Below, in pieces: positions 1-64,000 of a stretch of 64,000 nucleotides of DNA. Positions within the stretch are counted from its first letter, which is position 1, and every line of letters starts with the position of its first letter. The notes under the pieces were generated by a model. The model had not been told where the DNA came from. It was given only the letters and a program-made list of their open reading frames with translations, and made no database searches. The stretch is taken from IMG/VR virus record IMGVR_UViG_3300027518_000008, one strand, 5' to 3'. The translations under genes and the position numbers were made by a program. The stretch is from a virus.

Positions 1-918
1 AGCCAGCCTGCGCTGCAATTCTTTGCCGAGCTTGCCAATACTATCGGGACACGATACGAGGGTGAGGACGACAAGTTTGAGCGAATCCTGCAATTGCTGC
101 AAAAACAGGCTACCGAGGCAAGTCTAGTAATTGGCCAATCAGCAGCCACGCTTGGGGTAGCCCCGGTTGGGATTACAAACACCATTGAAAAGATAATGGA
201 AAATCCCATTAAGTCCAAGATGCCAGAAAACCAGTACGCCTATGCTGAGATTCCCGGGTTTCGGATGTCTTTGCGTGGTTCGTATGAGGCTATTGCTGAA
301 GCCAGAGCCAAGGCGTCCTACTTTACTGGCAGGGGTATCCGTGAGACTAATGACTGGTATGAGCCGGTCTACCGTGAGTTTGATGAGTGGTCTTCTGTGG
401 CCAATGCCTTGCCAATGCAGGTCAAGACTAAGCGGTATAACGCCATCAATGAGGAAATGATTAAGCTCAAGTCTGGGTTTCCGCCTATCAGCAAGTCCAT
501 GAACGAGCCCGGTATTAAACTAAACGATATTCAGTTTGACCGTTATAAAGAACTCATTAACTACCCAGAGCGTTCAGCCTTTGCCAAGGAATACTTTGGC
601 ATTTTCCTGCCCAAGCCAATCTTGGAGCAGATGGTTTCGACCATAGCCGACAAGGAAACCTACGACTTTTCTTATGACCCCAATACAGGCGTCCGTAGAC
701 CAGCCACACCCGGAGACAGAGCACGTGCGCTCCAAAACGTCCGGGCAGTATATTCATCGTATGCCAAAGACCTGATGCTCTTGGAGTTTCCCGAGCTCAA
801 AACCTTGGTTGATGAGCGTAAGGCGTTCGAGGACGCATTTGGTAAAGCCCCGCAAAAGCTGCCATTAACACCCGATACGCTAGAGAAAATCAAGCAAGCA
901 CCTTATAATCCACGTTAG
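1..918 (+). CDS. C-terminal part of a large internal virion protein (5' truncated)
   Basis: Frame open from base 1 to stop at 918; lies directly before the tail fibre, the position of T7-type internal virion proteins. Confidence 0.5.
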   Translation, partial: SQPALQFFAELANTIGTRYEGEDDKFERILQLLQKQATEASLVIGQSAATLGVAPVGITNTIEKIMENPIKSKMPENQYAYAEIPGFRMSLRGSYEAIAEARAKASYFTGRGIRETNDWYEPVYREFDEWSSVANALPMQVKTKRYNAINEEMIKLKSGFPPISKSMNEPGIKLNDIQFDRYKELINYPERSAFAKEYFGIFLPKPILEQMVSTIADKETYDFSYDPNTGVRRPATPGDRARALQNVRAVYSSYAKDLMLLEFPELKTLVDERKAFEDAFGKAPQKLPLTPDTLEKIKQAPYNPR

Positions 919-931
919 GAAGGAATAAGTC

Positions 932-2656
932 ATGTCTGTCCCAATTTCAAATGTTACCCGCCGGGTAGTGCTCGCCGCCTCTGGCACGGGGCCATATTCT
1001 TTTACCTTTGAAATCCTTGCCGCTACCGACATTTCGGTATACAGGGACGATACCCTTCTTACCCTGACTACTGACTATACCGTAACGATTAACACCAACG
1101 GTACTGGTTATGTAACCCTGACGGCTACACCTACCGGCGCTACCCAGATTGCCATTGTTGGCGACCGGGCAATCCAGCGTACCTCAGACTTCACAACTGG
1201 TGGCGACTTGTTCGCTACAACCCTGAACGATGAGCTAGACAGCCTTACCATCTTCGCCCAGCAAAATGCTGAGGCCGTAGACCGGGCTCTAAAAGCGCCT
1301 CAGACTGACCCAACAAACATCAGTATGACCCTGCCACGGGCGACCTCACGGGCAGGCAAGGTGCTGTCATTTGACTCCAACGGCAACCCTGCTGCGGTGG
1401 ACTACATCGGAACTAACCGTGGTAATTGGGCCTCTGGTACGGCTTACAACCAGCGTGACATTGCCAAGGATACGACCAACGATAACATCTATCAGGTTCT
1501 TACTCCGCACACATCTTCTGGTTCCCTGCCGCTTTCAAGCAATGCAGATATTGGCAAATGGGCATTACTGGTTGACGCAGCCGCAGCTAGCTCATCTGCC
1601 ACGGCCGCAGCTGCGAGCGCATCAGCAGCCTCAAGCTCTGCCTCTACCGCATCAACGCAGGCAACAAACGCAAGCAACTATGCGACTGCTGCCAGCACCT
1701 CGGCAAGCAATGCCTCGACTAGCGCATCTGCCGCCGCCGCAGACGCAGCTTCTGCTGCCTCGGCATTAGCTCAGACCTTGACTGCGTATGACAACTTCGA
1801 TGACCGCTACCTTGGGGCTAAGTCCTCTGATCCGTCCCTAGATAATGACGGCAATGCGCTGATAGCTGGGGCTCTGTACTTCAACACCGTCCTGCCGGGT
1901 ATGAAGGTCTACACCGGCTCGGCATGGGTGATTGCTTATGTGTCTGGTGGTGGGTTCTTATCAACGGCCAACAACCTGTCCGAACTGACGGCAACGGCTA
2001 GCACGGCCAGAACAAACATTGGCCTAGGTACTGGAGACAGCCCACAGTTTACAGCGGTCAACGTAGGCAACGCATCTGACACAACTGTCACCCGTGTTTC
2101 TGCTGGAGTGATTGCAGTCGAGGGCAGCAATGTCCTGATGGCATCTAACATTGGAACATCGGTTCAAGCCTATGATGCGCAACTGGCAGACATTGCTGGC
2201 CTAACCCCGACAGACAATGGAGTAGTCATTGGCAACGGTAGCAACTTTGTTGTTGAGTCTGGGGCCACGCTCAAGACTTCTCTTGGCCTGACAATTGGTA
2301 CTGACGTACAAGCCTATGACGCAGATACAGCCAAGACTGACGTAGCCCAAACATTTACAGCATCTCAACGTGGCACGGTTACGACTGACAATGACGGCTC
2401 CTTTGACCTGTCGGTGACAAACAACTTTGCTTGCACACCTACTGGTTCATTTACCCTGACATTTACCAATATGACCGCAGGACAGAGTGGATTCATTCTG
2501 CTGGTCAACGGTAGCAACTACACCGTGTCAGCTCACGCCAATACCAAGGTGGTGTCTGGATCGCTAACCACAATATCTGCAACCGGGACGTATTTGCTGT
2601 CGTACTGGACTAACGGTACGAATACCTATGTAGTCAACTCAGGAGCACTAGCTTGA
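932..2656 (+). CDS. Tail fibre protein, T7 gp17-type N-terminal anchor
   Basis: N-term YSFTFEILAATDISVY...TDYTV and DELDSLTIFAQQ typical of T7-like fibre anchors; Ala/Ser-rich linker; C-terminal domain shared with 38168-38929. Confidence 0.8.
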   Translation: MSVPISNVTRRVVLAASGTGPYSFTFEILAATDISVYRDDTLLTLTTDYTVTINTNGTGYVTLTATPTGATQIAIVGDRAIQRTSDFTTGGDLFATTLNDELDSLTIFAQQNAEAVDRALKAPQTDPTNISMTLPRATSRAGKVLSFDSNGNPAAVDYIGTNRGNWASGTAYNQRDIAKDTTNDNIYQVLTPHTSSGSLPLSSNADIGKWALLVDAAAASSSATAAAASASAASSSASTASTQATNASNYATAASTSASNASTSASAAAADAASAASALAQTLTAYDNFDDRYLGAKSSDPSLDNDGNALIAGALYFNTVLPGMKVYTGSAWVIAYVSGGGFLSTANNLSELTATASTARTNIGLGTGDSPQFTAVNVGNASDTTVTRVSAGVIAVEGSNVLMASNIGTSVQAYDAQLADIAGLTPTDNGVVIGNGSNFVVESGATLKTSLGLTIGTDVQAYDADTAKTDVAQTFTASQRGTVTTDNDGSFDLSVTNNFACTPTGSFTLTFTNMTAGQSGFILLVNGSNYTVSAHANTKVVSGSLTTISATGTYLLSYWTNGTNTYVVNSGALA

Positions 2657-5076
2657 GCGTCTTACCAGTAGGATTTGGTTCTGCGCTTGGCGGCTATCAG
2701 ATAGAGCGCAGTCTGCGGTTTAACTCTGCGGATAGTGCAAGATTAACTCGAACATTTGGAACGCCCACAAATCAAGAAAAATGGACTATGTCTATGTGGG
2801 TTAAAAGAAGTGGTTTGGGGATTAACACGGGGTTATTTGGCGCAGGAATCAGCGATTCAAATTTGGAAGTTTGGTTTGATACCAACAATAAATTATGTTT
2901 TAACGCCGCAACAAGCCCAGATAACAGGACAAAAATTACAACTCAGGTGTTTAGAGATTGTTCAGCTTGGTATCATTTAATTTGGGCATACGATACAAGC
3001 CTTCCATCTGATTCAAATAATAGCCCAACTGCTTTAAAAATTTATGTTAATAATTCTCTTATTACATCATTTTCCACTTTTGAATCTATTTCTTCTTATA
3101 CATTAGTTCCATTTAATTCAAATGGTGCTGTTGTAAATATCGGCAATCAAACTATAAGCAACTATTATTTCAGCGGCTATATGGCCGAGATTTATTTCAT
3201 TGACGGTCAAGCCCTAATACCATCCTCATTCGGCGAAACTGATTCTGCCACAGGTGTATGGAAGCCCAAGGCTTACTCTGGCACATACGGTACTAACGGC
3301 TTTTACCTCAACTTCTCAGACAACTCTGGCACGACATCCACAACGCTAGGCAAGGACAGTTCAGGCAATAGTAACAACTGGACACCTAACAACTTCTCGG
3401 TGACTGCGGGTGTTAACAATGACTCGCTAGTAGATTCACCTACGGCATACGGTACAGACACAGGCGTTGGTGGTGAGGTGCGTGGGAATTACTGTACTTG
3501 GAACCCTCTGGACAAACAAACAAGCGTCACCATAGCAAACGGGAACCTTGACGCAACCTATACTGGAACCACAGATGTCTATGGGTGTTTTTCCACTTTC
3601 TCAGTATCAAGTGGAAAATGGTATTGCGAGTTTACGGCAACTGGGCTTGGGGGTTCTGCTTATCCGCAGATTGGTATACGAAGAAGTAACAACTATGTTG
3701 CACAATATATTACAGAAACTTATGTAGACATAAAAGCTGGAACTTCTAATAATCGTGGTTCTGCTGGCCCAACATTTACGGCATTTATTGATAGTGATGT
3801 TTTGGGTATTGCGTTCAATGCTGATACTGGAGAGATATTCTTTTCCAAAAATGGTACTTGGTTAAATAGTGGAAACCCAGCCGCAGGAACGGGAGAATTC
3901 TTTTCTGGCTTAACTGATGGCCCATTTAAGTTTGGTATTGGTATGTACTCAAGCAGGACTGCCTTTGCCAACTTCGGTCAACGTGCCTTTGCCTACACAG
4001 CCCCCTCTGGCTTTAAGGCATTGTGTACAACTAATCTGCCTACGCCGACCATCGGTGCTACTAGCACTACACAGGCGAATGATTACTTTAATGCGGTAAC
4101 TTATACAGGTAATGGAACTAGCCTTAGCGTAACTGGTGTTGGCTTCCAGCCTGATTTAATCTGGATTAAAGACAGAAGCAATGCAAGGGCGCACGTTTTA
4201 CAAAATGCTATTGCTGGCTTTTCCCAATATCTACAATCTAATGCTACAGATGCAGAGACAACAGCATCTTCTGGCGTAACTGCGGTTGGGTCTGATGGAT
4301 TTACGGTTGGAACTCAGTTGGCATGGAATAGTAATACTGAAACCTATGTCGCATGGAACTGGAACGCTGGCGGCTCAACTGTAACCAACACTAGCGGCAC
4401 AATATCGGCACAGGTCAGGGCGAATACAACTAGCGGGTTCTCGATTGTTACTTATACGGGTAACGGAACAAACGGTGCAACTGTTGGTCATGGTCTTGGC
4501 ATTGCTCCATCTTTAATTTTTATCAAAAACCGTGGTGCAGTAGCATCTTGGCTTGTTTATAGCTCAAGCATTGGTGCGTCTAACTTTTTAGTTTTAAATA
4601 CCACAGATGCTTCTGCCGCTTCTGCGCTTCCTTTTAATAATACAGCGCCAACTTCGTCTGTATTTTCTTTGGGAACTTCTGGTGGTACAAATACAAATGG
4701 GGGAACTTTTGTAGCCTACTGCTTCGCACCAGTAGCGGGGTATAGCGCTTTTGGAAGTTACACGGGCAATGCAGCCGCTGACGGCCCATTTATCTACACG
4801 GGCTTTAGACCTAGGTTTGTTATTAGAAAATGCTCTAGCGCAACAAGCAACTGGTTTATAAATGATGCAGCAAGAAACCCTTCTAATGTTGTTTTATTAA
4901 GATTGAATGCTGACCTTTCTGATGCAGAAAGTTCTGGTGCTAATTCTGATATTGATTTTCTATCTAACGGATTCAAAATTAGAGCAACATCTACTGCGGG
5001 TGTAAATCAATCTGGACAAACACACATATATATGGCTTTTGCCGAGACTCCCGCAAAATTTTCGCTTGCCCGTTAG
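2653..5076 (+). CDS. ConA/LamG- and SPRY-like lectin-domain tail protein, copy 1
   Basis: SLRFNS...WTMSMWVKRS, WYHLIW, YFSGYMAEIYFIDG (LamG-like); GKWYCEF...GIAFNADTGEIFF (SPRY-like); overlaps fibre stop. Confidence 0.75.
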   Translation: MSVLPVGFGSALGGYQIERSLRFNSADSARLTRTFGTPTNQEKWTMSMWVKRSGLGINTGLFGAGISDSNLEVWFDTNNKLCFNAATSPDNRTKITTQVFRDCSAWYHLIWAYDTSLPSDSNNSPTALKIYVNNSLITSFSTFESISSYTLVPFNSNGAVVNIGNQTISNYYFSGYMAEIYFIDGQALIPSSFGETDSATGVWKPKAYSGTYGTNGFYLNFSDNSGTTSTTLGKDSSGNSNNWTPNNFSVTAGVNNDSLVDSPTAYGTDTGVGGEVRGNYCTWNPLDKQTSVTIANGNLDATYTGTTDVYGCFSTFSVSSGKWYCEFTATGLGGSAYPQIGIRRSNNYVAQYITETYVDIKAGTSNNRGSAGPTFTAFIDSDVLGIAFNADTGEIFFSKNGTWLNSGNPAAGTGEFFSGLTDGPFKFGIGMYSSRTAFANFGQRAFAYTAPSGFKALCTTNLPTPTIGATSTTQANDYFNAVTYTGNGTSLSVTGVGFQPDLIWIKDRSNARAHVLQNAIAGFSQYLQSNATDAETTASSGVTAVGSDGFTVGTQLAWNSNTETYVAWNWNAGGSTVTNTSGTISAQVRANTTSGFSIVTYTGNGTNGATVGHGLGIAPSLIFIKNRGAVASWLVYSSSIGASNFLVLNTTDASAASALPFNNTAPTSSVFSLGTSGGTNTNGGTFVAYCFAPVAGYSAFGSYTGNAAADGPFIYTGFRPRFVIRKCSSATSNWFINDAARNPSNVVLLRLNADLSDAESSGANSDIDFLSNGFKIRATSTAGVNQSGQTHIYMAFAETPAKFSLAR
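2689..3290 (+). repeat. 602-bp direct repeat, copy 1
   Basis: Starts GGCGGCTATCAG, ends CTGGCACATACGG; same text at 38962-39563 (offset 36273); two reading frames translate identically. Confidence 0.9.
3988..4097 (+). repeat. 110-bp direct repeat, copy 1
   Basis: TTTGCCTACACAGCC...TTTAATGCGGT also at 40279-40388. Confidence 0.85.
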
Positions 5077-5085
5077 GTAAACAAA

Positions 5086-5607
5086 ATGCCACAAGGAAGA
5101 TTCCATCAAGACCAAAGCGGGACAAAGATAAATATGCTAACTCTTTTGTTTCGAACCAATGAGCAATCTAAAAACGGAAGTTATAAATATATGACCCGTT
5201 GCGATTGCGGAACAGAAAAGATTGTTGCTTACAATCAAATGACCCGTGGTAGCACTAAGTCTTGTGGTTGCTTGCAATTCAGAAAAGGCGAAGATAGTCC
5301 GAACTTCAAACACGGTTTAGCGTTGAAATCGCACCCAGAATACAAGCGTTATCAGCGTGAGTGTTTTGACCGTCACCGCTATAACCTTGAGCCTCAACAC
5401 AAAGCCGCATTACTAGACGCACAAAACGGTGGTTGTGCTATCTGCGGGTACAAATTTGAGCAGAAAATAGGCGATATGAAAGTTGACCACAACCATTCAA
5501 CGGGCGAGGTCAGAGGTTTATTATGCGATTTATGCAATCGAGGGCTTGGTATGTTTAGGGACAATCAAGACAATCTGACCAAAGCAATATCTTATTTAGC
5601 GAGGTAA
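5086..5607 (+). CDS. Free-standing endonuclease VII-type HNH (homing) endonuclease
   Basis: CAICG...VDHNHSTGEVRGLLCDLCNRGLG; N-terminal CDCG...SCGC. Confidence 0.85.
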   Translation: MPQGRFHQDQSGTKINMLTLLFRTNEQSKNGSYKYMTRCDCGTEKIVAYNQMTRGSTKSCGCLQFRKGEDSPNFKHGLALKSHPEYKRYQRECFDRHRYNLEPQHKAALLDAQNGGCAICGYKFEQKIGDMKVDHNHSTGEVRGLLCDLCNRGLGMFRDNQDNLTKAISYLAR

Positions 5608-5610
5608 CAA

Positions 5611-6132
5611 ATGTTTCAACTCAATGGCAACCCAATCTCAATAGATTCTGAAGTAACCATCAATGGTATCCGCTACCCACACCTGCGTGACCCTGCTCTG
5701 CGTGAGCAACTAGGTATCGTAGAGGTAGCAGACCCAGAGCAGTATGACCAGCGTTTCTATTGGTCTCCTACATTGCCTAAGCTGCTTGATGACCGTGAAG
5801 AAGTAGACGAAGACGGTAATCCCATGTATGTCAAAGTCTTGGGTGTGGTCAACGGAGAACCTGCAATGGTTGACTCCACAGAGCGTCTGGTGACCAAAGG
5901 ACTCAAGAGCCAATGGACTTCTCAGGTTAAGCAGACTGCTGGTTCTATGCTTGCCCAAACTGACTGGATGGTAGTCCGCAAGGCAGAGCGCAATGTAGAC
6001 ATCCCCGCAACGGTGGTCGCAAAGCGTGCGGCGATTGTGGCTGAGTGCGACAGGCTAGAGGCTGCGATTGCGGCTTGCACGACTGTCGAGGCTCTGATTG
6101 CGGTAGTTGGCAACCAAGGATGGCCTGCATAA
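5611..6132 (+). CDS. Tail-fibre-associated (assembly/chaperone-like) protein, copy 1
   Basis: LAQTDWMVVR motif; follows fibre genes; close paralog at 42006-42527. Confidence 0.55.
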   Translation: MFQLNGNPISIDSEVTINGIRYPHLRDPALREQLGIVEVADPEQYDQRFYWSPTLPKLLDDREEVDEDGNPMYVKVLGVVNGEPAMVDSTERLVTKGLKSQWTSQVKQTAGSMLAQTDWMVVRKAERNVDIPATVVAKRAAIVAECDRLEAAIAACTTVEALIAVVGNQGWPA

Positions 6133-6293
6133 TGGCTACAATCGTAGAGGTCAAAGGCCAACTTGACACCCACGAAGCCGTCTGTGCCGAACGCTATCTT
6201 GGGATAAACGCTAGACTAAAGCGCCTAGAGCAAATCCTGATTGGCTCTGCTGGATTCATAATCGCCCTACTGCTAAGCCTAGTCGTTAAATGA
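6132..6293 (+). CDS. Small coiled-coil protein with C-terminal membrane anchor (53 aa), copy 1
   Basis: THEAVCAERY...RLKRLE then hydrophobic tail; paralog at 42527-42688. Confidence 0.7.
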   Translation: MATIVEVKGQLDTHEAVCAERYLGINARLKRLEQILIGSAGFIIALLLSLVVK

Positions 6294-6760
6294 CCACCAT
6301 CGCTGCCAGAGCGTCTACGGGAGAAATTGCCGCAGATTCGATGGTCAGCGGTGATGACTCCTTCTACCTCGTAGAGAAGCTCCGTAAGGGACAAGAGAGC
6401 ATCTACGGGGGTTGCGGAGATTGGGATAAACTATTAAAGTTCTACAATTCGTTGGAGTCTGGGGCAGACCTAGACTCGGATACGGATGTGACCGTTCTCG
6501 AACTCAGAAGTGATGGCATTTGGATTTACGAGAGTACCATCATTCCTGCGAAGATAAAGAACGACTTTTGGGCAATTGGAACTGGGGCAAACTTTGCTAT
6601 CGCTGCCATGCACTTAGGCTTAACTCCGGCAGAAGCAGTAAAGCTGGCGTGTCTGTACGACACATCCTCCCACGAGCCAATTGACGTAATGTCTCTAAGC
6701 GGGAGGAAGCGTGGTAGCACTAAAAAAGGTATCGGACGAGGAACTAATAGCGGCGTTTAA
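6290..6760 (+). CDS. Ntn-hydrolase (proteasome beta/HslV-like) peptidase, copy 1
   Basis: M-T-T-I-A start, IAADS, conserved Lys (EKL), AIGTG. Confidence 0.7.
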   Translation: MTTIAARASTGEIAADSMVSGDDSFYLVEKLRKGQESIYGGCGDWDKLLKFYNSLESGADLDSDTDVTVLELRSDGIWIYESTIIPAKIKNDFWAIGTGANFAIAAMHLGLTPAEAVKLACLYDTSSHEPIDVMSLSGRKRGSTKKGIGRGTNSGV

Positions 6761-7649
6761 GACCTACGGGAGTCCACAGAAGGTCTCTCAGGTTCTAGGC
6801 ATAGACGTAGGAACGGTTTACCGAAGGCGGTCGGCACTAAAAGACGTATCCCTGCCCTCCTTTGCCGCAAGACAGCACAGCATCGCCAACACATACATCC
6901 CCGATAACCGTAGGGTTATCTCCCACACCGTAGATAACGGTCATGTCTTTATAGCCTCGGACTGCCACTACTGGCCTGGCGAGGAAACCGTAGCACACAA
7001 GGCGTTTGTTTCCCTGCTGACAGAATTTAAGCCCAAGACCATCATCCTAAACGGGGATGTGTTTGACGGGGCTAGAATCAGCCGCCACGCCGCCCTCATG
7101 GGTACTAACCCCCCTACCCCAAAGCAAGAGATAGAAGCCTGCCAAGACCGTCTACACGAGATTGCAAACGCTTCTAAGAACGCTACTAAGCTTTTCACCT
7201 ACGGTAACCATGACGTAAGGTTGTTTAATTACATTGCAACCCACGCCCCAGAGTTATCTGAGTTCAGCGACTTGTTTTCGTACTTTCCAGGTTGGCATAC
7301 GGGGTGGCGGGTGGACATAAACAACTCTGTTGTGGTCAAGCATCGGTGGCACAACGGGCAACACGCGACATATAACAACGCCCTGAAGTCTGGCAGAAGT
7401 ATCGTCACAGGACACCTGCATAAACTGATGGTTACCCCGTGGACGGACTACAATGGGCGCAGATACGGTGTAGACACAGGAACGCTTGCGGAGCCAGGTG
7501 GCGACCAATTTGTGTATGTAGAAGAAAACCCCGTGAACTGGTGTTCTGGGTTCTGCGTTCTGACATTTAAGAATGGTATGTTATTACCACCAGAGTTATG
7601 CGAAGTAATAAACGGCGTGGCTTACTTTCGAGGAGAGAAAGTGGGATAA
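6711..7649 (+). CDS. Calcineurin-like metallophosphoesterase with N-terminal HTH-like segment, copy 1
   Basis: SDCH, NGDVFD, GNHD, GHLH motifs. Confidence 0.85.
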   Translation: MVALKKVSDEELIAAFKTYGSPQKVSQVLGIDVGTVYRRRSALKDVSLPSFAARQHSIANTYIPDNRRVISHTVDNGHVFIASDCHYWPGEETVAHKAFVSLLTEFKPKTIILNGDVFDGARISRHAALMGTNPPTPKQEIEACQDRLHEIANASKNATKLFTYGNHDVRLFNYIATHAPELSEFSDLFSYFPGWHTGWRVDINNSVVVKHRWHNGQHATYNNALKSGRSIVTGHLHKLMVTPWTDYNGRRYGVDTGTLAEPGGDQFVYVEENPVNWCSGFCVLTFKNGMLLPPELCEVINGVAYFRGEKVG

Positions 7650-8099
7650 ATGAGTGATTTAGTAGCCTCGGCAAAGAGTGCCGCGCAGGGAATAAAAAGC
7701 GCGATAGCCGCAGGGAAAGAGATTGAAGCAGTAGTCAACGATATTCAAAAACTTGGGGTCGCAGAACTCCAAGCCAAGCAACAGTTCCAAAAAAAGCAAC
7801 GGGTAGTTAAGGGCGATACCACCATCCTCACAGCCTTTGCGGAGTGGCGCAGACTTAAAGAAATCAAGGAAGCCGAGGACGACTTATTCCAGCAGCTTGT
7901 TGAGCGTTACGGCAAGGACAAGGCTGAGTTTGAGTGGAAGGACATCCAAGCCATCAAAGAGCGCCAGATAAAGGAAGTCAAGGACGGGCGTGACGAGATG
8001 GGGCGTGACCTAAAGAAACTCCGAGAACTCAAGGTTATGTGCTTCATAGCCTCGCTAATCATAGTCACCACTTACTACATCTTCAAAGGACACCTGTAA
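7650..8099 (+). CDS. Coiled-coil protein with C-terminal TM segment, copy 1
   Basis: ORF; near-identical paralog at 44049-44498. Confidence 0.7.
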   Translation: MSDLVASAKSAAQGIKSAIAAGKEIEAVVNDIQKLGVAELQAKQQFQKKQRVVKGDTTILTAFAEWRRLKEIKEAEDDLFQQLVERYGKDKAEFEWKDIQAIKERQIKEVKDGRDEMGRDLKKLRELKVMCFIASLIIVTTYYIFKGHL

Positions 8100-8602
8100 T
8101 GCTATCCCTAATATCTTCCGCTATTGGCTTTTTTGCCTCTGGTCTACCTCAAGTACTAAATTTCTTCCAAGACAAGGCTGACAAGGCGCAAGAGTTGAAG
8201 TTAGCGCAGATGCAGACCGAGCGCGAGTTAGCCCTTGCAGAACGCGGTTTCCTAGCCCAACAAAGGGTCGAGGAGATTAGGACTGACCAGATTGCCCTTC
8301 AGACCGACGCAGACCGCCAGAACGCCGCTTTAGACCACGACAAGGCTATCATGGCTCGCGCCTCTAGTTGGGTCGTGAACTTGAACGGCATAGTTCGCCC
8401 TGCGGTCACCTTTATCTTTGTCTTAGAGTTGGTGCTAATTAACATGGGGCTGACTTACTTCTTGCTAAAGGGCGGTCTTGGAGACATGAGCGTGGAGCAG
8501 TTTATCGCCGCCACAGACGTAATCTTCTCCGAAGACGAGATGGCCCTGCTCTCTGGGATTATTGCTTTCTGGTTCGGGAGCCGCCAATGGGGTAAGAAGT
8601 GA
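8099..8602 (+). CDS. Putative holin (multi-TM), copy 1
   Basis: Hydrophobic segments, VRPAVT and FWFGSR motifs, directly before lysozyme; start moved to ATG overlapping previous stop. Confidence 0.65.
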   Translation: MLSLISSAIGFFASGLPQVLNFFQDKADKAQELKLAQMQTERELALAERGFLAQQRVEEIRTDQIALQTDADRQNAALDHDKAIMARASSWVVNLNGIVRPAVTFIFVLELVLINMGLTYFLLKGGLGDMSVEQFIAATDVIFSEDEMALLSGIIAFWFGSRQWGKK

Positions 8603-9078
8603 AAGTCAGCAAGGAAGCAATAGAGGGGATTAAGAAAGACGAGGGGGTAAGGACAAAACCTTACCGCTGCCCAGCCCTGCTGTGGACTGTTGGGGTTGGA
8701 CACGTTATCGACCAGAACCACATAAGGGTAAAGTTTGATGACCGCAAAAATCTACCAATTCCCGACGGATGGGACAGAGTTCTTAGCATGGCAGAAGTTG
8801 ATGCTATCTTGGCTCAGGACTTGGCTACATTCGAACGAGGTGTTCTGCGCCTCTGTCCAGGTGGACTTACTCAAGGCCGCTTTGACGCTCTGGTTTCCTT
8901 CTCCTTCAACGTCGGGCTTGGCAACCTCCAAAGGTCAACCATCCGCATGAAGCACAATCGTGGAGACTTTGAGGGCGCGGCAGAGTCCTTCATGGCGTGG
9001 ACTAAAGCGGGCGGGAAAGAACTGCCTGGCTTAGTTAAACGTCGGAAGCACGAACGCGCTCTCTATGAATCTGAGTAA
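8599..9078 (+). CDS. Endolysin, GH24 lysozyme, copy 1
   Basis: EG...YRCPA..WTVGVGH, FDALVSFSFNVG, GLVKRR..E. Confidence 0.92.
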   Translation: MKVSKEAIEGIKKDEGVRTKPYRCPALLWTVGVGHVIDQNHIRVKFDDRKNLPIPDGWDRVLSMAEVDAILAQDLATFERGVLRLCPGGLTQGRFDALVSFSFNVGLGNLQRSTIRMKHNRGDFEGAAESFMAWTKAGGKELPGLVKRRKHERALYESE

Positions 9079-9376
9079 TTCTTTCCTTTAGTTCCTCGGC
9101 TATTGTCAAATTGTGCTTGGCCTCAAACTGGTCAAGCCACTTCCTCCTCGCCTCCCTTGTTGGGAGCGTCAACACATACCTTGCCAGCCCTTCTATCTTC
9201 GCCTCATGTTCGCTCATCACGATTTGATAGAACTCCTCTTTGGTGGCGGTAAAGGTTCCTCTGTTAACCAGCCCTAGCAAATGTTTTATGCAACGCTTTT
9301 CTGGCGGTGGTGACGGCTCTGATTGCGTCAGATTTTCGAACAAATCTCCCAAGATAATACCTCTTATAGTTGGCAC
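9035..9376 (-). CDS. Hypothetical protein (true start uncertain, probably shorter)
   Basis: ORF converging on lysozyme; 5' part overlaps the HNH gene. Confidence 0.45.
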   Translation of the reverse strand: MPTIRGIILGDLFENLTQSEPSPPPEKRCIKHLLGLVNRGTFTATKEEFYQIVMSEHEAKIEGLARYVLTLPTREARRKWLDQFEAKHNLTIAEELKERITQIHRERVRASDV

Positions 9377-9725
9377 AAACGTGTGCCTCGTAAAACTTTT
9401 CCTTCCTCTTGTAGACCCCTTTCACATTAGACTTGGTTTTCTCCCGCAACTTGGAGTTCCACCTGTTTTCCATCTGCGTGGCAACTCTGAGATTGCTTAG
9501 TCTATTGTCGGCAAACTTGCAGTTCTTGTGGTCAACGGTCTCAGGCCACCACCCGTGGTGATAAGCCCAGATAATCCTGTGAGCAAAGTAAGGCTTTTTG
9601 AATATAGCAATTTTGCGATAACCGCGAGGGGTTATGTGTCCTGCGATTGTGTTGGCGTACCTAGCGTTCCACATGACATACGCGGAATACTTGGCGAAAG
9701 CCTCAATGGGTCGAGGCTTCCACAC
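9264..9725 (-). CDS. HNH homing endonuclease with AP2-like C-terminal domain
   Basis: AHRIIW...VDHKN...DNRLSNLR; KGVY...YLGRF. Confidence 0.85.
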   Translation of the reverse strand: MWKPRPIEAFAKYSAYVMWNARYANTIAGHITPRGYRKIAIFKKPYFAHRIIWAYHHGWWPETVDHKNCKFADNRLSNLRVATQMENRWNSKLREKTKSNVKGVYKRKEKFYEAHVCANYKRYYLGRFVRKSDAIRAVTTARKALHKTFARAG

Positions 9726-9772
9726 AAGTTCCCCTTTCCTGTAAACAAACAGGGCGCGTAGCTGTTGCTTGC

Positions 9773-10000
9773 TTAGAATGGAATGTCGTCCTCTAAGGCT
9801 TGTTGCTTTGGCTCTGCCTTGGGCTTGGGTAGTTCAACCTTGAGACTCATAAACTTCTGCCCAGACTTGCCTGTTTTAATCCATGCGGCTAGGTTGTACT
9901 CAGTCCCGTCTACGTTTAACTTGCCCTTGTAGGCAGGAGCCTTCTCGTTGTCCGACTCGTTCTTAAACAACACACCGCTATTGGTATTATCGTATTCCAT
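9773..10000 (-). CDS. Small ssDNA-binding-like protein
   Basis: GVLFKN...PAYKGK...AAW, acidic DDIPF tail; analogue at 53957-54256. Confidence 0.6.
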   Translation of the reverse strand: MEYDNTNSGVLFKNESDNEKAPAYKGKLNVDGTEYNLAAWIKTGKSGQKFMSLKVELPKPKAEPKQQALEDDIPF

Positions 10001-10008
10001 AACTTCTC

Positions 10009-10152
10009 CTATTTGGCTGCTATATAAAGACCAACATTGCCAAGGCTATAACCCAAGAAGGCTACGCCCAGACCCACCTTACCCTCTAGTAGCAACTGCA
10101 CCGCTACCACAAGGTATACAACACCGATTCCGGCTATTAACCACGCCGCCAC
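10009..10152 (-). CDS. Small two-TM membrane protein (47 aa)
   Basis: GTG start, MAAWLIAGIG...FLGY; homolog at 50623-50769. Confidence 0.65.
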   Translation of the reverse strand: MAAWLIAGIGVVYLVVAVQLLLEGKVGLGVAFLGYSLGNVGLYIAAK

Positions 10153-10250
10153 TCTGTCCACCCCGCTAGAACAATCACCCCCAGCATAAACAACACAAAC
10201 CACGCCGCGTCCTGCGCGTAGAGGTGTGCAGATATAAGTCCGTCTTTCAT
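10137..10250 (-). CDS. Small membrane peptide (37 aa)
   Basis: Hand translation MKDGLISAHLYAQDAAWFVLFMLGVIVLAGWTEWRRG; homolog at 50525-50638. Confidence 0.65.
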   Translation of the reverse strand: MKDGLISAHLYAQDAAWFVLFMLGVIVLAGWTEWRRG

Positions 10251-10396
10251 TCTTCGTCCTCCGTGTTCATTAGTAATTGATACTTAATCACCTCTAAAAC
10301 CCCCACCACCGAGGCTAGAGGTAGTGCCTCGTCAAACTTCTCCACAGCCCCCACAATCTCTTGGTAGAGGGCTTCTATCATCACCTGCTGACTCAA
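10247..10396 (-). CDS. Hypothetical protein (49 aa)
   Basis: Hand translation MSQQVMIEALYQEIVG...; start and stop overlap neighbours. Confidence 0.5.
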   Translation of the reverse strand: MSQQVMIEALYQEIVGAVEKFDEALPLASVVGVLEVIKYQLLMNTEDEE

Positions 10397-10587
10397 CCCC
10401 GCATCTCCTGGGCCAAAGTCTTAAATCCCCAATCCTCTGCCATCCTCGCGCACCGCAACATCTCCTCCTCGCGCACAATATCCGCAAACCTCTGCAACTG
10501 GGTACGAGAGTCCTCGTGGAAGTTGAACAATATCTCGCCCTCCTTCAAGAACAATCCCGCTTCTACCGCTAGGTCGTCAATCGTCAC
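10393..10587 (-). CDS. Hypothetical protein
   Basis: ORF in tightly coupled operon. Confidence 0.55.
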   Translation of the reverse strand: MTIDDLAVEAGLFLKEGEILFNFHEDSRTQLQRFADIVREEEMLRCARMAEDWGFKTLAQEMRG

Positions 10588-11182
10588 ACTCAGCCTCCAC
10601 TTCCTTTAGAAATAACTGCACCTTTTCTAACATCTCGTCCATGTCCTTTTGCTCCGGCTCAAACCGCACGATAAAGAGCATCTTGCTCACCGGAAGCCTA
10701 GAGTCGAAGCTTACAAAGTCGCACCACTTCCTACCCGTACAGGCTAGTTGGAGCATCATCTGGTTTTTATACTTTGTGGGAACCTTGCCCGCCTTCCTGT
10801 ATTGCAGGTGCGTAGCCGTGTTCGGATTCTTAATCTCTACTAGACCATCCTCCCCAACAAGCCCGTCAGGAGAGGCTCCTAGCCATTGTATTGTCGGGTG
10901 GGGTACGAAGCCTACTTGGTCTACGAAAACGCCCGTGTGAGCCTCGTATGCGGCTCTGGCGATGGGTTCCTGCTCGGTTCCGCGAATCATAGCCGCGTTG
11001 GGCGCAAAACCCGCCTGTGGGGTCTTGGTAAGTCTTTCGGCTACGAGCTGCCAGAGGTAGTTCTTGCGGGTCTCTGTGTCCTTACCCGCTAAAGCGTCGC
11101 TAACCCTGCTGGCCGTTACAAACCCCAACCTCGCTAGTAGCCATTCCTCTGTGCCCTGGACTATTTCTTTGTAATCGGTCAT
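10577..11182 (-). CDS. YqaJ/lambda-exonuclease family recombination exonuclease
   Basis: QGTEEWL..R.G.VTAS, GASPDG, EIKNP, Y..QM..Q. Confidence 0.92.
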   Translation of the reverse strand: MTDYKEIVQGTEEWLLARLGFVTASRVSDALAGKDTETRKNYLWQLVAERLTKTPQAGFAPNAAMIRGTEQEPIARAAYEAHTGVFVDQVGFVPHPTIQWLGASPDGLVGEDGLVEIKNPNTATHLQYRKAGKVPTKYKNQMMLQLACTGRKWCDFVSFDSRLPVSKMLFIVRFEPEQKDMDEMLEKVQLFLKEVEAECDD

Positions 11183-11519
11183 TGAGCCTCCTTTTGGCTA
11201 TGTGTAGTTCTGCCTCTAACTTATCCGTACTCATCCGCAACCTTTGGGCTACATTGTGGCTCAAGTTATACGGGTACTGGATATATCTTGCCTTCAAAAC
11301 CCTGCGCGATATATCAGGTAATTCCCTAACCGCGTCCTCCACCATCTGCCCGTCAATCATGTCGGGTTCTATTCTCGGTTCTTCTCCTTCAAAGACATCC
11401 TCGGACTCGTAGTTGCCCTCTGCGCTCGCACATTGGGTACGGTGTTCTGGGCCAACATGACCCCAAGCACAATAAAACGCCCAGTTCCGAAGACGGTCTT
11501 CGCTAATCATATTGTGCAT
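11100..11519 (-). CDS. Antiterminator Q-like / late transcription regulator
   Basis: RLRNWA N-term, V..AV..LP...R.VL..RY and C-terminal HTH-like segment. Confidence 0.5.
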   Translation of the reverse strand: MHNMISEDRLRNWAFYCAWGHVGPEHRTQCASAEGNYESEDVFEGEEPRIEPDMIDGQMVEDAVRELPDISRRVLKARYIQYPYNLSHNVAQRLRMSTDKLEAELHIAKRRLNDRLQRNSPGHRGMATSEVGVCNGQQG

Positions 11520-11995
11520 CCAGCGTGGTATTTCCTTTTTGCAACTAGATACGCTTGATGAGCCAAGTCTGGAGTTTCAAAATAACCTAATTTTTTAACT
11601 TTCCCCAAAATCCTAATTTGAGAAATCCATTTGCTAGATTTTTTATGTTTGGTTACTCCCAAAAACCCAGATGTATTTCTAGCTGTCGGTTTTCTTAAGT
11701 TTTCTAAATTTTGTCTCCTAGAAACAGACCTTAAGTTACACAGTCTATTGTCAGTTTTTATTCCATTTATGTGGTCAATATCTTCTGTGGGCCATTCTCC
11801 ATAAACATAAAACCAAACAAGCCTGTGCGCTCGATATGTTTTACCCAAAACCCTTATGTCAATGTACCCGTGCTTGCTGTTTACAGTTCCGGCATGAAGA
11901 TTTCTTTGGCGAACCTTCCTAACAAACAACCCCGTTTCTGGGTTGTAATCCATGAGTTTTATAAGTTCTGTTTGGTCTAATTTTTTTTGAACCAT
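11507..11995 (-). CDS. HNH homing endonuclease with AP2-like domain
   Basis: AHRLVW...IDHINGIKTDNRLCNLR; SGFLGV...LGYF. Confidence 0.88.
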   Translation of the reverse strand: MVQKKLDQTELIKLMDYNPETGLFVRKVRQRNLHAGTVNSKHGYIDIRVLGKTYRAHRLVWFYVYGEWPTEDIDHINGIKTDNRLCNLRSVSRRQNLENLRKPTARNTSGFLGVTKHKKSSKWISQIRILGKVKKLGYFETPDLAHQAYLVAKRKYHAGCTI

Positions 11996-12657
11996 AAGTC
12001 GTATAACTCCGGTCTGTTGGCTTTAATCCAAGGTTGGGCAGATTGTATAAGTTCTTTGGCATTAAATCCACACGTTTGAGAACCGACGTGGTGGACGTAA
12101 GCCCTGCTGATGGCGTGCTGAAAGCCCTTCTTCTGAATGTCTAAGCATTGCACATCGTCCGAGTACCAATTCAAGGGTGGGAAGTCCACCCATGCGTCCT
12201 TGTGAATGTAACTACAAATCGGGGCTATAACATCGGTAATGTTAATAAGATTCTCGGTCTCGTACCTGAACCACTCCATTTTTCCCTGACCAAGCCGAAT
12301 GTTCTGCAAACCTCGGGCATAATCAGACCTAGCGGATACCCATCCGAGGGGGATTCTTTTGTCTCGCAAAAACGTAACGTCCTCGCCAAGCAGCTTCCAG
12401 GTGCTAGGGTTAAACACAATATCGTCGTTACAGACCACCACCTCGTCAAACTCCTCAAACGCCCGCTTGACCACGGCGTTGTAAGCGTCACCAAAGTTAT
12501 CCGCGTCGTTGGGTAGGTTTATCGTCCTGTGGCGGGGGAGAATAATCTCGCTACCCTCTAGGAACACGGTCACGTCTTGCGGGACGTAGAAGGTTATGGA
12601 GGCCGCTAGGACAGGTAGGCAAGCCCCCTTAGTTGTTGCTATCGCTATTGCTTTCAT
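11977..12657 (-). CDS. Glycosyltransferase, GT-A fold-like
   Basis: FGDAYN...VVVCNDDIVF, WYSDD, VHHVGSQT. Confidence 0.65.
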   Translation of the reverse strand: MKAIAIATTKGACLPVLAASITFYVPQDVTVFLEGSEIILPRHRTINLPNDADNFGDAYNAVVKRAFEEFDEVVVCNDDIVFNPSTWKLLGEDVTFLRDKRIPLGWVSARSDYARGLQNIRLGQGKMEWFRYETENLINITDVIAPICSYIHKDAWVDFPPLNWYSDDVQCLDIQKKGFQHAISRAYVHHVGSQTCGFNAKELIQSAQPWIKANRPELYDLWFKKN

Positions 12658-12953
12658 TTATTCCCTACCGGTAAAGTTTTGCCCAAAAGACGGTACACAT
12701 CCTCTAATAATTCCTGCTCGGTAAATCCGTAGTGCTTTGGGAAGCCTTTGGTTCCGAGTCCGTGGATTCCTTCATCTCCACGATGATGTCGAGGGCAGAG
12801 GGGGATGACGAAATAATTACTCGGTCTACCCCACCCTTGTCCACTCCGAATATGGTGTAACTCAGCAGGCGTGCCCTCATGGCCCAATCTGCGACAGACA
12901 GCGCATCCCAATTCTGCAACCGCAGACATATGCTTCTTTTCATCTTTGGTCAT
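12654..12953 (-). CDS. Ref-like (recombination enhancement) HNH-fold protein
   Basis: LGCAVC...ELHH...IPLCPRHHRG...GIH; start at ATG overlapping the methyltransferase stop. Confidence 0.7.
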   Translation of the reverse strand: MTKDEKKHMSAVAELGCAVCRRLGHEGTPAELHHIRSGQGWGRPSNYFVIPLCPRHHRGDEGIHGLGTKGFPKHYGFTEQELLEDVYRLLGKTLPVGNK

Positions 12954-14359
12954 ATCCTCTCTACCGCCTGAATTCTTTCCCCAATCCACCGCATCACGGG
13001 AACCGCCATGCTATTGCCCAATGCCTTGTACCTTGGCCCATCAGGGCAGTTCTCACGGATGTTGGTGTAGTTGTCAGGGAACCCTTGTAGACGTTCGCAC
13101 TCTACTGGTGTCAGGCGGCGAACTGCCATCTTTTGCATGACAGCCATAACACCATCTGCATTTCCACCAGTTCTAATAGTTGGAGACAAATTTTTTGTTG
13201 CATCCCTACCATTATCAATTCTTGAAAAAGCAATCGGTTGCGCCACTCCATGTATGTCTGCTTTGGTTAGCGTATACATAACACCATCATCTGATGCGCC
13301 AACTCCTTGCGGGCCACCAGAATCCCTTCCAATTAGGTTTCCTTGAATAGCAACAACCGCAGACCCGCAAGCATTTTCTTTGGCTAGGGTATGACAAGGG
13401 TCTCCTACTTTGCGACTTAACTGATGGTTTTCTTTAGAAGTCACTTGTTTTAAGTCGTATGGAATAACCTGAACTAGATTTCCCTCTCTCCCCTCTGCAT
13501 TGCAACTAAGAGTTGTAGCAACTTCTGATGGCTTTATCCGACTATCTTGGTTGTGCCACTCATAGGTTAATGAAGCAGGAACAAACATTGGAGCTCCCTC
13601 ATTTATGTGTTGGTTTTCTAAACCAAGTTTTGAGCCAAAGTTTGCATTTAATGTTGAGCAGATTTCTGCCGGCCAGGTTACAAAGGTTTCGCTTCCTCCG
13701 GCTAAGACTCCTCCGCTTGCTTTGAGGGTTCCTCCAATTTTGTCTGGGCGATATTGAGCAAGGCTACTTTCAGCGTATGCGGTAATTCCTTTTCCCTTTT
13801 CTCTGCTCGGCGCAGGATTCCCGCACAAGCTGTCGCGCTCAAAAAGTACCGCTGCGGCATTTCTCCAGTTTCCAAGACATCCGACAACAAACACACGTCT
13901 GCGTCGCTGGGCCACTCCGAAGTACTGAGCGTCAAGAACTCTGTAGGCGAACCCATACCCGAGTTCTGCCAACATTCCAAGGAAGGTTCCAAAGTCCCTT
14001 CCTCCGTTGCTCGACAAGACACCGGGGACATTCTCCCAAACCAACCACTTGGGCTTAAATCGTTTAGCAATTGCACCGTAGGTAAGCATGAGGTTGCCAC
14101 GCGGGTCATCCAATCCTTTTCGCAGACCTGCAACTGAGAATGATTGGCAAGGTGTTCCTCCGACCAAAAGTTCAACTGACTCAAGATTCCACTCCTCAAA
14201 TTTAGTCATATCCCCCACATTGGGAACAGATGGGTAATGATGTTTTAAAACTTGGCCAGGAAACTTTTCAATTTCCGAAAATGCCACAGGCTCCCAACCC
14301 ATGTGATGCCAAGCAACCGTTGCGGCTTCGATGCCAGAACAAACAGATAGGTATCTCAT
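12950..14359 (-). CDS. DNA (cytosine-5) methyltransferase
   Basis: LSVCSGIEAA (I), GGTPCQSFS (IV), ENVPG (VI), QRRRRVFVVG (VIII), RRLTPVECERLQGFP (IX), GNSMAV (X). Confidence 0.93.
   Translation of the reverse strand: MRYLSVCSGIEAATVAWHHMGWEPVAFSEIEKFPGQVLKHHYPSVPNVGDMTKFEEWNLESVELLVGGTPCQSFSVAGLRKGLDDPRGNLMLTYGAIAKRFKPKWLVWENVPGVLSSNGGRDFGTFLGMLAELGYGFAYRVLDAQYFGVAQRRRRVFVVGCLGNWRNAAAVLFERDSLCGNPAPSREKGKGITAYAESSLAQYRPDKIGGTLKASGGVLAGGSETFVTWPAEICSTLNANFGSKLGLENQHINEGAPMFVPASLTYEWHNQDSRIKPSEVATTLSCNAEGREGNLVQVIPYDLKQVTSKENHQLSRKVGDPCHTLAKENACGSAVVAIQGNLIGRDSGGPQGVGASDDGVMYTLTKADIHGVAQPIAFSRIDNGRDATKNLSPTIRTGGNADGVMAVMQKMAVRRLTPVECERLQGFPDNYTNIRENCPDGPRYKALGNSMAVPVMRWIGERIQAVERI
13702..14199 (-). 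CDS. Out-of-frame nested ORF, M.EcoHK31I beta-polypeptide-like
   Basis: WQNSGM...SEWPS...LSDVLET...YFLS..AC.GILRRA, recalled as the nested beta-subunit pattern; same strand, alternative frame; start uncertain. Confidence 0.65.
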   Translation of the reverse strand: MRSGILSQLNFWSEEHLANHSQLQVCEKDWMTRVATSCLPTVQLLNDLSPSGWFGRMSPVSCRATEEGTLEPSLECWQNSGMGSPTEFLTLSTSEWPSDADVCLLSDVLETGEMPQRYFLSATACAGILRRAEKREKELPHTLKVALLNIAQTKLEEPSKQAEES

Positions 14360-14463
14360 TGTTCGTTTTTGATTCGTAACCAAACCAAGACTTCTTCCCA
14401 GCTCAACGGGGTTTCCAAAAAGTCAGGTTCCCGTAGTCCAAACAACGAATAATCTATCTTCAT
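14356..14463 (-). CDS. Hypothetical protein (35 aa)
   Basis: Hand translation; overlaps ninB stop and methyltransferase start. Confidence 0.45.
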   Translation of the reverse strand: MKIDYSLFGLREPDFLETPLSWEEVLVWLRIKNEQ

Positions 14464-14831
14464 TTAAGCCCCCTCGTATTTTCACTAAATGTTACATCGT
14501 GTTCCAAAGCCCATTTCACCACCTTCTCTACATACTCCGAGAACAAGGCTTGGTTTAACTCGCTCGTACTCGGTTCTAGCATTTTTATGCTTCCGTCTGG
14601 CAACTCAATCATCCGTTCAGGTAGGAACAAGGCGCGTAGGTATTCGTGCCAGATACTAGGCTCGTAGGCTTTACCTGGCACAACCTGCTCGGATATATCA
14701 CCCAAGACCGCCCAGTAGTATCTGTTGCTATCCAAACTGCGTTTAGGAGGACGGACTTCTAGGATATGCCCATCAGGTGCGTTATCCACCATCTCACGGG
14801 CTAGGTTCCTGTTGTGTGGTGAGAGAATCAC
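14460..14831 (-). CDS. ninB: NinB family protein
   Basis: RSLDSNRYYWA...I, WHEYL..LF, STSEL...FSEY.E. Confidence 0.8.
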   Translation of the reverse strand: MILSPHNRNLAREMVDNAPDGHILEVRPPKRSLDSNRYYWAVLGDISEQVVPGKAYEPSIWHEYLRALFLPERMIELPDGSIKMLEPSTSELNQALFSEYVEKVVKWALEHDVTFSENTRGLK

Positions 14832-15217
14832 GCAGACTTGAGCGCGGCTCTCATTACCGCAACCTTAAAGTGTTGCCACGACTCGAACTGGCTAGGGTCT
14901 AATCCTAGTTCCTTGCCCTTGACTTCTATGCCTGTGGCGGTTTCGTGCCAAGGCTTTTCGTTAACTACGTTTGGCAACTTCACTTCCAGCTCATCTTCCC
15001 AACGCTCTCCGCGAAGCCAGGTGGCTGGATACGGGATAAAAGCCCCGCCAGACTTCATCCAACTCTCGGTCTTGCAGTTAGCGGTTATGGCAGTTAACAA
15101 ATTTGTTAATTCAGGCCGTATATCTTTTGTCTGCGCCCACGCTTTTCTAGCGTCTGCCTTGGCTACTTTCTTAGGGTAAGCAGCCCAAAACTTATCGAAG
15201 TCATCCATGTTTACCAC
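14828..15217 (-). CDS. Replication-initiator C-terminal-like protein
   Basis: FDKFWAAYPKKVAKADARKAW...PYPATWLRGERWEDE. Confidence 0.6.
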   Translation of the reverse strand: MVNMDDFDKFWAAYPKKVAKADARKAWAQTKDIRPELTNLLTAITANCKTESWMKSGGAFIPYPATWLRGERWEDELEVKLPNVVNEKPWHETATGIEVKGKELGLDPSQFESWQHFKVAVMRAALKSA

Positions 15218-15253
15218 CTCCTCGTGGCGTATTGTAATCGGTTATGTAACATT

Positions 15254-15628
15254 CTATCCTAGGTACTTACCCCTATAAATATCTACCGCCTCGCGCAGAG
15301 TAATTTCTGGGATTTCTGTTAGCCAACTGCAATTCTCGCGGACTTGTGTAACCGTGGTCAACCCCATGTCTATATCCCCAGACGACTCATGCGAGGTCAG
15401 GAGAATCAAGCAATGTTTATGCGGGGGGTCGTTTATTGCATCGCAGACCCGTTCTAGGGCTAGAAGCTGTCCGCGAGGGATGGGCGAGTTTTTGTACTTA
15501 GTCTCGACAATGATAAACAGGCGGTTAGAGAACTCTAGCAGGGCATCTACATCTGTCGGGGATATTGCACCCCACCTTAACCCTGAGAAGTTCTTTAGCT
15601 GACTACCGTACTCTCTATTCCTATACAT
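15254..15628 (-). CDS. Possible PD-(D/E)XK-fold protein
   Basis: TDVD...IIVETK. Confidence 0.45.
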   Translation of the reverse strand: MYRNREYGSQLKNFSGLRWGAISPTDVDALLEFSNRLFIIVETKYKNSPIPRGQLLALERVCDAINDPPHKHCLILLTSHESSGDIDMGLTTVTQVRENCSWLTEIPEITLREAVDIYRGKYLG

Positions 15629-15850
15629 AATCCTCCCTTACTATGTATATATCTGCACTTTTGGTGGACGGACTTAGCCTTAGCCTATCCGTCCTTTACC
15701 TGCACTTTCGGAGCCACAGGACTCGTTAGCCTTTTCGCGTTCTGGTGCTAACTTCGCCGCCAGGTTAGGGTATTCCAACGCTGCCCACAGTACCCCTATC
15801 GCCATCTAGCCCTGCCGTCTTTCGCCGACGACTAGGTAGCGGTCAGCGCC

Positions 15851-16010
15851 AAAGAAAAACCCCAAGAACTTAGCGGGTGTGACCCTGGCATGGGCAACTT
15901 CGGAATCAGGCGAGATAACCCAATTTTTGAAATTACGCACACCCGCTAAATACTCGGGGTTTGCATCTCATTCCGGTGTTGCCGCACCGACACCGCTAAG
16001 ATACCACAGA
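15851..16010 (-). promoter_or_regulatory. Promoter plus structured leader/attenuator
   Basis: Extended -10 TGGTATCTT; small hairpin 15974-15995; long hairpin 15859-15960 followed by a T-rich tract on the minus strand. Confidence 0.6.
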
Positions 16011-16011
16011 T

Positions 16012-16320
16012 TTAGTTAAGTTCAACCAATTTTATTGTCCAACCCGCTTTTAATTTCCCCCACCCGTGGACATGGACTTTCCACCCAGACCGAACCAACT
16101 CTGGGAAGTACTCGTTTTCCGCGATTTTCTTGACCCTAGCCGAGACATTGCCCCTGCTGGTGGTCTGCACTCCTATGGTCTCCCCGTTGCCCACCGCCAA
16201 GATGTCTATACAGTTCCACAGGTCTATCCGCTTGCGGGAGTAGGGACACCACCTCTCCACAATCCAGCACCGGTAACCTTGGTCGCGTAGGTACTTGAGG
16301 CTTCTTTGGGTAGGGGACAT
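16012..16320 (-). CDS. PD-(D/E)XK nuclease-like protein
   Basis: DLWNCIDILAV...GVQTTS. Confidence 0.55.
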   Translation of the reverse strand: MSPTQRSLKYLRDQGYRCWIVERWCPYSRKRIDLWNCIDILAVGNGETIGVQTTSRGNVSARVKKIAENEYFPELVRSGWKVHVHGWGKLKAGWTIKLVELN

Positions 16321-16441
16321 TCTTACATTCTACTGTATAACCATACATTAGGGTTAGTCCCTAGTATATTTCTTACACAACCCCTAAAAGTGGTGTAAGA
16401 TTCTGTTCATGGCATCCCGCCATATACGCCGAGGAGGGCAT
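16321..16441. promoter_or_regulatory. Divergent control region of phage B
   Basis: Gene polarity switches here; inverted repeat TCTTACAC-N14-GTGTAAGA; extra TCTTACA at 16321. Confidence 0.6.
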
Positions 16442-16555
16442 ATGAAATACGACGAAGATTGGTACTACACACCCCCAGAGTTCGAGTCCGAGGAGGACGA
16501 GGAAGAGGATTCTTACTGGGAAGAACGGGCATGGGAGGCAAGCCAATATGACTGA
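16442..16555 (+). CDS. Highly acidic 37-aa peptide
   Basis: GAGGAGGG RBS; hand translation MKYDEDWYYTPPEFESEEDEEEDSYWEERAWEASQYD. Confidence 0.7.
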   Translation: MKYDEDWYYTPPEFESEEDEEEDSYWEERAWEASQYD

Positions 16556-16769
16556 TGCAGAACACCACCAGCAAGAGTTGGAGCAACAGGAGCAAGAGGA
16601 CTCAATCTGGGAACGCGCAAGACTGATGGCTAAGAACCACGGCAAGATGATTGGGTGCGCTCAGACCATACGGGACTCTAGCGGTGACGAGGACTATGTA
16701 AGAATTGCAGTAAAATACTTACTAGAAGCTTTGAAGGAACACGAAGATATTATGAGGAGATACGGATGA
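16548..16769 (+). CDS. Hypothetical protein
   Basis: Coupled ORF. Confidence 0.6.
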   Translation: MTDAEHHQQELEQQEQEDSIWERARLMAKNHGKMIGCAQTIRDSSGDEDYVRIAVKYLLEALKEHEDIMRRYG

Positions 16770-17317
16770 ACTCAGTAGATTTACTAAAGATTAACGTCAA
16801 CGACCACACGGAGAAGAAGGGCAACCTTACATACCTGTCGTGGGCATGGGCTTGGCAAGAGGCAATCAAGGCAGACCCGCAAGCAGAGTGGACTGTCAAG
16901 ATGTTCGGCGAAACGTACGATAAACCGTACGTTAGCATCGGGGACACCAAGATGGTGTTCGTAGACGTAACCATGTTCGGCAAGACCCTGACCTGCCAAC
17001 TGCCCGTCCTTGACCACAAGAACAAGGCTATCCCTAACCCAGACGCTTTTCAGGTCAACACGGCAATCATGCGTTGCCTGGCAAAGGGGATTGCAATGCA
17101 TGGCCTAGGCTTATACATCTACGCAGGTGAGGACTTACCGGAAGATGGCTCAAAACCTGAGCCAGCAGAATTCGTCAAACTAATCGAGGAGAGTAAAAAT
17201 GTCGCAGATTTACAATCAAATTGGAAAGCAGCGTACAGCGCGTCTCAATCAGATGCGGGGTTTATCGCAGCTATCACGGTTGCCAAGGACAGAAGAAAAG
17301 CAGAACTGGCTGCTTGA
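16766..17317 (+). CDS. sak: Sak-type (Rad52-like, DUF1071) ssDNA annealing protein
   Basis: LTYLSWAWAW, LPVLD..NKAI, RCLAK.IA.HGLGLYIYAGEDLP. Confidence 0.85.
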   Translation: MNSVDLLKINVNDHTEKKGNLTYLSWAWAWQEAIKADPQAEWTVKMFGETYDKPYVSIGDTKMVFVDVTMFGKTLTCQLPVLDHKNKAIPNPDAFQVNTAIMRCLAKGIAMHGLGLYIYAGEDLPEDGSKPEPAEFVKLIEESKNVADLQSNWKAAYSASQSDAGFIAAITVAKDRRKAELAA

Positions 17318-17371
17318 CACCCTAGCCTTTGTAGCGTGTTGCGTTACAGGCTACACGGTACTGGTGATGCT

Positions 17372-17575
17372 ATGAACCAAGAGCAAATCAACAGCCTTTC
17401 TGACAAGCGGCGGGTCTTAGACTTGTCGCCCCAAAGACCGTGGCAGGAGTTAGACATCCTAGAACTCAAGTCGATTGCGGAGTCTTGCAATCTCTGGGGT
17501 TCGGATGTTTACAGCGACGTAGAGGAACTAGCGGCTGAGATTAACAAACGACTGAAAAGGAAGAACCATGTATGA
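17372..17575 (+). CDS. Hypothetical protein
   Basis: ORF, start moved to ATG. Confidence 0.5.
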   Translation: MNQEQINSLSDKRRVLDLSPQRPWQELDILELKSIAESCNLWGSDVYSDVEELAAEINKRLKRKNHV

Positions 17576-17735
17576 GAGTGAACACGCGGTTAAGATTATT
17601 AGTCTGGGCAATCGCCTCCAGCATGAGATGGCTAACTCGTATGCTCCCGACAGAGACACCATCACGACGCTATGTCAGGAAATTGAGAACTCAGCACACG
17701 AAATCTACAAGTGGGCGCGAGGGATAGATGAGTAG
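17568..17735 (+). CDS. Hypothetical protein (55 aa)
   Basis: Hand translation MYESEHAVKIISLG...; overlaps both neighbours. Confidence 0.55.
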   Translation: MYESEHAVKIISLGNRLQHEMANSYAPDRDTITTLCQEIENSAHEIYKWARGIDE

Positions 17736-17806
17736 GTTTACCTACATTCCCGCAGACAAAACAGACTTAAGAGAGTCCATGAAAAGATATAGAAAGATGG
17801 TAGAAG

Positions 17807-18016
17807 ATGAAAATCGAAGATTACATTCTGGCGAGCGTGAAGCCAGTTCACCCAACCCACCTGGCAGAGAGATTTTCGGTCAGCAAAAGCAAGGCTTACA
17901 ACGCTTGCGTGTCGTTACTACTGGAGGGCAAAGTTGAAGAAGTCAGAGTCGGTGCGCGAACCTTTTATAGGGTTCGTAGAGATGAACCTAAAGATGGACA
18001 ACGTGCTGAAGACTAA
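17807..18016 (+). CDS. Small winged-HTH-like protein
   Basis: LAERFSVSKSKAY...L...GKVEEVRVG..TFY. Confidence 0.5.
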   Translation: MKIEDYILASVKPVHPTHLAERFSVSKSKAYNACVSLLLEGKVEEVRVGARTFYRVRRDEPKDGQRAED

Positions 18017-18188
18017 GTTTTGCTTCTCATGCCAACGGGACAGGAACAAGGAAAACGGAAGTTACATAATTAGAAAGGGAAACAAACAATGGAAATGTAT
18101 GGACTGTCAACAGAAACGCTGGTTCTCTACGCAACCATCGCCCTCGCAATCGCCGGTTACAGGACGAGATAATGAAAAACACGACTAG
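17982..18188 (+). CDS. Small zinc-finger protein
   Basis: CFSC...WKCMDC; homolog at 48726-48914. Confidence 0.55.
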   Translation: MNLKMDNVLKTKFCFSCQRDRNKENGSYIIRKGNKQWKCMDCQQKRWFSTQPSPSQSPVTGRDNEKHD

Positions 18189-18390
18189 AATCTACGAGGT
18201 AATCTTCAACTCGAAGGAACCCGTAACCCTGAACGCAATCAAGACGGCGTTGGACATGAAGCCAGGTATCTGTTCCGGCTCCCTTGCAAGCCTTCTCAAG
18301 TCTGGGCAGATAGAACGGGTGCAACTAACCGCAGAAAAAGGGCGAAAAAATATCTGGGGATATGTTGCAAAAAGTCAACAAAAAGAGTAG
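18172..18390 (+). CDS. Small winged-HTH-like protein
   Basis: L..I...L.MKPG..SGSL..L...GQIER. Confidence 0.5.
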   Translation: MKNTTRIYEVIFNSKEPVTLNAIKTALDMKPGICSGSLASLLKSGQIERVQLTAEKGRKNIWGYVAKSQQKE

Positions 18391-18442
18391 CATTGTCGGT
18401 GGAGTAGTGCGCCTCCTCCTCAGCCTACTCCTTCAAGCCCTC

Positions 18443-18476
18443 AAACCCCCTCAGTCAAAAGCTGGGGGGGTTTTCT
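18443..18476 (+). terminator. Rho-independent terminator
   Basis: AAACCCCCTCAG-TCAAAAG-CTGGGGGGGTTTTCTT hairpin plus T tract. Confidence 0.65.
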
Positions 18477-18491
18477 TATAAGGTGATAACC

Positions 18492-18566
18492 ATGTACGGA
18501 AAAAAGCCAATGAAGCCCGCCAAGCCCGCTAAAAAAGCACCTGGCAAGTACGCTCCCAAGAAATGA
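18492..18566 (+). CDS. Lys/Pro-rich 24-aa peptide
   Basis: AGGTGA RBS; MYGKKPMKPAKPAKKAPGKYAPKK. Confidence 0.55.
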   Translation: MYGKKPMKPAKPAKKAPGKYAPKK

Positions 18567-18898
18567 AGGGGCCGACAATAATGATTGGGCTACTTGGGAA
18601 GCCAAGGGAGTCCAAGGAGATGGAAGGCGGTCTGCTAGACGAAAGCGGCGAGTGTCCGCTTGCGACGCAGGACGAGACCATCAACAAGGGCAACAAGCAA
18701 AAAGCCATCCTGACCGCCAGATACGGCCCTAGCGAGGGCGAAGAAAAGTGCGGGAACTGCGAGTACGGCATGAAGTTAAAGGGCTGTGGACTCGGCAAGG
18801 ACGAAGTTTTCTGCGACGTTTATCAATTTAAGTGCTCCAAGGAAAACGTCTGCGACGCTTGGGAAAGCATGGAAGAAGACGAAGAAGAATCGGATTAA
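18563..18898 (+). CDS. Cys-rich acidic protein, HiPIP-like motif
   Basis: KCGNCEY...FCDVY...VCDAW. Confidence 0.5.
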   Translation: MKGPTIMIGLLGKPRESKEMEGGLLDESGECPLATQDETINKGNKQKAILTARYGPSEGEEKCGNCEYGMKLKGCGLGKDEVFCDVYQFKCSKENVCDAWESMEEDEEESD

Positions 18899-18930
18899 CG
18901 ACTTCTTTAACTGCCCAACAGGAGATTAAA

Positions 18931-19089
18931 ATGCCCTTTCGCTCGAAGCAGCAAGCCAAACTAATGTTTGCCGCAGCCGCGTCCCCAAAGGTCGCCAAGG
19001 CTACGGGTGTCCCCCAGAAGGTAGCCAAGAAGATGGTCAAGGAAGGGCAGTCTAGCCTGAAGAAACTACCGAAAAGGGTAAAGAAATGA
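18931..19089 (+). CDS. Small basic protein
   Basis: GGAG RBS; MPFRSKQQAKLMFAAA...KKLPKRVKK. Confidence 0.65.
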   Translation: MPFRSKQQAKLMFAAAASPKVAKATGVPQKVAKKMVKEGQSSLKKLPKRVKK

Positions 19090-19244
19090 AAGAAGTCTAC
19101 GAGAAGGCTAGACCCAAGAAGTTAGGCAAGCCCAAGGCTCTCAGCCCCAACCAGAAGGCTGCCGCCAAGCGGTTCGCCAAGTCCACGGGTACTAAATACC
19201 CCTCCCTGCTCGCCAATATGCGCGGGGCGCAAGCCAAGAAATGA
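19086..19244 (+). CDS. Small basic protein (52 aa)
   Basis: Hand translation MKEVYEKARPKKLGKPK...YPSLLANM; ATGA overlaps. Confidence 0.6.
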   Translation: MKEVYEKARPKKLGKPKALSPNQKAAAKRFAKSTGTKYPSLLANMRGAQAKK

Positions 19245-19579
19245 AGATAAAGGACGCTGCCAAGCGGTTCGAAGCCTATGACAGAGCAACTACGAAGAAA
19301 ATGGCCGAACATAATCGGTCTGGTGGAGATGTTCGCGCACCTGTTAGGTCGCTCAAAGGAGCCTCAACGGGCGACAAGTACGACCGCGCCAAGTTCATCT
19401 ACCGCAAAGCAGCCCAAGCTCTCAGCGCAGGTCACCCTCTTAAAGACGAAAAAGGCAGAGCCACGCCAGCCGCGCTCCAGTTCAAACGCTGGGCAGCCAA
19501 AGTCCCGCAAAACCAAGCCGACCTCCAAGACCTCAAAGCGCTCGGCACAAGGCTAAAAGAGAGATATAAGCCTAAGTGA
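19241..19579 (+). CDS. Basic protein
   Basis: KDEKGRAT...WA motif shared with 58083-58355. Confidence 0.6.
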   Translation: MKIKDAAKRFEAYDRATTKKMAEHNRSGGDVRAPVRSLKGASTGDKYDRAKFIYRKAAQALSAGHPLKDEKGRATPAALQFKRWAAKVPQNQADLQDLKALGTRLKERYKPK

Positions 19580-20097
19580 AACTCAACCTTGGCTCAGGCA
19601 AGGATTGGCGCAAGGACTGCATAAACGCTGACATCCAACCGGAGAAGAAACCCGATTGGGTGCTAGACATTACACAAGTCCCGTGGGGCGAGGTGATAGA
19701 CACCCGTCTAGGGAGGTTCCCCGTAGAAAAGGGAATGTTTACCGAGATTATCGCCAACGATGTCTTGGAACACATCCCAGACCTAGTATCCGCGATGACT
19801 AACTGCCGAGACCTGCTAAAGCGGGGAGGCGAGATGCACATCCATGTGCCTTATGACCTAAGTCTAGGGGCATGGCAAGACCCGACTCATGTGCGGGCGT
19901 TCAACGAAAACTCATTCTTATATTACACAGATTGGCATTGGTATCTAAACTGGGAGGAGAAGTTCACCTGCACGCAGATGGGGTTTGAACTCTCAGACCT
20001 AGGACACGAATTGAGGGAGGAAAAGATTCCCTTAGAGAGAATTATCCGCACCCCTCGTGCCGTAGATGCCCTGCAAGTCATACTCAAGAAGGATTGA
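19576..20097 (+). CDS. Class I SAM-dependent methyltransferase (type 11-like)
   Basis: LNLGSG, NDVLEHI, DPTHVRAF. Confidence 0.8.
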   Translation: MKLNLGSGKDWRKDCINADIQPEKKPDWVLDITQVPWGEVIDTRLGRFPVEKGMFTEIIANDVLEHIPDLVSAMTNCRDLLKRGGEMHIHVPYDLSLGAWQDPTHVRAFNENSFLYYTDWHWYLNWEEKFTCTQMGFELSDLGHELREEKIPLERIIRTPRAVDALQVILKKD

Positions 20098-20098
20098 T

Positions 20099-20167
20099 AT
20101 GTTACATACCCTGTGGTCAGACATAAAATTATTAGCCAAGCGTATTCTTGCAAAGCTAGGACTGTAA
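20099..20167 (+). CDS. 22-aa amphipathic peptide
   Basis: AAGGA RBS; MLHTLWSDIKLLAKRILAKLGL; fills the gap exactly. Confidence 0.35.
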   Translation: MLHTLWSDIKLLAKRILAKLGL

Positions 20168-21934
20168 GTGGCATACCCGTATGATGGGATGTTCTATCCC
20201 ACCCTCCCCGAGGACACGCAGGACTTTCCGGCGGTCTTATCCGGCGTAGGCAGAAGCCTCAGAGAGATAGGGCGCTCGACCCAATACCTGCCGTATGACG
20301 TTCTTGGCGCACCCGTAGACATAGCCACACTTGTTGCTCGCCCGTTTGGGTATCAGACCCAGACCCCGGTAGGCGGTAGTGATTGGCTCATAGACTTAGC
20401 AAGACAGTATGGGATTGCTGACAAACCCACGGGGTCGGGAACAGAGACTCTTACCCGCCTAGCGGTAGGTGTGCCTAGTCCCGTAGCTGTACCTCGCGCC
20501 ATTGGTGCGTTTGCACAGGGATTAGAGCGTGCAAGCGACATCACCACAGAACAGGCTAACAGGGCGGCAGACGCTCTAGTACGGGCAGTAACAGGCAACC
20601 CACAGGCAACGGCTCCACAGGTCTTACAAGAGACCGCTATGCCGTTTATGCAAGCCGTAGCACCAAAAGCACCAAGCCTATTAGAGTCCGCGCCACGAGA
20701 GTCATTTGTCCCTGGCGTTGAAGCAGGAAAAGAATTGATTGTGCATCACAACATTACGCCAGAGAAGTTGGCGAAAGTTGAAAAGATTGGCGGTATGCCG
20801 GTTCCGTCAATTGCCATTTCAAACGTAGAAAACCCTTTAAGTGGGTTTGGTGAGATTTCGCTTATTGGCAATCCGTCAATGGCTAACCCATCGGCAAAAA
20901 ATCCGGTATTTGGTTTTGATGCTTATACGGCTCGCGCCCCAAGAGTTGATTACAAAATTGACGACAAGTCTGCCAAAAAATTAGAAGACGTTTTTGCAGA
21001 TGTCAAAGAAAATTTAAGCGACTACGACGCAAAAACTAGCGTTTATAGGCTTGTTGACAACTGGGGAGACAGAGAATACTCAGAAATTATGAAGGTAAAA
21101 TTCCTCAAAGAAAAAGGAATGTTGCCAAACAAAGAGGATTTTAACGAAAAGTATAAGTATTCCCAGGCAATACAAGACAGCGTCTACAACGCAAAATCAG
21201 AGTACGCAGATTGGTTAAACGACTTTGACAAAAAACTACCCGGATTAGGGGTAAACGTCGAGGAGCGCATATTTAAGGGTTACACGGATGCAGGAAACCG
21301 TAGGTACGCCGCTGTAACCTTAGAAAACCTAGTAAAAGAAATGAAGGGTGGCGCTGGGTCAGAAAATTTCAATTACGGAATTGGCAACCTTCGTGCTGTT
21401 GCCAGCCCAAAGTTTAGAAAATTAGACGATATTAAAACCTCAAGGGATAAAATTGTTCCGTCAGAGGAATTCAAAAAAGTCAAAGAAGAAATCAATGATG
21501 CTTATGATGCTTTGACACACAGAATTTATAAGTTAAGCGATAAAGAAGGTTATGGTTATAGTCCAACAGATGTTTTATATGACATTGGGCAGGCAAGAAA
21601 CGTCAATTTATTGGACAGATTCAAGTCTGGCGCAGATGACCAGTTAAAGGCAGACATTGGGATTTTCATTAAAAAACTGCAACAACTACCAACCGAATAC
21701 TTTGAAATTAAGCCTCAACGTGCGGTTAGCGTTTCTGAGTTTGAGGGCGCTATTGTTCCGGCTAACGCTCCTAAAAGGTCTATCGAATACCTAAGAAGTC
21801 AGGGCATAAACGACATTTATTTTTACGAAACCCCAGAAGAACGCAAGGCGCTGTTTAAGAAGTTTGGGAACCAAATGTTCGGCGCTGCTCCCGCTTTACC
21901 CGCACTAGGACTACTAGGCAGCGAAGAAGAATAG
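20168..21934 (+). CDS. 588-aa modular protein, polyvalent-protein-like domain
   Basis: GAPVD...GGSDW leader, HHNIT...GGMPVPSIAI and YFEIKPQRAV core, GLLGSEEE end. Confidence 0.7.
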   Translation: MAYPYDGMFYPTLPEDTQDFPAVLSGVGRSLREIGRSTQYLPYDVLGAPVDIATLVARPFGYQTQTPVGGSDWLIDLARQYGIADKPTGSGTETLTRLAVGVPSPVAVPRAIGAFAQGLERASDITTEQANRAADALVRAVTGNPQATAPQVLQETAMPFMQAVAPKAPSLLESAPRESFVPGVEAGKELIVHHNITPEKLAKVEKIGGMPVPSIAISNVENPLSGFGEISLIGNPSMANPSAKNPVFGFDAYTARAPRVDYKIDDKSAKKLEDVFADVKENLSDYDAKTSVYRLVDNWGDREYSEIMKVKFLKEKGMLPNKEDFNEKYKYSQAIQDSVYNAKSEYADWLNDFDKKLPGLGVNVEERIFKGYTDAGNRRYAAVTLENLVKEMKGGAGSENFNYGIGNLRAVASPKFRKLDDIKTSRDKIVPSEEFKKVKEEINDAYDALTHRIYKLSDKEGYGYSPTDVLYDIGQARNVNLLDRFKSGADDQLKADIGIFIKKLQQLPTEYFEIKPQRAVSVSEFEGAIVPANAPKRSIEYLRSQGINDIYFYETPEERKALFKKFGNQMFGAAPALPALGLLGSEEE

Positions 21935-21981
21935 TTGTATAATTACCACAGTTATACCGAACAACCACCAAGGATTCGGAC

Positions 21982-22284
21982 ATGGAAATCAGTAAAGTAG
22001 GGGAAATTACAGAACGCAAGCTCCCGCCTAACGCTGGCAAGGGAAGGCCACCAGGAACGCCTAATAAGTCCACAGCGGCGGTCAGAGAGGCCATTGCTAG
22101 GATGGCAGAGGACAACGCAGAGAACTTCGCTGAGTGGCTCACAAAGGTCGCCAAGGAGAGTCCTGAAAAGGCGTGCGACATCTACCTAAAGGCGATTGAG
22201 TACCACATCCCCAAACTAGCGAGAACAGAAGTAACAGGCGCAGAGAACGGCCCGCTGACCATTAAGGTGGTCACGGGAATATGA
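21982..22284 (+). CDS. terS: Terminase small subunit (putative)
   Basis: GRPPGTPNK N-term, EVTGAENGPL C-term, overlaps terL. Confidence 0.65.
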   Translation: MEISKVGEITERKLPPNAGKGRPPGTPNKSTAAVREAIARMAEDNAENFAEWLTKVAKESPEKACDIYLKAIEYHIPKLARTEVTGAENGPLTIKVVTGI

Positions 22285-23552
22285 CCGAAGCGGTAATTGA
22301 GACCGGATACAAGCCAAGGGCAGAGCAAAGACAGATTCACGATGCCGTGGAGAGTCACCGCTTTGTTGTGGTTGTGGCTCACCGCCGGATGGGAAAGACT
22401 GTGGCTGCGCTTAACCAACTCATCCACGCCTCCTTGCAATGCGACAAGCCAGACCCAAGATTTGCCTACATTGCTCCGACTTACGGACAGGCCAAGCGGG
22501 TTGCGTGGGACTACTTATGCAACTTCACGAGACCGCTCAAAGCCGAGGCAAACATCTCGGAGTTGCGTGTAGACTTCTACGGCAGGAGAATACAGTTATA
22601 TGGCTCAGACAACCCCGATTCTTTGCGAGGCCAATACTTCGACGGCGTTATTCTGGACGAGATTGGTGACCAGAACCCAAAGATATGGAACGAGATTATT
22701 CGCCCTGCTCTCACGGATAGGCATACAGACCAGCAACCTACTTGGGCGCTATTTCTAGGAACGCCAAAGGGTGCAAACCACTTTAAAGATTTTAGAGACC
22801 GGGCAGAGAAAGAGCCAGAGTGGAAGTTACTGGAGTTCAGGGCTTCGCAGACGAACATACTTGCAAAAGAGGAACTGCTCGCTGCTAAGAAAGAAATGGG
22901 TGATGATAAGTATGCCCAAGAGTTCGAGTGTTCCTTTGACAGTCCGGTTGAGGGCGCGTATTACGCTGCTACGCTTAACGGCTTGCCAGCGGAGAGATTC
23001 AAGGAATTTGCGCGGGATGATTTATGCAAGACTTATACCGCATGGGACTTGGGCGTTGGTGATTCGACGGCTATCTGGGTCTGCCAAATTGCGGGGCAAG
23101 AGCGTAGGCTACTTGATTTCGTGGAGAACCACGGAGTCGGCTTAGATTGGTATGTGAACTGGATACGCAACAATGAATACACAAATGCCGAGCATATTCT
23201 TCCCCATGATGTCGAGGTACGCGAGTTGGGGACAGGAAAGAGCCGAAAGGAAGCCCTGCAAAACCTCGGACTCAACATTACCGTCTGCCCCCGAATGTCA
23301 GTCGATGATGGGATACAAGCCGTTAGAAGGTTTCTACCTAATTGCTACTTCCATCCACGAGTTAAACAAGGCACAGATGCACTACGCAACTACCGCCGAG
23401 AGTACGATGAGAAGCGCAATGTTTTCTACGACAAGCCCCTGCATGATTGGTCAAGCCACGCTTCGGATGCCTTTAGGTATCTCGCTGTGGGCTTAAATAC
23501 GACCTCGACTTGGGCTAAACCGCTTAACGTGAACACGAAATGGATTGTCTAA
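22281..23552 (+). CDS. terL: Terminase large subunit
   Basis: HRRMGKT, LRGQYFDGVILDE, GTPKG, HDWSSHASDAFRY. Confidence 0.93.
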   Translation: MTEAVIETGYKPRAEQRQIHDAVESHRFVVVVAHRRMGKTVAALNQLIHASLQCDKPDPRFAYIAPTYGQAKRVAWDYLCNFTRPLKAEANISELRVDFYGRRIQLYGSDNPDSLRGQYFDGVILDEIGDQNPKIWNEIIRPALTDRHTDQQPTWALFLGTPKGANHFKDFRDRAEKEPEWKLLEFRASQTNILAKEELLAAKKEMGDDKYAQEFECSFDSPVEGAYYAATLNGLPAERFKEFARDDLCKTYTAWDLGVGDSTAIWVCQIAGQERRLLDFVENHGVGLDWYVNWIRNNEYTNAEHILPHDVEVRELGTGKSRKEALQNLGLNITVCPRMSVDDGIQAVRRFLPNCYFHPRVKQGTDALRNYRREYDEKRNVFYDKPLHDWSSHASDAFRYLAVGLNTTSTWAKPLNVNTKWIV

Positions 23553-25619
23553 ATGCAAGAATTTGACCTACAAGCCATCATAGAGAACGAGATAGACAAC
23601 GCTCTCGGCTATATCAATACCGAGACCGTAGAGGAACGCCGCGACTCGCTCATGGCGTACAACCGCGAACCCTACGGTAACGAGGTAGAGGGACGCTCCA
23701 CCATCGTTACAGGCGAGGTAGCAGAGGCCGTAGATGGTGCATTGCCACAACTCCTGCGTGTATTTACACAGTCCGACGACGTTGTACGGTTCGAGCCAAA
23801 GGCTCCCGGCGACGAGGAGAAGGCTAAGCAAGCCACCGAGTATTGCAACTGGGTGTTGATGAACGACAACCCAGGCTTTGAGGTATTCCAGACTTGGTTC
23901 AAGGACGCGCTCCTGCAAAAGAACGGCGTAATCAAGGTCTGGTGGAACGACGAGACCTCGGTTGACAAAGAGAAGTATCAGAACCTCTCCGAGGAAGAAC
24001 TGACCATGTTGCTCTCTGACGGGCAGATGGAAGTGGTCAAGCAAAAGCAGACTCAGATTGGGGAAGTCCCGATGCCTGTTGACCCGATGGCGGTTCAGCA
24101 AGCGATGGCTCAAGGTCTGCCCCCACCGGCTCCCATGATGCAGCCCGTGTTCGCCTACGATGTCACGGTCAAGAAGATAGACAAGAAGGGTTCGGTCAAG
24201 GTCGAGAACGTACCGCCCGAGGAGTTCCTAATCTCCAAGAAGGCCCGCCGGATAGCAGATGCCCCGTTTGTGGCTCACCGTAGGCTCACGACCCGCTCTG
24301 AGTTAATCAGCATGGGGTTCGATGCAGACGAGATTGACGCTCTGCCAGCCTATGACGACCTGACGTTCACCCCTGAGAGGGTTGCAAGATTCCCTAACGG
24401 CGAGCAACCAGACGACCCTAGCCTTGATACCAGCATGGACGAGATTGAGACGTTCGAGTGCTATATCAGGACGGACTACGACGAGGACGGTATTGCCGAA
24501 CTCCGCAGGGTGTTCTACGCTGGCGGCACAATCCTAGAGAACGAGGAAGCAGACTTCATCCCGTTCTGCTCCGTCTGCCCAATCCCCATGCCCCACAAGT
24601 TCTTCGGGCATAGCCTTGCAGACAGGGTTGTGGACATCCAGAAGATTAAGACTACGATTACCCGTCAGATGTTGGATAACCTGTATCTTTCTAACAACGC
24701 TCGTATGGCGGTGGTAGATGGTCAGGTCAACCTAGACGATATGCTCACGGTCACACCTGGCGGCATAGTTCGGGTCAAGAACAACGCAGCTATCACTCCC
24801 CTCGCCGTCCCCTTGGTCGCCGGTCAAGCCTTCCCAATGCTTGCCTACATGGACGAGGTACAGCAGAAGCGCACAGGCGTTACAAACGCTTCTCAGGGCT
24901 TAGACCCCAACATCCTGCAAAACGCTACCGCTACCGCCGTGGCTATGGTTCAGAACGCAGGTGCGGCAAAGGTAGAGTTGATTGCTCGGATATTTGCCGA
25001 AACAGGGGTAAAAGACCTGTTCAAGCACATCCTGCACTTGGTCTGCAAGTATCAGGACAAGGAAAGAATTGTGCGGATGCGTGGCAAGTTTGTGTCCATC
25101 GACCCCCGCGAGTGGAGCAACGAGTACGACCTGACGGTAAACGTTGGTCTCGGCACAGGAAACAGAGAGCAACAGATGGCGATGGTAGCCGCAATCCTGC
25201 AAAAGCAAGAGCAGATTCTAACTACCGCAGGAATCAATAACCCGTTCGTCTCGCCCGCCCAATACCGCAATACTCTTGGTCGCTTCATCGAGTCCGCAGG
25301 GTTTAAGGACACCAACGAGTTCTTCCGCGAGATTACGCCTGAGATGGAGCAGCAGATGATGGCTCCACAACAGCCTCAAGGAAACCCTGCTCTTGACGCG
25401 GCAATTGCTCAAGCTCAAGCCCAGATTCAGATTGACCAAGCAAAAGCCCAAAACGATATTCAGTTGGCTCGGGAGAAGGCTCAAGCACAGATTCAGTTAG
25501 AGCGCGAAAAAGCAATTGCTAACTTACAGCTTAAGACCGCAGAGTTCCAAGCGGAAGCCCAACTAAAAGCGGCTAAAGTTGGGGCAGAAATTACTGGAAA
25601 CGTGGAGATACCAGGATGA
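23553..25619 (+). CDS. Portal protein, P22-like
   Basis: Follows terL; 688 aa with Q/A-rich C-terminal barrel. Confidence 0.88.
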   Translation: MQEFDLQAIIENEIDNALGYINTETVEERRDSLMAYNREPYGNEVEGRSTIVTGEVAEAVDGALPQLLRVFTQSDDVVRFEPKAPGDEEKAKQATEYCNWVLMNDNPGFEVFQTWFKDALLQKNGVIKVWWNDETSVDKEKYQNLSEEELTMLLSDGQMEVVKQKQTQIGEVPMPVDPMAVQQAMAQGLPPPAPMMQPVFAYDVTVKKIDKKGSVKVENVPPEEFLISKKARRIADAPFVAHRRLTTRSELISMGFDADEIDALPAYDDLTFTPERVARFPNGEQPDDPSLDTSMDEIETFECYIRTDYDEDGIAELRRVFYAGGTILENEEADFIPFCSVCPIPMPHKFFGHSLADRVVDIQKIKTTITRQMLDNLYLSNNARMAVVDGQVNLDDMLTVTPGGIVRVKNNAAITPLAVPLVAGQAFPMLAYMDEVQQKRTGVTNASQGLDPNILQNATATAVAMVQNAGAAKVELIARIFAETGVKDLFKHILHLVCKYQDKERIVRMRGKFVSIDPREWSNEYDLTVNVGLGTGNREQQMAMVAAILQKQEQILTTAGINNPFVSPAQYRNTLGRFIESAGFKDTNEFFREITPEMEQQMMAPQQPQGNPALDAAIAQAQAQIQIDQAKAQNDIQLAREKAQAQIQLEREKAIANLQLKTAEFQAEAQLKAAKVGAEITGNVEIPG

Positions 25620-25987
25620 GTGGAAGCAATAGTTCAACCGTAACGTCTGGCGGCTCTGTTACGCCATACGGGGGGATAACCCCAATTGGGCAATTATTTC
25701 AAGAAGCCTTTACCAAAATCAGGATTGCTGAAAACCCACGGATGTGGGACTTAAACCCGCAGGTTAATTATGTTGCACCGCCCACAACACAAGACCTTTT
25801 CCCATATATCGTCCAAGGGCTACAACAGGCTCGACTAAACCAGTTTGCTGGGCAACTTCCTAACTACTCGTTTGGGGCGGCAAGGTTTGTACCAACTGGA
25901 GCAAACCAGTTCCTAGTTGGGCAAATACCGCAATTAAACTATTCTTTGCCACAGGCCAGCGCAACACAAAGTCAAGCGACTAAATGA
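25616..25987 (+). CDS. Gln/Pro-rich hypothetical protein
   Basis: ORF with ATGA overlap of portal stop. Confidence 0.55.
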   Translation: MSGSNSSTVTSGGSVTPYGGITPIGQLFQEAFTKIRIAENPRMWDLNPQVNYVAPPTTQDLFPYIVQGLQQARLNQFAGQLPNYSFGAARFVPTGANQFLVGQIPQLNYSLPQASATQSQATK

Positions 25988-26217
25988 ACGAAACAGAACG
26001 GGCAATAGCCCTCCTGAACGACGAGTTCTTTATGGGTGTTGTAGAAAAGCAACGCCTGATGTATATTTCCAACATATTAGATAGTTCTGACGAGGACGTA
26101 GATGTTCGTGAACGCGAGCGTCTAAAACTCAAGGGGCTAGAAGAATTTATTGCGTCACTCCGGTCTATCTCTGCCAACAAGGAGATAGACAAGAAACGCA
26201 AATTTATGGTTTTTTAA
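25984..26217 (+). CDS. Small head-module protein
   Basis: ERA..LLNDEFF...RE pattern before scaffold. Confidence 0.6.
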   Translation: MNETERAIALLNDEFFMGVVEKQRLMYISNILDSSDEDVDVRERERLKLKGLEEFIASLRSISANKEIDKKRKFMVF

Positions 26218-26235
26218 CCACAGTAGGAGTTCCAA

Positions 26236-27183
26236 ATGGAAGACACCAACCCGCAAGGGAGTGCAAAAACAGTAGACGATGCAGCAGCTCAAATCTTTGG
26301 GATGCTTGAACCAGAGCAGCCGGAAGGCCAAGCCGAGGCACAAGCCGAAGAAGTGACCGAGGAGTACGAGGCGCAAGCCGAGGAATCTGAGGATGAGCCA
26401 AGCGAGGAAGTCCAAGAAGAAGTCCAAGAACCACAAAGGTTTCGGGTCAAAGTTGACAACGAAGAACTGGAAGTGGACTTAGACGAACTGATTAAGGGCT
26501 ATTCACGCACATCTGACTACACTAAAAAGACGCAGAATCTAGCCGAGCAGCGCAAGGCAGTCGAATCCGAGCGCACGAAGATAGAGGAAGCCGCCAAACT
26601 TCGGGACACTTACGCCCAGCGGTTGCAAGTCATCGAGCAGATGTTGACACAACCAACGGAAGACCTGACCGCCCTAAAAGATAACGACCCCGTGGGGTAC
26701 GCAATCAAGGTGGCAGAGAATATGGAACGAGAAAAGCAACTCGCCGCTGTCCGCGCCGAACGCGAATCCGTCCAAGCCAAGCAGGTCGCAGAGAATCAAG
26801 AGCGACTGAAAGCCCATATCGCACAGGAAGCCGAGCGTCTACGTTCTGCCATCCCTGACTTTAGCGACGAGGTAAAAGGCGAGGTTATCCGCAAGGAGAT
26901 ACGGGATTACGCAAAATCGGTAGGCTGGTCAGACCAAGAGTTGTCGCAGGTGTACGACCACCGCGCCGTCTTAACTCTGTACCGGGCGATGCAATTCGAG
27001 AAATTGCAGAAGTCAAAACCTGCTGTCCAGAAACGGGTAGCAGAGGCTCCCAAGTCATTAGCACCTGGGGTCGGCTCTCAGCGCCTTGATAAGGACGGAG
27101 AGATGGTCAAGAAATTGACCAAGCAACTTAAACAAACTGGTCGCCCGCGAGACGCGGCGGCCTTATTCGAACGATTCCTCTAA
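26236..27183 (+). CDS. Capsid scaffolding protein
   Basis: Acidic N-term, VKVDNEE.EV.LDEL..GY...DYTKKTQ, coiled coil, position before capsid. Confidence 0.82.
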   Translation: MEDTNPQGSAKTVDDAAAQIFGMLEPEQPEGQAEAQAEEVTEEYEAQAEESEDEPSEEVQEEVQEPQRFRVKVDNEELEVDLDELIKGYSRTSDYTKKTQNLAEQRKAVESERTKIEEAAKLRDTYAQRLQVIEQMLTQPTEDLTALKDNDPVGYAIKVAENMEREKQLAAVRAERESVQAKQVAENQERLKAHIAQEAERLRSAIPDFSDEVKGEVIRKEIRDYAKSVGWSDQELSQVYDHRAVLTLYRAMQFEKLQKSKPAVQKRVAEAPKSLAPGVGSQRLDKDGEMVKKLTKQLKQTGRPRDAAALFERFL

Positions 27184-27195
27184 GGAGATTAGAAA

Positions 27196-28149
27196 ATGTC
27201 AGTCCCATCAAATACCTACCTGCGCTACACCTCGATTGGTGTACGCGAGGACTTAGCAAATGTTATTTACTCAATCAGCCCCACCGACACGCCCATCATG
27301 TCGTCCATTGGCAAGTCCAAGGCTACCCAGACCAACCACGAGTGGCAGACTGATGCTCTCGCCGCCGCAACCACGGCTAACGCCCTGATTGAAGGTGACG
27401 ACGCAGCAGCCGCTTCGCTCTCGCCCACGACCCGTGTTGGCAACTTCACGCAAATCGTTGGTAAGACCGTTCAGGTTTCTGGCACTTTGGAAGCAGTAGA
27501 CAAGGCCGGTCGTAAGTCTGAGAAGGCTTACCAGTTGGCTAAAGCCGCTTCCGAAATCAAGCGCGACATTGAGACCATCATTACGGCTAACCAAGCCAAG
27601 ACCAACGGTACGGCTACTTCTGGCGCTCGTAAGTTAGGTTCGCTCCTTTCTTACATCACCAGCAACGTATCCAAGGGTTCGGCTGGTACAAATCCAACTG
27701 GCGACGGTTCGGACATCCGTTCCGACACCACGACCCGCACGTTCCTTGAGTCCATGCTCAAGACCGTGGCACAGGAAATCTTTGAAGAAGGCGGCACACC
27801 CAAGATTTTGGTTGTTCCTCCAGGCTTGAAGGCAACTGTGTCTGGCTTTACTGGTGTTGCAGAGCAGCGTTATGTGACCGGCGCAGAGCCAACGACTATC
27901 GTTGCCGCAGCAGGTGCTTACCTCTCGGACTTCGGTCTCATCAGCATCGTTCCTGACCGCTTCATGCGTTCTACGGATGCCCTGATGCTTGACCCCGAGT
28001 ACGCAGCCCTTGCTTATCTCCGTCCTTTCCAAACGAATGACCTGGCAAAGACCGGCGACTCTGACAAGACTCAGATTCTTGCCGAACTGACCCTCGAAGT
28101 TCGTAACGAGAAAGCACACGGCGGTATCTTTGACATCAAAGCAGCGTAA
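27196..28149 (+). CDS. Major capsid protein
   Basis: REDL...I..ISPTDTP...HEWQTD, N.TQI, EL.LEVRNEKAHG. Confidence 0.88.
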   Translation: MSVPSNTYLRYTSIGVREDLANVIYSISPTDTPIMSSIGKSKATQTNHEWQTDALAAATTANALIEGDDAAAASLSPTTRVGNFTQIVGKTVQVSGTLEAVDKAGRKSEKAYQLAKAASEIKRDIETIITANQAKTNGTATSGARKLGSLLSYITSNVSKGSAGTNPTGDGSDIRSDTTTRTFLESMLKTVAQEIFEEGGTPKILVVPPGLKATVSGFTGVAEQRYVTGAEPTTIVAAAGAYLSDFGLISIVPDRFMRSTDALMLDPEYAALAYLRPFQTNDLAKTGDSDKTQILAELTLEVRNEKAHGGIFDIKAA

Positions 28150-28162
28150 CTTGTGATAGAAT

Positions 28163-28192
28163 CGGCGGTGGGGTATTCCCACCGTCGGTTTT
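28163..28192 (+). terminator. Hairpin/terminator after capsid gene
   Basis: CGGCGGTGGG-GTATT-CCCACCGTCG followed by TTTT; preceded by TGATAGAAT (-10-like). Confidence 0.6.
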
Positions 28193-28204
28193 ATGGGATT
28201 AGAG

Positions 28205-28522
28205 ATGCGAAAACTGGCTGAAGAACAGACGATAGAGGGAAAGCGTACTTGGTTTGCGGACGGAGATGGCGGGCTTGTCATCAGGGACGAACAAAACGTC
28301 GCACCAATCCTAGAGGCCAACAAGGCTTCTTATAACCAGATAGACGAACGCGCACGTTGGGGTGATGGTGCGCGGGTAGCGGAGATTCCCAATTCGGTCA
28401 TTGCAGACCTGAATGTGAAGGGAATTATGAGGGGGTTCGCGGTGGTAGACCAGAAACGAATGAAAGCCTTTCTGAACGACCCGGAGAACCGTTTTTTACG
28501 GACGAGACCGGGGAGAATTTAG
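28205..28522 (+). CDS. Conserved head-associated hypothetical protein
   Basis: QNVAPILEANK, VAEIP, FLNDPENRFLRT. Confidence 0.6.
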   Translation: MRKLAEEQTIEGKRTWFADGDGGLVIRDEQNVAPILEANKASYNQIDERARWGDGARVAEIPNSVIADLNVKGIMRGFAVVDQKRMKAFLNDPENRFLRTRPGRI

Positions 28523-29262
28523 TGGGCAAGGTTCACGACAAGATTAAAGCAAAGCAGCAAAAAACACCGTGGGAAGATAAGAAAGTCGCCATTTGTATCC
28601 CTTCTCGTGGAGAGATGGAGATAGGAACGGCGTTTGACTTGGCGGTGATGTGTGCCTACGACGCACGCAACCGTAGCGGACACCAAGCGGTGTACACGGT
28701 AGCGGGAACCCTGATATTTGACCAACGAGAGAAGCTGGCAGCCGAAGCCATAAAAGAGGGCGCGGACTACATTCTGTGGATTGACGCAGATATGCGGTTT
28801 CCGAAGAACACGATAGAAATACTGCTCGCGCACGACAAGCCCATCGTTGGGGTGAACGCTACAACGAGAACCTCGCCGGTAAGACCTACGGCAAAGAACC
28901 TAGAAATAGACTTTGAGAAGAAAGAGAATCATTGGATTCCAATCGTCTCTAAAGACAAGACCCACCTAGAGTGTGTGACCGCTATTGGTTGCGGGGTGAT
29001 GATGGTCAAGCGGGAGGTGTTTGAGAACACGCCGAGACCTTGGTTCTGGTTTGAGAAGATACCTGGCGACAAGTTGCTAGGCGAGGATGTGTACTTCTGC
29101 ATCAAGGCAAAGGACGCAGGATTCGATACTTATTTAGACCACAACCTGTCCAACGCAATTGGGCACGTTGGGTCTTACACTTATTCATGGAACGACTACA
29201 ATGGCCCTAGCGACTTTCAGCGACCTCCAGACATCGGTAGCCAACTACCTAGGACGGAGTGA
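28522..29262 (+). CDS. Glycosyltransferase, GT-A/GT2-like
   Basis: ICIP, WIDADM (DxD), GCGVMMVKREVF, GEDVYFC. Confidence 0.75.
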   Translation: MGKVHDKIKAKQQKTPWEDKKVAICIPSRGEMEIGTAFDLAVMCAYDARNRSGHQAVYTVAGTLIFDQREKLAAEAIKEGADYILWIDADMRFPKNTIEILLAHDKPIVGVNATTRTSPVRPTAKNLEIDFEKKENHWIPIVSKDKTHLECVTAIGCGVMMVKREVFENTPRPWFWFEKIPGDKLLGEDVYFCIKAKDAGFDTYLDHNLSNAIGHVGSYTYSWNDYNGPSDFQRPPDIGSQLPRTE

Positions 29263-29821
29263 CCTTACCAGCCAGATTCCTGACTTTATCTCCCTAGCGG
29301 AGTTGCGCCTATCCCGCGACATTCGTACCCGCAGGATGCTCAAGACCTCTACGGCTACCATGACCGTAGGCGACCCAACGGTAGGACTGCCAAGCGACTT
29401 TCTGTCCATCCGCGATGTGTTTATCCAAGGCTTGCCGAGAACGGTAGTGACCTACCTATCCCCAAGTGCTTTCTCTAGCAACTCCCGCGCAGACCAACAA
29501 GGTCTGCCTGTGTTCTACACCATGCGTGGCAACGAGTTAGAGTTCGCGCCAAAGCCTGACAGCGCCTACGTCTTGCAGATGCTTTACTACTACAAGCCAG
29601 CAGAGTTGTCGTCAGGCAATACTAGCAACGAGTTCTTGGCTAACTACCCAGACGCGCTTCTCTATGCTTCTTTAGTAGAGGCAGAGCCGTACCTTATGAA
29701 CGACCAACGCACGCTTACATGGGCAAATCTGTACAACCAAGCAATTGCACGAATCAACACCTCCGACGAGGAGAGTGAGTTTTCTGGTGTTCCCTTAGTT
29801 ATGACCGTTACAACGAGGTAA
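29201..29821 (+). CDS. Head-tail adaptor / tail tubular protein
   Basis: L.R.DLT..IPDFI.LAE, YPDALLYASL.EA. Confidence 0.7.
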   Translation: MALATFSDLQTSVANYLGRSDLTSQIPDFISLAELRLSRDIRTRRMLKTSTATMTVGDPTVGLPSDFLSIRDVFIQGLPRTVVTYLSPSAFSSNSRADQQGLPVFYTMRGNELEFAPKPDSAYVLQMLYYYKPAELSSGNTSNEFLANYPDALLYASLVEAEPYLMNDQRTLTWANLYNQAIARINTSDEESEFSGVPLVMTVTTR

Positions 29822-29825
29822 TAAA

Positions 29826-30212
29826 ATGGCAGAATTTAGCAACTACTTAGAGAACAAAGTCCTAGACCATGTTCTCCGCAACACTTCTTACACCTCACCT
29901 ACGACGGTGTACGTTGGACTATACACATCTGACCCAACGGACGCTGGTTCGGGTACGGAAGTCTCTGGTGGCTCCTATGCTCGCCAAGTCCTGTCCGTGA
30001 CCACGGCTTCGGGTGGAATCGTTACCTCTAGCGCAGACGTTACCTTCCCGCAATGTACGGCTTCGTGGGGTTCCGTGGGCTACATCGGGATTCTGGACGC
30101 AGTTACTAGCGGCAACCTGCTCATGCACACAGCCTTGACGACTGCTAAGACAATCGACACGGGTGACATTCTCAAGATTACTTCTGGCAACCTGACCGTT
30201 ACGCTGGACTAA
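29826..30212 (+). CDS. Virion/tail protein
   Basis: SNYLENKVLDH, GTEVSGGSYARQ, FP..T..WG. Confidence 0.6.
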   Translation: MAEFSNYLENKVLDHVLRNTSYTSPTTVYVGLYTSDPTDAGSGTEVSGGSYARQVLSVTTASGGIVTSSADVTFPQCTASWGSVGYIGILDAVTSGNLLMHTALTTAKTIDTGDILKITSGNLTVTLD

Positions 30213-31184
30213 ATGGCATTACTGACCCTTGAAGAACTAGACCGCTTCGGGAGTCTGGACGATTTACCGTTCACGCTAGACGCGAACTGGATGGATTGCG
30301 GGATTCAAGGCCCGTTTACGCTAGAAGAACTAGATTACTTCAGCACTAGCATTGACGCACTAGCGTTTAGCCTAGATAGCCCCATCTGGACTTCGCCTGA
30401 CACGGAAATCTGCTTGGTCTACCAGCCCCAAGTCATTACTGGCGTGGGTACGGTCAACGGAATACCTCAGTTCTCCAAGACCGCGCAGGCAATTATTACC
30501 GCCAACGGTCAGGTGGTAGTTGCAGGGGTGCGTGAGCGTACTGTTAACGGTGCGATTGATAGTGCTGGTGCGGTATCCGCAGACGGAACGGCAACCAGAA
30601 CTGCCGCCGGTGCGATTTCAGGCGTGGCAAGTGTGGTGTCAGACGCTACACGGACAAGAACCGTTGTCGGAGACATAGCCTCCGCAGGGTTTGTGAACGC
30701 CTCTGCTAACACCGTTGTAAGCCCCTCTGCGACGATTACTGCGGCGGGAAGTGCCATGGCACTAGCCACGAGATTGCGTACGGTTGTAGGCGATATTACG
30801 GCCTCTGGGACGGCTTCTGCGGACGCAGTAAGGCTCAGAATAGTAGACGGTGCGATTACGGCAGAGGGATTCCTAACCGCAAACGCTGGATTTGAGTTTG
30901 ATGTCCACGCGGATGTCGTGGCTACCGGCACATTAGATGTGCTAGCAGGAATTCTTTACACAGTTTCAGGGCAGGTGGCGAGCAACGCACAGCTTACTTG
31001 CACGCTTTACAAGTTTGGCGAGGAATGGGTTTTAGTCCCAGACCAGCCAAATACATGGTCTGCCGCTAGTGTTCAAAGCGACACATGGACACAGGCATCG
31101 ACCAGTTCGGACACATGGACACCAATACCCGCACAAAGCGACGTTTGGACACAACAATCTTCGGGAAGTAACACATGGCAATAA
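30213..31184 (+). CDS. Repeat-containing tail protein
   Basis: TLEELD repeats, RxRTVxGxI repeats, 10-aa Trp repeats. Confidence 0.6.
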   Translation: MALLTLEELDRFGSLDDLPFTLDANWMDCGIQGPFTLEELDYFSTSIDALAFSLDSPIWTSPDTEICLVYQPQVITGVGTVNGIPQFSKTAQAIITANGQVVVAGVRERTVNGAIDSAGAVSADGTATRTAAGAISGVASVVSDATRTRTVVGDIASAGFVNASANTVVSPSATITAAGSAMALATRLRTVVGDITASGTASADAVRLRIVDGAITAEGFLTANAGFEFDVHADVVATGTLDVLAGILYTVSGQVASNAQLTCTLYKFGEEWVLVPDQPNTWSAASVQSDTWTQASTSSDTWTPIPAQSDVWTQQSSGSNTWQ

Positions 31185-32602
31185 CAAGAGTTACCTTTGG
31201 AGAGTGGCTACCTGACCAACCAGGGGTTATCGGTGCGCTGACCACGGCTAAGAACTGTTTTCCAAAGGCGGTGGGCTATGGCCCGTTTCCACAGGAAGTG
31301 GATTATTCTGAGGACGCGCCACAGGCTCTTACTGCTGCGGCTGCCGCTAAAGACTCAAATAGCATCACCACAATTTACGCGGCTGGTACGACTAGGCTTT
31401 TTAAGTTGGACACTTCAGACTTCTCGTGGGACGACATTTCTGCGACCACATACTCTGGGACAAGCGGGTGGAAGTTTACGCAGTTCGGGAACTCCCTGAT
31501 TGCGGCTAACGAGTCCAATACCATGCAGTACATAGACGTTATGTCGGGGACTACCTTTGCAAACCTAGCGGTAGACGCTCCAAAGGCTAAGTTTGTGACC
31601 GTGGTGCGGGACTTTGTGGTATCTGGCTACCAATCGGCAAACAAAAACCGAGTTCAATGGTCTGGAATTAACAACGAAGCAACATGGGCGACATCAGCGG
31701 TTACCCAAGCAGACTTCCAAGACCTACCTGACGGTGGGTTTGTACAGGGCATAACTGGCGGTGAGTTTGGAATAGTCTTGTTAGAACGCAGTATCGTGCG
31801 GATGTCCTACGTTGGAACCCCGCTTATATTCCAGTTTGACAACATTGCTAGGAACCGTGGGTGCTTTGAGCCAAACTCGGTCATCCAATGGCAGGGGATT
31901 ACCTACTTCTTGGGCGACGACGGATTCTACGCTTGCGACGGGCAGAACCTAAAGAACATAGGCGCGGAGAAGGTCAATCGGTACTTCTTTAACACGCTAA
32001 AAGAGTCGGATTTGGGGAACATGAGTGCCGCCATTGACCCCATTAACAACTTGGTGGTCTGGGGCTACCCAAGCGTGGATACTGACTATCGCGCCCTGAT
32101 TTACCATATTGCTACTGGCAGGTGGTCTTACGCTGATTCCTCTGCAACCCGCGTTGCGCCGGTTTCTACCCCATCTATTGCATTAGAGGGGCTAGACGCT
32201 TTCTCGGCGAGCATAGACGCGCTTGGCATTTCTTTGGATAGCCGTACTTGGCTTGGCGGGAAGTTGCTTTTGTTGGGGCTTAAAGGGTCAAAGTTAATTA
32301 CCTTTACCGGCGCTCCCAAGACTGCGACAATCGAGACTTCTGACATTGAAACAGACTCAAATCAGTCAATGATTACGATGGTCAAGCCGATAGTAGACAA
32401 CGGGACGGGTAGTGCTTCTGTGGCTTCTAGGCTACAACTGAACCAGACCGTGTCATTCCCTACGGTTTCCGCAGCCAACAGCGAGAACCGCATAGGAACT
32501 AGGTCTTACGGCAGATACCACAGGGTAAAACTCCAGCCTTCTGGAGATTGGACGACAGCTATCGGCATGGATGTAGAGATTCAACAAGCAGGGACTAGAT
32601 AA
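31175..32602 (+). CDS. Tail stabilisation protein (P22 gp10-like position)
   Basis: FGEWLPDQP N-term, beta-propeller-like composition, RYHR near C-term. Confidence 0.65.
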   Translation: MAITRVTFGEWLPDQPGVIGALTTAKNCFPKAVGYGPFPQEVDYSEDAPQALTAAAAAKDSNSITTIYAAGTTRLFKLDTSDFSWDDISATTYSGTSGWKFTQFGNSLIAANESNTMQYIDVMSGTTFANLAVDAPKAKFVTVVRDFVVSGYQSANKNRVQWSGINNEATWATSAVTQADFQDLPDGGFVQGITGGEFGIVLLERSIVRMSYVGTPLIFQFDNIARNRGCFEPNSVIQWQGITYFLGDDGFYACDGQNLKNIGAEKVNRYFFNTLKESDLGNMSAAIDPINNLVVWGYPSVDTDYRALIYHIATGRWSYADSSATRVAPVSTPSIALEGLDAFSASIDALGISLDSRTWLGGKLLLLGLKGSKLITFTGAPKTATIETSDIETDSNQSMITMVKPIVDNGTGSASVASRLQLNQTVSFPTVSAANSENRIGTRSYGRYHRVKLQPSGDWTTAIGMDVEIQQAGTR

Positions 32603-33396
32603 TGTTTCGTGTTCTACCGTACCAAGGTGGAGACCCACGGCAGATTTCCGAGGTGGTCAACAACCTGATGAACGGCAAGTCCAATAATACTGGGACGATT
32701 ACGCTTGCCACGGGCAATGCAACCACGACCACCCTGTACGACGAGCGTATTTCCGTAGATACAAAAATTGTCCTGATTCCGTTCTCAAACGCGGCAGAAG
32801 CGGACTCTGCGCCCTACGGTGCGTTTCAGGACACGACAGACCAGAACGCGACCACAACCTCGAACGAGTACATCATCAGTTGTGATACGACTGATTACAG
32901 CAACGGGGTAGTTTTAGAGAACACCAACAAGTTCCGTGTGCGTAATTACGGGATTTATAACATTCAATTTAGCATCCAGTTTGCCAACGCGGATGTGCAG
33001 ATTCAAGACGTAGATGTGTGGTTTAAGAAGGGTAGCGGAAGCGGGGCTGCTTCCAACATTGCGGGAAGTAACAGCAAGTTCTCAGTCCCAGAGAGCCACG
33101 GCGGTACAGACGGACACTTGATTGCGGCGCTTAACTTTTTCTTAGAATTACAGGCAGACGACTACGTTCAGATTGCTTGGTCATCAACCGACACAGACTG
33201 CGGAATCGAGCATCTACCAACGCAGACAAGCCCAACAAGACCGTCAACCCCGTCTGTAATCGTTACTGTGAACTACATTGCTCCGGCGGCGTACTCAAAC
33301 ATTTACGTCTCTGCCCAACAGCAGGGACAGGCAACCATAAGCCACTATGCCAACTCTACGGCAGACAAGACTTATGCTTATATACTTGTAGGATGA
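32602..33396 (+). CDS. Tail protein with C1q/TNF-like beta-sandwich insert
   Basis: PYGAF...GIYNIQFSIQ...L.ADDYVQI.. Confidence 0.5.
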   Translation: MFRVLPYQGGDPRQISEVVNNLMNGKSNNTGTITLATGNATTTTLYDERISVDTKIVLIPFSNAAEADSAPYGAFQDTTDQNATTTSNEYIISCDTTDYSNGVVLENTNKFRVRNYGIYNIQFSIQFANADVQIQDVDVWFKKGSGSGAASNIAGSNSKFSVPESHGGTDGHLIAALNFFLELQADDYVQIAWSSTDTDCGIEHLPTQTSPTRPSTPSVIVTVNYIAPAAYSNIYVSAQQQGQATISHYANSTADKTYAYILVG

Positions 33397-33788
33397 TTAC
33401 AAGAAGATTTATACAACCGCAGGAAATAAGGTCTTGGTGGGATTTTGTAAGACCTGGGTTAGACGTTATTCGCGTCAAGTCCCCAGAGTATTGGATAAGC
33501 GAAGATGTTTATGCTGAGTGTTATTTTGGCAAGGCAATGTTGTGGGTCTTCTTAGAAGATAACCGCCCATTTGGGTTTGTTGTGTTGCAACCAAAGCCAG
33601 AAACACTACACATCTGGTGTGCATGGACACAAGAGGCAAGATTTACAGACACCTGCTTTGAGCAGGTAAAAGAGATAGCAAAGATTGGAAACGCTAAACG
33701 AGTGACCTTTGATTCTTGGCGAAAAGGCTGGGAAAAAAGGGCAAGGCAGTTGAACTTTAAGCCCCGTAGTTGGGTAATGGAGATTTAA
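33393..33788 (+). CDS. GNAT-fold-like virion assembly protein
   Basis: GFVVL...LHIWCAW...S.RKGW; start moved to ATG overlapping previous stop. Confidence 0.55.
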   Translation: MITRRFIQPQEIRSWWDFVRPGLDVIRVKSPEYWISEDVYAECYFGKAMLWVFLEDNRPFGFVVLQPKPETLHIWCAWTQEARFTDTCFEQVKEIAKIGNAKRVTFDSWRKGWEKRARQLNFKPRSWVMEI

Positions 33789-33789
33789 T

Positions 33790-34629
33790 ATGAGTATGGG
33801 TGGCAATAGTGGCGGGCAAAATACAGTAACCCGCACAGAATTAGACCCAGCAGTTCGTCCTTATGTTGAGTACGGATTGTCTGAGGCGCAGAAGTTATAC
33901 CAAACTCCTGGCCCATCATACTTTCCTGGGCAAACTTATGTGAGCCCGTCTGGAACCACGCAGTTGGGTCTACAAGCCGCGCAAAACCGCGCTCTTGTGG
34001 GCAATCCATTAGTCCCTGCTGCACAGGCACAGACGCTTGCAAATATACAGGGTGGGTATTTGGGTGGAAGCCCGTTCTTTCAGGGGGCGTTTCAACCAGC
34101 CGCCCAAGCAGCCCAACAGTCTTTCTACGACACGATGGGTAACATTGCTTCTACTGCTTCTCGTGCAGGGCGGTATGGCTCACCAGCCATGCAAAACCTT
34201 GAGAATCGCGCCTTAGGGCAGTTCTCTCAGGCTCTAACAAACACGGCAGGACAGTTGGCTTACCAGAACTACGAGGCTGAACGCGCCCGCCAGATGGCTG
34301 CAACGGGAGCCGCCCCAACAATGGCTCAAGCCGACTATCAAGACATTCAGCAGTTGTTAAATGTCGGTCAGGCTCAAGAGGGTTATCAGGAAATGGCATT
34401 GCAGGATGCTGTTAACCGCTTTAACTTCCAACAAAACCTACCTGCCGCCAAGTTGCAGCAGTACCTTTCTGCCGCTTACGGTTCTCCGCAAGGCGGGATT
34501 AGCACACAGCCGGTCTACCGCAACACAGGGGCCAATGTCCTTGGCGGCGCAATTGGCGGTTACGCTTTGTCAGGCGGTAATCCTTATGCTACGGCAGGGG
34601 GCGCAGCCCTCGGAGGGTTGTTAGGATGA
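33790..34629 (+). CDS. DNA ejection/pilot protein
   Basis: GGG start, Gln/Ala/Gly-rich, ends ALGGLLG. Confidence 0.65.
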   Translation: MSMGGNSGGQNTVTRTELDPAVRPYVEYGLSEAQKLYQTPGPSYFPGQTYVSPSGTTQLGLQAAQNRALVGNPLVPAAQAQTLANIQGGYLGGSPFFQGAFQPAAQAAQQSFYDTMGNIASTASRAGRYGSPAMQNLENRALGQFSQALTNTAGQLAYQNYEAERARQMAATGAAPTMAQADYQDIQQLLNVGQAQEGYQEMALQDAVNRFNFQQNLPAAKLQQYLSAAYGSPQGGISTQPVYRNTGANVLGGAIGGYALSGGNPYATAGGAALGGLLG

Positions 34630-35234
34630 GCGGGCCAGAACTTCTTGCCGCAGAAACGGTAGCCGCGACTGCAACGGCAGCAGAAACCGCAGCGGCAGCA
34701 GAGGCAATCAGCGCCGCCATTGCCGCAGCAGAAGCAGAGGCAGCAATACTTGCCGCAGAAGCAGCCGCAGCAGAAGGAGCAACGGCAGCAAGCGCAGAGT
34801 TGTTTGGTGGTGGCGCTCTTGACCCACTACAAGCTGCAATAAGCGCAGCAGAACAAGAAGCCGCCGCAATCAACATGGCTCAGGCTTATACAGGTCAAGG
34901 GTTAGCAGACCCCTTTGAGAAGTTTTTGCAATACGGGGTTGACGCAGATGCGCCTGGAGCGGCTATGCGGTCTCTACAATCTGGGTTTGCCAACGACCCG
35001 TTAAACACGCTAAAGAGCCTTCCGCAATACTTGGGTATGCCAGCAGGAGGCCCGTCTGCTATACAAACAATGTACGGTGCAAACATTGCCAAACAAATGC
35101 TTGGTGGCTCTGGCAGGCCGCAATCTACAACGTCTACAACGCAAATTAGACCCGGACAGCAAGTAAATATGTCGCAACCCATGTCTTTGCTTGCGCCGCA
35201 AATTCGCCGCCGACGGGGAATTTCTTTACTCTGA
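34626..35234 (+). CDS. Ala/Glu-rich ejection-module protein
   Basis: Low-complexity AEAAAA N-half; coupled between ejection genes. Confidence 0.55.
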   Translation: MSGPELLAAETVAATATAAETAAAAEAISAAIAAAEAEAAILAAEAAAAEGATAASAELFGGGALDPLQAAISAAEQEAAAINMAQAYTGQGLADPFEKFLQYGVDADAPGAAMRSLQSGFANDPLNTLKSLPQYLGMPAGGPSAIQTMYGANIAKQMLGGSGRPQSTTSTTQIRPGQQVNMSQPMSLLAPQIRRRRGISLL

Positions 35235-35241
35235 GGATACT

Positions 35242-36495
35242 ATGCTGAACATTACCAATCCGTATGCGGGACTTTTGAGTTCCGAAGAAGAAAAGAAACT
35301 TGGGCAACAAGCGCAAACAATGGGCTTGCTTAACCTCGCCTCCGCTTTGTTCTCCGCTGGTGCGCCATCTCCTGTTCGGCAGGGACTTGGTACTGCTTTT
35401 GCACAAGGTTTGCCAGCATATATGCAAGGCGTGCAAGGAACGTACGAGCAGGGAATAAACGCCATGCTTACGCGTGAAAAGATTCAGGAAATGCAGAGAA
35501 AGCGCAACGAAGAAGAACAAATTCGCAAACTTGCACCACAGTTATTTCAAACAACCCGCGCACCAGCCCAAACAATTTATGACGTAGAGGGTGAGACAAC
35601 TATTCCCGGAGCTGTTACAGGTGTTCGGGTAAACCGTGAACTTTTGCCCGCGCTTGGCGCTCTTGGCCCAGCCGGTATGCAATACGCAACACAGATTTCG
35701 GAATTTTCAAAGTCACTTCAACCCAAAACTAGCGTTCAAAGCATATTTAACGACAAAGGGCAAGAAGTTAAGGTTCGATACAACGAAGAAACCGGCGAGT
35801 ATTCCCCAATTGGGGGCGCAAAAGCTGAATCGTTAGTTCAAATTGACCTCGGTAATATGGTTGAATTAAGAACTCCGACGGGCGCTGTTGTTGGAAGAAT
35901 AGCAAAAGGCGCAGCACCAAAAGGCCCGTCTTTCTCTTTCAACGAATCAACTGGGTTGGTAATTGACCAGAATACTGGAGCCGTTTCACAACCAAGAGAC
36001 ACACAAGGAAACTTGGTTGATATTAGCCAATTTAGAAAACCGTCGGAATCTCAAGAGAAACAAGTTATTGGCGTACAAAATACTAGAAACGCCATTGGCG
36101 AGTTTAGAAATGAATTGTCTAACTTTACACGTTTAGACACTCTCAAGCCAACAGAACGCGCTCGCATTGAAACAAAGTATCGGAATATGCTAATGCAAGC
36201 CAAAGAAGCCTACAATTTGGGTGTTTTAAACGGCCCAGACTTGGCAATTTTAGAACAAATTATTTATAACCCAACATCAATGAAGGGCGTTGTTGTAGGG
36301 AAAGAAGCTATTGACGCTCAAGCCTCTGAACTTGACAGAATTATGGGGAATATAAAATCCACAGTTCAAGCAAGAGGGGGCGCGGTTCCGCAAACCACAA
36401 GTGTAATTTCTAAAACAGCACCTCCTGGCGTTCGTCAAGAACTGTGGGACATTATGTCACCGGAGAGTAAAAAATTATGGTCAACCCAGAAATGA
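35242..36495 (+). CDS. DNA ejection/transfer protein
   Basis: GAGG RBS; YAGLLSSEEE N-term; YNLGVLNGPD. Confidence 0.6.
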   Translation: MLNITNPYAGLLSSEEEKKLGQQAQTMGLLNLASALFSAGAPSPVRQGLGTAFAQGLPAYMQGVQGTYEQGINAMLTREKIQEMQRKRNEEEQIRKLAPQLFQTTRAPAQTIYDVEGETTIPGAVTGVRVNRELLPALGALGPAGMQYATQISEFSKSLQPKTSVQSIFNDKGQEVKVRYNEETGEYSPIGGAKAESLVQIDLGNMVELRTPTGAVVGRIAKGAAPKGPSFSFNESTGLVIDQNTGAVSQPRDTQGNLVDISQFRKPSESQEKQVIGVQNTRNAIGEFRNELSNFTRLDTLKPTERARIETKYRNMLMQAKEAYNLGVLNGPDLAILEQIIYNPTSMKGVVVGKEAIDAQASELDRIMGNIKSTVQARGGAVPQTTSVISKTAPPGVRQELWDIMSPESKKLWSTQK

Positions 36496-38153
36496 ATTTA
36501 GAGCAACAACGTGCGCTTGCGCTTGCTGAGGCCGAATTAAAACTTCGTCAACAGTCACAACCGAAGCAAGAAACAAGTTTTGGTCAGGATGTTATGCGAG
36601 GCTTTCGAGACCCAATTGATGCAGCCGCGCAACTTTTACCACGGTTTTTGGAAGTTGTTACATCTGCTGGCGGGACTTTGCCAAACGAAGTATCTGATTG
36701 GTTTGCCAAAGAATCTAATCGGGTAGATGCGCTAAACAAATCTGTTGAACAACAGTATCGTGCAGCCGGTGGAGAAGATATTAGCGCCGGTCGGTTTATT
36801 GGAAACATTGTTAGTCCAGCAAGCATTGTTCCTGCCGCTCGCGCTGGTCAGTTAGTAAGTAGCGGATTGCAGGTTGGTCGGCAAGCTGTTCGTGGCGCAG
36901 GGTTTGGCCCAACGGCTACTGCGGCAACAGTTGGAGCTGTTGGCGGCGCATTAACGCCAGTATCTGATACGGAAAAATTTGCCGAGTCTAAACTTTTGCA
37001 AACAGGATTAGGCGCGGCTCTTGGCCCAGTAGCAGAAAAGGTAGTTGGTGTTGTGTCCCCAAGAATTACCGAAAGCGCCCAAAAACTTCGTGAAGCGGGA
37101 ATTTCAAACCTTACGCCAGGTCAGGCGTTTGGTGGGATTACACAAAAAATAGAACAGGCCGCAGAAAGCGTTCCGTTAGTTGGCGATGTTATTGCTGGCG
37201 CAAGAATGAGGAACATTGAAGAATTTAGTAGAACCGCAATTAACCAATCCTTAAAAAATATTGACGCAGAGTTGCCAAGAGGTTTGTCTGGTAACGCGGC
37301 AATTAAGTTTGCAGAAGACAAGATTGGGAAGGCGTACAATCAAATTGTTCCAAAGTTATCAGTATCATCGGACACAGTATTAACTTATGCCGGAGAGTCA
37401 CCCGTAACGCTAATCAACAATATTGACAATATTGTGGCTGGCGCTTCTGCAAATCTTGATGACAAAGCAGCGTCGCAACTATCTAAGATTATTGAAAGCA
37501 ACTTAACCAATAAATTTAAAAACAATGTTCTTTCTGGCAAGGACTTAAAAACGGCAGAAAGCGCATTAGGAAACTTTGCCGTTCGGTTTAAAAAAGCGCA
37601 AGACCCAAACCAAAATTTAATGGGCGACGCATTGTTTGATGTGCAACTTACTTTGCGTCAAGCAGTAGAAGAAGCCAATCCAGATTACAAGGGGCAGTTG
37701 CAAAAAATTAACGCTGCGTTTGCAGACTTTATTCGAGTTCAACGCGCCGCAGCTTCAACAGGAGCAAAAGAAGGGGTATTTACACCGGCACAATTAAGTG
37801 CCGCCGCCAAAGCCACGGACATTTCTAAACGTAAAGGTGCGTTTGCACGCGGTGAGGCAAGGATGCAGGATATTGCACAAGCCGGAGAACAAGTTTTAGG
37901 TTCTAAATTGCCCGATTCTGGAACACCGTATCGACTAGGTGTTGGGGCTGCCGGATTGGGCGCGTTGGGCGGTATTGACCCGTTGGCTGCCGCTTTAGGC
38001 GCTGGAACGATGGCTGCATATACACAACCTGGGATTCGTGCTTTGTCTGCGTTGTTATATGAGAGGCCAGAAGTTCTTCGTAGAATCGGAGAACCACTTC
38101 GTCGCACCGCACCATTTGTAACACCAGGATTGCTCGGCCCATTTCAAGAATAA
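36492..38153 (+). CDS. DNA ejection/transfer protein
   Basis: Gly/Ala-rich helices, LPDSGT, ends PGLLGPFQE. Confidence 0.65.
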   Translation: MNLEQQRALALAEAELKLRQQSQPKQETSFGQDVMRGFRDPIDAAAQLLPRFLEVVTSAGGTLPNEVSDWFAKESNRVDALNKSVEQQYRAAGGEDISAGRFIGNIVSPASIVPAARAGQLVSSGLQVGRQAVRGAGFGPTATAATVGAVGGALTPVSDTEKFAESKLLQTGLGAALGPVAEKVVGVVSPRITESAQKLREAGISNLTPGQAFGGITQKIEQAAESVPLVGDVIAGARMRNIEEFSRTAINQSLKNIDAELPRGLSGNAAIKFAEDKIGKAYNQIVPKLSVSSDTVLTYAGESPVTLINNIDNIVAGASANLDDKAASQLSKIIESNLTNKFKNNVLSGKDLKTAESALGNFAVRFKKAQDPNQNLMGDALFDVQLTLRQAVEEANPDYKGQLQKINAAFADFIRVQRAAASTGAKEGVFTPAQLSAAAKATDISKRKGAFARGEARMQDIAQAGEQVLGSKLPDSGTPYRLGVGAAGLGALGGIDPLAAALGAGTMAAYTQPGIRALSALLYERPEVLRRIGEPLRRTAPFVTPGLLGPFQE

Positions 38154-38167
38154 TCAGGAGTAATTAA

Positions 38168-38929
38168 ATGCCTAAAACCAAGATTTCAGAATACTCAACG
38201 ACCAACTCCTCTAACACAGACATAGAAAGCATTAATATCGACGAGGGCTGTGCGCCCTCTGGGATAAACAATGCTATCCGTGAGCTGATGGTTCACCTAA
38301 AGGAGTTCCAGACAGGCTCATCTGGTGACCCTCTGACGGTCGCTGGCGGGATGTTCATATCTGGGGGTGGGTCGGCTAACACCTTGACCGTGACGGGGAT
38401 TCTGACGGCTTCTGGGGGCACGATTCTGTCCTCTACGAACACCTTGTCCGGCTCCAACATCATTTCTGGCAATATCAACTCGTCGGGAACCACAAATACG
38501 TTCTCTGGCGGCAACATCCTGTCGGGTATGAATACGATTTCCGGGTCTGCGATTATCTCTGGGAACATCAACTCTAGCGGGACAAACACCTTCTCGGGGA
38601 CGCAGGTTATCTCTGGTGGGTCTACCTTCTCAGGCGCAGCCAAGGGAACCCTGGTAACGGACAACGACGGCAGCTTTGACATGACCGCAGGAAACAACTT
38701 CACCTGTACGCCTACGGGAACGATTACGCTTACATTTACTAACATAACTAGCGGACAATCGGGTAACATTCTGCTAGTAAATGGTAGCAATTACACGGTA
38801 TCTGCCCACGCCAACACGAAGGTTGGAACTGGCGTGCTTACGGCACTATCGGCTACTGGGACGTACTGGGTAAGTTACTTCTCTAACGGAACCAATGTTT
38901 ACATATCTGCGACAGGCGCGTTAGCATGA
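38168..38929 (+). CDS. Short tail fibre/adaptor protein
   Basis: I.INI.EGCAPSGINNAIRE N-term, 6-aa NTxSG repeats, C-terminal domain shared with 932-2656. Confidence 0.72.
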   Translation: MPKTKISEYSTTNSSNTDIESINIDEGCAPSGINNAIRELMVHLKEFQTGSSGDPLTVAGGMFISGGGSANTLTVTGILTASGGTILSSTNTLSGSNIISGNINSSGTTNTFSGGNILSGMNTISGSAIISGNINSSGTNTFSGTQVISGGSTFSGAAKGTLVTDNDGSFDMTAGNNFTCTPTGTITLTFTNITSGQSGNILLVNGSNYTVSAHANTKVGTGVLTALSATGTYWVSYFSNGTNVYISATGALA

Positions 38930-41364
38930 GCATAATTCAAGGCAATGCACATACCTCTGCGGGCGGCTATCAGATAGAGCGCAGTCTGCGGTTTAACTCT
39001 GCGGATAGTGCAAGATTAACTCGAACATTTGGAACGCCCACAAATCAAGAAAAATGGACTATGTCTATGTGGGTTAAAAGAAGTGGTTTGGGGATTAACA
39101 CGGGGTTATTTGGCGCAGGAATCAGCGATTCAAATTTGGAAGTTTGGTTTGATACCAACAATAAATTATGTTTTAACGCCGCAACAAGCCCAGATAACAG
39201 GACAAAAATTACAACTCAGGTGTTTAGAGATTGTTCAGCTTGGTATCATTTAATTTGGGCATACGATACAAGCCTTCCATCTGATTCAAATAATAGCCCA
39301 ACTGCTTTAAAAATTTATGTTAATAATTCTCTTATTACATCATTTTCCACTTTTGAATCTATTTCTTCTTATACATTAGTTCCATTTAATTCAAATGGTG
39401 CTGTTGTAAATATCGGCAATCAAACTATAAGCAACTATTATTTCAGCGGCTATATGGCCGAGATTTATTTCATTGACGGTCAAGCCCTAATACCATCCTC
39501 ATTCGGCGAAACTGATTCTGCCACAGGTGTATGGAAGCCCAAGGCTTACTCTGGCACATACGGCACTAACGGGTTCTACCTAAAGTTTGCAGACAACTCT
39601 GGCACGACCAGCACAACGCTAGGCAAGGACAGCTCAAGCAACGGTAACAACTGGACACCTAATAACTTCTCGGTGACCGCTGGTGCTGGCAATGACTCCT
39701 TAGTAGATTCACCTACGCCATACGGCACAGACACAGGTGTTGGTGGTGAGGTGCGTGGGAATTATGGAACATGGAACCCACTAGCAAAAGGAAGTAATAC
39801 AACCCTTTCAAATGGAAACCTAAATGTTTTAGGAAGCACTAATAGCACAGGAAACAACAACTTTTCAACTTTTATACCATCAAGCGAAAAATGGTATTTT
39901 GAAGTAAGTCCTGCTAATACATATTCATATTCATATGTTGGTGTAAGTTTAGATGGTAACTTGTCAACATCTAGTAATTTTGTTGGTGCTACGGCAAGTA
40001 GCGTAGGAATTGAACTTGGGACAGGGGCTGTTTGGAGAAACAATTCAAATCAAGGCACTGGTGGAACAGGGGTTAGTGCTGGAGAAACTTTGATGGTTGC
40101 GTTTGAACCGTCAAGCGGAAAAGTGTGGGCGGGTAGAAACGGTACTTGGTATAACTCAGGAAACCCTGCGGCTGGAACAGGACAAGTAGCAACTATTCCT
40201 ACTGTTGGGGCTATCGGGCCAGCCGTTTCTCCATATTCTAGTAGCGGTACGCTTTCTTTCAACTTTGGTCAACGTGCATTTGCCTACACAGCCCCCTCTG
40301 GCTTTAAGGCATTGTGTACAACTAATCTGCCTACGCCGACCATCGGTGCTACTAGCACTACACAGGCGAATGATTACTTTAATGCGGTGTTGTGGACTGG
40401 CAATGACACAGACAGAAGTATTACTGGTGTTGGGTTCCAACCTGACTTTACTTGGCTAAAAGTACGGAACACAACAGGTAACAATGTTTTATTTGACTCT
40501 GTTCGTGGTGCGCTAAAAGAACTTTATTCAAATACAACAGGGGCAGAATCAACAGAAACAAACGGATTAGATTACTGGGAGTCTGATGGCTTCCACATTA
40601 AAGCTTCTAGGTGGAACGCTTCACCAAACACCTATGTTGCATGGAACTGGAACGCTGGCGGCTCTAACGCTACCAACACCTCTGGCACTATAACCAGCAC
40701 AGTCAGGGCGAATACGACTAGCGGGTTCTCGATTGCAACCTACACTGGCAACGGCTCTGGTGGCGCTACGGTGGGTCACGGGCTTGGAGTAAGTCCGGCG
40801 ATGATTTTTATTAAGTCCAGAAGCAACTCAACAAACTGGATGGTTTGGCATCAAAATCTAACCGCCAACTACGCTTTTGAAGGACTAAATACAACCGGAG
40901 CAGAAGTCAACGGGGGTTCGCCTTCTAAATATGTTCGTTCAGTTTCTTCAACTCTTGTGACAATTGGTAACGACATATCTGTAAACCAAAGTGCTTCTTA
41001 TACTTATGTTATGTACTGCTTCGCCGCAGTAGCGGGGTATAGCGCCTTTGGAAGTTACACAGGTAATGGTTCTACGGATGGGGTGTTTGTGTACACGGGC
41101 TTTCGCCCTAGGTATGTGATGACCAAACGTACTGACTCAACAAGCAATTGGGTTATACAAGACACGGCAAGAGACACATACAATGCAACAAATAATGCTT
41201 TGTTTGCAAACTTAAGTCTGGCAGATAACACAGGCCCGTGGTTTGACATACTTTCAAATGGATTCAAAGTAAGAAATAACGGAAGCGACACAAACGCAAG
41301 TAGTGGAACCTACATTTATATGGCCTTTGCCGAGGTGCCCATGAAATATAGTTTGGGACGCTGA
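38926..41364 (+). CDS. ConA/LamG- and SPRY-like lectin-domain tail protein, copy 2
   Basis: First ~200 aa identical to copy 1; diverged SPRY-like and distal blocks. Confidence 0.75.
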   Translation: MSIIQGNAHTSAGGYQIERSLRFNSADSARLTRTFGTPTNQEKWTMSMWVKRSGLGINTGLFGAGISDSNLEVWFDTNNKLCFNAATSPDNRTKITTQVFRDCSAWYHLIWAYDTSLPSDSNNSPTALKIYVNNSLITSFSTFESISSYTLVPFNSNGAVVNIGNQTISNYYFSGYMAEIYFIDGQALIPSSFGETDSATGVWKPKAYSGTYGTNGFYLKFADNSGTTSTTLGKDSSSNGNNWTPNNFSVTAGAGNDSLVDSPTPYGTDTGVGGEVRGNYGTWNPLAKGSNTTLSNGNLNVLGSTNSTGNNNFSTFIPSSEKWYFEVSPANTYSYSYVGVSLDGNLSTSSNFVGATASSVGIELGTGAVWRNNSNQGTGGTGVSAGETLMVAFEPSSGKVWAGRNGTWYNSGNPAAGTGQVATIPTVGAIGPAVSPYSSSGTLSFNFGQRAFAYTAPSGFKALCTTNLPTPTIGATSTTQANDYFNAVLWTGNDTDRSITGVGFQPDFTWLKVRNTTGNNVLFDSVRGALKELYSNTTGAESTETNGLDYWESDGFHIKASRWNASPNTYVAWNWNAGGSNATNTSGTITSTVRANTTSGFSIATYTGNGSGGATVGHGLGVSPAMIFIKSRSNSTNWMVWHQNLTANYAFEGLNTTGAEVNGGSPSKYVRSVSSTLVTIGNDISVNQSASYTYVMYCFAAVAGYSAFGSYTGNGSTDGVFVYTGFRPRYVMTKRTDSTSNWVIQDTARDTYNATNNALFANLSLADNTGPWFDILSNGFKVRNNGSDTNASSGTYIYMAFAEVPMKYSLGR
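38962..39563 (+). repeat. 602-bp direct repeat, copy 2
   Basis: Matches 2689-3290. Confidence 0.9.
40279..40388 (+). repeat. 110-bp direct repeat, copy 2
   Basis: Matches 3988-4097. Confidence 0.85.
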
Positions 41365-41996
41365 TGAGCGAAAGGGCTGAAATGATAGGCAAACAGTTTG
41401 GCAGACTAACACCAGTAGAGGTGATAGGAACCAAAAGGATTCACCTTGTCTATCGGTGTGTGTGCGAGTGTGGAAATGAAGTTGAAGTTTTAGGCAATTC
41501 ACTTAGGTCAGGCAACACTAAGTCTTGCGGATGTATTCGTAGACCAAATCTTGTAGGAATGGAAAATGACCACGGCGTTGTTGTATCAAAGGTTCGTAAT
41601 CAGATGTGGGAAATATCTTGTAAACATTGCGGAGAAACCCATGTTCAAAACCAGCGTGAGATAAGGCGCAATTCACATCCAATGTCTTGCTCGGCGTACA
41701 AACCGCCAAACAAAATGTTTGAAGATAAAAGAGACGGAAGTGTTCGTAGGCAATATGGAATTACGCTTGCCCAATATGATGAAATGTGTGCCGACCAAAA
41801 TGGTAAGTGCGCTATTTGCGGGAACTCTGATGAGGTTGAGGGAAGAAGACTCGCCATTGACCATTGCCACGACAGCGGGAAAGTTCGTGGATTACTGTGT
41901 GGCAAATGTAATCGTGGTCTTGGTTTGTTTTATGACAACCAAGAACTACTTGGAAATGCAATATCTTATTTAACAAAGTACAGTTTAGCCCGATAG
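41364..41996 (+). CDS. Free-standing endonuclease VII-type HNH (homing) endonuclease
   Basis: GKQFGRLT...CVCECG...SCGC; CAICG...AIDHCHDSGKVRGLLCGKCNRGLG. Confidence 0.87.
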   Translation: MSERAEMIGKQFGRLTPVEVIGTKRIHLVYRCVCECGNEVEVLGNSLRSGNTKSCGCIRRPNLVGMENDHGVVVSKVRNQMWEISCKHCGETHVQNQREIRRNSHPMSCSAYKPPNKMFEDKRDGSVRRQYGITLAQYDEMCADQNGKCAICGNSDEVEGRRLAIDHCHDSGKVRGLLCGKCNRGLGLFYDNQELLGNAISYLTKYSLAR

Positions 41997-42005
41997 GAGT
42001 AACAA

Positions 42006-42527
42006 ATGTTTCAACTCAATGGCAACCCAATCTCAATAGATTCTGAAGTAACAGTTAACGGTATCCGCTACCCACACCTGCGTGACCCTGCCCTGCGTGA
42101 GCAGTTAGGCGTGACTGAGGTAGCAGACGCACCTGACTATGACCAAAGATTCTGGTGGGGCGTAGGCAATCCTAAGCTCTTAAATGACCGTGAAGAAGTA
42201 GACCAAGATGGTAACCCCATGTATGTCAAAGTCTTGGGCGTGGTTGATGGTCAACCTGCGATGGTGGACTCAGCAGAGCGTCTGGTAACTAAGGGACTCA
42301 AGAGCCAATGGATTGCACAGGTTAAGCAGACTGCTGGCTCTATGCTTGCCCAGACCGATTGGTATGTATGGCGTAAGTTTGAGAGGAACATCGATGTGCC
42401 TGCTGCAGTGGCTACAAAGAGAGCCGCTATCGTTGCTGAGTGCGACAGGCTAGAGTCGGCGATTGCGGCTTGCACGACTGTCGAGGCTTTGATTGCGGTA
42501 GTTGGCAACCAAGGATGGCCTGCATAA
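42006..42527 (+). CDS. Tail-fibre-associated protein, copy 2
   Basis: Paralog of 5611-6132. Confidence 0.55.
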   Translation: MFQLNGNPISIDSEVTVNGIRYPHLRDPALREQLGVTEVADAPDYDQRFWWGVGNPKLLNDREEVDQDGNPMYVKVLGVVDGQPAMVDSAERLVTKGLKSQWIAQVKQTAGSMLAQTDWYVWRKFERNIDVPAAVATKRAAIVAECDRLESAIAACTTVEALIAVVGNQGWPA

Positions 42528-42688
42528 TGGCTACAATCGTAGAGGTCAAAGGCCAACTTGACACCCACGAAGCCGTTTGTGCTGAACGCTATCTTGGGAT
42601 AAACGCAAGACTGAAACGCCTAGAGCAAATCCTGATTGGCTCTGCTGGGTTCATAATTGTTTTACTGCTAAGCCTAGTGCTTAAGTGA
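42527..42688 (+). CDS. Small coiled-coil membrane-anchored protein, copy 2
   Basis: Paralog of 6132-6293. Confidence 0.7.
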   Translation: MATIVEVKGQLDTHEAVCAERYLGINARLKRLEQILIGSAGFIIVLLLSLVLK

Positions 42689-43128
42689 CCACAGTAGCTG
42701 CAAAATTTTCTACGGGAGAAATCGCCGCAGATAGTATGGTTAGCGGCGACGATTCTTTCTACCTAGTTGAGAAGCTACGACGTGGCAAGGATTGCGTCTA
42801 TGGTGCTTGCGGCGACTGGGATAAGATTCTAAAGTTTTATCAGGCAATGGAATCAGGTGGTGATTTAGATTCTGATATTGACGTGACCGTTCTTGAGCTC
42901 AGACATGATGGCATTTATATTTACGAAAGTACCATCATACCTGCCAGAATTAAGAACGACTTTTGGGCCATAGGTACTGGTGCTAACTTTGCAATAGCGG
43001 CAATGCATATGGGGGCATCTCCCCGTGAGGCGGTCGCTATTTCTTGTATGTATGACACAAGTTCCCATGAGCCCATCGACGAAGTTAAACTTACGGGGAA
43101 AAGTCGTGGCGCTAAAAAAAGTATCTGA
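42685..43128 (+). CDS. Ntn-hydrolase (proteasome beta/HslV-like) peptidase, copy 2
   Basis: M-T-T-V-A, IAADS, AIGTG. Confidence 0.7.
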   Translation: MTTVAAKFSTGEIAADSMVSGDDSFYLVEKLRRGKDCVYGACGDWDKILKFYQAMESGGDLDSDIDVTVLELRHDGIYIYESTIIPARIKNDFWAIGTGANFAIAAMHMGASPREAVAISCMYDTSSHEPIDEVKLTGKSRGAKKSI

Positions 43129-44047
43129 CGAAGAAATCATTAGTTCGATGAAAAGGTTTGGCAGTACGAAGATTGCTGCCGAGCACGTTGGTCTGTCTGT
43201 CCGGGCTCTAGCCCAACGCAAGGCCAAGATTCAAATGCAGTATGGCATCTCTCTACCAGCGTACTTAGCACCACAAGATAGCCAACGCAATACATTCATA
43301 CCAGAGAACCGCAGGGTTATAGAACACAAGGTAGACAATGGCCATGTATTCATCGCCAGCGATTGCCATTACTGGCCAGAAGAATCAACCGTAGCCCACA
43401 AAGCATTTGTCAAATTGCTGACTGAGTTTAAGCCTAAGACTATTGTGCTTAATGGTGATGTCTTTGATGGGGCTAGGATTAGCCGCCATGCCGCTTTGAT
43501 GAAGACTAACCCGCCAACACCAAAGCAGGAAATCGAAGCCTGCCAAGACCGGCTGCATGAGATTGCTAACGCATCTAAGAACGCTACTAAACTGTGGACG
43601 TATGGCAACCATGACGTGCGCCTCTTTAACTACATCGCCCAGAACGCACCGGAACTATCAGAGTTTAGCGATTTGTTTGCATACTTCCCGGGATGGCATA
43701 CCGGATGGCGTATAGACATTAACGACTCTGTTGTTATCAAGCATCGCTATCATAACGGCGTGCATAGTACGTGGAACAATGCCTTGAAATCTGGGCGCAG
43801 TATTATCACCGGGCATCTACATCAGCTCAAAACGACCCCCTTTTCAGATTACGATGGCCGTCGCTGGGGGGTAGACGCCGGGACGCTGGCCGAACCATAC
43901 GGGGATCAGTTTACCTACACCGAGATGAACCCAGTCAATTGGTGCTCTGGGTTTGTAGTGCTCACATTTGAGAACGGCAAGTTGCTTCCGCCAGAGTTGT
44001 GCGAAGTGCTTGATGGCGTTGCCTACTTCAGGGGCCAAAGGGTTTGA
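43106..44047 (+). CDS. Calcineurin-like metallophosphoesterase, copy 2
   Basis: SDCH, NGDVFD, GNHD, GHLH; GTG start matches copy 1. Confidence 0.85.
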   Translation: MALKKVSDEEIISSMKRFGSTKIAAEHVGLSVRALAQRKAKIQMQYGISLPAYLAPQDSQRNTFIPENRRVIEHKVDNGHVFIASDCHYWPEESTVAHKAFVKLLTEFKPKTIVLNGDVFDGARISRHAALMKTNPPTPKQEIEACQDRLHEIANASKNATKLWTYGNHDVRLFNYIAQNAPELSEFSDLFAYFPGWHTGWRIDINDSVVIKHRYHNGVHSTWNNALKSGRSIITGHLHQLKTTPFSDYDGRRWGVDAGTLAEPYGDQFTYTEMNPVNWCSGFVVLTFENGKLLPPELCEVLDGVAYFRGQRV

Positions 44048-44048
44048 C

Positions 44049-44498
44049 ATGAGTGACTTAGTATCATCGGCTAAGGGCGCAGCGCAGAGCATCAAGAGTG
44101 CAATTGCTGCTGGCAAAGAGATTGAGTCGGTTGTTACTGACATTCAGAAGCTGGGCGTTGCCGAGCTTCAGGCTAAGCAACAGTTTCAAAAGAAGCAGCG
44201 TGTAGTCAAAGGTGATACCACAATCCTTACAGCCTTTGCGGAGTGGCGCAGATTGAAAGAGATTAAGGAAGCAGAGGACGACCTGTTCCAGCAGCTTGTC
44301 GAACGTTACGGCAAGGACAAAGCAGAGTACGAGTGGAAAGATATTCAGGCAATCAAAGAACGGCAGATGAAAGAAGTCAAGGATGGCCGTGACGAGATGG
44401 GCCGTGACCTAAAGAAGCTGCGAGAGCTCAAGGTCATGTGCTTCATAGCTTCCCTAATTATTGTTACAACTTATTACATTTTCAAAGGACACCTGTAA
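44049..44498 (+). CDS. Coiled-coil protein with C-terminal TM, copy 2
   Basis: Paralog of 7650-8099. Confidence 0.7.
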   Translation: MSDLVSSAKGAAQSIKSAIAAGKEIESVVTDIQKLGVAELQAKQQFQKKQRVVKGDTTILTAFAEWRRLKEIKEAEDDLFQQLVERYGKDKAEYEWKDIQAIKERQMKEVKDGRDEMGRDLKKLRELKVMCFIASLIIVTTYYIFKGHL

Positions 44499-45001
44499 TG
44501 CTATCTCTTATCTCTACCCTCGGCGGCTTACTTATCTCCGGCCTGCCTCGTGTCTTAGATTTTTTCCAAGATAAATCTGACAAAGAGCAAGAGTTAAAGC
44601 TAGCCCAGATTCAGACTGAGCGTGAGCTGGCCTTGGCAGAGCGTGGCTTTATTGCACAGCAAAAGGTAGAGGAAATCCGGACTGACCAGATTGCCATGCA
44701 GACTGAGGCACAGATGCAAAACGCAGCTCTCGACCATGACAAGAAGGTAATGGAGCGTGCGTCTACTTGGGTGGTCAACTACGTTGGCACGGTACGACCG
44801 ACCGTGACCTATATCTTTGTGCTTGAGCTGGTGGCAATCAACGCATGGCTGGCTTGGAACATCTTTACCATGCCGCACCTAGTGGCTTCGGTAGGCGACG
44901 TTGAGAAGGTGGCCGAGCTTATCTTCTCAAGCGACGAGATGGCCATGCTGGGCGGCATCATTGGATTCTGGTTCGGCTCTAGGGGCTGGGCTAAGAAGTG
45001 A
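44498..45001 (+). CDS. Putative holin, copy 2
   Basis: Paralog of 8099-8602. Confidence 0.65.
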   Translation: MLSLISTLGGLLISGLPRVLDFFQDKSDKEQELKLAQIQTERELALAERGFIAQQKVEEIRTDQIAMQTEAQMQNAALDHDKKVMERASTWVVNYVGTVRPTVTYIFVLELVAINAWLAWNIFTMPHLVASVGDVEKVAELIFSSDEMAMLGGIIGFWFGSRGWAKK

Positions 45002-45474
45002 AGGTGAGTAAGGATGCAATCGAAAAAATCAAAAAAGACGAGGGAGTACGACTTCGTCCATACCGCTGTCCTGCTTTACTGTGGACTGTTGGTGTTGGTC
45101 ATGTTATCGATCCTAATCACATAAGGGTAAAGCTAGATGAACGCAAAGGACTTAGTATCCCTGATGGGTGGGATAGAGTTTTGTCAATGGCTGAAGTCGA
45201 TGACATACTTGCAAAAGACCTCGCTACGTTTGAGCGAGGCGTACTTAGACTTTGTCCAGAAGGACTTACCCAAGGCCGCTTCGATGCTCTGGTGTCCTTC
45301 AGCTTCAACGTCGGACTAGGTAATCTACAACGTTCTACTATCCGCATGAAGCATAACCGTGGTGACTTTGATGGCGCAGCCGAGGGCTTCATGGCATGGA
45401 CAAAAGCCGGGGGCAAAGAGCTCCCCGGCCTTGTCAAACGCCGCAAGCATGAACGGGATTTATACCTGAGCTGA
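44998..45474 (+). CDS. Endolysin, GH24 lysozyme, copy 2
   Basis: Same motifs as copy 1. Confidence 0.92.
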   Translation: MKVSKDAIEKIKKDEGVRLRPYRCPALLWTVGVGHVIDPNHIRVKLDERKGLSIPDGWDRVLSMAEVDDILAKDLATFERGVLRLCPEGLTQGRFDALVSFSFNVGLGNLQRSTIRMKHNRGDFDGAAEGFMAWTKAGGKELPGLVKRRKHERDLYLS

Positions 45475-46338
45475 TTCCCGCAGCGGTGCTAACCACTTGG
45501 CTACCTTGGTATTGAGAACCATTCTCATCTCTAAGGTTAGCTGTTCAATAACCTCAAGGTTGCATTGCTTTAGTTGGTCAATGCTATCCAGTCGTTTCTG
45601 AACCGGCGCCTTGCCTGCCTTGGCAATCTTCTCAATCATTCCCACGTAGGCTGACTCCCATGCGTCGTAGGTAGGATGGTCTGCCGCCTCTCCGTTGGGT
45701 AGGGTTAGTGTATATACAGTTCCTACTGGTATCTCGACTGCCTCGGCTACCTCATCCTTCTTGGCTTGCTGGACTGCGCTGGCCACGACGTTACTGATTG
45801 CGCTGCCGAACGCACCGGGTGGCTTTGGCAGTTCATCTAGCGGGTTGTTGACCTTGCGTGCCTCGGAGATTGTCTCAACCTCTGTCTCGTCTAGCATACC
45901 CAAGCCGACGTGAGCCAGCACCGAACGGCGGATAGCCTTGGTCGTACACTTGAGTACGGCGTTGGCCAGATGGTCGCCCTTCAACCCGCCAATGTTGACT
46001 GCGCCTTGGTTCTCGGACACCCTGCCATCGGAACCCGTTACCCTGCAAGACACAATGTAGATGTCGCCAACATTCTCACGGTGGGTTATCTGCGTTGATA
46101 GCTTATGCACGCTAGACAATTGCTGCGTCGCACTAGCGTTGGCATACAGGACTTGCTTGCCATTCAGGGTCAGTAAGTCGAATGGCTTGGCAGCCGGGTC
46201 AAGCCCTACCTGCTGGCAGCGATACAGGTAGTAGTCCTTCTTTTGCATGGGGCTCAAGCCAGACAAGTCGCCCTTGAGAACGATTGATTCTTGGATAGCA
46301 GGGTCTAGCACCTGCGGCTGTACGGTTACGTTGCTCAT
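45460..46338 (-). CDS. RecT/Red-beta-like ssDNA annealing protein
   Basis: C...GLDP..KPF..L.LNGK..LY; K..TKAIRR..L...GLG.LDE.E; adjacent to exonuclease. Confidence 0.7.
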   Translation of the reverse strand: MSNVTVQPQVLDPAIQESIVLKGDLSGLSPMQKKDYYLYRCQQVGLDPAAKPFDLLTLNGKQVLYANASATQQLSSVHKLSTQITHRENVGDIYIVSCRVTGSDGRVSENQGAVNIGGLKGDHLANAVLKCTTKAIRRSVLAHVGLGMLDETEVETISEARKVNNPLDELPKPPGAFGSAISNVVASAVQQAKKDEVAEAVEIPVGTVYTLTLPNGEAADHPTYDAWESAYVGMIEKIAKAGKAPVQKRLDSIDQLKQCNLEVIEQLTLEMRMVLNTKVAKWLAPLRESAQV

Positions 46339-46340
46339 AG

Positions 46341-47303
46341 TTATTCCTTTACTGAGACAGAAGATTGACGGATAGAGTAGGCATCACGTGCCGGGATAAC
46401 CCTTTGCTCTTGGGCTTTGTAGTGGCGCATTGGCCACGACACCTTATACGAACCAGCCACGGCTTTTGATTTACCCTGCATGAGAGCCATCAGTTTTGTC
46501 TGACGGTTCTCAATGATTTCCTCTTTTTCCTTGATAATTTTTTTGGCTTCTACAACCTCGGCAGCCCAAGTCACCGCCTCGTTTTGCAGCACGACTGGCT
46601 CATCCCCATCGTCTGCTACTGGCCAGCACTTAGCTGCATCGTCGGTGTGCTGTGGCTCATACCAAAGGATTTCGTTGGTCTTTTTCCAATGGTCAACCCG
46701 ACGCTGGAAGTCATGGCATAGATGCTCAATGAACAGTAGGCTTTCTTGGTGCGGCTCAAACAAGAATAGCCGCATGGCAATCCCTTGATAGAGTACCGCT
46801 ACACACCCCCACTTGGCATCAAGGATAGACATCTGGCCTTGGAGCTGTAACGGCCCACGATACAGGGGCAGCGTATCTTCTGGGCTACAACCAGCTACCT
46901 TGGCTTCCATTACCCCGACGCCATCGAGCTTGATCTCCCCCTTGCCTGACACCACAAAGATACCGTTGGCTGGGTCATGCTTGATAAAGTGACCCGTACC
47001 CATTGCGTTACCATCTAGGCTACCGCATAGCTGCCAAGAGGAATGGAAGTATGGCTTGGGGTGGTCTAGGTTTAACTTCTCTATGCCCAGCCGCAGCGCA
47101 GCTTCCCGTAGCACTATCTGCTCAAGCCGGTTCCCCCAGTCGGCAGCCTCGGACTCAAATGGCTCCGGCTCTACCAACTGCAAGGCGTCGATGGTCTTGC
47201 GTAGCTCGTCGTTTGGCGTTGAATACCTAGACCTACCCGCAACGGCAGCCAGTCTGCTGCACGACAGCATAGTATCAGGCGTTACCTTCCCGTATCCCTT
47301 CAT
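46341..47303 (-). CDS. YqaJ-like exonuclease
   Basis: SRYSTP, WGNRLE, GSLDG, MEAK, LQ.QM. Confidence 0.8.
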   Translation of the reverse strand: MKGYGKVTPDTMLSCSRLAAVAGRSRYSTPNDELRKTIDALQLVEPEPFESEAADWGNRLEQIVLREAALRLGIEKLNLDHPKPYFHSSWQLCGSLDGNAMGTGHFIKHDPANGIFVVSGKGEIKLDGVGVMEAKVAGCSPEDTLPLYRGPLQLQGQMSILDAKWGCVAVLYQGIAMRLFLFEPHQESLLFIEHLCHDFQRRVDHWKKTNEILWYEPQHTDDAAKCWPVADDGDEPVVLQNEAVTWAAEVVEAKKIIKEKEEIIENRQTKLMALMQGKSKAVAGSYKVSWPMRHYKAQEQRVIPARDAYSIRQSSVSVKE

Positions 47304-47410
47304 TTCTTTTCCCCTTTCTGTGATGGTGGAACCCATCCGTGTTGTTTGAATGTACGTACAACGTCTGTACGCTCAACTAGAACGTACGGTTTACCAGTCA
47401 ACAGGCTCAT
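47300..47410 (-). CDS. Hypothetical protein (36 aa)
   Basis: Hand translation MSLLTGKPYVLVERTDVVRTFKQHGWVPPSQKGEKK; ATGA overlap. Confidence 0.5.
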   Translation of the reverse strand: MSLLTGKPYVLVERTDVVRTFKQHGWVPPSQKGEKK

Positions 47411-47426
47411 CTGCTGAGCCACGTTG

Positions 47427-48110
47427 CTAGGCGGCTTGCTTTTGACTAGCTTCAGGTTTGTCATTTCTTACCCTTTTTAATAAACGTGAGACTTGCATAT
47501 CCGACCAGTTCTTACACCCCCGGGGCGTCAGAATCCCCCTTGCTTCTAGCCCACGACCTACGCCGTTGAGCGACTTGATGCCCTGTGCCTCAAGGTCTTT
47601 GACTACGACGCCAATCTTCTTGGCGTAGTCAGAAGCCCTACGAGCTAACGTCTGCCTGCCCTTGCCTGCCGAATCTGCCAGACGTGGGTTGCCAAGTTTT
47701 ACCCCTCGGGCCTTGGCTGCGGCTAACGCCTCCTTTGTTCTGATTGAAATTTTTTCCCGTTCTTCTTGGGCAATGACTGCCCGTATGTTGTACTCAAGGG
47801 TGCTGTGGTTTTGCATATCGGCAATGATTATTTTGATGCCCATCTTGCGAACCCGTAGCAAGAACTCTGCGTCCCTTGATAGCCGGTCTAGCTTGGCCAC
47901 GGCAAGCGGTAGCTTGTGGCGCTGAGCGTAGTTGATTGCTTGGGCCAGCTCTGGGCGCTCATCGTCTGCGCCAGACTCAACCTCAACGAATGAGTACAGT
48001 ACCATCGTATCTGGGATATTCTTGATGGCTTGCATCTGCGCCTCTAGCCCTAGTCCGCTGCGGCCTTGGCGCTCTGTGGATACACGGTAATACGCAACTA
48101 TCTTCTGCAT
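47427..48110 (-). CDS. Small serine recombinase (resolvase/invertase family)
   Basis: AYYRVST..Q, SG...RPEL, KLDRLSR; C-terminal HTH-like segment. Confidence 0.92.
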   Translation of the reverse strand: MQKIVAYYRVSTERQGRSGLGLEAQMQAIKNIPDTMVLYSFVEVESGADDERPELAQAINYAQRHKLPLAVAKLDRLSRDAEFLLRVRKMGIKIIIADMQNHSTLEYNIRAVIAQEEREKISIRTKEALAAAKARGVKLGNPRLADSAGKGRQTLARRASDYAKKIGVVVKDLEAQGIKSLNGVGRGLEARGILTPRGCKNWSDMQVSRLLKRVRNDKPEASQKQAA

Positions 48111-48221
48111 GACTTAATCTCCTGAAACGGTAGTTAAGATTTATCGAGAGCTCAATGTACCACAACTGTATTGCTCAATGCAATCTCGATGATATAATGG
48201 ATTACCCTTATAGGAGATGGT

Positions 48222-48413
48222 ATGCAACCGCTGCGAAAGTACAACACATTCATAGTCCGGCTTCGACCGTACACCCGAGAGCTGCTAGACCGGGCCGCCG
48301 AAGACCAACGCCGCAGTCGGGCCAGCCTTGTAGATGAGGCCATCATAGCCTTCTTACAGCCCCGCTATTCGGATGTTACAACCCGGCTGGACAAACTGCT
48401 GGGGCCGAAGTGA
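48222..48413 (+). CDS. Ribbon-helix-helix (Arc-like) regulator
   Basis: FIVRL...ELLDRAAE..RRSRASLVDEAI; divergent from recombinase. Confidence 0.7.
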   Translation: MQPLRKYNTFIVRLRPYTRELLDRAAEDQRRSRASLVDEAIIAFLQPRYSDVTTRLDKLLGPK

Positions 48414-48799
48414 AAGGCCGTGGAAGGCGTCAAAAGGGCGCCCGTGGGGAGAACGAACTAGCCCAGCTACTAACTGACCAGCTTGGCTTTGTGGTCAAGC
48501 GCAAGCTAGGGCAGGCCCGGGATGGTGGGGATGACATACAGGTAGGCAAGTATAAGATTGAAGTTAAGAGACATGAGCGCCTATCGGTGATGGACTGGGT
48601 GCGTCAGGTAGAGGCAACCTGCGGGTTAGGGGAAGTACCTATTGTGGTATTCCGCCAGAACGGTCAACCTTGGCGTGCGGTTGTACCGCTAGATACTTTG
48701 GTGTTTGCAATTAGGGAATCAATAGATGTCAATAACGAACAAAAATCTCAAGAGCATGACTCAGGTAGTGGAGTCGATAACGGGCAAGCGGTGGTGTAG
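48410..48799 (+). CDS. Holliday junction resolvase-like PD-(D/E)XK nuclease
   Basis: KG..GE.E, GGDDI, IEVKR. Confidence 0.75.
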   Translation: MKGRGRRQKGARGENELAQLLTDQLGFVVKRKLGQARDGGDDIQVGKYKIEVKRHERLSVMDWVRQVEATCGLGEVPIVVFRQNGQPWRAVVPLDTLVFAIRESIDVNNEQKSQEHDSGSGVDNGQAVV

Positions 48800-48914
48800 C
48801 AATTGTCAGCACAGCCAAGTGGCGAAGGGGGGTGTATGGAAGGTGACAAACAACAACCAGAGGCAAAGGTGGATATGCCAGTTGTGTGTAACAAAAAAAC
48901 AAGGCATTGTGTAG
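48726..48914 (+). CDS. Small zinc-finger protein
   Basis: WCSNC...WICQLC. Confidence 0.55.
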   Translation: MSITNKNLKSMTQVVESITGKRWCSNCQHSQVAKGGVWKVTNNNQRQRWICQLCVTKKQGIV

Positions 48915-48989
48915 AGTGTTACCACAGCTCTGGGCCTTACACGTTTTTGTGGTGCGGGTTTTACGACAAGCCAACATCGGGTAAGACTT

Positions 48990-49334
48990 GTGATTCATTC
49001 CAACGATATGCAATCAAACTCCCCAAGTGGGAATAAGGAGAATAGAGATGAAAGACTGGTCTGTTTTGCGTGCAATCAAATCCATACTGGGGCTAGACTC
49101 ATCACCACGGAAGATGGCCGAACCCTTGGCAATTATTCCGCAGAGTATTTCCTCTACGGCGAAGCCTGTTGGGTCTTCAAAAAGAAGAAGACCAAGAACA
49201 CTAGGCGCCAGTACCTCGAGCAAATCAGGGAAATCCGTGGGCAAGAAGCCTACCTCAAGCTCCACGAAGAAATGATGCGGATATGGACTGCTCGAAATGC
49301 GAAGCTCCAACAGAAGCAGGAATCACAAAAGTAA
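48990..49334 (+). CDS. Hypothetical protein
   Basis: CFAC..IH; start uncertain. Confidence 0.5.
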   Translation: MIHSNDMQSNSPSGNKENRDERLVCFACNQIHTGARLITTEDGRTLGNYSAEYFLYGEACWVFKKKKTKNTRRQYLEQIREIRGQEAYLKLHEEMMRIWTARNAKLQQKQESQK

Positions 49335-49427
49335 TCAAAACTACCCCGCTACTTGTCTCGACCTATCGGATATGCACTAAGTGCGGGTTTACATTTTGGG
49401 CTTACGAATTAAAAGAAGGGGAAGACG

Positions 49428-49643
49428 ATGAAGGCAAAGCTGATATTCAACCTACCAGATGACCAGTATGAGTACGATTGTGCGGTGCAGGGGGTGAAGT
49501 TTAAGCACGCACTTGAGGCGCTATCTAGTGCCTTTAGGAATGAGATGAAGTACACCGGAACCCATGATGCAGAGCACTTCATGGATATATTCTGGGAGAC
49601 TCTGAACGACCACGACGTAAGGTTACACCATGACAGACCGTGA
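49428..49643 (+). CDS. Hypothetical protein
   Basis: GGGGAAG RBS; MKAKLIFNLPDD. Confidence 0.6.
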   Translation: MKAKLIFNLPDDQYEYDCAVQGVKFKHALEALSSAFRNEMKYTGTHDAEHFMDIFWETLNDHDVRLHHDRP

Positions 49644-49875
49644 ACTAATAGAACAATGGCTTAGACCGGGAGCGATTATTCCTGTCAACAACAATGCCAT
49701 TCGTGTCCTTTTAGAAGCCCTGCGTGACCGACTAGCGCAGCCTGAATGGGTTGGGCTGACGGATGATGAAATCTATGACTATGCAGACAAGTTTCTTTAT
49801 CAGCATGGCAGTAATTTTGGAATCAAGTCATTTGGTAAAGCCATAGAAGCCAAACTAAAGGAGAAGAACACATGA
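49630..49875 (+). CDS. Hypothetical protein
   Basis: WVGLTDDEI motif typical of phage accessory ORFs. Confidence 0.55.
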   Translation: MTDRELIEQWLRPGAIIPVNNNAIRVLLEALRDRLAQPEWVGLTDDEIYDYADKFLYQHGSNFGIKSFGKAIEAKLKEKNT

Positions 49876-50528
49876 TTGACATTGTGGTTGGCTTTGACCA
49901 GCGGGAAGCGGTGGCCTACCATACGTTTTGCCAGTCGGTGATCGACAATTGCAGCGAACCGGTGCGATTCACCCCGTTGGTGGCCAATAATGTAGAACGG
50001 AAAGGAGGGTCAAATGACTTCATCTATTCAAGGTTTCTCGTACCGCATCTCATGGGCTACCGTGGTTGGGCCATCTTCGCAGACGGGGACATGGTCTGCC
50101 GTGAAGATATTGCCCGACTCTGGGAAATGCGTGACGATAGATACGCAGTCCAAGTCGTCCAACACGACTACCAGACCAAGCACCCCCGCAAGTATCTTGG
50201 AAATAAGAACGAGAATTACCCCAGAAAAAACTGGTCAAGCCTGATTCTTTGGAACTGCGCCCATATTGCTAACCGCTGCTTGGACAAGCAGACCATTGAT
50301 GCGGTAGAGGGTTCGTTCCTGCATCGGTTTGGCTGGCTTAACGAGTCTGAGATTGGCGAGTTGCCGCTTACTTGGAACTGGCTGGCAATGGAGTACCCGG
50401 GCAATGACAACGCCCAGATTGTGCATTACACCATTGGCACACCTTGCTTTGGAGCATATCAAAATTGCGATATGTCTGAGTATTGGTGGCTGTCTTACAA
50501 ACGAATGAATCAGGGGGTGGACGATTGA
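49872..50528 (+). CDS. Glycosyltransferase, GT8-like
   Basis: FADGDM (DxD), YPRKNWSS..LWN, WNWL, HYT.G.P. Confidence 0.78.
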   Translation: MIDIVVGFDQREAVAYHTFCQSVIDNCSEPVRFTPLVANNVERKGGSNDFIYSRFLVPHLMGYRGWAIFADGDMVCREDIARLWEMRDDRYAVQVVQHDYQTKHPRKYLGNKNENYPRKNWSSLILWNCAHIANRCLDKQTIDAVEGSFLHRFGWLNESEIGELPLTWNWLAMEYPGNDNAQIVHYTIGTPCFGAYQNCDMSEYWWLSYKRMNQGVDD

Positions 50529-50638
50529 ATAATGGAATGATAGCGGCTCATCTGTACGCACAAAGCGCAGCGTGGTTCTTACTATGTATGCTTGGCGTTA
50601 TTATCATTGCGGGGTGGCTCGAATGGCGTCGTGGCTGA
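50525..50638 (+). CDS. Small membrane peptide (37 aa)
   Basis: Hand translation MNNGMIAAHLYAQSAAWFLLCMLGVIIIAGWLEWRRG; homolog of 10137-10250. Confidence 0.65.
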   Translation: MNNGMIAAHLYAQSAAWFLLCMLGVIIIAGWLEWRRG

Positions 50639-50769
50639 TAGGAATCATAGGAATTATCTATATTGTGGTGGCCATTGACCTTTACCGTTCGGGAAAGTCG
50701 TATCTTGCGCTGATGTTCTTGGGCTACGCTGTGGCTCAGGTGGGCATATGGCTGGAATCTGGCAAGTGA
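50623..50769 (+). CDS. Small two-TM membrane protein
   Basis: MASWLIGIIG...FLGY; homolog of 10009-10152. Confidence 0.65.
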   Translation: MASWLIGIIGIIYIVVAIDLYRSGKSYLALMFLGYAVAQVGIWLESGK

Positions 50770-51188
50770 GCTACAAGCAGTTTGACCAGCAGCTCCACGA
50801 CGAGAACGATCCGCCAGCACGTAAGGCTGTATCTGACTTCATAACCCGGGCGTGGGGGCTTGGCGCTGAGGAAGGCGGCAAGTACGACGTGGACTTATTC
50901 GTGTTGGACAGCACGAAGATGTACAAGGGTGCGGTTGAGATTGAGCGTAGGCACAACTGGGTGGATAAGTTCCCATTCAAGACCGTACACGTACCTCATC
51001 GCAAGGCTAAGTTTTTTGGGTTCTTTCCCACGATACTCTTTGTGCTGCGTAGCGACATGAAGCAGGGTATGTGGGCACATGGCAGCGTGATTGTGGAATC
51101 CCCTGTCGTGAGGGTGGATAACAAATATGTTAATGATGAGCCCTTCTTTGACGTACCGCTAAGCAGATGGACTCGGGTAAATCTCTAA
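50766..51188 (+). CDS. Possible PD-(D/E)XK-fold protein
   Basis: DVDL...VEIERR..W. Confidence 0.5.
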   Translation: MSYKQFDQQLHDENDPPARKAVSDFITRAWGLGAEEGGKYDVDLFVLDSTKMYKGAVEIERRHNWVDKFPFKTVHVPHRKAKFFGFFPTILFVLRSDMKQGMWAHGSVIVESPVVRVDNKYVNDEPFFDVPLSRWTRVNL

Positions 51189-51475
51189 AAACTGGGATTT
51201 GAAAACCAATTTGGATTTTGCGGCTAGCGGTGCAGGCCCATAGCGACCCGTGAGATCCCCGTGTAAGTGCTTACTTACCCAACCGGCGAACGAATGAAGC
51301 GAACCCGCCGAGCAAGCCGAGCAAGAATAAGCACGCCCAAGCCGGAACGATTAGAACGGCGATAGCGGCCTTGTAAAGTATCGGGTAAGGGGTAGATATA
51401 CCCTTTTTAGTTGTCGTCATGTGGGCCATTCTATGCGGTTTTCTTTGTGTGTGCGCTTACTAACCTAATCAACTC

Positions 51476-51504
51476 AAAAAAACCCCGAGGGATTAGCTCG
51501 GGGC
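51476..51504 (-). terminator. Rho-independent terminator of leftward small-ORF operon
   Basis: CCCCGAG-CTAATCC-CTCGGGG then T7 on the minus strand. Confidence 0.75.
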
Positions 51505-51517
51505 TTATTTCAGGGGA

Positions 51518-51688
51518 CTAGGCGACAACCCATATATCGGCGGCCTTAACTATCCAATTCACGACGGGATTCCCCACGGGCTTAATTGTGAATGATTCCA
51601 GCTCGGGATTCTCCGCCCAATTGTGATTGAGTATCTCGCACAATGTCGGCGGCCAAGTTGGATCATCTAGCAAGTAACAGTAACTCAT
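51518..51688 (-). CDS. Hypothetical protein (56 aa)
   Basis: AAGGGG RBS; hand translation MSYCYLLDDPTW... Confidence 0.55.
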   Translation of the reverse strand: MSYCYLLDDPTWPPTLCEILNHNWAENPELESFTIKPVGNPVVNWIVKAADIWVVA

Positions 51689-51697
51689 ATTTTCCCC

Positions 51698-51901
51698 TTA
51701 TTCCTCAGTTATTCCGGCGCACCTGATTGCCATTCCCGAAAGAAAATCGGGAGCCGAGTCTTGCCCAATCTCGTAGGCAATTGGAGAGCCGTCTATTGTC
51801 AGGGCGGCGTATTTTTCAATCCTGCCTGAATCTACGCCATGTCCCAGCGTTTCGTCTAGGTCTTCCAGCGATTCACATTCGACATAAAGTAAAACTCTCA
51901 T
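51698..51901 (-). CDS. Hypothetical acidic protein
   Basis: AAGGGG RBS; ORF track. Confidence 0.6.
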   Translation of the reverse strand: MRVLLYVECESLEDLDETLGHGVDSGRIEKYAALTIDGSPIAYEIGQDSAPDFLSGMAIRCAGITEE

Positions 51902-51912
51902 TATTTAACCCC

Positions 51913-52062
51913 TTAAATGATGATTATTTTATCGAGCATTTTGGAGCCGAAACGCTGGGCTATTTTGTTTTCCAATGCCTTGCTCAATGCCGCTTTTCTT
52001 TCTTGTGGCGTTTGTTTTGGTTGTTCTTGTTTTGGCTGTTGTTTCTTTGTTTCCTGATTCAT
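51913..52062 (-). CDS. Hypothetical protein (49 aa)
   Basis: AAGGGG RBS before MNQETKK. Confidence 0.5.
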   Translation of the reverse strand: MNQETKKQQPKQEQPKQTPQERKAALSKALENKIAQRFGSKMLDKIIII

Positions 52063-52145
52063 AGTAAAACCCCTTTTATAGTTGGAATGACGGGAAACCC
52101 CCGCCCCGTTATCCCCTGCAAGCAAGGGATAAAAGGCCGGAGATT

Positions 52146-52379
52146 TTAAGCTCTTTCCTCTTGTTCGATATGGCTAGCAATTTCGTTCCAATTTACATAG
52201 GACAAAAACGCCAGCGCATAATCTAATGCAATTCCCTCGGCTTGTTCCTCAACTACTGACTCGACATAATCCCTACATTCTTGAGCCGTTTTATAGTATT
52301 CGCTGGCTCCGTCGTCGAAAAATTCAAGGTTAACCCGCCAAGTAGCGTAGTTAGTCCAACCGTTGCAAGTTTTATCCAT
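52146..52379 (-). CDS. Early-type hypothetical protein
   Basis: NGWTNYATWRVNL; VNW.EIA; AAGGGG RBS. Confidence 0.7.
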   Translation of the reverse strand: MDKTCNGWTNYATWRVNLEFFDDGASEYYKTAQECRDYVESVVEEQAEGIALDYALAFLSYVNWNEIASHIEQEERA

Positions 52380-52389
52380 TTTTAACCCC

Positions 52390-52464
52390 TTATTTGATTG
52401 ACCATGGCCGCATGATGAGAACGACGGCGGCTAACCCAGCGAGTAGAGCGAGAATATCTAGCAT
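52390..52464 (-). CDS. 24-aa hydrophobic peptide
   Basis: AAGGGG RBS; MLDILALLAGLAAVVLIMRPWSIK. Confidence 0.5.
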   Translation of the reverse strand: MLDILALLAGLAAVVLIMRPWSIK

Positions 52465-52563
52465 AGTGAACCCCTTTATAGTGATTAGGAATCCGTAAGA
52501 TACATAACAATCGTAAAGGGTTCAACTTGATACACCTAGGGAAAACCCGTATCTTGACTAGAT

Positions 52564-53247
52564 ATGTCGGGATTTAATCTACCCAAGAAGCCCAAGTTAA
52601 AGCTCAGGGAACCGCCGCCGCCCAGCCGGTTCGCCGTGGTTCCGTCGAGAGCTATCGGGGATGAGAGACTGACTAATCGACAATTCAGGGTTCTAGCGGC
52701 CTTGTCGAGCTTTGCGAACCGTGGGGGATTCTTATGGGCGGGACAGCAAGCTATCGGCGCAAAGCTGGGGATAACTAAGCAAGCGGCCAGCTTGCATATT
52801 AAGAAGCTCAGGGAAAAGGGATATGTCGAGCGAGTATCGGGCGGGATATGGGGACAGCGAGGCGATACGAACCGAATCATATATGACCAAGCGATAACGG
52901 CAAGCGAGGCGCTGGCGCTCGCTAGCTCGGATGACATCCCGCCAGCTATTGAACATAAGAGGAACCTAGATATGGCAAGAGGAAAGAGGAAAGCTATCGA
53001 TAAAAGCAAGCCGATAGAGGAAACGAATCAAGAGAAAACGGTTGATATAACTACACGGGAACCGTTTGAGGCGTACTCTCAGGAGATGGGGGTAGAGCTG
53101 CGCAAGAGCGAGGCCGACCTACTCGGCGACCAGCTCATCGCCTCGATTGATTGGGCGACCCATGCCGATACATTCTCTGCGTTCGTGCGAACCCTGCGCC
53201 CGTCGAGCTACACAAAGGCCGTGAGGGCTTATCTACAAGCCCTATAG
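52564..53247 (+). CDS. HTH replication-initiator-like protein
   Basis: FAVVP..AI.D..LT...RVL..L; W.GQ..I...LG.TKQ..S.HI..L...GY. Confidence 0.7.
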   Translation: MSGFNLPKKPKLKLREPPPPSRFAVVPSRAIGDERLTNRQFRVLAALSSFANRGGFLWAGQQAIGAKLGITKQAASLHIKKLREKGYVERVSGGIWGQRGDTNRIIYDQAITASEALALASSDDIPPAIEHKRNLDMARGKRKAIDKSKPIEETNQEKTVDITTREPFEAYSQEMGVELRKSEADLLGDQLIASIDWATHADTFSAFVRTLRPSSYTKAVRAYLQAL

Positions 53248-53399
53248 GGGCCGTGCTATACAAGGGCAACCGAGCGTTAGCGAGTGGGGGGGTGTACTTT
53301 ATATGTCGCCACGGGGGGAACCCACCCCTTGCCCCCCGCCCATGCGTCATACTGCGTGGGGGCTACACACAAATTTTTGCTGAGATTTTCCTACTAGCG

Positions 53400-53630
53400 G
53401 TATAACCATCTGACGATAGAACACCTCACCCGTGTAGAAACAGGTAGAAAGCCTTATGGCTTGTGGGTTCTCGTTTATCTAGGCTACTGTTACGTTCAAG
53501 CGTCTGGCCCCGATTCTCTAGCGTTCCGGCATCCACCTGCGTCGAGAAAGAAGTACCACCTGATTAGCCACGTTTATCCGGGTCTGTCACCCACAACATT
53601 CCCGAGGGCTGGGTTAATGGCCCCGTGAAA
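53400..53630 (-). ncRNA. Candidate structured ncRNA
   Basis: ORF-free; duplicated GGGGCCA...GATAAACG units; 8-bp long-range complement; strand inferred. Confidence 0.35.
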
Positions 53631-53655
53631 ACAGATTAAACCTTTTCTACCCTAC

Positions 53656-53683
53656 TTGCAAGTCTATTTCATGGTGATATACT
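53656..53683 (+). promoter_or_regulatory. Sigma70-type promoter for packaging/head operon
   Basis: TTGCAA-N16-TATACT with TG extension. Confidence 0.5.
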
Positions 53684-53690
53684 TTTAACC

Positions 53691-53776
53691 GTTGGCTCTC
53701 ACCGGGAAAGTAGCCCAATAGATTCTAGGACAGTACCTAGAATCAATCCTAGGAATTGGGGTGCTTGGGAGCCAAC
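53691..53776 (+). promoter_or_regulatory. Nested hairpin leader
   Basis: GTTGGCTC/GAGCCAAC, CCCAAT/ATTGGG, GATTCTAGG/CCTAGAATC. Confidence 0.6.
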
Positions 53777-53794
53777 ACCTTAAACGGGGGGAAA

Positions 53795-53953
53795 ATGACA
53801 GTAGAGGATTTGTTGCATGGCTTTGTGTTACAGCTACTCAGACGTGGGTTTACCACGGAACAAGTAGCCGAGGCTCTAGCCTCACAGAAGGTGAAGATGA
53901 TGCAGGCTGACGAGTACCTGCAAGCTGTTAAAGAATCAAAACTACAACCATAA
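53795..53953 (+). CDS. Hypothetical protein
   Basis: GGGGGG RBS before ATG. Confidence 0.55.
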   Translation: MTVEDLLHGFVLQLLRRGFTTEQVAEALASQKVKMMQADEYLQAVKESKLQP

Positions 53954-53956
53954 GGG

Positions 53957-54256
53957 GTGAACATGGATAAGTACGTACCTAAGCCGGGTTATGGCTCGGT
54001 GTTTAAGAACGACAAAAAGACGGAAGACTGGCACGGAGATTTTAAGGGCAAGGTCGTGCTGCCAGACGGTAACGAGCACTACGTAGACATCTACAACGCT
54101 AATACCAAGGATGGCCAGCCATACTTCAAGATGAAGATTGGCAAGCCCGTGGCGAACAAAGCTGGGGAATACTCAGCCGCACACAAGCCATTTCCTGCCA
54201 AACAAAAAGCACAACCATCCGGGTTTGACGACGTAGACTCAGACGTACCGTTCTAA
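53957..54256 (+). CDS. Small ssDNA-binding-like protein
   Basis: GSVFKN...DFKGK; DSDVPF tail. Confidence 0.6.
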   Translation: MNMDKYVPKPGYGSVFKNDKKTEDWHGDFKGKVVLPDGNEHYVDIYNANTKDGQPYFKMKIGKPVANKAGEYSAAHKPFPAKQKAQPSGFDDVDSDVPF

Positions 54257-54726
54257 TGACCGCCGCCAAAGGGCAGACACAAATGCCCAACCTCAAGAAC
54301 TGGGGTGGGGTACGTTCCGTACAAAAAAGGCTTACTCGCTCCAATACCCTGTACGCCAACCAGGAAGCTATTGCCTACTCGCTTTTGTCAATGGCCAACA
54401 CCAAGATTACGGACATCATGGAATGGGACGAAGCTGGCAACGTACGGGTAAAGGCTTCGTCTAAGATACCCGAGCACGCCCTAAACGCCATTAAAAAGGT
54501 TTCGGTTAAAACCGATAAGGATGGCAACTCGGTATTGGATATTGAGCTCTACGACAAGGTGGGCGTGCTGCGATTACTGGCCAAAGCTGCCGGGATGCTA
54601 GAGCCAGAACAATCCGAGTCTGACAGGCCAAGCGTTATTGGCATTAACGTTAAGGCCCCAGACATGATAGACGTAACTGAGGAACCAATTGAGCAACCAG
54701 AAAGAGCGCAGCCAGAAGGCGCTTAA
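54256..54726 (+). CDS. terS: Terminase small subunit
   Basis: IELYDK...L..LAK..GM; precedes terL. Confidence 0.7.
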   Translation: MTAAKGQTQMPNLKNWGGVRSVQKRLTRSNTLYANQEAIAYSLLSMANTKITDIMEWDEAGNVRVKASSKIPEHALNAIKKVSVKTDKDGNSVLDIELYDKVGVLRLLAKAAGMLEPEQSESDRPSVIGINVKAPDMIDVTEEPIEQPERAQPEGA

Positions 54727-56251
54727 CGGAGCTGGGCTAGACCTAGACTTCTCTACCAGCCCAGTCGTCTACAACTTCCTGCAAAGCAATGCTTTTGTAC
54801 GTGGATTGATGGGGCCGGTTGGCTCTGGCAAGAGCTATGCGTGCGCTGCTGAGATAATGTTGCGTGCCGTTAGGCAAAAGCCTTCCCCTATCGATGGCAT
54901 CCGATATAGCCGTTGGGTTATTGTACGAAACTCTTACCCAGAACTCAAAACGACCACAATCAAGACGTGGCAAGACTTATTCCCAGAGAACACCTTTGGG
55001 CCAATGCTCTATACTCCACCGATTACCCACCATATCCGCTTGCCTTCCCGGGGCGATGCGGCGGGTATTGACTGCGAAGTTATATTTCTAGCACTTGACC
55101 AACCCAAAGACGTGCGAAAGTTGTTGTCCTTAGAGCTTACCGGCGCTTGGGTCAACGAGGCCCGAGAGCTGCCAAAAGCAGTTATCGATGGCCTCACCCA
55201 CCGGGTCGGTCGATACCCAACAAAAAGGGATGGTGGCGCTAGCTGGCACGGTATCTGGATGGATACAAACCCAATGGACGATGACCATTGGTGGCATAGG
55301 CTATCCGAGAAAGAAAAGATGACCGGAGCGTACGCTTGGAAGTTTTATAAGCAACCCGGCGGTGTAGTCGAAGTAGACCCTAAAGACCTACCAGATAACC
55401 CAGAAGCCAATGACCATTTGTTTTCTGCCGGACGCTGGTGGAAGCTAAACACCAAAGCCGAAAACGTACGTAACCTACCGGCTGGCTACTACCAACAGAT
55501 GCTATTAGGTAAGAACCTAGACTGGATTCGGTGTTACGCCGAGGGCAAGTACACCTACGTTCAAGAGGGTAGACCAGTCTGGCCAGAGTACGATGACCTA
55601 CTAATGACATCTGACTTGGAGCACGACCCAACCATTCCAATCCAAGTAGGGCTAGACTTTGGTTTGACGCCTGCTGCCGTTATCGGACAACGTACGCAAA
55701 GTGGTACGTGGCACGTACTCCATGAGATTGTCACCTTTGATATGGGGCTTGAGCGATTTGGTCAGCAGCTATTGGCTGAGCTCAATGCCCGTTATCCAAA
55801 AGCCGAAGTGATGGTCTGGGGCGACCCGGCTGGTATGGCTAGGGACGCCATATATGAAGTAACCGCCTTTGACTATCTGAGAACCTTGGGGCTTCGTGCT
55901 CAGCCTACGCCAAGTAACGACTTCAAGGTTAGACGAGAAGCGTCTGCCGCCCCGATGCAGCGGCTTGTAGCTGGCAAGCCCGGGCTGCTAGTCAATAGGA
56001 ACTGTAAGCTACTTCGGAAGTCTTTGGCTGGTGGCTACCACTTTAAGCGGATAGCCGTTGGAGCAGGACAAGAAAGATTCAGAGATACGCCAAACAAGAA
56101 CGAACACTCTCACGTTGGCGACGCCTTTGGCTACCTACTGCTTGGTGGCGGGGAGCACAAAAGGATGACCAAATCAAACTCTGGCCAGTCACGTACATTT
56201 ACCGCACAAACCGTAGTCAATACAGAATTCGATGTCTTTGGACATTCTTAG
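54689..56251 (+). CDS. terL: Terminase large subunit
   Basis: GPVGSGKS, SLELTGAWVNEA, DTNP, GLDFG, HSHVGDA. Confidence 0.93.
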   Translation: MSNQKERSQKALNGAGLDLDFSTSPVVYNFLQSNAFVRGLMGPVGSGKSYACAAEIMLRAVRQKPSPIDGIRYSRWVIVRNSYPELKTTTIKTWQDLFPENTFGPMLYTPPITHHIRLPSRGDAAGIDCEVIFLALDQPKDVRKLLSLELTGAWVNEARELPKAVIDGLTHRVGRYPTKRDGGASWHGIWMDTNPMDDDHWWHRLSEKEKMTGAYAWKFYKQPGGVVEVDPKDLPDNPEANDHLFSAGRWWKLNTKAENVRNLPAGYYQQMLLGKNLDWIRCYAEGKYTYVQEGRPVWPEYDDLLMTSDLEHDPTIPIQVGLDFGLTPAAVIGQRTQSGTWHVLHEIVTFDMGLERFGQQLLAELNARYPKAEVMVWGDPAGMARDAIYEVTAFDYLRTLGLRAQPTPSNDFKVRREASAAPMQRLVAGKPGLLVNRNCKLLRKSLAGGYHFKRIAVGAGQERFRDTPNKNEHSHVGDAFGYLLLGGGEHKRMTKSNSGQSRTFTAQTVVNTEFDVFGHS

Positions 56252-56732
56252 CCTAAACTCGGAAATAAAGAACAGAAACGGGATTTTGCTGATGCCATAC
56301 TCCCCGCTTCATGCGATGGAGATTCAGGTATCCAACCCAGAGGTTCTAGGTTCAGGCCAATCCGCCGCCGAGCACATGAACTGCCAAGCAGCACTTGGGC
56401 CAGCCATAACAGCGGTGGTCAATAATTCACCACTAGCCGTGTTTGGGTTTATACACTATTGGAGTGGCATGGCTGAGTTTTGGTCTATGTTCGATGACAG
56501 GATGCGACGCTATCCAAAGTCAATGACTCACATAGCACGACAGTTTCTGTATATCGCTGAGAGATCAGAAGTATTGCACCGGTTACAAATCACAGTAAAA
56601 TCTGATGACATTAGGGCGTATCGGTGGGCTAAAGCGTTAGGTTTTGAGGAAGAAGGTCTAATGCGGAAGTTTTTGCCGGACGGTTCGGATTCATACATGA
56701 TGGCAAGGATTAGAGATGAGTGGACTATTTAA
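56232..56732 (+). CDS. GNAT-fold-like virion assembly protein
   Basis: A.FG...W.G.AE.W, A.RWAKALGF..EG.M. Confidence 0.6.
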   Translation: MSLDILSLNSEIKNRNGILLMPYSPLHAMEIQVSNPEVLGSGQSAAEHMNCQAALGPAITAVVNNSPLAVFGFIHYWSGMAEFWSMFDDRMRRYPKSMTHIARQFLYIAERSEVLHRLQITVKSDDIRAYRWAKALGFEEEGLMRKFLPDGSDSYMMARIRDEWTI

Positions 56733-56961
56733 AAAGCCAGATACCAGCGGAGCTGAACGCCAGCTTGAGGAAACCCGCAAGCAGACCGCAATGGAGCGTC
56801 AGCGAGCTGAGGAAGAAAAGCGAGACATGATGGAAACCGAAGCCGCACGTCGCAGGTCACGGATGCGTGGCGGTTCACGTATGTTGCTATCAGAGGCACG
56901 TGTTGCCCCTGAGACTGGTATTCAAACATTGGGCGCATCAAGCGCAGAAAGGACTGCTTAA
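56716..56961 (+). CDS. Small charged virion-module protein
   Basis: ARRRSRMRGGSRMLLSE. Confidence 0.6.
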   Translation: MSGLFKKPDTSGAERQLEETRKQTAMERQRAEEEKRDMMETEAARRRSRMRGGSRMLLSEARVAPETGIQTLGASSAERTA

Positions 56962-56963
56962 TT

Positions 56964-57185
56964 ATGGGCGCAATAACCAGACTTATTCAAAAACCCGAGG
57001 TAAAAGAAAAATTTGCCGAAGTAAAAGCACAAACAGAAATAAAACCAGTTGCCTCTGTTGTTAATGAAGAACGTGCTGCTCGTCGCCGTGCTCGCCGTGG
57101 CGGTAGAGCCTTGTTATCCGAGGCAAGATTGTCACCTGAGTCTGGAATGGCCGGTCAAACATTAGGCTCAGGCCCATCAGTCTAA
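56964..57185 (+). CDS. Small basic virion-module protein
   Basis: ARRRARRGGRALLSEAR, similar to preceding ORF. Confidence 0.6.
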   Translation: MGAITRLIQKPEVKEKFAEVKAQTEIKPVASVVNEERAARRRARRGGRALLSEARLSPESGMAGQTLGSGPSV

Positions 57186-57194
57186 GGAGCGACC

Positions 57195-57353
57195 ATGCCA
57201 GATAAAGACAAGATGCAAAAGAAAGTTGCAATGGTTATGCGTGAATACTCCAAAGGCAAGTTGAAGTCTGGCTCTGGCCAAAAGGTCAAAAGCGAGCAAC
57301 AGGCTAAAGCTATTGCCATGAGCGAAGGCCGAAAGGCAGCGGGGTACAAATGA
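57195..57353 (+). CDS. Small basic protein (52 aa)
   Basis: AAGGAG RBS; KV..VM.EY..GKLKSGSG.KV....QA.AIAMSE. Confidence 0.7.
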   Translation: MPDKDKMQKKVAMVMREYSKGKLKSGSGQKVKSEQQAKAIAMSEGRKAAGYK

Positions 57354-57502
57354 AACCGGGACTCTACGCTAACATCCACAAAAAGCGTGAGCGCATAGCT
57401 GAAGGCTCCGGCGAGAAGATGCGTAAACCCGGCTCTCCCGGAGCACCTACCGATGCAGCATTTAAGAAAGCGGCTAAAACCGCAATGAAGAATAAGAAGT
57501 AA
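57350..57502 (+). CDS. Small basic protein (50 aa)
   Basis: MKPGLYANIHKKRERI...GAPT..AFK. Confidence 0.7.
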   Translation: MKPGLYANIHKKRERIAEGSGEKMRKPGSPGAPTDAAFKKAAKTAMKNKK

Positions 57503-58083
57503 TGGCAACTCAGTACGTCAACAGGGAGTCGATGAACACGAAGTCACGTCATGTGACTCCGACGTACATGGACAAAGACGAAGGCCAAAGAGTAGTTGGT
57601 TCGTCCGACCCGTTGCCTACGGTAGACGTAAACCATCTCCGTCTACACGAGGGGCGTGCATATTACGTGTATAAGCTATACCCGTACTCGGCAGGTCTTG
57701 GGGCTGGGTCTAGCATCAACATTGCAATTGCTTGGCCAGCCGGGATATTTCCTCATGCCGTGTTCTCTTACGAAAGCCCGGGAGAAGCTGAGTTCTTTAT
57801 GTACGAGTCGCCCACAACTAGCGGCGGTACGGCCATGACGATTTACCGTCGTAACCGAAACCTAGTCACAACAAGCTCTGGTGCGGCTGTACTAGACCCA
57901 ACGGTTAGCAATACTGGAACCGAGATATATGCAGAGTTTGTCCCAGCTGGGAACAAAGGTGGCGGTCAGCTTGGCTTTACGTTTGAGTATGTGCTCAAGC
58001 CTTTGACGACTTACTTGTTCAGATTTACTAACGTCAACTCTCAGGCTCATCCAGCCAATATGCGAATTGAGTGGTACGAATAA
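57502..58083 (+). CDS. Hypothetical beta-rich protein, possibly virion
   Basis: 193-aa coupled ORF in head operon. Confidence 0.6.
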   Translation: MATQYVNRESMNTKSRHVTPTYMDKDEGQRVVGSSDPLPTVDVNHLRLHEGRAYYVYKLYPYSAGLGAGSSINIAIAWPAGIFPHAVFSYESPGEAEFFMYESPTTSGGTAMTIYRRNRNLVTTSSGAAVLDPTVSNTGTEIYAEFVPAGNKGGGQLGFTFEYVLKPLTTYLFRFTNVNSQAHPANMRIEWYE

Positions 58084-58355
58084 TGGTACAGAAAAAATAT
58101 CAAAATCCAGAAGGCGGTCTTAACGAGGCCGGAAGAAAACACTTTGAGCGCAAAGAAGGCGGCAACCTACAATCACCCGTAAAGTCTGGCACAAACCCAA
58201 GGCGGGTTAGCTTTGCCGCAAGATTTGGCGGTATGGCTGGGCCACTTACGGATAGCAAGGGTAGACCGACTAGGCTCAAGCTAGCCCTAAAAGCATGGGG
58301 CTTTGGAAGCAAAGAAGCTGCACGCAATTTTGCGATGCGTCACAAAAAGGATTGA
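58083..58355 (+). CDS. Basic protein
   Basis: GGLN..GR...SF.ARF.GM...KGRPTRL.LAL..WG. Confidence 0.7.
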   Translation: MVQKKYQNPEGGLNEAGRKHFERKEGGNLQSPVKSGTNPRRVSFAARFGGMAGPLTDSKGRPTRLKLALKAWGFGSKEAARNFAMRHKKD

Positions 58356-58357
58356 AC

Positions 58358-59908
58358 ATGGCACGACTAAAGGCTGAGGAAGTATTAAAACGACACGACG
58401 TTGCGCTTCGTAAGAAGGATGACTTTAGAAGTCTTTATGAAGATGCCTATGAGTTTGCCCTGCCACAGCGTAACCTGTACGACGGATACTGGGAAGGCAA
58501 GGTAGGCGGCGCTAAAAAGATGGGCCGTGTGTTTGATTCCACGGCTATCAGCTCGACCCAGCGTTTTGCCAACCGCCTTCAGTCTGGCATTTTCCCGCCG
58601 CAGCGTAAGTGGTGCAAGCTAGAGCCGGGGCCGGACATTCCTGACGAGCGCCGTGCAGAAGCCCAGTCTGCGCTGGATGTCTACAACGAGAAGATGTTTG
58701 CCGTACTCAAGCAATCCAACTTCGACATTGCTATTGGCGAGTTCCTGCTAGATCTATCTGTTGGCACAGCCGTTATGATGGTTCAGCCGGGAGATGACGT
58801 AGCCCCGGTAAACTTTGTTCCCGTTCCGCAATACCTTGTAGCTTTTGAGGAAGGCGCCAATGGTCAGGTAGACAATGTGTACCGGCGCATGAGAATTAAG
58901 GCCGAGTCCATTGTGAACCAATGGAAAGATGCGGTCATACCAGAGAACAGCCAGCTTGCACGCTTGGTTCAGGATAAGCCTACTGAAGAAGTTGAGTTTA
59001 TTGAGGCAACGATTATCGACGTTAAGCGTGGCGACTTTGGGTATTATGTTATCCACAAGGAGTCCAAGCAGGAGATTGTCTATCGTAAGATTAAGACTAG
59101 CCCTTGGATTGTGGCCAGATACATGAAGGTGGCCGGTGAGATATATGGACGTGGCCCGTTACTAACTGCCCTGCCAGACATCAAGACGCTCAACAAAACC
59201 AAAGAGCTGCTTCTTAAAAACGCATCTCTAGCCATTGCCGGTGTCTATACCGCAGCCGATGACGGCGTTCTCAACCCCAATACCATTCGTATTGTTCCGG
59301 GTGCGATTATCCCGGTTGCACGTAACGGTGGGCCGCAGGGTGAGTCATTAAAAGCTCTGCCACGGTCGGGAGACTTCAACGTAAGCCAGCTCGTTATCAA
59401 CGACTTGGTACAGAACATCAAGCGAATCCTGCTAGACGAGTCTTTGCCGCCAGATAACATGAGCGCACGGTCGGCCACCGAGATTGTGGAGCGCATGAAG
59501 GAATTGGCCCAGAACCTAGGCTCCGCCTTTGGACGCCTGATTAACGAGACAATGGTTCCCGTAGTATCCAAAATCTTACAGGTTATGGATGAGCGTGGAA
59601 TCATTGACCTGCCGTTACGGGTCAACGGGCTTGAAGTCCGTGTCGCAGCAGTATCGCCGTTGGCTATGGCTCAGAATATGGAAGAAGTAGACTCTGCTCT
59701 CAAGTTCTTCCAGATTGCAAGCCAAGCTGGGCCAGAAGGCCAAGTCGCAGTCAAGGTGGGGGAGATGCTCGACCTTGTTGCCGACAAGCTGGGAGTGCCA
59801 GCCGTTATGCGTGCATCACCAGCAGAGCGTGCCGACAAGATGGAGCAAGCAATGGCTATGGCTCAGCAAGTAGCCCAAGCCCAAGCGCAAGCCGAAATAC
59901 CAGAATAA
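58358..59908 (+). CDS. Head-to-tail connector (T7-type portal)
   Basis: FDSTA, YGRGP...LPDIKTLN, SATEI.ER..E...LG..FGRL..E. Confidence 0.92.
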   Translation: MARLKAEEVLKRHDVALRKKDDFRSLYEDAYEFALPQRNLYDGYWEGKVGGAKKMGRVFDSTAISSTQRFANRLQSGIFPPQRKWCKLEPGPDIPDERRAEAQSALDVYNEKMFAVLKQSNFDIAIGEFLLDLSVGTAVMMVQPGDDVAPVNFVPVPQYLVAFEEGANGQVDNVYRRMRIKAESIVNQWKDAVIPENSQLARLVQDKPTEEVEFIEATIIDVKRGDFGYYVIHKESKQEIVYRKIKTSPWIVARYMKVAGEIYGRGPLLTALPDIKTLNKTKELLLKNASLAIAGVYTAADDGVLNPNTIRIVPGAIIPVARNGGPQGESLKALPRSGDFNVSQLVINDLVQNIKRILLDESLPPDNMSARSATEIVERMKELAQNLGSAFGRLINETMVPVVSKILQVMDERGIIDLPLRVNGLEVRVAAVSPLAMAQNMEEVDSALKFFQIASQAGPEGQVAVKVGEMLDLVADKLGVPAVMRASPAERADKMEQAMAMAQQVAQAQAQAEIPE

Positions 59909-59919
59909 AGGGGTAATCA

Positions 59920-60177
59920 TTGAGTTGGGAAGAACTTGAGGCAATACCGACCGACATAAGAGATGTCGCTCAGAAATCTGAAGACTTGGACAAGCTGTGC
60001 CTACGAGTCTTTGGCTCCGAAGATGGCCAAGAACTGATGGCGTGGCTTAGGCTCACGCTACTAGAGCAACCCGTCGCCGTGCCGGGAAGCGACCCGTCCT
60101 ATGGGTTCTACCGAGAGGGACAGAACAGCGTAGTAAGGGACATTGAAGCACGGATTAAAAGAGCGAGGAAACTTTGA
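59920..60177 (+). CDS. Small head-module protein
   Basis: F.S.DG..LM..L...EGQ.SVV..I..RI. Confidence 0.7.
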   Translation: MSWEELEAIPTDIRDVAQKSEDLDKLCLRVFGSEDGQELMAWLRLTLLEQPVAVPGSDPSYGFYREGQNSVVRDIEARIKRARKL

Positions 60178-60965
60178 TGGAAACCCAAGAAACCCAACCC
60201 AGCGGCGGGGGAACCCAAGAAGCTGGCCTATTGGATTCGGCGGTAGTAACCGATAACCAAGAAAGCCAGAGCCAAGATACAACTAAGACTACCATTCAGC
60301 ACCTAGAGCCCAAGGAAGACGACGGGCCGCTAGAGCGTCCGGACTGGTGGCCAGAGAACTTCTGGAAAAAAGACGACTCGGCGCCAGACCTAGAGGGGAT
60401 TGCTAAGTCATGGATGGACTTACGCAAGCAAATTAGCCAAGGCAAGCACAAGGCTCCTGAAGACGGCAAGTACGATATGACCGCTTTCGCCCAGACTCCA
60501 GACGATGACCCTGTTCGTGGTCACGTGTCTAACTGGGCTAAAGAGTTTGGGGTTAGCCAAGCTGCCCTAGATGCTTTAGTTGGCCCCATTGTTGCAATGC
60601 AAGGTGAGCAGCAAGAGCAAGTCACCATGAGCATTGAGCAAGAGCGCAAGGCTTTAGGCCCGAACGCCGATGCAATCATCAAGGGCATGGGCGAGTGGGG
60701 AGCAAGCCTAGTCCGCAAGGGGGTTCTAAGCAAGGACGACTTTGAGGAATTTAAGTACATGGGCGGTACGGCCAATGGCATCCGTGTGCTGTCCAAGTTG
60801 CGGGAAGCATTTGAAGGTACTAGAATACCTACACAATCAATCCCATCCGAGGGTGCTCCAAGCAAGGATGAGCTCTATCAGATGGTGGCTGACCCGAAAT
60901 ACAAGACAGACGTTGCTTATCGCCAAAAGGTAGAACGGATGTTTTCGCAGGCTTTCTCTGAGTAA
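60174..60965 (+). CDS. Capsid scaffolding protein
   Basis: RPDWWPE.FW, KAPEDGKY, DPKY..D.AY. Confidence 0.78.
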   Translation: MMETQETQPSGGGTQEAGLLDSAVVTDNQESQSQDTTKTTIQHLEPKEDDGPLERPDWWPENFWKKDDSAPDLEGIAKSWMDLRKQISQGKHKAPEDGKYDMTAFAQTPDDDPVRGHVSNWAKEFGVSQAALDALVGPIVAMQGEQQEQVTMSIEQERKALGPNADAIIKGMGEWGASLVRKGVLSKDDFEEFKYMGGTANGIRVLSKLREAFEGTRIPTQSIPSEGAPSKDELYQMVADPKYKTDVAYRQKVERMFSQAFSE

Positions 60966-60995
60966 CCCCCTCTCCAACCTTCAAGCGGAGACTTG

Positions 60996-61027
60996 CCCCC
61001 GGCTCAAAAGGCTGGGGGTTTTTTTTT
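60996..61027 (+). terminator. Rho-independent terminator
   Basis: CCCCCGGC-TCAAAAG-GCTGGGGG followed by T9. Confidence 0.75.
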
Positions 61028-61204
61028 GCATAAACCTATTGCATTGCCAAAATTAGTGTTGTAAAAATGCACCATAGGCCAATCCTTTGCGACCCTATCC
61101 GCTGTGGATACAGACGACCGGCTCCCGTAAGGGGCAAGCATACGGCCCAAATCACCGGCTAACCGAAGCGACGAAAACTTTTTTTAACTTTCAAGGAGAT
61201 ACAA

Positions 61205-62047
61205 ATGTCCGTTTCATTATCGAACGCCTTTGTAACGCTCTTTGATGCTGAAGTTAAACAGGCTTATCAGGGCGTAGCCCAATTGGTAGGTGCGGTTCGT
61301 CAGCGTCGGGGTGTTGAAGGCTCTACTGTTAAGTTTCCCAAAGTCGGTAAGGGTGTGGCTACATCACGTATTCCCCAGTCCGATGTTACCCCTTTGAACG
61401 TATCGTTCTCAAACGTAACCTGCACGCTCCAAGACTGGAACGCCGCAGAGTACAGCGACATTTTCTCGCAGCAAAAAGTCAACTTCGACGAGCGTAATGA
61501 GCTTGTTCAGGTTGTTGCCAACGCTATTGGCCGTCGTCAAGACCAGCTTATTCTGGACGCACTTTCAGGTTCGAGCACAAGCCTTGTCGTGACCGAAGAC
61601 GAAGGTGGTACAGATACCGGCCTGAACGTAGCCAAGCTGCGTGCTGCTAAGAAACTGTTGGACAAAAACAACGTTCCAATGGACAACCGCCACATCATCA
61701 TCCACGCAAACAGCTTGGCAAGCATTTTGTCTGAGACTGCCGTAACTTCGGCTGATTTCAACACCGTGCGTGCTTTGGTTTCTGGTGAGCTCAACACGTT
61801 CTTAGGCTTTACCTTCCACACCATTGGTGATCGTTCGGAAGGCGGTCTGCCCGTTGCTTCGTCCGAGCGCAAACTGTGGGCTTTCCACCGTGACGCTATC
61901 GGCTACGGCGAAGGCATTGCACCACGCACCGAAATCAATTACATTCCTGAGAAGACTAGCTGGCTGGTAAACGCAGTATTCTCGGCAGGTGCAATTGCTA
62001 TTGATGCCGAAGGTATTGTCGAAGTCCAAACAACTGATTCAGTCTAA
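61205..62047 (+). CDS. Major capsid protein
   Basis: F..LF..EVKQAYQ, A.GR..DQ.I, FLGF.F, RTEINY.PEKTSWLV. Confidence 0.88.
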   Translation: MSVSLSNAFVTLFDAEVKQAYQGVAQLVGAVRQRRGVEGSTVKFPKVGKGVATSRIPQSDVTPLNVSFSNVTCTLQDWNAAEYSDIFSQQKVNFDERNELVQVVANAIGRRQDQLILDALSGSSTSLVVTEDEGGTDTGLNVAKLRAAKKLLDKNNVPMDNRHIIIHANSLASILSETAVTSADFNTVRALVSGELNTFLGFTFHTIGDRSEGGLPVASSERKLWAFHRDAIGYGEGIAPRTEINYIPEKTSWLVNAVFSAGAIAIDAEGIVEVQTTDSV

Positions 62048-62058
62048 GGAGAACGACA

Positions 62059-62337
62059 ATGGCATATAACAAAGACGGTTTGAACTTAGTAAGCGGTTCC
62101 AAGGCTGGCAACTCGCCGCAGGTTTGGACGTATCAATCTGCTGATGCAATTGGCGATATTGACGGCGCAGGGTATTTTGACTCTGCCGCATCAATCCTGA
62201 AAGTTGGCGACCTTATGTATGTCTACTCTGGCGTGGGCGGCTCTACCGCTTTCGGCTTTGTAGTGGTCAATGCTAACAGCGGAACGGTTGTTGACGTTAC
62301 CAACGTAACTGCTATCGGCACTATCGACAGCGACTAA
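62059..62337 (+). CDS. Small capsid-associated (decoration-like) protein
   Basis: AAGGAG RBS; YQSADA...GYF..A...L.VGD. Confidence 0.55.
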   Translation: MAYNKDGLNLVSGSKAGNSPQVWTYQSADAIGDIDGAGYFDSAASILKVGDLMYVYSGVGGSTAFGFVVVNANSGTVVDVTNVTAIGTIDSD

Positions 62338-62943
62338 TTGCCTGTCGAGTACGCAGTAAAGCATAGGGGTTGTGCCATTATATGTGGCGCAGCCCCTTCT
62401 CTTTTTGAAGACCTAGAAGCCGCACGCAAGCTGCGGCCAGAGGCTACCATCCTAGGCGTTAAGTATGCGGCTGCAATCGTGCCAGAGATTGAGCATATAT
62501 GGACTCAGCACGGTGAGATGACCCTGAAAATTAGGGCGTCTGTGGATAGGCCAATCAAGATACACGCCAGACCCAAAATCTTACAAACAGCCAAGGGAAC
62601 GGTATGGCACATTCCTTACGCTAGAGAAGCGTTTGACGCCATCGATTACGTGTGGCCCGGGCTATCCTTTGCCGTGGGCTCTAGTGGCGTGGCTGGGGCT
62701 ATGTGGGCTAGGCACGGCATGGGGTTTGAGGAAGTCATAATGGCTGGCATAACCCTGTCTGGCGACGACCAGAAATACGCCCAAGGGTATCCAAACGGAT
62801 ACAGCCAGCACGCAGGCTACGCTAGGGCAGACCAGATAGATAACTGGTTTCGGGTGCTCAAGCGACATCAAGAGGAAGGGCTAACTATGGGAATCTACTC
62901 AATGTCCGGAAGAACCAAGGATTTGCTAGGAGCCCCAGAATGA
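62338..62943 (+). CDS. DUF115/MptE-like or glycosyltransferase-associated protein
   Basis: IICG.APSL, SSG..G...A..MGF.EVI.AG..L; family assignment tentative. Confidence 0.5.
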   Translation: MPVEYAVKHRGCAIICGAAPSLFEDLEAARKLRPEATILGVKYAAAIVPEIEHIWTQHGEMTLKIRASVDRPIKIHARPKILQTAKGTVWHIPYAREAFDAIDYVWPGLSFAVGSSGVAGAMWARHGMGFEEVIMAGITLSGDDQKYAQGYPNGYSQHAGYARADQIDNWFRVLKRHQEEGLTMGIYSMSGRTKDLLGAPE

Positions 62944-63581
62944 TTACGGTTGCTTGCGTTCTAAAGTCTGGCGGCAGATACAAGCCGGATGACGTGGCAA
63001 AGCTGAGTCGGAATGTAGCTCAAAAAATAAGCCTGCCCCATAACTTTGTATGCCTTTCTGACATTCCAGTACCGTGCGAGCGTATTGCTTTGCAACATGA
63101 CTGGTCTGGGTGGTGGTCAAAGATTGAGCTATTTAGACCGGGAGTGCTACCGCCCAATACCATCTACCTTGACCTTGATACCGTTGTACTGGATGATTTT
63201 TTGGACATTGCCGAGTGCGGGTACGATTTTGCGATGATGCAAAACCTCAATCGTCCACACATGGTTTCGTCAGCCCTTATGTGGTTCTATCACAAAGCTC
63301 CCGTTGAAGTCTATAAAAGATTTGTGGTAAACCCAGATTATTGGGTAAAATATCACCAAGATAACAAGGACGGCCCATATTTGGGCGATCAGGCGTTTAT
63401 CTGGGATGCGTTAGATAGAAACGTGCCGGTATTAGAAACCAAGAAATACGGAGTCTATTCATACCGCCTACACGTAAAAGACCGAGGCAAACCGCCTGAC
63501 GGGTGTAGGATTGTTGCTTTTGGTGGGCAATATAAACCAAACAACGTTGACGCCGAGTGGCTACGTGCCATTCGAGGATAG
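62940..63581 (+). CDS. Glycosyltransferase, GT-A-like
   Basis: CVLKSGG.Y, GWWSKIELF, YLDLDTV, SS.LMW, GDQ.FI. Confidence 0.72.
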   Translation: MITVACVLKSGGRYKPDDVAKLSRNVAQKISLPHNFVCLSDIPVPCERIALQHDWSGWWSKIELFRPGVLPPNTIYLDLDTVVLDDFLDIAECGYDFAMMQNLNRPHMVSSALMWFYHKAPVEVYKRFVVNPDYWVKYHQDNKDGPYLGDQAFIWDALDRNVPVLETKKYGVYSYRLHVKDRGKPPDGCRIVAFGGQYKPNNVDAEWLRAIRG

Positions 63582-63589
63582 GATAGATT

Positions 63590-64000
63590 ATGGCTGCCGG
63601 TGATTCTGCTCTCTCAATATGTTCTGACGCCTTGCAAATGTTAGGCGCCAAGCCAATCTCGTCCTTTACAGAAGGAACGGATGAGGCAAACGTTGCCGAC
63701 TCCCTGTACCAAGATATCAAAAAGCAAGCCCTTTTGGTCTATCCTTGGTCGTTTGTGTATAAAAAGATTGCATTAGCCAGACTGCTAGTAGGGCCAACGA
63801 CTGAGTACACCTACGCCTATCAGTTACCCGGCGACCGTATTGGCCCACCACGTTCTGTAACCGTTAGCGCAACACCCGGGTCGGGAACCATCCGTAACTA
63901 CCGGATATTTGGCGACCAACTTCTAACTAACGAAACCAGCATTTACATAGACTATCCTTATGACGTACAAGAGTACGAGATGCCGGTGTATTTTGTCCAG
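63590..64000 (+). CDS. Tail tubular protein A (T7 gp11-like), 3' truncated
   Basis: ICSDAL..LG..PISSF.EGTD.A...LY...YPWSF...Y.YAYQLP. Confidence 0.8.
   Translation, partial: MAAGDSALSICSDALQMLGAKPISSFTEGTDEANVADSLYQDIKKQALLVYPWSFVYKKIALARLLVGPTTEYTYAYQLPGDRIGPPRSVTVSATPGSGTIRNYRIFGDQLLTNETSIYIDYPYDVQEYEMPVYFVQ

Follow-up and report, generated by a model that had tools for sequence, protein, structure and literature searches.

The window analysed here, the whole 64,000-nucleotide stretch of IMG/VR record IMGVR_UViG_3300027518_000008, contains two different, unrelated phage genomes of podovirus size from one groundwater or freshwater community, joined at a 602-base tract. Phage B is a complete 36,273-base genome at 2689-38961. 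Phage A, a MEP301-type podovirus of ~34.8 kb, accounts for the rest: it extends from 38962 to 64000, continues through ~7.1 kb outside the window and ends with positions 1-2688, position 64000 being joined to position 1 across this ~7.1 kb of A-type DNA according to the A-type contigs G006 and G007. The right end of phage A (1-2688, plus strand) carries tail genes, including a fibre anchor (932-2656), has two GATC sites and no CGCG, and matches G006 and G007 at 97% and 89%, respectively.

The two copies of the 602-base tract, at 2689-3290 and 38962-39563 (both plus strand), are perfectly identical, as determined from an exact identity run and, for the first copy, also self-BLAST; this copy lies in the N-terminal part of the gene for a lectin/SPRY-like receptor-binding protein. 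The receptor-binding cassette of phage B (2689-7363, plus strand) comprises this gene (2653-5076), genes for endonuclease VII (5086-5607) and an HslV-like peptidase (6290-6760), an ORF between them (5611-6132), and most of a metallophosphoesterase gene (6711-7649). The B backbone (7364-38961, plus strand), with lysis, recombination, terminase, portal, head and tail genes, is collinear with G002 and G003, which are complete B-type genomes of 35-37 kb with terminal repeats; on the minus strand at 12950-14383 it encodes a C5 cytosine DNA methyltransferase of 477 amino acids with a long variable region (PF00145, E = 3e-58). Phage A has its own receptor-binding cassette (38962-43765, plus strand), containing a receptor-binding gene (38926-41364), endonuclease VII (41364-41996), an ORF (42006-42527), a peptidase gene and the start of a phosphoesterase gene (43025-44047). 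The A backbone (43766-64000, plus strand) encodes lysis proteins, a RecE-like exonuclease, a small serine recombinase, RusA, a replication initiator, terminase, portal, the major head protein and a glycosyltransferase. Near-identical records were absent from cultured phages, megablast of both window halves returning only a 39-base match, and an exact search of IMG/VR with 53 bases of the tract found no record.

In the source run X1, depth is 67.1 for the B contig and 39.5-43 for the A contigs; that of the tract contig, 95.2, is approximately the sum of A and B, and the A:B depth ratio differs between X1, X2 and X3 rather than showing the equal abundance expected of a cointegrate, although depths of Logan contigs are coarse, and hence suggestive and not final. 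Unequal depths of the two phages, with a tract depth near their sum, indicate that A and B are separately abundant, suggesting that the window is an assembly path through the 602-base repeat. It is unlikely that homologous recombination within the tract has instead inserted B physically into A, yielding a true cointegrate of ~71 kb in which one replicating molecule carries two compositional histories. The insert is exactly one B genome in length with direct tract repeats on both sides, as in Campbell-type recombination, and contigs of X1-X3 run from the left part of A into the tract, the loose ends at 38962 being the same as window positions 2659-2688. However, this arrangement fits poorly with the separate abundance and shifting ratio of the two phages and with the existence of both types alone (un-nested G007; G002 and G003 with their terminal repeats), and assembly by de Bruijn graph would follow an identical path through a common 602-base repeat with or without a cointegrate, so that of the Logan contig data only the depths are informative. 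The claim of an earlier note that palindrome avoidance splits the window thus holds insofar as the profiles differ, but the split arises mainly from two separately abundant genomes joined at a repeat, probably by the assembler.

Palindrome depletion in the two backbones

CGCG occurs 104 times in the window, from 7364 to 38917, exactly the confinement reported in the earlier note. GATC occurs 13 times (1829, 2559, 43904, 45109, 46932, 49940, 50808, 51254, 51661, 56563, 58751, 61829 and 63387); eleven of these sites had been listed correctly, but 2559 and 46932 had been missed, so that the GATC-free span is 2560-43903 and not 1833-43903. Observed counts were compared with trinucleotide-based Markov expectations for an A backbone consisting of 1-2688 and 43904-64000 and a B backbone consisting of 7364-38917. 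In A, GATC is depleted ~6-fold (13/78 expected) and CGCG is absent (0/53 expected); in B, GATC is absent (0/87 expected) and CGCG is near normal (103/135 expected). The zones 2689-7363 and 38918-43903 each have 0 of 11-14 expected sites for both words. The description of this pattern as reciprocal was therefore inaccurate, since GATC is purged in both genomes and further avoided words are common to them, but the two phage genomes in the window do differ in their avoidance profiles, and the depletion is far beyond chance and codon usage.

Independence from codon usage was established with synonymous-codon shuffles that preserve every protein as well as codon usage. For A, the shuffles gave 62.9 +/- 6.0 GATC and 51.6 +/- 6.2 CGCG against 10 and 0 observed; for B, they gave 72.3 +/- 7.3 GATC against 0 observed and 103.6 CGCG against 85 observed. 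For the depleted words, the shuffles predict 50-120 sites where 0-30 are observed. Nearly all of the most strongly under-represented 4-6-mers are palindromes. GGWCC is missing from B (0 versus 30-60 expected, depending on the method), and AGCT, GGCC, CCGG and ACGT are 2-4-fold depleted in B alone (2-3.5-fold in its backbone). The A backbone at 43766-64000 has no CGCG, no GGWCC and 11 GATC sites; CCWGG in the A backbone is reduced to one site versus 22-45 expected by method, AGCT, GGCC and CCGG are at normal counts, and GCGC, CG and GC are ordinary although CGCG is zero.

Both phages avoid GATC, GGWCC, CASTG and approximately nine hexamer palindromes. Avoidance of CGCG, CCWGG and AAGCTT is restricted to A, and that of AGCT, GGCC, CCGG and ACGT (partly), together with GGCGCC and AACGTT, to B. 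The two phages show a positive correlation in their observed/expected palindrome values (rho 0.56, p = 1.5e-4), but not clearly above the level found between B and its own distant relatives (0.46-0.73), and part of the shared core of avoided words may represent generic palindrome avoidance. Known Type II enzymes recognize the avoided words: MboI/DpnII (GATC), BstUI/FnuDII (CGCG), AvaII/SinI (GGWCC), EcoRII/BstNI (CCWGG), AluI (AGCT), HaeIII (GGCC) and HpaII (CCGG).

A homologous stretch of 3.46 kb, 74.5% identical between A and B, allows the two profiles to be compared gene by gene. The B copy has 8 CGCG, 0 GATC, 5 AGCT, 5 GGCC, 1 CCGG and 5 CCWGG, and the corresponding counts in the A copy are 0, 2, 20, 17, 11 and 0. 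At aligned positions where B has CGCG, A has CGTG, CGCA or AGCG, and where A has GATC, B has GACC; the paralogous codon differences quoted in the earlier note were also correct. The homologues thus differ by single-base, site-destroying substitutions, and sites have been removed without protein change, by synonymous or conservative changes.

Inheritance of profiles and the discordant cassette

Relatives of the two phages are independent IMG/VR metagenome contigs, and words were tallied over 160 related loci plus complete genomes. Among the 51 B-type loci with portal identity of at least 85%, GATC is zero in 45, and CGCG is lost in none, being present at near-expected density; GGWCC is zero in 38 of the 46 testable B-type loci. 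All five A-type loci at 95% identity or more lack both CGCG and CCWGG. Other profiles are found nearby: G001 has the same gene content but does not avoid GGCC and CCGG, loci L032, L054 and L056 have 0-1 AGCT with normal GATC, L058 has CGCG at 0/42, and more distant relatives avoid other words. Avoidance profiles are passed on in each lineage but are not the same from one lineage to another, and mobile host restriction systems would give such turnover among closely related genomes of equal gene content.

The profile of the receptor-binding cassette is discordant with either backbone. The B cassette lacks GATC and CGCG and has CCGG at 1/12 and AGCT at 7/20; the A cassette also lacks GATC and CGCG and, in contrast to the remainder of A, has few AGCT and ACGT sites. 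In the window, the CGCG-free gap of B spans 4675 nt (P ~1.6e-4 at the site density of B) and falls on the receptor-binding region, as do the longest CGCG-free gaps of the B-type genomes G002, G003 and G004 (3.1-3.7 kb, P 0.0015-0.008). In A-type G007, the receptor-binding region contains 3.4-kb gaps free of AGCT and of ACGT (P ~2e-4). In G420, ACGT is retained at 7/8 in the receptor-binding gene, together with one GATC, with 7/46 and 0/117, respectively, in its backbone, expected word counts in single receptor-binding genes being small. The cassette is also more AT-rich (44-45% G+C), which lowers expected counts of GC-rich words somewhat.

The identical tract lies within DNA that is otherwise ~74% identical, indicating a recent exchange, as the earlier note had recognized, and it was seen in at least three genomic contexts in one sample. 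The observation that the tract contains neither site is true but trivial for 602 bases (~1.5 of each expected), and becomes significant only for the cassette of ~4.7 kb. From ~5600 on, B-type relatives match the copy at 2689-7363 at 84-89% versus 71-80% for the other copy, and A-type G007 matches 42520-49633 at 87% versus 74% for the other copy. Relatives of the receptor-binding protein, 37-42% identical, are spread over phages of Pelagibacter, Synechococcus, Roseobacter and Methylophilales, and the protein therefore points to no host. As a tentative possibility, the lectin/SPRY gene and its neighbours could be a module from a common pool, passed among podovirus backbones that are not related to each other but occur in one host community, while keeping its own "pan-avoidant" profile, with avoidance footprints recording the backbone and host regimes passed through.

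Restriction as the probable selective agent

Both genomes were probably purged of Type II target palindromes by classical restriction-site avoidance, in lineages with different exposure to host strains and with a mobile, palindrome-poor cassette. The lost sites are palindromes targeted by Type II restriction enzymes, removed mostly by synonymous single-base changes, and the shared avoided core (GATC, GGWCC, CASTG and several hexamers) and the 602-base tract would fit overlapping host populations. The A and B lineages have probably been propagated in different sets of host strains with differing mobile restriction-modification systems, and a cassette that moves between backbones and keeps its own profile would appear CGCG-free in B-type and AGCT/ACGT-free in A-type genomes. 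Restriction enzymes are thus the likely selective agent and differing host-strain exposure the likely cause, and the different restriction-modification pressure on A and B proposed in the earlier note is reasonable. Slightly awkward for such a difference is the recent exchange of the identical tract, for which both phages must come together in the same cell; the C5 methyltransferase of B, absent from its relatives, might protect CGCG in the host of A. A host search of genome contigs with the A portal yielded only phage-size contigs that had been mis-binned into metagenome-assembled genomes of unrelated groups (Polynucleobacter, Actinomycetes, Opitutae, Nitrosopumilus and others). When 20 kb of B were searched against 401 Burkholderiales genomes, weak matches to methyltransferase cores were the only result, with no spacer and no prophage.

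The methyltransferase also allows a doubtful alternative, in which a single local host restricts CGCG, A is free of the site, and the B strain methylates its 104 sites with a recently acquired C5 enzyme of putative specificity, so that the contrast would reflect counter-defence strategy rather than exposure. The long variable region of the enzyme, the sharing of the tract with A and the co-occurrence of both phages in runs X1-X3 are consistent with such a scenario, as is the recent gain of the gene: G001-G003 do not have it, and in G003 the locus shows a gap of just 4 bases, which marks the gene as an insertion by comparison with close relatives. The core of the enzyme resembles M.HhaI and M.HaeIII, for which structures have been solved, but this conserved catalytic core is the only part that matches solved enzymes, and homologues carry generic names that indicate no specificity. 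Moreover, CGCG density is near expectation in all 51 close B-type loci, and G001-G003 keep 104-113 CGCG sites without the enzyme; in G002, which is complete and has 113 of them, no C5, N6/N4 or D12 methyltransferase was found. CGCG retention thus predates the enzyme and does not need it, site retention does not track methyltransferase presence among the relatives, and no other avoided word is relaxed in B compared with methyltransferase-free relatives.

It is highly improbable that base composition, codon usage or a mutation bias such as CpG loss produced the depletion as a side effect: the AT-rich cassette does depress expectations for GC-rich words, but CG and GCGC are ordinary in A where CGCG is zero, the Markov model and the protein- and codon-preserving shuffles still predict 50-120 sites, the depleted words are almost all palindromes, and it is precisely in the words avoided by one genome or the other that the homologous genes differ. 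By these tests, codon usage and CpG loss were both rejected as causes.

Relation to known systems and significance

Restriction-site avoidance is classically illustrated by T7, which has few GATC and CCWGG sites, and by Bacillus phages without GGCC. Phage-encoded C5 methyltransferases, often multispecific, serve as self-protection in the Bacillus phages SPbeta, phi3T and rho11s. The phage B enzyme is similar to these in having 477 amino acids with a long variable region between conserved core motifs; unlike in Bacillus-phage self-protection, CGCG is just as dense in close B relatives that lack the enzyme, and B still avoids many cytosine-containing palindromes.

Avoidance of Type II sites, with a bias towards those of orthodox Type II systems, has been documented in ~4000 viral genomes (Rusinov et al. 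2018, PMC6286503). The present case resembles the surveyed ones in the near-complete loss of 4-6-base orthodox Type II palindromes, which is synonymous, lineage-specific and independent of composition. It differs in that two unrelated phages from one sample share an identical tract and can be compared gene by gene, and in that the cassette is discordant with the backbone. It belongs to a known kind of phenomenon, classical restriction-site avoidance, a familiar means by which phages evade cleavage of their DNA by bacteria, and reveals no new mechanism.

Phage A can be compared with the marine Methylophilales phage MEP301, which has 34,774 bp and 40% G+C (PMC8024684). The two share 75% portal identity and a lectin/SPRY receptor-binding protein that is 42% identical, the same genome size (~34.8 kb for A) and the presence of a small resolvase-domain protein and a glycosyltransferase; an RNA or DNA polymerase was not found in the parts of A that were read. 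Phage A differs from MEP301 in its G+C content (50% versus 40%) and habitat (groundwater or freshwater versus sea), and the available portion of the MEP301 description contains no account of site avoidance (PMC8024684).

The window offers a natural side-by-side comparison of two unrelated phages that have lysis and receptor-binding genes in common as homologues but have been purged of different restriction targets. Avoidance profiles are heritable in a lineage, change fast between lineages and can be discordant between a mobile cassette and its backbone. Such profiles could flag contigs that join two genomes at a shared repeat, and, for uncultured freshwater phages, could give clues to the restriction repertoire of the hosts and help in tracing module exchange.

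Two phage genomes in one contig

By gene content, the window holds two different phages. Phage B encodes a large portal, scaffold, a Sak-like annealase, NinB, HNH endonucleases and a C5 methyltransferase, and phage A encodes a T7-like portal and major head protein, a small serine recombinase, a RecE-like exonuclease, RusA, an O-like initiator and a glycosyltransferase. Their nearest cultured relatives are the Methylophilales phages MEP301 for A (portal identity 75%) and Venkman for B (54%). Its description (PMC8024684) gives MEP301 a genome of 34,774 bp, lacking polymerases, with a resolvase-domain protein and a glycosyltransferase, compared with the small serine recombinase and glycosyltransferase of A. 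Many relatives of both are present in IMG/VR. Positions 2689-38961 are collinear with B-type genomes of 35-37 kb, of which two have terminal repeats, and the B-types are closer to the copy at 5600-9976 (84-89%) than to the other copy (71-80%); likewise, the lysis module of the A-type contig G007 is 87% identical to 42520-49633 versus 74% to the copy at 6125-9059. B was therefore delimited as 2689-38961 and A as everything else in the window. In the A-type contigs G006 and G007, ~7.1 kb bridges window position 64000 to position 1, giving A a length of ~34.8 kb.

In B, a 588-aa protein with a PBECR5 nuclease domain (20168-21934) lies upstream of the terminase, and the same locus in the related genomes G001 (18129-18707) and G003 (4543-5121) holds a ~400-aa ORF with an N6/N4 methyltransferase domain. 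In A, a conserved sequence of ~37-43 bases at 49839-49881, comprises a ribosome-binding site and the start of the gene at 49872. It recurs at 91-97% identity in several short contigs from a Rhodoferax metagenome-assembled genome and at 97% in phage DSL-LC04; after 49875, the source runs contain many different continuations, marking a hot spot. It looks like a module-boundary sequence common to phages, where recombination exchanges the downstream gene.

Self-BLAST of the window found only two homologous stretches, offset by ~36.3 kb: 2384-3509 versus 38657-39782, which includes a perfect 602-base repeat (2689-3290 = 38962-39563), and 5604-9056 versus 41999-45455 (74% identity). The source is a subsurface metagenome with both genomes present in its three runs (X1-X3), whose Logan contigs were compared with window 30001-50000. 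Loose ends at 38962 carry the left flank of A (window 2659-2688) in all three runs, and in X1 a single contig attaches the repeat, at 38965, to a third left flank that the window does not contain; this receptor-binding tract has at least three genomic contexts in the same sample. The window contig is probably an assembly path rather than a single molecule: two separately abundant genomes with an exact common repeat would produce a figure-eight graph and, from it, the observed contig. A real cointegrate of A and B is unlikely, given their unequal depths in X1 (B 67.1, A 39.5-43), a depth of 95.2 across the tract that approximates their sum, and A:B ratios in X2 and X3 unlike that in X1.

Depletion of palindromes in A and B

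Direct counting located 104 CGCG sites, spread from 7364 to 38917, exactly the range reported in the earlier note, and 13 GATC sites, at 1829, 2559, 43904, 45109, 46932, 49940, 50808, 51254, 51661, 56563, 58751, 61829 and 63387. That note had correctly listed all of the latter except 2559 and 46932; with these two added, GATC is absent from 2560 to 43903. Both words are missing from 2560-7363 and 38918-43903. Against trinucleotide-based Markov expectations, the A backbone (1-2688 plus 43904-64000) has no CGCG for 53 expected and the B backbone (7364-38917) no GATC for 87, bearing out the two absences; the B backbone retains 103 CGCG for 135, and each zone without both words has zero for 13-14 GATC and 11-12 CGCG expected. 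Contrary to what had been proposed, avoidance is not reciprocal, since GATC is purged ~6-fold in A (13 for 78) as well as completely in B. Across the whole window, the dinucleotides CG and GC and the word GCGC occur at ordinary levels, ruling out CpG loss as the cause of the CGCG shortage.

A second null, in which synonymous codons were shuffled while all proteins and each genome's codon usage were preserved, predicted 62.9 ± 6.0 GATC in A (10 observed) and 72.3 ± 7.3 in B (none), and 51.6 ± 6.2 CGCG in A (none) and 103.6 in B (85). Depletion is therefore not explained by codon usage alone, an alternative that the earlier note had raised against itself. Under the same null, observed/expected counts in A and B, respectively, were 0/29 and 0/39 for GGWCC, 1/42 and 30/57.5 for CCWGG, 109/91.3 and 29/119 for AGCT, 86/107.0 and 47/108 for GGCC, 70/79.4 and 56/98 for CCGG, and 81/80.4 and 61/106 for ACGT. 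A scan of every 4-6-mer and degenerate 5-mers found GATC, GGWCC, CASTG, AGCGCT, CAGCTG, CCATGG, CTGCAG, GATATC, GCCGGC, TCTAGA and TGCGCA avoided in both genomes; CGCG, CCWGG and AAGCTT in A only; and, in B only, GGCGCC, AACGTT, GCTAGC, CCGCGG and GCGCGC, with partial depletion of AGCT, GGCC, CCGG and ACGT.

The same differences appear between homologous genes. Over 3.46 kb at 74.5% identity, the B and A copies contain, respectively, 8 and 0 CGCG, 0 and 2 GATC, 5 and 20 AGCT, 5 and 17 GGCC, 1 and 11 CCGG, and 5 and 0 CCWGG. At aligned sites the two copies differ by one base (CGCG versus CGTG, CGCA or AGCG; GATC versus GACC), and the paralogous codons cited previously at 8220/44618 and 7503/43904 proved right.

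Avoidance profiles across relatives

Among 51 B-type loci (portal identity at least 85%), GATC is absent from 45 and CGCG present in all; 38 of 46 testable loci have no GGWCC, and AGCT and GGCC are 2-5-fold low in most. All five A-type loci (at least 95%) lack CGCG and CCWGG and have few GATC sites; GGWCC is absent from the three testable. The contigs G006 and G007 contain no CGCG over 19 and 32 kb, respectively. Elsewhere the profiles shift: GGCC and CCGG are not avoided in G001, the more distant loci L032, L054 and L056 have 0-1 AGCT with normal GATC, L058 has 0/42 CGCG, and GGWCC is the only word avoided in many A-type relatives. In G421 (L102) and eight other distant A-type loci, ACGT is zero or nearly so (2/49 in G421), with GATC and CGCG normal. 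Zero GGWCC is widespread in the A family (L088-L092, L125-L147) and the B family (L047-L068), including relatives that avoid nothing else, across 50-62% G+C, which hints at a near-universal GGWCC-specific restriction system in the host group. The profiles are thus lineage traits that turn over; their change among relatives of equal gene content points not to a fixed property of phage type but to an external pressure that varies, for example from mobile restriction systems in host strains.

The C5 methyltransferase of B (12950-14383, minus strand; PF00145, core resembling M.HhaI and M.HaeIII) does not account for CGCG retention. Its gene is an insertion, with a 4-base gap at the locus in G003, and was not found in G001-G003; a search of the complete genome G002 for C5, N6/N4 and D12 methyltransferases found none, yet G002 keeps 113 CGCG sites, so the B lineage retains CGCG without the C5 enzyme. 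The window's B may have gained it when entering A's host. Near the insertion, in the leftward operon, are two minus-strand HNH endonuclease genes, both phrog_99 (9264-9725 and 11507-11995), which may be homing-type mobile genes that accompanied it.

Receptor-binding cassette and restriction history

The receptor-binding gene and its neighbours (2689-7363 in B, 38962-43765 in A) have a profile of their own. The B cassette has no CGCG versus 11 expected (gap P ~1.6e-4), and the longest CGCG-free gaps of the B-types G002, G003 and G004, 3.1-3.7 kb, fall on the receptor-binding region (P 0.0015-0.008). In A, AGCT and ACGT are scarcer in the cassette than in the backbone, and the receptor-binding region of G007 has 3.4 kb without either word (P ~2e-4) versus ~4 sites per kb in its backbone. 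In the related genome G420, the receptor-binding gene has ACGT at 7/8, one GATC and no CGCG, versus 7/46, 0/117 and CGCG present in the backbone, single-gene counts being small. The endonuclease VII/HNH genes after the receptor-binding gene differ at the same position (5086-5607 versus 41364-41996; 173 and 210 aa). Together with the 602-base identity between A and B and the third flank seen in X1, this separate profile suggests a possible exchange of the cassette among co-occurring phages, a reading kept tentative because counts inside single genes are small.

As a whole, the data are best read as classical avoidance of restriction sites (Rusinov et al. 2018, PMC6286503), with restriction as the inferred selective agent on A and B; the search for a host or a matching enzyme found none. 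The kind of phenomenon is already known, and the only new elements are the direct comparison of A with B and the mismatch between cassette and backbone. Under restriction-site avoidance, the shared core of words would reflect overlapping hosts of the A and B lineages, and the extras of each lineage would reflect differing past exposure to strain-specific restriction systems.

Follow-up and report, generated by a model that had tools for sequence, protein, structure and literature searches.

A 602-bp repeat and the joining of two complete phage genomes in one metagenomic record

Introduction

The window, by which we mean the whole 64,000-nt stretch of viral DNA analysed here, carries two full phage gene sets, one of which is enclosed by the two copies of an exact 602-bp repeat. 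This raises the question as to whether the two phages, hereafter A and B, were linked in a single molecule or were brought together by an assembler. If the join were real, it would offer a rare direct view of unrelated phages swapping host-range modules, and a true cointegrate would have caught module exchange between a T7-type phage and an SU10/P22-type one at an intermediate stage. A fused record would enter catalogues as a single 70-kb virus whose structural genes are duplicated, and it would distort analyses of genome size, clustering and host prediction.

Two phage genomes and their shared late module

The repeat, R, occurs on the + strand at 2689..3290 and 38962..39563; its copies lie 36,273 bp apart from start to start, and sequence comparison finds their identity exact over 602 bp without extension on either side. 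The initial annotation had described this repeat correctly, as well as the two full gene sets, exactly one of which, that of phage B, lies between the copies. Phage B thus corresponds to 2689..38961 (36,273 bp). Downstream of R, its copy of a late module (copy 1; 3291..9078, + strand) encodes the remainder of the fibre lectin (SPRY and DUF7483), followed by an Endonuclease_7/HNH protein, a 173-aa protein, an HslV-like peptidase, a metallophosphoesterase, a 149-aa protein, a phrog_6637 protein and the endolysin (8599-9078, +). The rest of the genome (9079..38961) runs in both directions, with leftward early genes for two HNH proteins, a YqaJ exonuclease, a C5 methyltransferase and NinB, and rightward genes for Sak, a 588-aa PBECR5 protein, TerL (22281), an SU10/P22-type portal (23553), a scaffold (26236), an SU10-type capsid (27196), an SU10 adaptor, ejection-type proteins and a 253-aa fibre adaptor (38168-38929). 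SU10_adaptor and Gp80 appear in the annotations of phage B contigs, and the capsid matches SU10_MCP at 8.9e-97. The label "P22-like" first given to phage B is loose: the portal does match P22_portal (5e-9), but the match to SU10_portal is far stronger (1.4e-230). With its SU10 families and its Sak/YqaJ lambdoid early region, phage B belongs among the Venkman-like phages with an SU10/P22-type head.

Phage A amounts to about 34,819 bp, made up of 39564..64000, 7,092 bp outside the window, 1..2688 and R. The segment 1..2688 (A-left, + strand) is the end of its tail operon, with PHROG tail fibre and tail protein matches; it encodes the C-terminus of a 1029-aa virion protein (1-918, +) and a 574-aa tail fibre/adaptor (932-2656, +), the last ~95 residues of which are homologous to the C-terminus of the 253-aa protein of phage B. 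An independent contig (L001) connects A-left upstream to 62024-64000 through the 7,092 bp absent from the window. Downstream of the second repeat copy, phage A has its own late module (copy 2; 39564..45474, + strand), with the gene order of copy 1 at ~74% nucleotide identity, and an endolysin at 44998-45474 (+). Its early and head genes occupy 45475..64000 in both directions: leftward are a 292-aa candidate annealing protein, a YqaJ/RecE-like exonuclease and a 227-aa resolvase-type serine recombinase; rightward are RusA, a replication initiator, TerL (54689), a T7-type portal (58295; Head-tail_con, 5.7e-96), a scaffold-like protein, the capsid (61205) and tail tube genes. The tail tube genes run off the end of the window at 64000. 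The designation "T7-type" holds for the virion genes and not beyond them, as neither an RNA nor a DNA polymerase is found among the scanned phage A ORFs. With its T7-like portal, capsid, tail fibre and nozzle, its lack of polymerases, its divergent YqaJ/annealing-protein/resolvase arm and an inferred size of ~35 kb, phage A is of the type of the Methylophilales podophage MEP301. The recombination systems proposed at first, Sak/YqaJ and a RecT/YqaJ-like pair, were borne out in phage B, where Sak and YqaJ are confirmed; in phage A, the YqaJ match is marginal and the supposed RecT, the 292-aa protein, matches nothing in Pfam or PHROG and has an Atlas lead to Rad52/RecT-like clusters, nothing more. 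A and B are each a complete genome of the same lambdoid layout, ending in its own fibre-lectin-to-endolysin module.

R is embedded in the homologous part of the two late modules (2384-9078 versus 38657-45474, ~6.7 kb, from fibre lectin to endolysin), which share ~74% identity outside R and contain further exact tracts of 110 bp (3988/40279), 87 bp (6095/42490) and 54 bp (5604/41999). Homology in the flanks reaches only ~55-89% per 100 bp, so the identity of R is not due to chance. The repeat is low in GC and encodes fibre-lectin residues 13-213, that is, a Laminin_G_3/ConA-like domain (Pfam Laminin_G_3 match at residues 39-183). Copy 1 of the fibre gene has a TTG start. The gene is visibly polymorphic in the source samples: in run X1, the dominant B haplotype is A-like up to 3338 and B-like starting at 3339. 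The right end of the identical tract therefore varies in the population, and exchange at the R site is ongoing. R is a LamG-type cassette that either passed recently between the A and B lineages or reached both of them from a common donor.

An exact search with a 40-mer from the middle of R gave no match in JGI metagenome, IMG/VR or GTDB genome collections (the last comprising 185,579 species genomes), and an exact look-up of fibre copy 2 and the phage A portal found neither on record. Compared at near-identity with 50,697 phage records, the whole window matched only a methyltransferase fragment and a 39-nt stretch; there is thus no close reference.

Behaviour of independent assemblies at the repeat

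Independent contigs of the same samples come from three sources, JGI, MEGAHIT and Logan, and were built with k from 31 to 141, so that the 602-bp exact repeat exceeds k at both junctions. Twenty contigs in all reach R from the A or the B side (13 mapped on the window and seven more reported), and every one of the 13 mapped contigs that enter R from the left stops k or k-1 bases inside it. Nine independent A-left contigs stop 30-141 nt into R, with ends at 2718 (Logan, k=31), 2808/2811 (JGI) and 2829 (MEGAHIT, k=141); on the B side, ends lie at 38991, 39081 and 39102, and contigs L010, L011, L198-L201 and L285, 99.9-100% identical to the window, end 30-141 nt inside the second repeat copy. In none of the independent contigs is a left flank connected through R to a right flank. 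The sole contig that contains R whole is that of the B circle, and as it begins at the first base of R, it does not reveal the left flank that precedes it. This MEGAHIT contig (ENA ERZ27245853:k141_250639) measures 36,414 bp, that is, 36,273 + 141; its last 18,494 bp match 21182-2689 of the window at 100% and end exactly at the first base of R. Its form is that which MEGAHIT gives to a circular contig, in this case of B alone. The same sample also contains phage A separately, as a 33,286-bp contig ending at 2829. Phage A is recovered as 33.3-33.8-kb contigs that would close across R; the two components are thus recoverable as genomes of their own, and the B circle of 36,273 bp and the collinear A obtained on paper by looping out the segment between the repeats are reproduced in assemblies.

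The assignment of each late module to its genome is supported by contigs that run on into the early genes. Module 1 is joined to the early genes of B at 100% identity in L192 (2689-21182), X1 record 6 (6224-10422) and X3 record 23 (8878-18327), and the phosphoesterase of B-type IMG/VR relatives is 95-98% identical to copy 1 versus 72% to copy 2. Module 2 is joined to the early genes of A in L020 (40636-51996, 100%) and L021 (40269-47234). Since L013, L015, L192 and X1 record 6 run without a break rightward from 2689 or 3468, any crossover must lie within about 2689-3468, which contradicts the earlier proposal that it could extend through shorter identical tracts up to about 7360. A crossover just after the endolysins (9078 and 45474) was considered and rejected: independent contigs cross both positions at 100%, and the homology there is ~75%.

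For each of the eight A and B proteins looked up, the longest contig is one of 69,524 bp, which indicates that the contig carrying the B portal in the 50-200 kb bin is this same record. The record falls 1,568 bp below the loop of 71,092 bp, which makes it a linear traversal instead of a closed molecule. Non-source runs sharing 0.34-0.43 of the words of 36001-46000, and others with shares of 0.2-0.34, carry no weight as evidence.

Depth in three runs

Depths are Logan k-mer means per contig in the three source runs (SRR5691553, SRR5691554 and SRR5691555), whose phage population comprises several strain variants. In X1, A-left stands at 33, B contigs at 58.8-79.6 and R at 95; in X2, the corresponding values are 24.5, 17.4-23.4 and ~31; in X3, they are 37.8, 38-61 and 44. 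The A:B ratio is thus ~1:2 in X1, 1:1 in X2 and 1:1 to 1:1.6 in X3, the components being unequal in abundance across samples as far as k-mer means confounded by strain variants allow this to be read. In the comparison of depth inside and outside 2689-38961, suggested in the initial annotation as a check, the two are clearly unequal in X1 (33 versus 59-80) and about equal in X2. The depth of R itself can also be compared with that of its flanks. A pure cointegrate predicts R at twice A-left, namely 66, 49 and 76 in X1, X2 and X3, and this fails in all three runs; equal depth of A and B in every sample together with a doubled R, the signature of a real cointegrate, is not what was found. If R is instead the sum of A-left and B-left, the depth of B-left would be ~62 in X1, 7 in X2 and 6 in X3. 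These implied values fit the Logan contigs: X1 is the one run with the exact B adaptor gene in full, and in X2 and X3 the B-left contigs break off sooner.

Composition and gene order in relatives

The tetranucleotide CGCG is absent from all parts of A, including module 2 and the 7.1 kb in L001 (0 observed versus >100 expected), and frequent in phage B, with 104 sites between 7364 and 38917; composition thus matches a split into two circles. The CGCG-free interval 3291-7363 in B was considered as an import from A and set aside as unspecific, fibre regions of B-type relatives being also CGCG-poor. GATC is strongly depleted in both phages, which fits a shared host, and A and B probably infect the same methylotroph-type host.

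Among 159 IMG/VR loci, B-early genes follow B-structural ones in 24 and A-early genes follow A-structural ones in ten; in 23 further loci, A-early genes follow just the N-terminus of the A fibre. A crossed A-to-B or B-to-A adjacency occurs in none of the 34 loci that are informative on both sides, and in none of 80 metagenome loci around fibre homologues. Five ambiguous IMG/VR loci are accounted for by a Sak swap, an HNH cross-hit and the adaptor domain that both types possess. None of the relative contigs listed exceeds 37.1 kb, A-type contigs measuring 34.0-34.8 kb and B-type contigs 35.3-37.1 kb.

Origin of the join

The A-B linkage is most probably an assembly join of two separate co-occurring phage genomes at the shared R, a reading already present in the initial annotation and favoured by the contig breaks at R, the closure of B, the depths and the relatives. 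A-left and B-left both lead into one unbranched R unitig, and by sharing this exact 602-bp tract A and B would form a figure-8 graph; an assembler walking this graph would produce a linear 69.5-kb metagenomic contig, of which the window would be a part. The paths A-left to R to module 1 and B-left to R to module 2 would then reflect the choice of the assembler and not the dominant molecules, although the source assembler may have had paired-end support for the path it chose.

Rather than an assembler, a single crossover at R in a co-infected cell could have produced a real cointegrate or mixed concatemer, a 71-kb A-B molecule sampled in the cell fraction and formed by Sak/YqaJ or by the exonuclease and annealing-protein pair of A. 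The exact shared tract is real, its endpoint varies within the population, both phages have recombination genes that could make such a join on co-infection, their depths are about equal in X2, and their common GATC depletion fits a shared host. We nevertheless consider this origin improbable, and the findings speak against the earlier suggestion of a captured cointegrate: depths are not locked at 1:1 in X1 and X3, R is never twice A-left, no independent assembly contains the join, the arrangement is seen in 0 of the 34 informative relatives, and the 69,524-bp record is not closed relative to the 71,092-bp loop. Moreover, the implied B-left depth of ~6-7x in X2 and X3 limits any cointegrate to a small fraction of A. 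Headful packaging sets a further limit, as 71 kb should be too much for capsids that in cultured relatives contain 35-39 kb; a cointegrate could thus exist only transiently, inside the cell.

Tandem polylysogeny is widespread among bacteria, and A encodes a 227-aa resolvase-type recombinase, so that A might lie beside B in a host replicon, as tandem prophages or as a plasmid-prophage, with this serine recombinase acting in integration or resolution. Such an arrangement is very improbable: host DNA is nowhere to be found, the 7,092 bp that join the window ends are A tail genes and close the path on phage only, the gene scan finds no integrase of the tyrosine or large-serine type in either A or B, and the R 40-mer has no match in the GTDB species genomes. 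The authors of the MEP301 study judged the homologous resolvase-domain protein of that phage unlikely to be a functional integrase (PMC8024684). The identity of R could itself be an artefact, two similar fibre N-termini having been collapsed into one consensus used twice. Consensus collapse of near-identical strain variants happens in metagenome assembly, and the fibre gene is polymorphic in these samples; yet a diverged second version would give a branch inside R, whereas one k=31 Logan unitig in X1 covers 2692-3359 unbranched at a depth of 95, close to the sum of A and B. A-left and B-left contigs both overlap the first 30 nt of this unitig exactly, and the flank contigs of the MEGAHIT and JGI assemblies, whether they enter R from A-left or from B-left, concur over its first 120-141 nt, which makes a collapse very hard to credit.

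Once the join is attributed to assembly, what remains is most likely ordinary phage mosaicism, and the real biology is modest. It consists of a portable fibre-to-endolysin module common to A and B, two unrelated virion types, and of a LamG cassette exchanged so recently that its copies are still identical, the ends of the tract varying in the population.

Comparison with known systems

A and B are new phages of freshwater/subsurface origin, and their relatives are MEP301 and Venkman, phages of OM43/LD28 methylotrophs. Methylophilales phage MEP301 (MW452941, 34,774 bp; PMC8024684), whose portal is 75% identical to that of phage A, lies within 50 bp of the inferred A genome in size and shares its gene order: RusA, terminase, T7-type portal, capsid, tail tubes, internal proteins and tail fibre, followed by an SPRY lectin, lysis genes and the divergent exonuclease, annealing protein and resolvase-domain recombinase. 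As with A, MEP301 is reported to encode neither an RNA nor a DNA polymerase (PMC8024684). The two differ in GC content (~50% in A versus 40%), in habitat (subsurface or fresh water versus seawater), in the complete lack of CGCG in A, and in that the lysozyme-family endolysin and the unclassified 292-aa protein of A have as their counterparts in MEP301 an M15 peptidase and ERF.

By portal, the nearest cultured relative of phage B is Methylophilales phage Venkman EXVC282S (MT375522, 38,624 bp; 54% identity), while uncultured Manatee Spring genomes (MW202462) have a portal 63% identical to that of B; the circular Manatee Spring genome of 34,712 bp is a single genome, like MEP301 and Venkman. The Venkman group, including the related LD28 phage P19250A and Manatee Spring, has the same lambdoid layout as B, with Sak, YqaJ and methyltransferase, and a similar genome size (35-39 kb); with zero GATC, Venkman resembles B in this respect too. 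B differs in its GC content (~50% versus 32-34% in Venkman), in its tail tip and fibre genes, and in its LamG/SPRY/DUF7483 lectin module, which it shares with A-type phages.

The joined record behaves as do inter-genomic repeat chimeras of short-read metagenomes, in which otherwise unrelated paths meet at an exact repeat exceeding k in length, independent assemblers stop there, the loops close singly and the joined contig is the sum of two loops. R, however, is neither a mobile element nor rRNA; it is a recently exchanged receptor-binding cassette within a homologous module, which makes true recombination at R biologically plausible as well.

Modular exchange of tail-fibre genes is reportedly a classical occurrence between unrelated phages. 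The A/B module is larger than in classical exchange, extending from fibre through endolysin and including an HslV-like peptidase and a phosphoesterase, a difference that is in no way categorical. As in the classical cases, two virion architectures have in common a host-recognition module that brings its own adaptor domain, and patches of near-identity are embedded in diverged sequence.

Gene Organisation and the Shared Module

Scans against PHROG and Pfam resolve two complete phages of the same overall organisation, each ending in a module copy of its own, as the initial annotation had proposed from two full gene sets: phage A, with T7-type virion genes, and phage B, with an SU10/P22-type head. 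The end of a T7-type tail operon (1-2688), where the C-terminal part of a 1029-aa protein is followed by a 574-aa tail fibre, leads into module copy 1 (2653-9078), which encodes a LamG/SPRY/DUF7483 fibre lectin, Endonuclease_7, an unknown protein, an HslV-like peptidase, a metallophosphoesterase, two unknowns and an endolysin. There follow, on the reverse strand, HNH, YqaJ, HNH, C5 methyltransferase and NinB genes (9264-16320), and then those for Sak, TerL, SU10/P22-type portal, scaffold, SU10-type capsid, adaptor, ejection-type proteins and a 253-aa fibre adaptor (16766-38929). Module copy 2 (38926-45474) is succeeded by a 292-aa unknown, a YqaJ/RecE-like exonuclease and a resolvase-type recombinase on the reverse strand (45460-48110), and by RusA, replication initiator, TerL, T7-type portal (Head-tail_con), capsid and tail tube genes (48410-64000).

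Self-comparison and a MAFFT alignment place the homologous module, of about 6.7 kb, at 2384-9078 and 38657-45474, with an identity of about 74% overall and from about 17% to 97% per 100 bp. Its only long perfect tract is R, a direct repeat of 602 bp that is exact, as claimed, between 2689-3290 and 38962-39563, with zero extension at either end and a spacing of 36,273 bp; other exact tracts are shorter (110, 87 and 54 bp). R encodes a LamG-type domain.

Several side observations concern these genes. The last ~95-105 residues of the A 574-aa fibre (2384-2656) and of the B 253-aa protein (38657-38929) are homologous, residues 147-253 of the latter being 50-58% identical to A-type fibre C-termini by tblastn; this homology is consistent with a docking domain, common to both phages, that receives the separately encoded lectin. 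In fibre copy 2, about 250 bp (40385-40635) diverge beyond megablast recognition in the independent contigs L020, L022 and L023, with flanks 97-100% identical, and several contigs start at 40629/40636; the lectin is hypervariable over this stretch. The 173-aa Endonuclease_7 protein of module 1 (5086-5607) recurs in identical copies in other samples behind different fibre genes (L012, L014, L016, L017); in L012 the genes after it follow another phage order, with small ORFs preceding an SU10-type adaptor. Its gene seems to move together with the fibre gene or to home beside it. The HNH endonuclease gene at 11507-11995 is present or absent among variants (site 11488-11989): 502 bp at 11488-11989 are skipped, with 17 other letters instead, in a minor variant of run X2 (depth 5.9) and in freshwater run X4 (depth 49); a homing-endonuclease gene that is mobile would be expected to behave in this way. 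The 292-aa protein (45460-46338, minus strand), without a match in Pfam and PHROG searches, occupies the position of ERF in MEP301 and of Sak in relative L108, and an Atlas feature search leads to Rad52/RecT-like viral clusters; it is likely an unclassified single-strand annealing protein. Directly before the B terminase genes, a 588-aa protein (20168-21934) carries a PBECR5 domain (PF18814) according to contig annotations.

Independent Assemblies and Depth

JGI, ENA/MEGAHIT and Logan contigs of the same samples, retrieved by exact-protein look-ups, were mapped onto the window. Contigs entering R from the A tail end (A-left) all stop within it, at 30 nt (k=31), 120-123 nt (JGI) or 141 nt (k=141), and those entering from the B adaptor end (B-left) all stop at equivalent depths inside copy 2. 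Contig L001 connects 62024-64000 with 1-2829 by way of 7,092 bp that carry A tail genes, so that the whole A+B loop measures 71,092 bp (A 34,819 bp, B 36,273 bp). The source record is evidently the linear one of 69,524 bp, 1,568 bp short of this loop, which is the longest contig shared by all eight A and B proteins tested. The predicted loop-out into a B circle and a collinear A is reproduced for B by ENA contig k141_250639, whose length is 36,414 bp (36,273 + 141) and whose sequenced half matches 21182-2689 perfectly and ends at the first base of R. MEGAHIT gives a circular contig this form, here with B as its only content, and A is a separate 33,286-bp contig in that sample. A crossover at the joins of the modules with their right-hand genomes (9078, 45474) is ruled out, since independent contigs cross both at 100% identity.

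Logan contigs from three runs of one subsurface study (X1-X3) and one freshwater run (X4) were mapped to 1-20000 with per-contig k-mer depth. In X1, 2692-3359 is covered by one k=31 unitig that has no branch and whose depth is close to that of A and B combined, and A-left and B-left contigs both overlap its start; the repeat is real biology. Depths of A-left, B contigs and R are 33, 58.8-79.6 and 95 in X1, 24.5, 17.4-23.4 and about 31 in X2, and 37.8, 38-61 and 44 in X3, contig means from a strain-rich population that are indicative rather than decisive. Flow conservation (R = A-left + B-left) gives B-left depths of ~62, 7 and 6, respectively, in agreement with the Logan contigs, where the exact B adaptor gene is complete in X1 only and the B-left contigs of X2 and X3 break earlier.

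The sole haplotype mapped in X1 has copy-2 letters at 3291-3338 and copy-1 letters from 3339, so that the shared tract there is ~670 bp; the window's own 48 bp at 3291-3338 were not seen in the X1 Logan contigs. The endpoint of the identical tract is variable within the population, as one would expect if recombination or gene conversion has acted on this LamG cassette more than once. In the distant relatives L014 and X4 the edges of R are conserved and its middle is replaced, and R looks like a cassette with conserved linkers on both sides. Judged by the X1 haplotype, the right edge of the tract (3291-3359; 39564-39632) differs between populations. At the left edge (2689-2695), R is entered in X2 from at least three upstream sequences (B-left, one variant of it, and a third type), and the unrelated run X4 has an upstream sequence resembling the third type; R is thus shared beyond A and B.

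Composition and Relatives

CGCG is absent from all A parts (~34.8 kb), including module 2 and the 7.1 kb of L001, against more than 100 sites expected; it is plentiful in A-type relatives, and B has 104 sites (7364-38917). Exactly those parts that lack CGCG make up the inferred A circle, a compositional argument for this circle as the unit under selection. B, four close IMG/VR relatives and phage Venkman have no GATC, and A has 13 sites against ~105 expected; this common avoidance is compatible with a common host. A C5 methyltransferase gene (12950-14383) is present in B and none in A.

Relatives of the two fibre adaptors number in the hundreds in IMG/VR. Classification of 159 loci by tblastn with the window proteins places B-structural before B-early genes in 24, A-structural before A-early genes in 10 and an A-fibre N-terminus before A-early genes in a further 23; none of these is crossed. 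Nor was a crossed context present around fibre homologues in a scan of JGI metagenome contigs. Module type 1 is the one present in B relatives, where the phosphoesterase is 95-98% identical to copy 1 versus 72% to copy 2. Among the IMG/VR contigs listed, none exceeds 37.1 kb (A-type 34.0-34.8 kb, B-type 35.3-37.1 kb).

Origin of the Joined Record

The data are read most economically as two separate genomes, A and B, whose record was joined via R: they would be co-occurring phages sharing a recently exchanged 602-bp cassette, and the assembler would have passed twice through R, perhaps favoured where A and B coverage is similar, as in X2. Of the two origins first offered, assembler crossing or captured cointegrate, the former is thus preferred. 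A pure cointegrate predicts equal A and B depths and R at twice A, which fails in X1, X2 and X3, and none of the 34 loci informative for both sides is crossed. A minor population of true A-B cointegrates or mixed concatemers is unlikely; with genomes of 35-39 kb in cultured relatives as a guide, neither capsid would be able to package 71 kb, and such a molecule could exist only transiently inside the cell. That R is a collapsed, non-identical repeat is highly improbable, and tandem prophages are more improbable still. The nested arrangement or cointegrate most probably does not exist as such.

The real features are two new phages of known kinds, one of MEP301 type (A) and one Venkman-like with an SU10-type head (B), and between them a mosaicism of tail-fibre modules of the classical type. 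Among cultured or complete genomes, the nearest ones each represent a single phage of similar size. Methylophilales phage MEP301 (34,774 bp), reported as assembled into one circular contig and without RNA or DNA polymerase (PMC8024684), has the same architecture as A and a portal 75% identical to that of A; the portals of Methylophilales phage Venkman (38,624 bp) and of a Manatee Spring circular genome (34,712 bp) are 54% and 63% identical, respectively, to that of B.

Follow-up and report, generated by a model that had tools for sequence, protein, structure and literature searches.

A phage-encoded minimal proteasome homolog is facultatively linked to metallophosphoesterase and endolysin genes

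Introduction

Among the members of the proteasome family, PPH alone is, to our knowledge, native to viruses. The family was described by Fuchs, Alva and Lupas in 2021 as proteins of about 140 residues without the second helix (H2) and without a propeptide, and that description names no function and no lysis-gene neighbours, with no occurrence of phosphoesterase or phosphatase neighbours in its text (PMC8665760). The one characterised relative of the other enzyme considered here, a metallophosphoesterase (MPE), is Gp48 of mycobacteriophage A10ZJ24, a toxic protein with phosphodiesterase and DNase activity which breaks down the genome of the host and shows a counter-defence or immune-evasion phenotype (PMC12287305). 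Here we analyse a stretch of 64,000 nucleotides of viral DNA (IMG/VR record IMGVR_UViG_3300027518_000008, hereafter the window) in which genes encoding a PPH-type peptidase and an MPE adjoin lysis genes in two copies, one in each of the two phages that it contains, and examine how far this arrangement recurs in other phages.

Results and Discussion

Organisation of the two copies

The PPH gene and the gene for the MPE, which is fused to a helix-turn-helix (HTH), are part of one tightly packed, putatively late operon without gaps, whose last two genes encode the holin-like protein and the lysozyme (Table 1). A preliminary description had placed this cassette between tail fibre and lysis genes, which we confirm; three further genes separate the tail fibre gene (2653-5076) from that of the peptidase and encode a homing-type endonuclease VII, a 173-aa protein and the 53-aa membrane protein. 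It had also recognised an Ntn peptidase with N-terminal Thr overlapping a calcineurin-like phosphoesterase, and both the overlap and, as set out below, the two enzyme assignments are borne out. In copy 1 the MPE gene overlaps the peptidase gene by 50 nt and starts at a GTG codon with GGGAGG 4 nt upstream, and in both copies the PPH and MPE genes are predicted to be translationally coupled. We rejected a programmed frameshift that would join PPH and the MPE, which lies in the +1 frame, because in each copy the MPE gene is equipped with a start codon and a strong Shine-Dalgarno site of its own. The proposed downstream order of transmembrane coiled-coil protein, holin and lysozyme stands for the anchored coiled-coil protein and for the GH24 lysozyme, while the 167-aa protein (8099-8602) is called holin-like because of its position directly before the lysozyme. 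The same order had been reported to recur at 42685-44498; this second copy was found, and extends through the endolysin, the gene order over 42685-45474 being identical to that of copy 1. A scan for promoters and terminators gave no signal above chance. Four lake-water RNA libraries, from four studies, contain contigs that cover the cassette and span the PPH/MPE junction, which is not proof of transcription because carry-over of DNA is possible and the contigs give no expression levels. No close nucleotide relative of the cassette was found in a search of 50,697 phage records.

Table 1. Genes of the two cassette copies in the window
Feature	Position	Strand	Evidence or remarks
53-aa protein, C-terminal membrane anchor, copy 1	6132..6293	+	stop overlaps PPH start (ATGA); family: none assigned
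PPH-type minimal proteasome homolog (Thr1 Ntn peptidase), copy 1, 156 aa	6290..6760	+	phrog_1040 1.6e-27; AF2; Foldseek
HTH-fused metallophosphoesterase (MPE), phrog_221, copy 1, 312 aa	6711..7649	+	Pfam Metallophos, phrog_221
Coiled-coil protein, 149 aa, C-terminal hydrophobic/membrane anchor, copy 1	7650..8099	+	
Holin-like protein, 167 aa, three hydrophobic segments, copy 1	8099..8602	+	phrog_6637 3.3e-15 (PHROG of unknown function)
GH24 endolysin (lysozyme), copy 1	8599..9078	+	Pfam Phage_lysozyme 1.1e-36; phrog_7 1.1e-47
53-aa membrane-anchored protein, copy 2	42527..42688	+	
PPH, copy 2, 147 aa	42685..43128	+	GTG start
HTH-MPE, copy 2	43106..44047	+	GTG start, GGGGA upstream; 23 nt overlap with PPH
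Coiled-coil membrane-anchored protein, 149 aa, copy 2	44049..44498	+	
Holin-like protein, copy 2	44498..45001	+	
GH24 endolysin, copy 2	44998..45474	+	

Between the two copies, PPH shows 75% protein and 70% DNA identity and the MPE 76% and 68%; synonymous sites are saturated, dN is 0.19, and both genes are under purifying selection. The divergence had been called mostly synonymous and taken to imply selection; the selection is upheld by these values, and the wording is only roughly right, as a quarter of residues differ. The 53-aa membrane-anchored protein is 96% identical between copies at the amino acid level, and the 149-aa coiled-coil protein 95%, again with saturated synonymous sites.

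The peptidase and the phosphoesterase

The peptidase starts M-T-T, with Thr directly after the initiator Met, and matches phrog_1040, annotated 'peptidase HslV family', while searches of Pfam and NCBIfam with PPH gave no proteasome or other match. Its AF2 model (pLDDT 93) has a proteasome-like alpha-beta-beta-alpha core, and the best solved matches in Foldseek are BPH (5ovs), HslV (6kr1) and 20S beta subunits, at probability 1.0 and TM 0.6-0.74. The domain covers about 137 of the 156 residues, with one helix (45-57) where HslV has two, followed by helices 100-108 and 113-123. Helix H2 and the C-terminal S12/H5 are missing, and D16, K30 and G43 are the equivalents of Asp17, Lys33 and Gly47 in the active-site set of the proteasome; across 96 PPH representatives these three residues, G97 and G99 are invariant and T2 is kept in at least 90%. 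Sequence and model together place the peptidase in the PPH family as a minimal proteasome homolog, membership being judged by the phrog_1040 match and the described features. The family paper uses WP_042125023.1 as its reference sequence. Relatives of the phrog_1040 type form 1585 representative clusters at E<=1e-3, mostly of 130-160 aa and aligning from residue 1. The ORF lists and neighbour tables that we inspected, which cover parts of these phages, showed no gene for an HslU-type ATPase. A role for PPH as prohead protease was set aside, many related phages being without it.

The MPE matches Pfam Metallophos (PF00149; 27.1 bits against a cut-off of 21.5) and phrog_221 (3.2e-28), and a search of NCBIfam gave no match. 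An N-terminal three-helix HTH at residues 9-42 (AF2 helices 9-19, 22-29 and 33-42) is joined through a linker (43-66) to the MPE domain (about 67-312). This domain carries the motifs D84xH86, G115-D116xxD119, G165-N166-H167-D168 and G234-H235xH237, and we read the nearly invariant H211 as motif IV of the metal-binding set; counted in this way, the dinuclear-metal motif set of the calcineurin-like superfamily (DxH, GDxxD, GNH[DE], H, GHxH) is complete. Loss of catalytic residues had been named as evidence against the proposed role of the pair, and they are kept in both enzymes. Structure prediction likewise returned the proteasome/HslV fold for the peptidase and the MPE fold for the phosphoesterase, the latter a beta-sandwich at a Foldseek E of about 1e-6 from a model with a pLDDT of only 76. 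Vps29, LpxH, PolD DP1 and YfcE (VIA Z 13-14.6 over 165-215 residues) tie at Z of about 14, and neither Foldseek nor VIA placed the MPE in a nuclease or other subfamily. Against solved structures, the MPE profile found weak matches only, to the Icc/Rv0805 cyclic-nucleotide phosphodiesterases (E 0.07-0.4). The cluster A MPE Theia gp47 has a match to phrog_221 (1.4e-113), and hhalign aligned it with the profile of the window MPE at a probability of 98.8% (E 4.7e-17) over columns 82-295, the whole MPE domain. Other MPEs linked to PPH likewise carry DNA-binding heads, with an HTH_24 match that exceeds its cut-off at 24.3 bits, and PPH-linked proteins of phrog_704 have Cys-rich, Zn-ribbon-like N-termini.

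Linkage of PPH, MPE and endolysin genes across phage lineages

The survey of IMG/VR covered about 60 PPH lineages. They were picked by a degenerate DNA pattern that encodes M-T-T-I-A, then five residues and M-A-A-D, and because of this pattern the sample is biased to PPH genes with that N-terminus. All 16 MPE-like ORFs lay within 2 kb of PPH, with none in the 538 kb further out. Each of the ten MPE-like candidates tested belongs to an MPE PHROG (phrog_221, 704 or 7339), and a member of a fourth MPE family, the NinI-like phrog_246, follows PPH in Klebsiella phage vB_KpM_FBKp34. On the PPH tree, the MPE label is explained by 10 changes, where shuffled labels take 15.2 on average, and is concentrated in two supported PPH clades. 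Start/stop overlaps between PPH and MPE are typical among the linked loci, and PPH, MPE and lysozyme genes still follow one another in this order where the MPE is as little as 68% identical. A related-locus search seeded with P0197 gave no matches. The pairing recurs far beyond the phage group of the window, which answers the survey of neighbourhoods that the preliminary description had proposed. The link is nevertheless facultative. About 80% of the sampled PPH lineages have no MPE nearby; the complete phage DSL-LC04, whose PPH is the closest among isolates at 56% identity, has no MPE at all, nor does a PPH-carrying provirus that is 96% complete; and five of the six informative MPE relatives at 40-48% identity are without PPH. 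Unlinked genes in relatives had been put forward as an argument against a module, and they are indeed found in most PPH lineages and in complete PPH phages, while linkage recurs elsewhere.

Unrelated accessory genes are known to insert at the borders of lysis cassettes, and PPH and MPE may be independent morons without functional coupling, for which the lysis/packaging border is a permissive slot. The facultative distribution of both genes is consistent with this. PPH is also found beside terminase, RecT/DnaC-like and DNA polymerase genes, and sister phages carry small, unrelated genes in the slot that precedes the MPE. As the commonest other neighbour of PPH across the family is the large terminase, the suggestion that the cassette travels with receptor-binding genes is not general. 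However, independent insertion accounts poorly for the confinement of every MPE-like ORF to the vicinity of PPH, for the recurrence of four different MPE PHROG families as neighbour, for the typical start/stop overlaps and for the clustering of the association on the PPH tree. It also fits poorly with the refilling of the slot in two loci (L030 and L023), where a small HExxH zincin-like gene stands beside the MPE in place of PPH. We regard independent insertion as doubtful, at about the level of a serious minority explanation.

The pair also associates with lysis genes in other lineages. Of the 11 MPE-linked clusters, 7 have a lysozyme-like or endolysin gene within 3 kb, compared with 2 of the remaining 49 (p = 2.7e-5), with three different endolysin seeds and both gene orders represented, and the grouping of PPH, MPE and endolysin is also found in lineages L013, L012, L141 and L027 and in a Microcystis phage. 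This three-way association would suit enzymes that take part in lysis directly, as would the embedding of the genes between membrane proteins and holin/endolysin, the presence of LpxH among the tied fold matches, and the ORFs after the lysozyme, in which no spanin pair is evident. Both enzymes, being without signal peptides, would then pass to the envelope by way of holin lesions, like the endolysin, and together substitute for the missing spanins, the peptidase cutting peptidoglycan-linked peptides or lipoprotein tethers and the phosphodiesterase cutting an envelope phosphodiester. Such a role is at odds with the HTH or Zn-ribbon heads of the MPEs, which point to nucleic acid, and with the characterised family member, a DNase encoded in an early replication region. 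Many PPH genes, moreover, lie far from lysis genes, and we know of no cell-wall activity of T1 proteasome-type peptidases. Direct action in lysis therefore seems unlikely to us.

The preliminary description proposed, as an alternative to a lysis-timing module, a dedicated counter-defence pair, in which the peptidase would remove ubiquitin-like (Ubl) conjugates from virion proteins and the phosphoesterase would destroy nucleotide messengers or reverse defence phosphorylation. Late expression would suit the removal of conjugates from tail proteins, the MPE profile touches the Rv0805/Icc enzymes weakly, and the partner of PPH in phage FBKp34 is a NinI-like Ser/Thr phosphatase. However, known Ubl deconjugases and anti-CBASS or anti-Pycsar nucleases probably have other folds, as those of Acb1 (2H), Apyc1 (metallo-beta-lactamase) and the JAMM/Cys deconjugases would differ from the MPE and T1 Ntn folds, and we know of no link of a T1 Ntn peptidase to Ubl deconjugation. 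PADLOC, whose models are of defence and not of anti-defence, gave no match for any cassette protein and one weak PDC-S10 match for the Klebsiella NinI-like protein, and a literature search found no paper tying PPH or the window MPE to such systems. The immune evasion by Gp48, a phrog_221 relative, lends indirect support to the phosphoesterase half of the proposal only (PMC12287305), and the Ubl deconjugase and cyclic-nucleotide roles found no specific support. Action of the phosphoesterase on cyclic nucleotides or phosphoproteins is also disfavoured by this relative, as Gp48, an early gene, instead degrades host DNA, and by the DNA-binding heads of the MPEs. We consider a pair of this kind very unlikely.

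A putative late host-demolition module

The reading that we prefer, with a probability of roughly 35%, is that of a late-expressed host-demolition module, comprising a DNA nuclease and a partner peptidase, which is facultative and embedded in the late lysis block. The MPE may be a DNA nuclease because of its homology to A10ZJ24 Gp48 and because of the DNA-binding heads on PPH-linked MPEs. Made late, during packaging of phage DNA, it would destroy the host chromosome and unpackaged DNA, and this destruction would silence late host responses and ease release. More tentatively, the peptidase may be a working partner of the MPE, since a peptidase gene, whether PPH or HExxH zincin-like, recurs beside these MPEs; it might degrade host proteins alongside the nuclease, or process or limit a toxic nuclease. 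Prediction of a complex of PPH with the MPE gave a score of 0.00, which weighs neither for nor against binding. A more specific and rather improbable form of the proposal makes PPH the dedicated partner of a toxic phage DNase, replaceable by the HExxH zincin, which gates the nuclease by cutting the flexible linker between HTH and MPE or strips proteins off DNA to let the nuclease complete its work, the whole firing together with lysis.

If this more specific form is correct, a viral proteasome homolog would for the first time have a function, and a new, widespread lysis-linked system of host demolition would be defined. PPH in any case acquires a context, in a three-way association with DNA-type MPEs and endolysin genes that is facultative but statistically clear, in its link to an MPE family with a member of demonstrated host-DNA-degrading and immunity-evading activity, and in its replacement in the same slot by a different type of peptidase. 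Functional coupling would describe the way in which many environmental phages take the host apart as infection ends, and would show the task of a minimal proteasome subunit that has no ATPase; if there is no such coupling, the two genes are ordinary accessory genes that share a common site of insertion.

Comparison with known systems

The window peptidase has the structural traits of the described PPH family (PMC8665760), being phage-borne, of about 140-156 residues, with a beta fold without H2, no propeptide and the Thr1/Asp/Lys/Gly set, and nothing structural differs. HslV (ClpQ) and BPH are its closest structural matches (TM 0.68-0.74, probability 1.0) and share its catalytic residues, but PPH is 20-30 residues shorter and is without a Pfam or NCBIfam HslV or proteasome match. 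Among the MPEs, the Mre11/SbcD and PolD DP1 nucleases have their fold in common with the window MPE and are among its top fold matches, and the PHROGs 704 and 7339 that adjoin PPH are annotated 'DNA repair exonuclease'. Unlike Mre11/SbcD, however, the window MPE has no Rad50/SbcC partner and no capping domain, and its Z-scores tie with those of non-nuclease MPEs. The family of lambda NinI (lambda protein phosphatase), PHROG 246, also consists of phage calcineurin-like MPEs with a member directly after PPH in the Klebsiella phage, but the window MPE falls outside it, BLASTP against the NinI-like protein giving an E of 0.016 over only 80 residues. With Gp48, the one characterised phrog_221 relative, and the cluster A MPEs, the window MPE has PHROG 221 in common and retains all metal-binding motifs, at an identity to the Gp48 family of only about 25-28%. 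Gp48-type proteins are of about 256 aa, without HTH, and are encoded by early genes in the replication arm without a PPH neighbour. In contrast, the window MPE is HTH-fused, coupled to a peptidase and located at the end of a structural and lysis operon, a position that suggests late expression.

Results

Two or more distinct phage genomes follow one another in the window (1-64000); they could be tandem mosaic relatives, or the assembly could have run through a shared module. As the preliminary description had noted, the gene order of the cassette containing the minimal proteasome homolog (PPH, a Thr peptidase) and the metallophosphoesterase (MPE) occurs twice (Table). DNA-level matching within the window is confined to 2384-9056 against 38657-45455 (73-88% identity), with an offset of about 36.3-36.4 kb, near the 35-38 kb of related metagenomic contigs, and no DNA similarity is detectable between the early regions of the two phages. 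Identity between the copies reaches 99% over a sampled 600 nt close to the tail-fibre gene's 5' end, against about 70% for the cassette. The PPH copies share 75% protein and 70% DNA identity, and the MPE copies 76% and 68%; with synonymous sites saturated and dN at 0.19, both genes are under purifying selection, in agreement with the selection proposed earlier. Constraint within the cassette is strongest on the gene for the 149-aa coiled-coil, membrane-anchored protein (95% protein identity, dN 0.024, synonymous sites saturated), which matches no family; relatives have a 146-aa or 49-aa ORF instead, or none.

Table. Features of the window and of comparison loci (L-numbers)
Feature	Position	Strand	Remarks
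Tail fibre	2653-5076	+	DUF7483, phrog_24898
Endonuclease VII/HNH gene	5086-5607	+	173 aa
Endonuclease VII/HNH gene, second phage	41364-41996		210 aa
173-aa gene	5611-6132	+
Cassette, copy 1	6132-9078	+
53-aa membrane-anchored protein	6132-6293	+
Peptidase (PPH)	6290-6760	+	phrog_1040
Phosphoesterase (MPE)	6711-7649	+	Pfam Metallophos, phrog_221
149-aa coiled-coil protein	7650-8099	+	C-terminal anchor
167-aa holin-like protein	8099-8602	+
GH24 lysozyme	8599-9078	+
Cassette, copy 2	42527-45474
149-aa coiled-coil protein, copy 2	44049-44498
HExxH protein	L030:5690-6007		~105 aa, directly before MPE
HExxH protein	L023:2686-3051		~105 aa, directly before MPE
Cys-rich protein	L022:22-222		66 aa, directly before MPE
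Cys-rich protein	L027:5792-5992		66 aa, directly before MPE
PPH homolog, Klebsiella phage vB_KpM_FBKp34	L002:4001-4915		304 aa
MPE followed by DNA-binding protein, Mycobacterium phage Theia	L138:3259-3885		cluster A, MPE without helix-turn-helix
Reverse transcriptase	L142:1023-2045		RVT_1
Reverse transcriptase	L143:1023-2045		RVT_1

From the tail fibre to 9078, the + strand carries a single run of abutting or overlapping genes. In copy 1, the stop of the preceding gene overlaps the peptidase start as ATGA, and the MPE begins at a GTG four bases past GGGAGG, within the final 50 nt of the peptidase gene; in copy 2, the corresponding GTG follows GGGGA. Promoter-like and terminator-like sites were no more frequent than chance. 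Given this gene packing, the internal start signals and the chance-level sites, the cassette reads as part of a late operon, within which PPH and MPE are coupled. In both phages an endonuclease VII/HNH-type gene directly follows that of the tail fibre. Different small genes fill this place in related contigs, and the endonuclease genes look like mobile homing-endonuclease insertions. In two relatives of the window's phage group, a 735-aa gene at the tail-fibre position is closely followed by a reverse transcriptase gene, which suggests a diversity-generating retroelement.

Both enzymes are intact and belong to catalogued families. The peptidase had no match in Pfam or NCBIfam, and matched the phrog 'peptidase HslV family' at 1.6e-27. 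An exhaustive representative search gave 1585 clusters of homologs at E<=1e-3, the majority of 130-160 aa and matching from residue 1. Among 96 aligned representatives, D16, K30, G43, G97 and G99 are invariant and T2 nearly so, the conserved residues being the equivalents of Thr1/Asp17/Lys33/Gly47. The AF2 model (pLDDT 93) best matches BPH, HslV and 20S beta subunits, with one helix in place of the two of HslV. The protein belongs to PPH, a family that Fuchs, Alva and Lupas describe as proteins of about 140 residues without H2 or a propeptide, occurring in tailed phages and prophages and with no known function (2021; PMC8665760); the text of that paper makes no mention of phosphoesterases.

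The MPE exceeds the Pfam Metallophos cut-off and keeps all metal-binding motifs. Its predicted structure comprises a three-helix helix-turn-helix (HTH; residues 9-42), a low-confidence linker and the MPE domain. Fold searches confirmed the superfamily and assigned no subfamily, Vps29, LpxH, PolD DP1 and YfcE being tied at Z ~14. By tblastn it matched 543 phage records, nearly all actinophages, with sampled rows annotated 'metallophosphoesterase' or 'phosphoesterase'.

Within the window's phage group, the order PPH, MPE, none to two small genes and lysozyme is held down to 68% MPE identity. Because such close synteny says little, we examined wider lineages, and an overlapping MPE directly follows PPH in several of them: L012 (phrog_221), L013 (phrog_7339, endolysin next), the Methylibium MAG contig L029, and Klebsiella phage vB_KpM_FBKp34 (NinI-like phrog_246). 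The Klebsiella phage homolog has a C-terminal extension of about 100 residues, its gene shares 47 nt with that of the NinI-like Ser/Thr phosphatase, and there is a lysozyme gene 1.3 kb upstream. To sample IMG/VR, we used a degenerate DNA pattern matching the N-terminus of PPH together with two peptide scans, which yielded 105 loci with PPH, falling into about 60 clusters at 60% identity. MPE-like ORFs (GNH[DE] with upstream GDxx[DNH]) numbered 13 at less than 1 kb from PPH, three at 1-2 kb and none beyond 2 kb in the 538 kb surveyed, a distribution with a chance of about 4e-7 under even spread (1.5e-5 by clusters). All 10 candidates tested matched MPE families (six phrog_221, three phrog_704, one phrog_7339), and several PPH-linked MPEs carry DNA-binding heads, either HTH_24 above cut-off or Cys-rich, Zn-ribbon-like N-termini. 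Mapped on a 66-row PPH tree, the MPE label required 10 changes, where shuffling gave a mean of 15.2 (1/500 shuffles as low), and was concentrated in two supported clades, one with MPE before PPH (6/8 rows) and the other, which holds the window's protein, with PPH before MPE (8/11 rows).

The pairing is also tied to lysis genes. In phmmer searches seeded with five endolysins of the retrieved loci, a lysozyme-like ORF lay within 3 kb of PPH in 10/15 MPE-linked loci against 4/90 others (p = 8.5e-8), or 7/11 against 2/49 clusters (p = 2.7e-5), both uncorrected for deeper phylogeny. The best-matching seeds vary among loci (three seed proteins), both gene orders are seen, and in a Microcystis phage and L027 the MPE adjoins the lysin even without PPH. 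By this enrichment, the earlier placing of the cassette with lysis genes extends beyond the window's phage group; the proposed link to receptor-binding genes does not. That both enzymes help lysis directly by acting on the envelope would suit this association, and we regard it as quite unlikely beside the DNA-binding heads of the MPEs.

The link is facultative. An MPE adjoins PPH in only 8 of about 60 clusters and lies within 1.6 kb in 11-12; other PPH genes adjoin RecT/DnaC-like, DNA polymerase, small terminase or T7-type terminase genes, and among 295 neighbouring ORFs the large terminase equals MPE in frequency. Neither PF00149 nor phrog_221 detected an MPE in phage DSL-LC04, which carries the closest isolate PPH (56% identity), or in a 96%-complete provirus. 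MPEs with 40-48% identity to that of the window occur on nine MAG contigs, and PPH is present in one of the six with sufficient upstream sequence. In L030 and L023, whose MPEs are 45-46% identical to the window's, a zincin-like gene replaces PPH, overlapping the MPE by 4 nt and standing 6 nt from it, respectively; its HExxH product matches phrog_1233 and, below threshold, putative metallopeptidases (DUF4344, SprT-like, DUF6782). In L022, too short upstream to judge, and L027, among the six, a Cys-rich protein (weak HiPIP-like match, phrog_15838) occupies this position, and in L027 the MPE follows the holin-like gene and lysozyme rather than preceding them. The pairing thus recurs with several MPE families, and most PPH clusters have no nearby MPE.

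Discussion

The association of PPH, DNA-type MPE and endolysin genes exceeds chance, though it is optional. Independent accessory genes sharing a common insertion slot would account for its optional character, and we consider this somewhat unlikely; the recurrent peptidase slot, the gene overlaps and the tree clustering suggest that the peptidase may be the partner of the MPE rather than a bystander. Homology to Gp48, a DNase of mycobacteriophage A10ZJ24, and the DNA-binding heads point to the MPE as a putative DNA nuclease, which would act late, jointly with lysis. We give this reading, in which a late nuclease and its partner peptidase would demolish the host, a probability of roughly one in three. 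The pair first proposed, a ubiquitin-like deconjugase with a messenger phosphodiesterase acting in counter-defence, finds no specific support and is very unlikely: to our knowledge the folds are unlike those of known enzymes of either kind, defence-related profiles did not match the cassette proteins, and we found no paper linking PPH or this MPE to such systems.

Both gene families are already known, PPH since 2021 and phrog_221 through a functional paper of 2025; the PPH-MPE neighbourhood was not found in the literature searched. Our study adds the quantified enrichment of MPE genes beside PPH, four MPE families as PPH partners, the clade structure of this association, its endolysin link, a confirmation of the peptidase swap at L030 and L023, and verified homology of the window's MPE to the Gp48 family. 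Gp48, the studied member of that family, is a toxic phosphodiesterase. In vitro it breaks down DNA in linear, circular and genomic form; in vivo it destroys the host's genome, and it is required for overcoming Mycobacterium tuberculosis defences (PMC12287305). Theia gp47, an MPE of cluster A, has a phrog_221 match at 1.4e-113 and aligns with the profile of the window's MPE throughout the catalytic domain, with a probability of 98.8% (E 4.7e-17). In cluster A mycobacteriophages such as Theia, the MPE gene, which has no HTH, stands directly before that of a distinct DNA-binding protein (phrog_354, sigma-K-like), and the two could correspond, in split form, to the HTH-MPE fusion. We class the window's MPE as a relative of a host-DNA-degrading phage phosphoesterase. 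Mycobacteriophage enzymes of the Gp48 type lack an HTH, are encoded in the early replication arm and have no PPH beside them, in contrast to the MPE of the window, which is HTH-fused, late and coupled to a peptidase.
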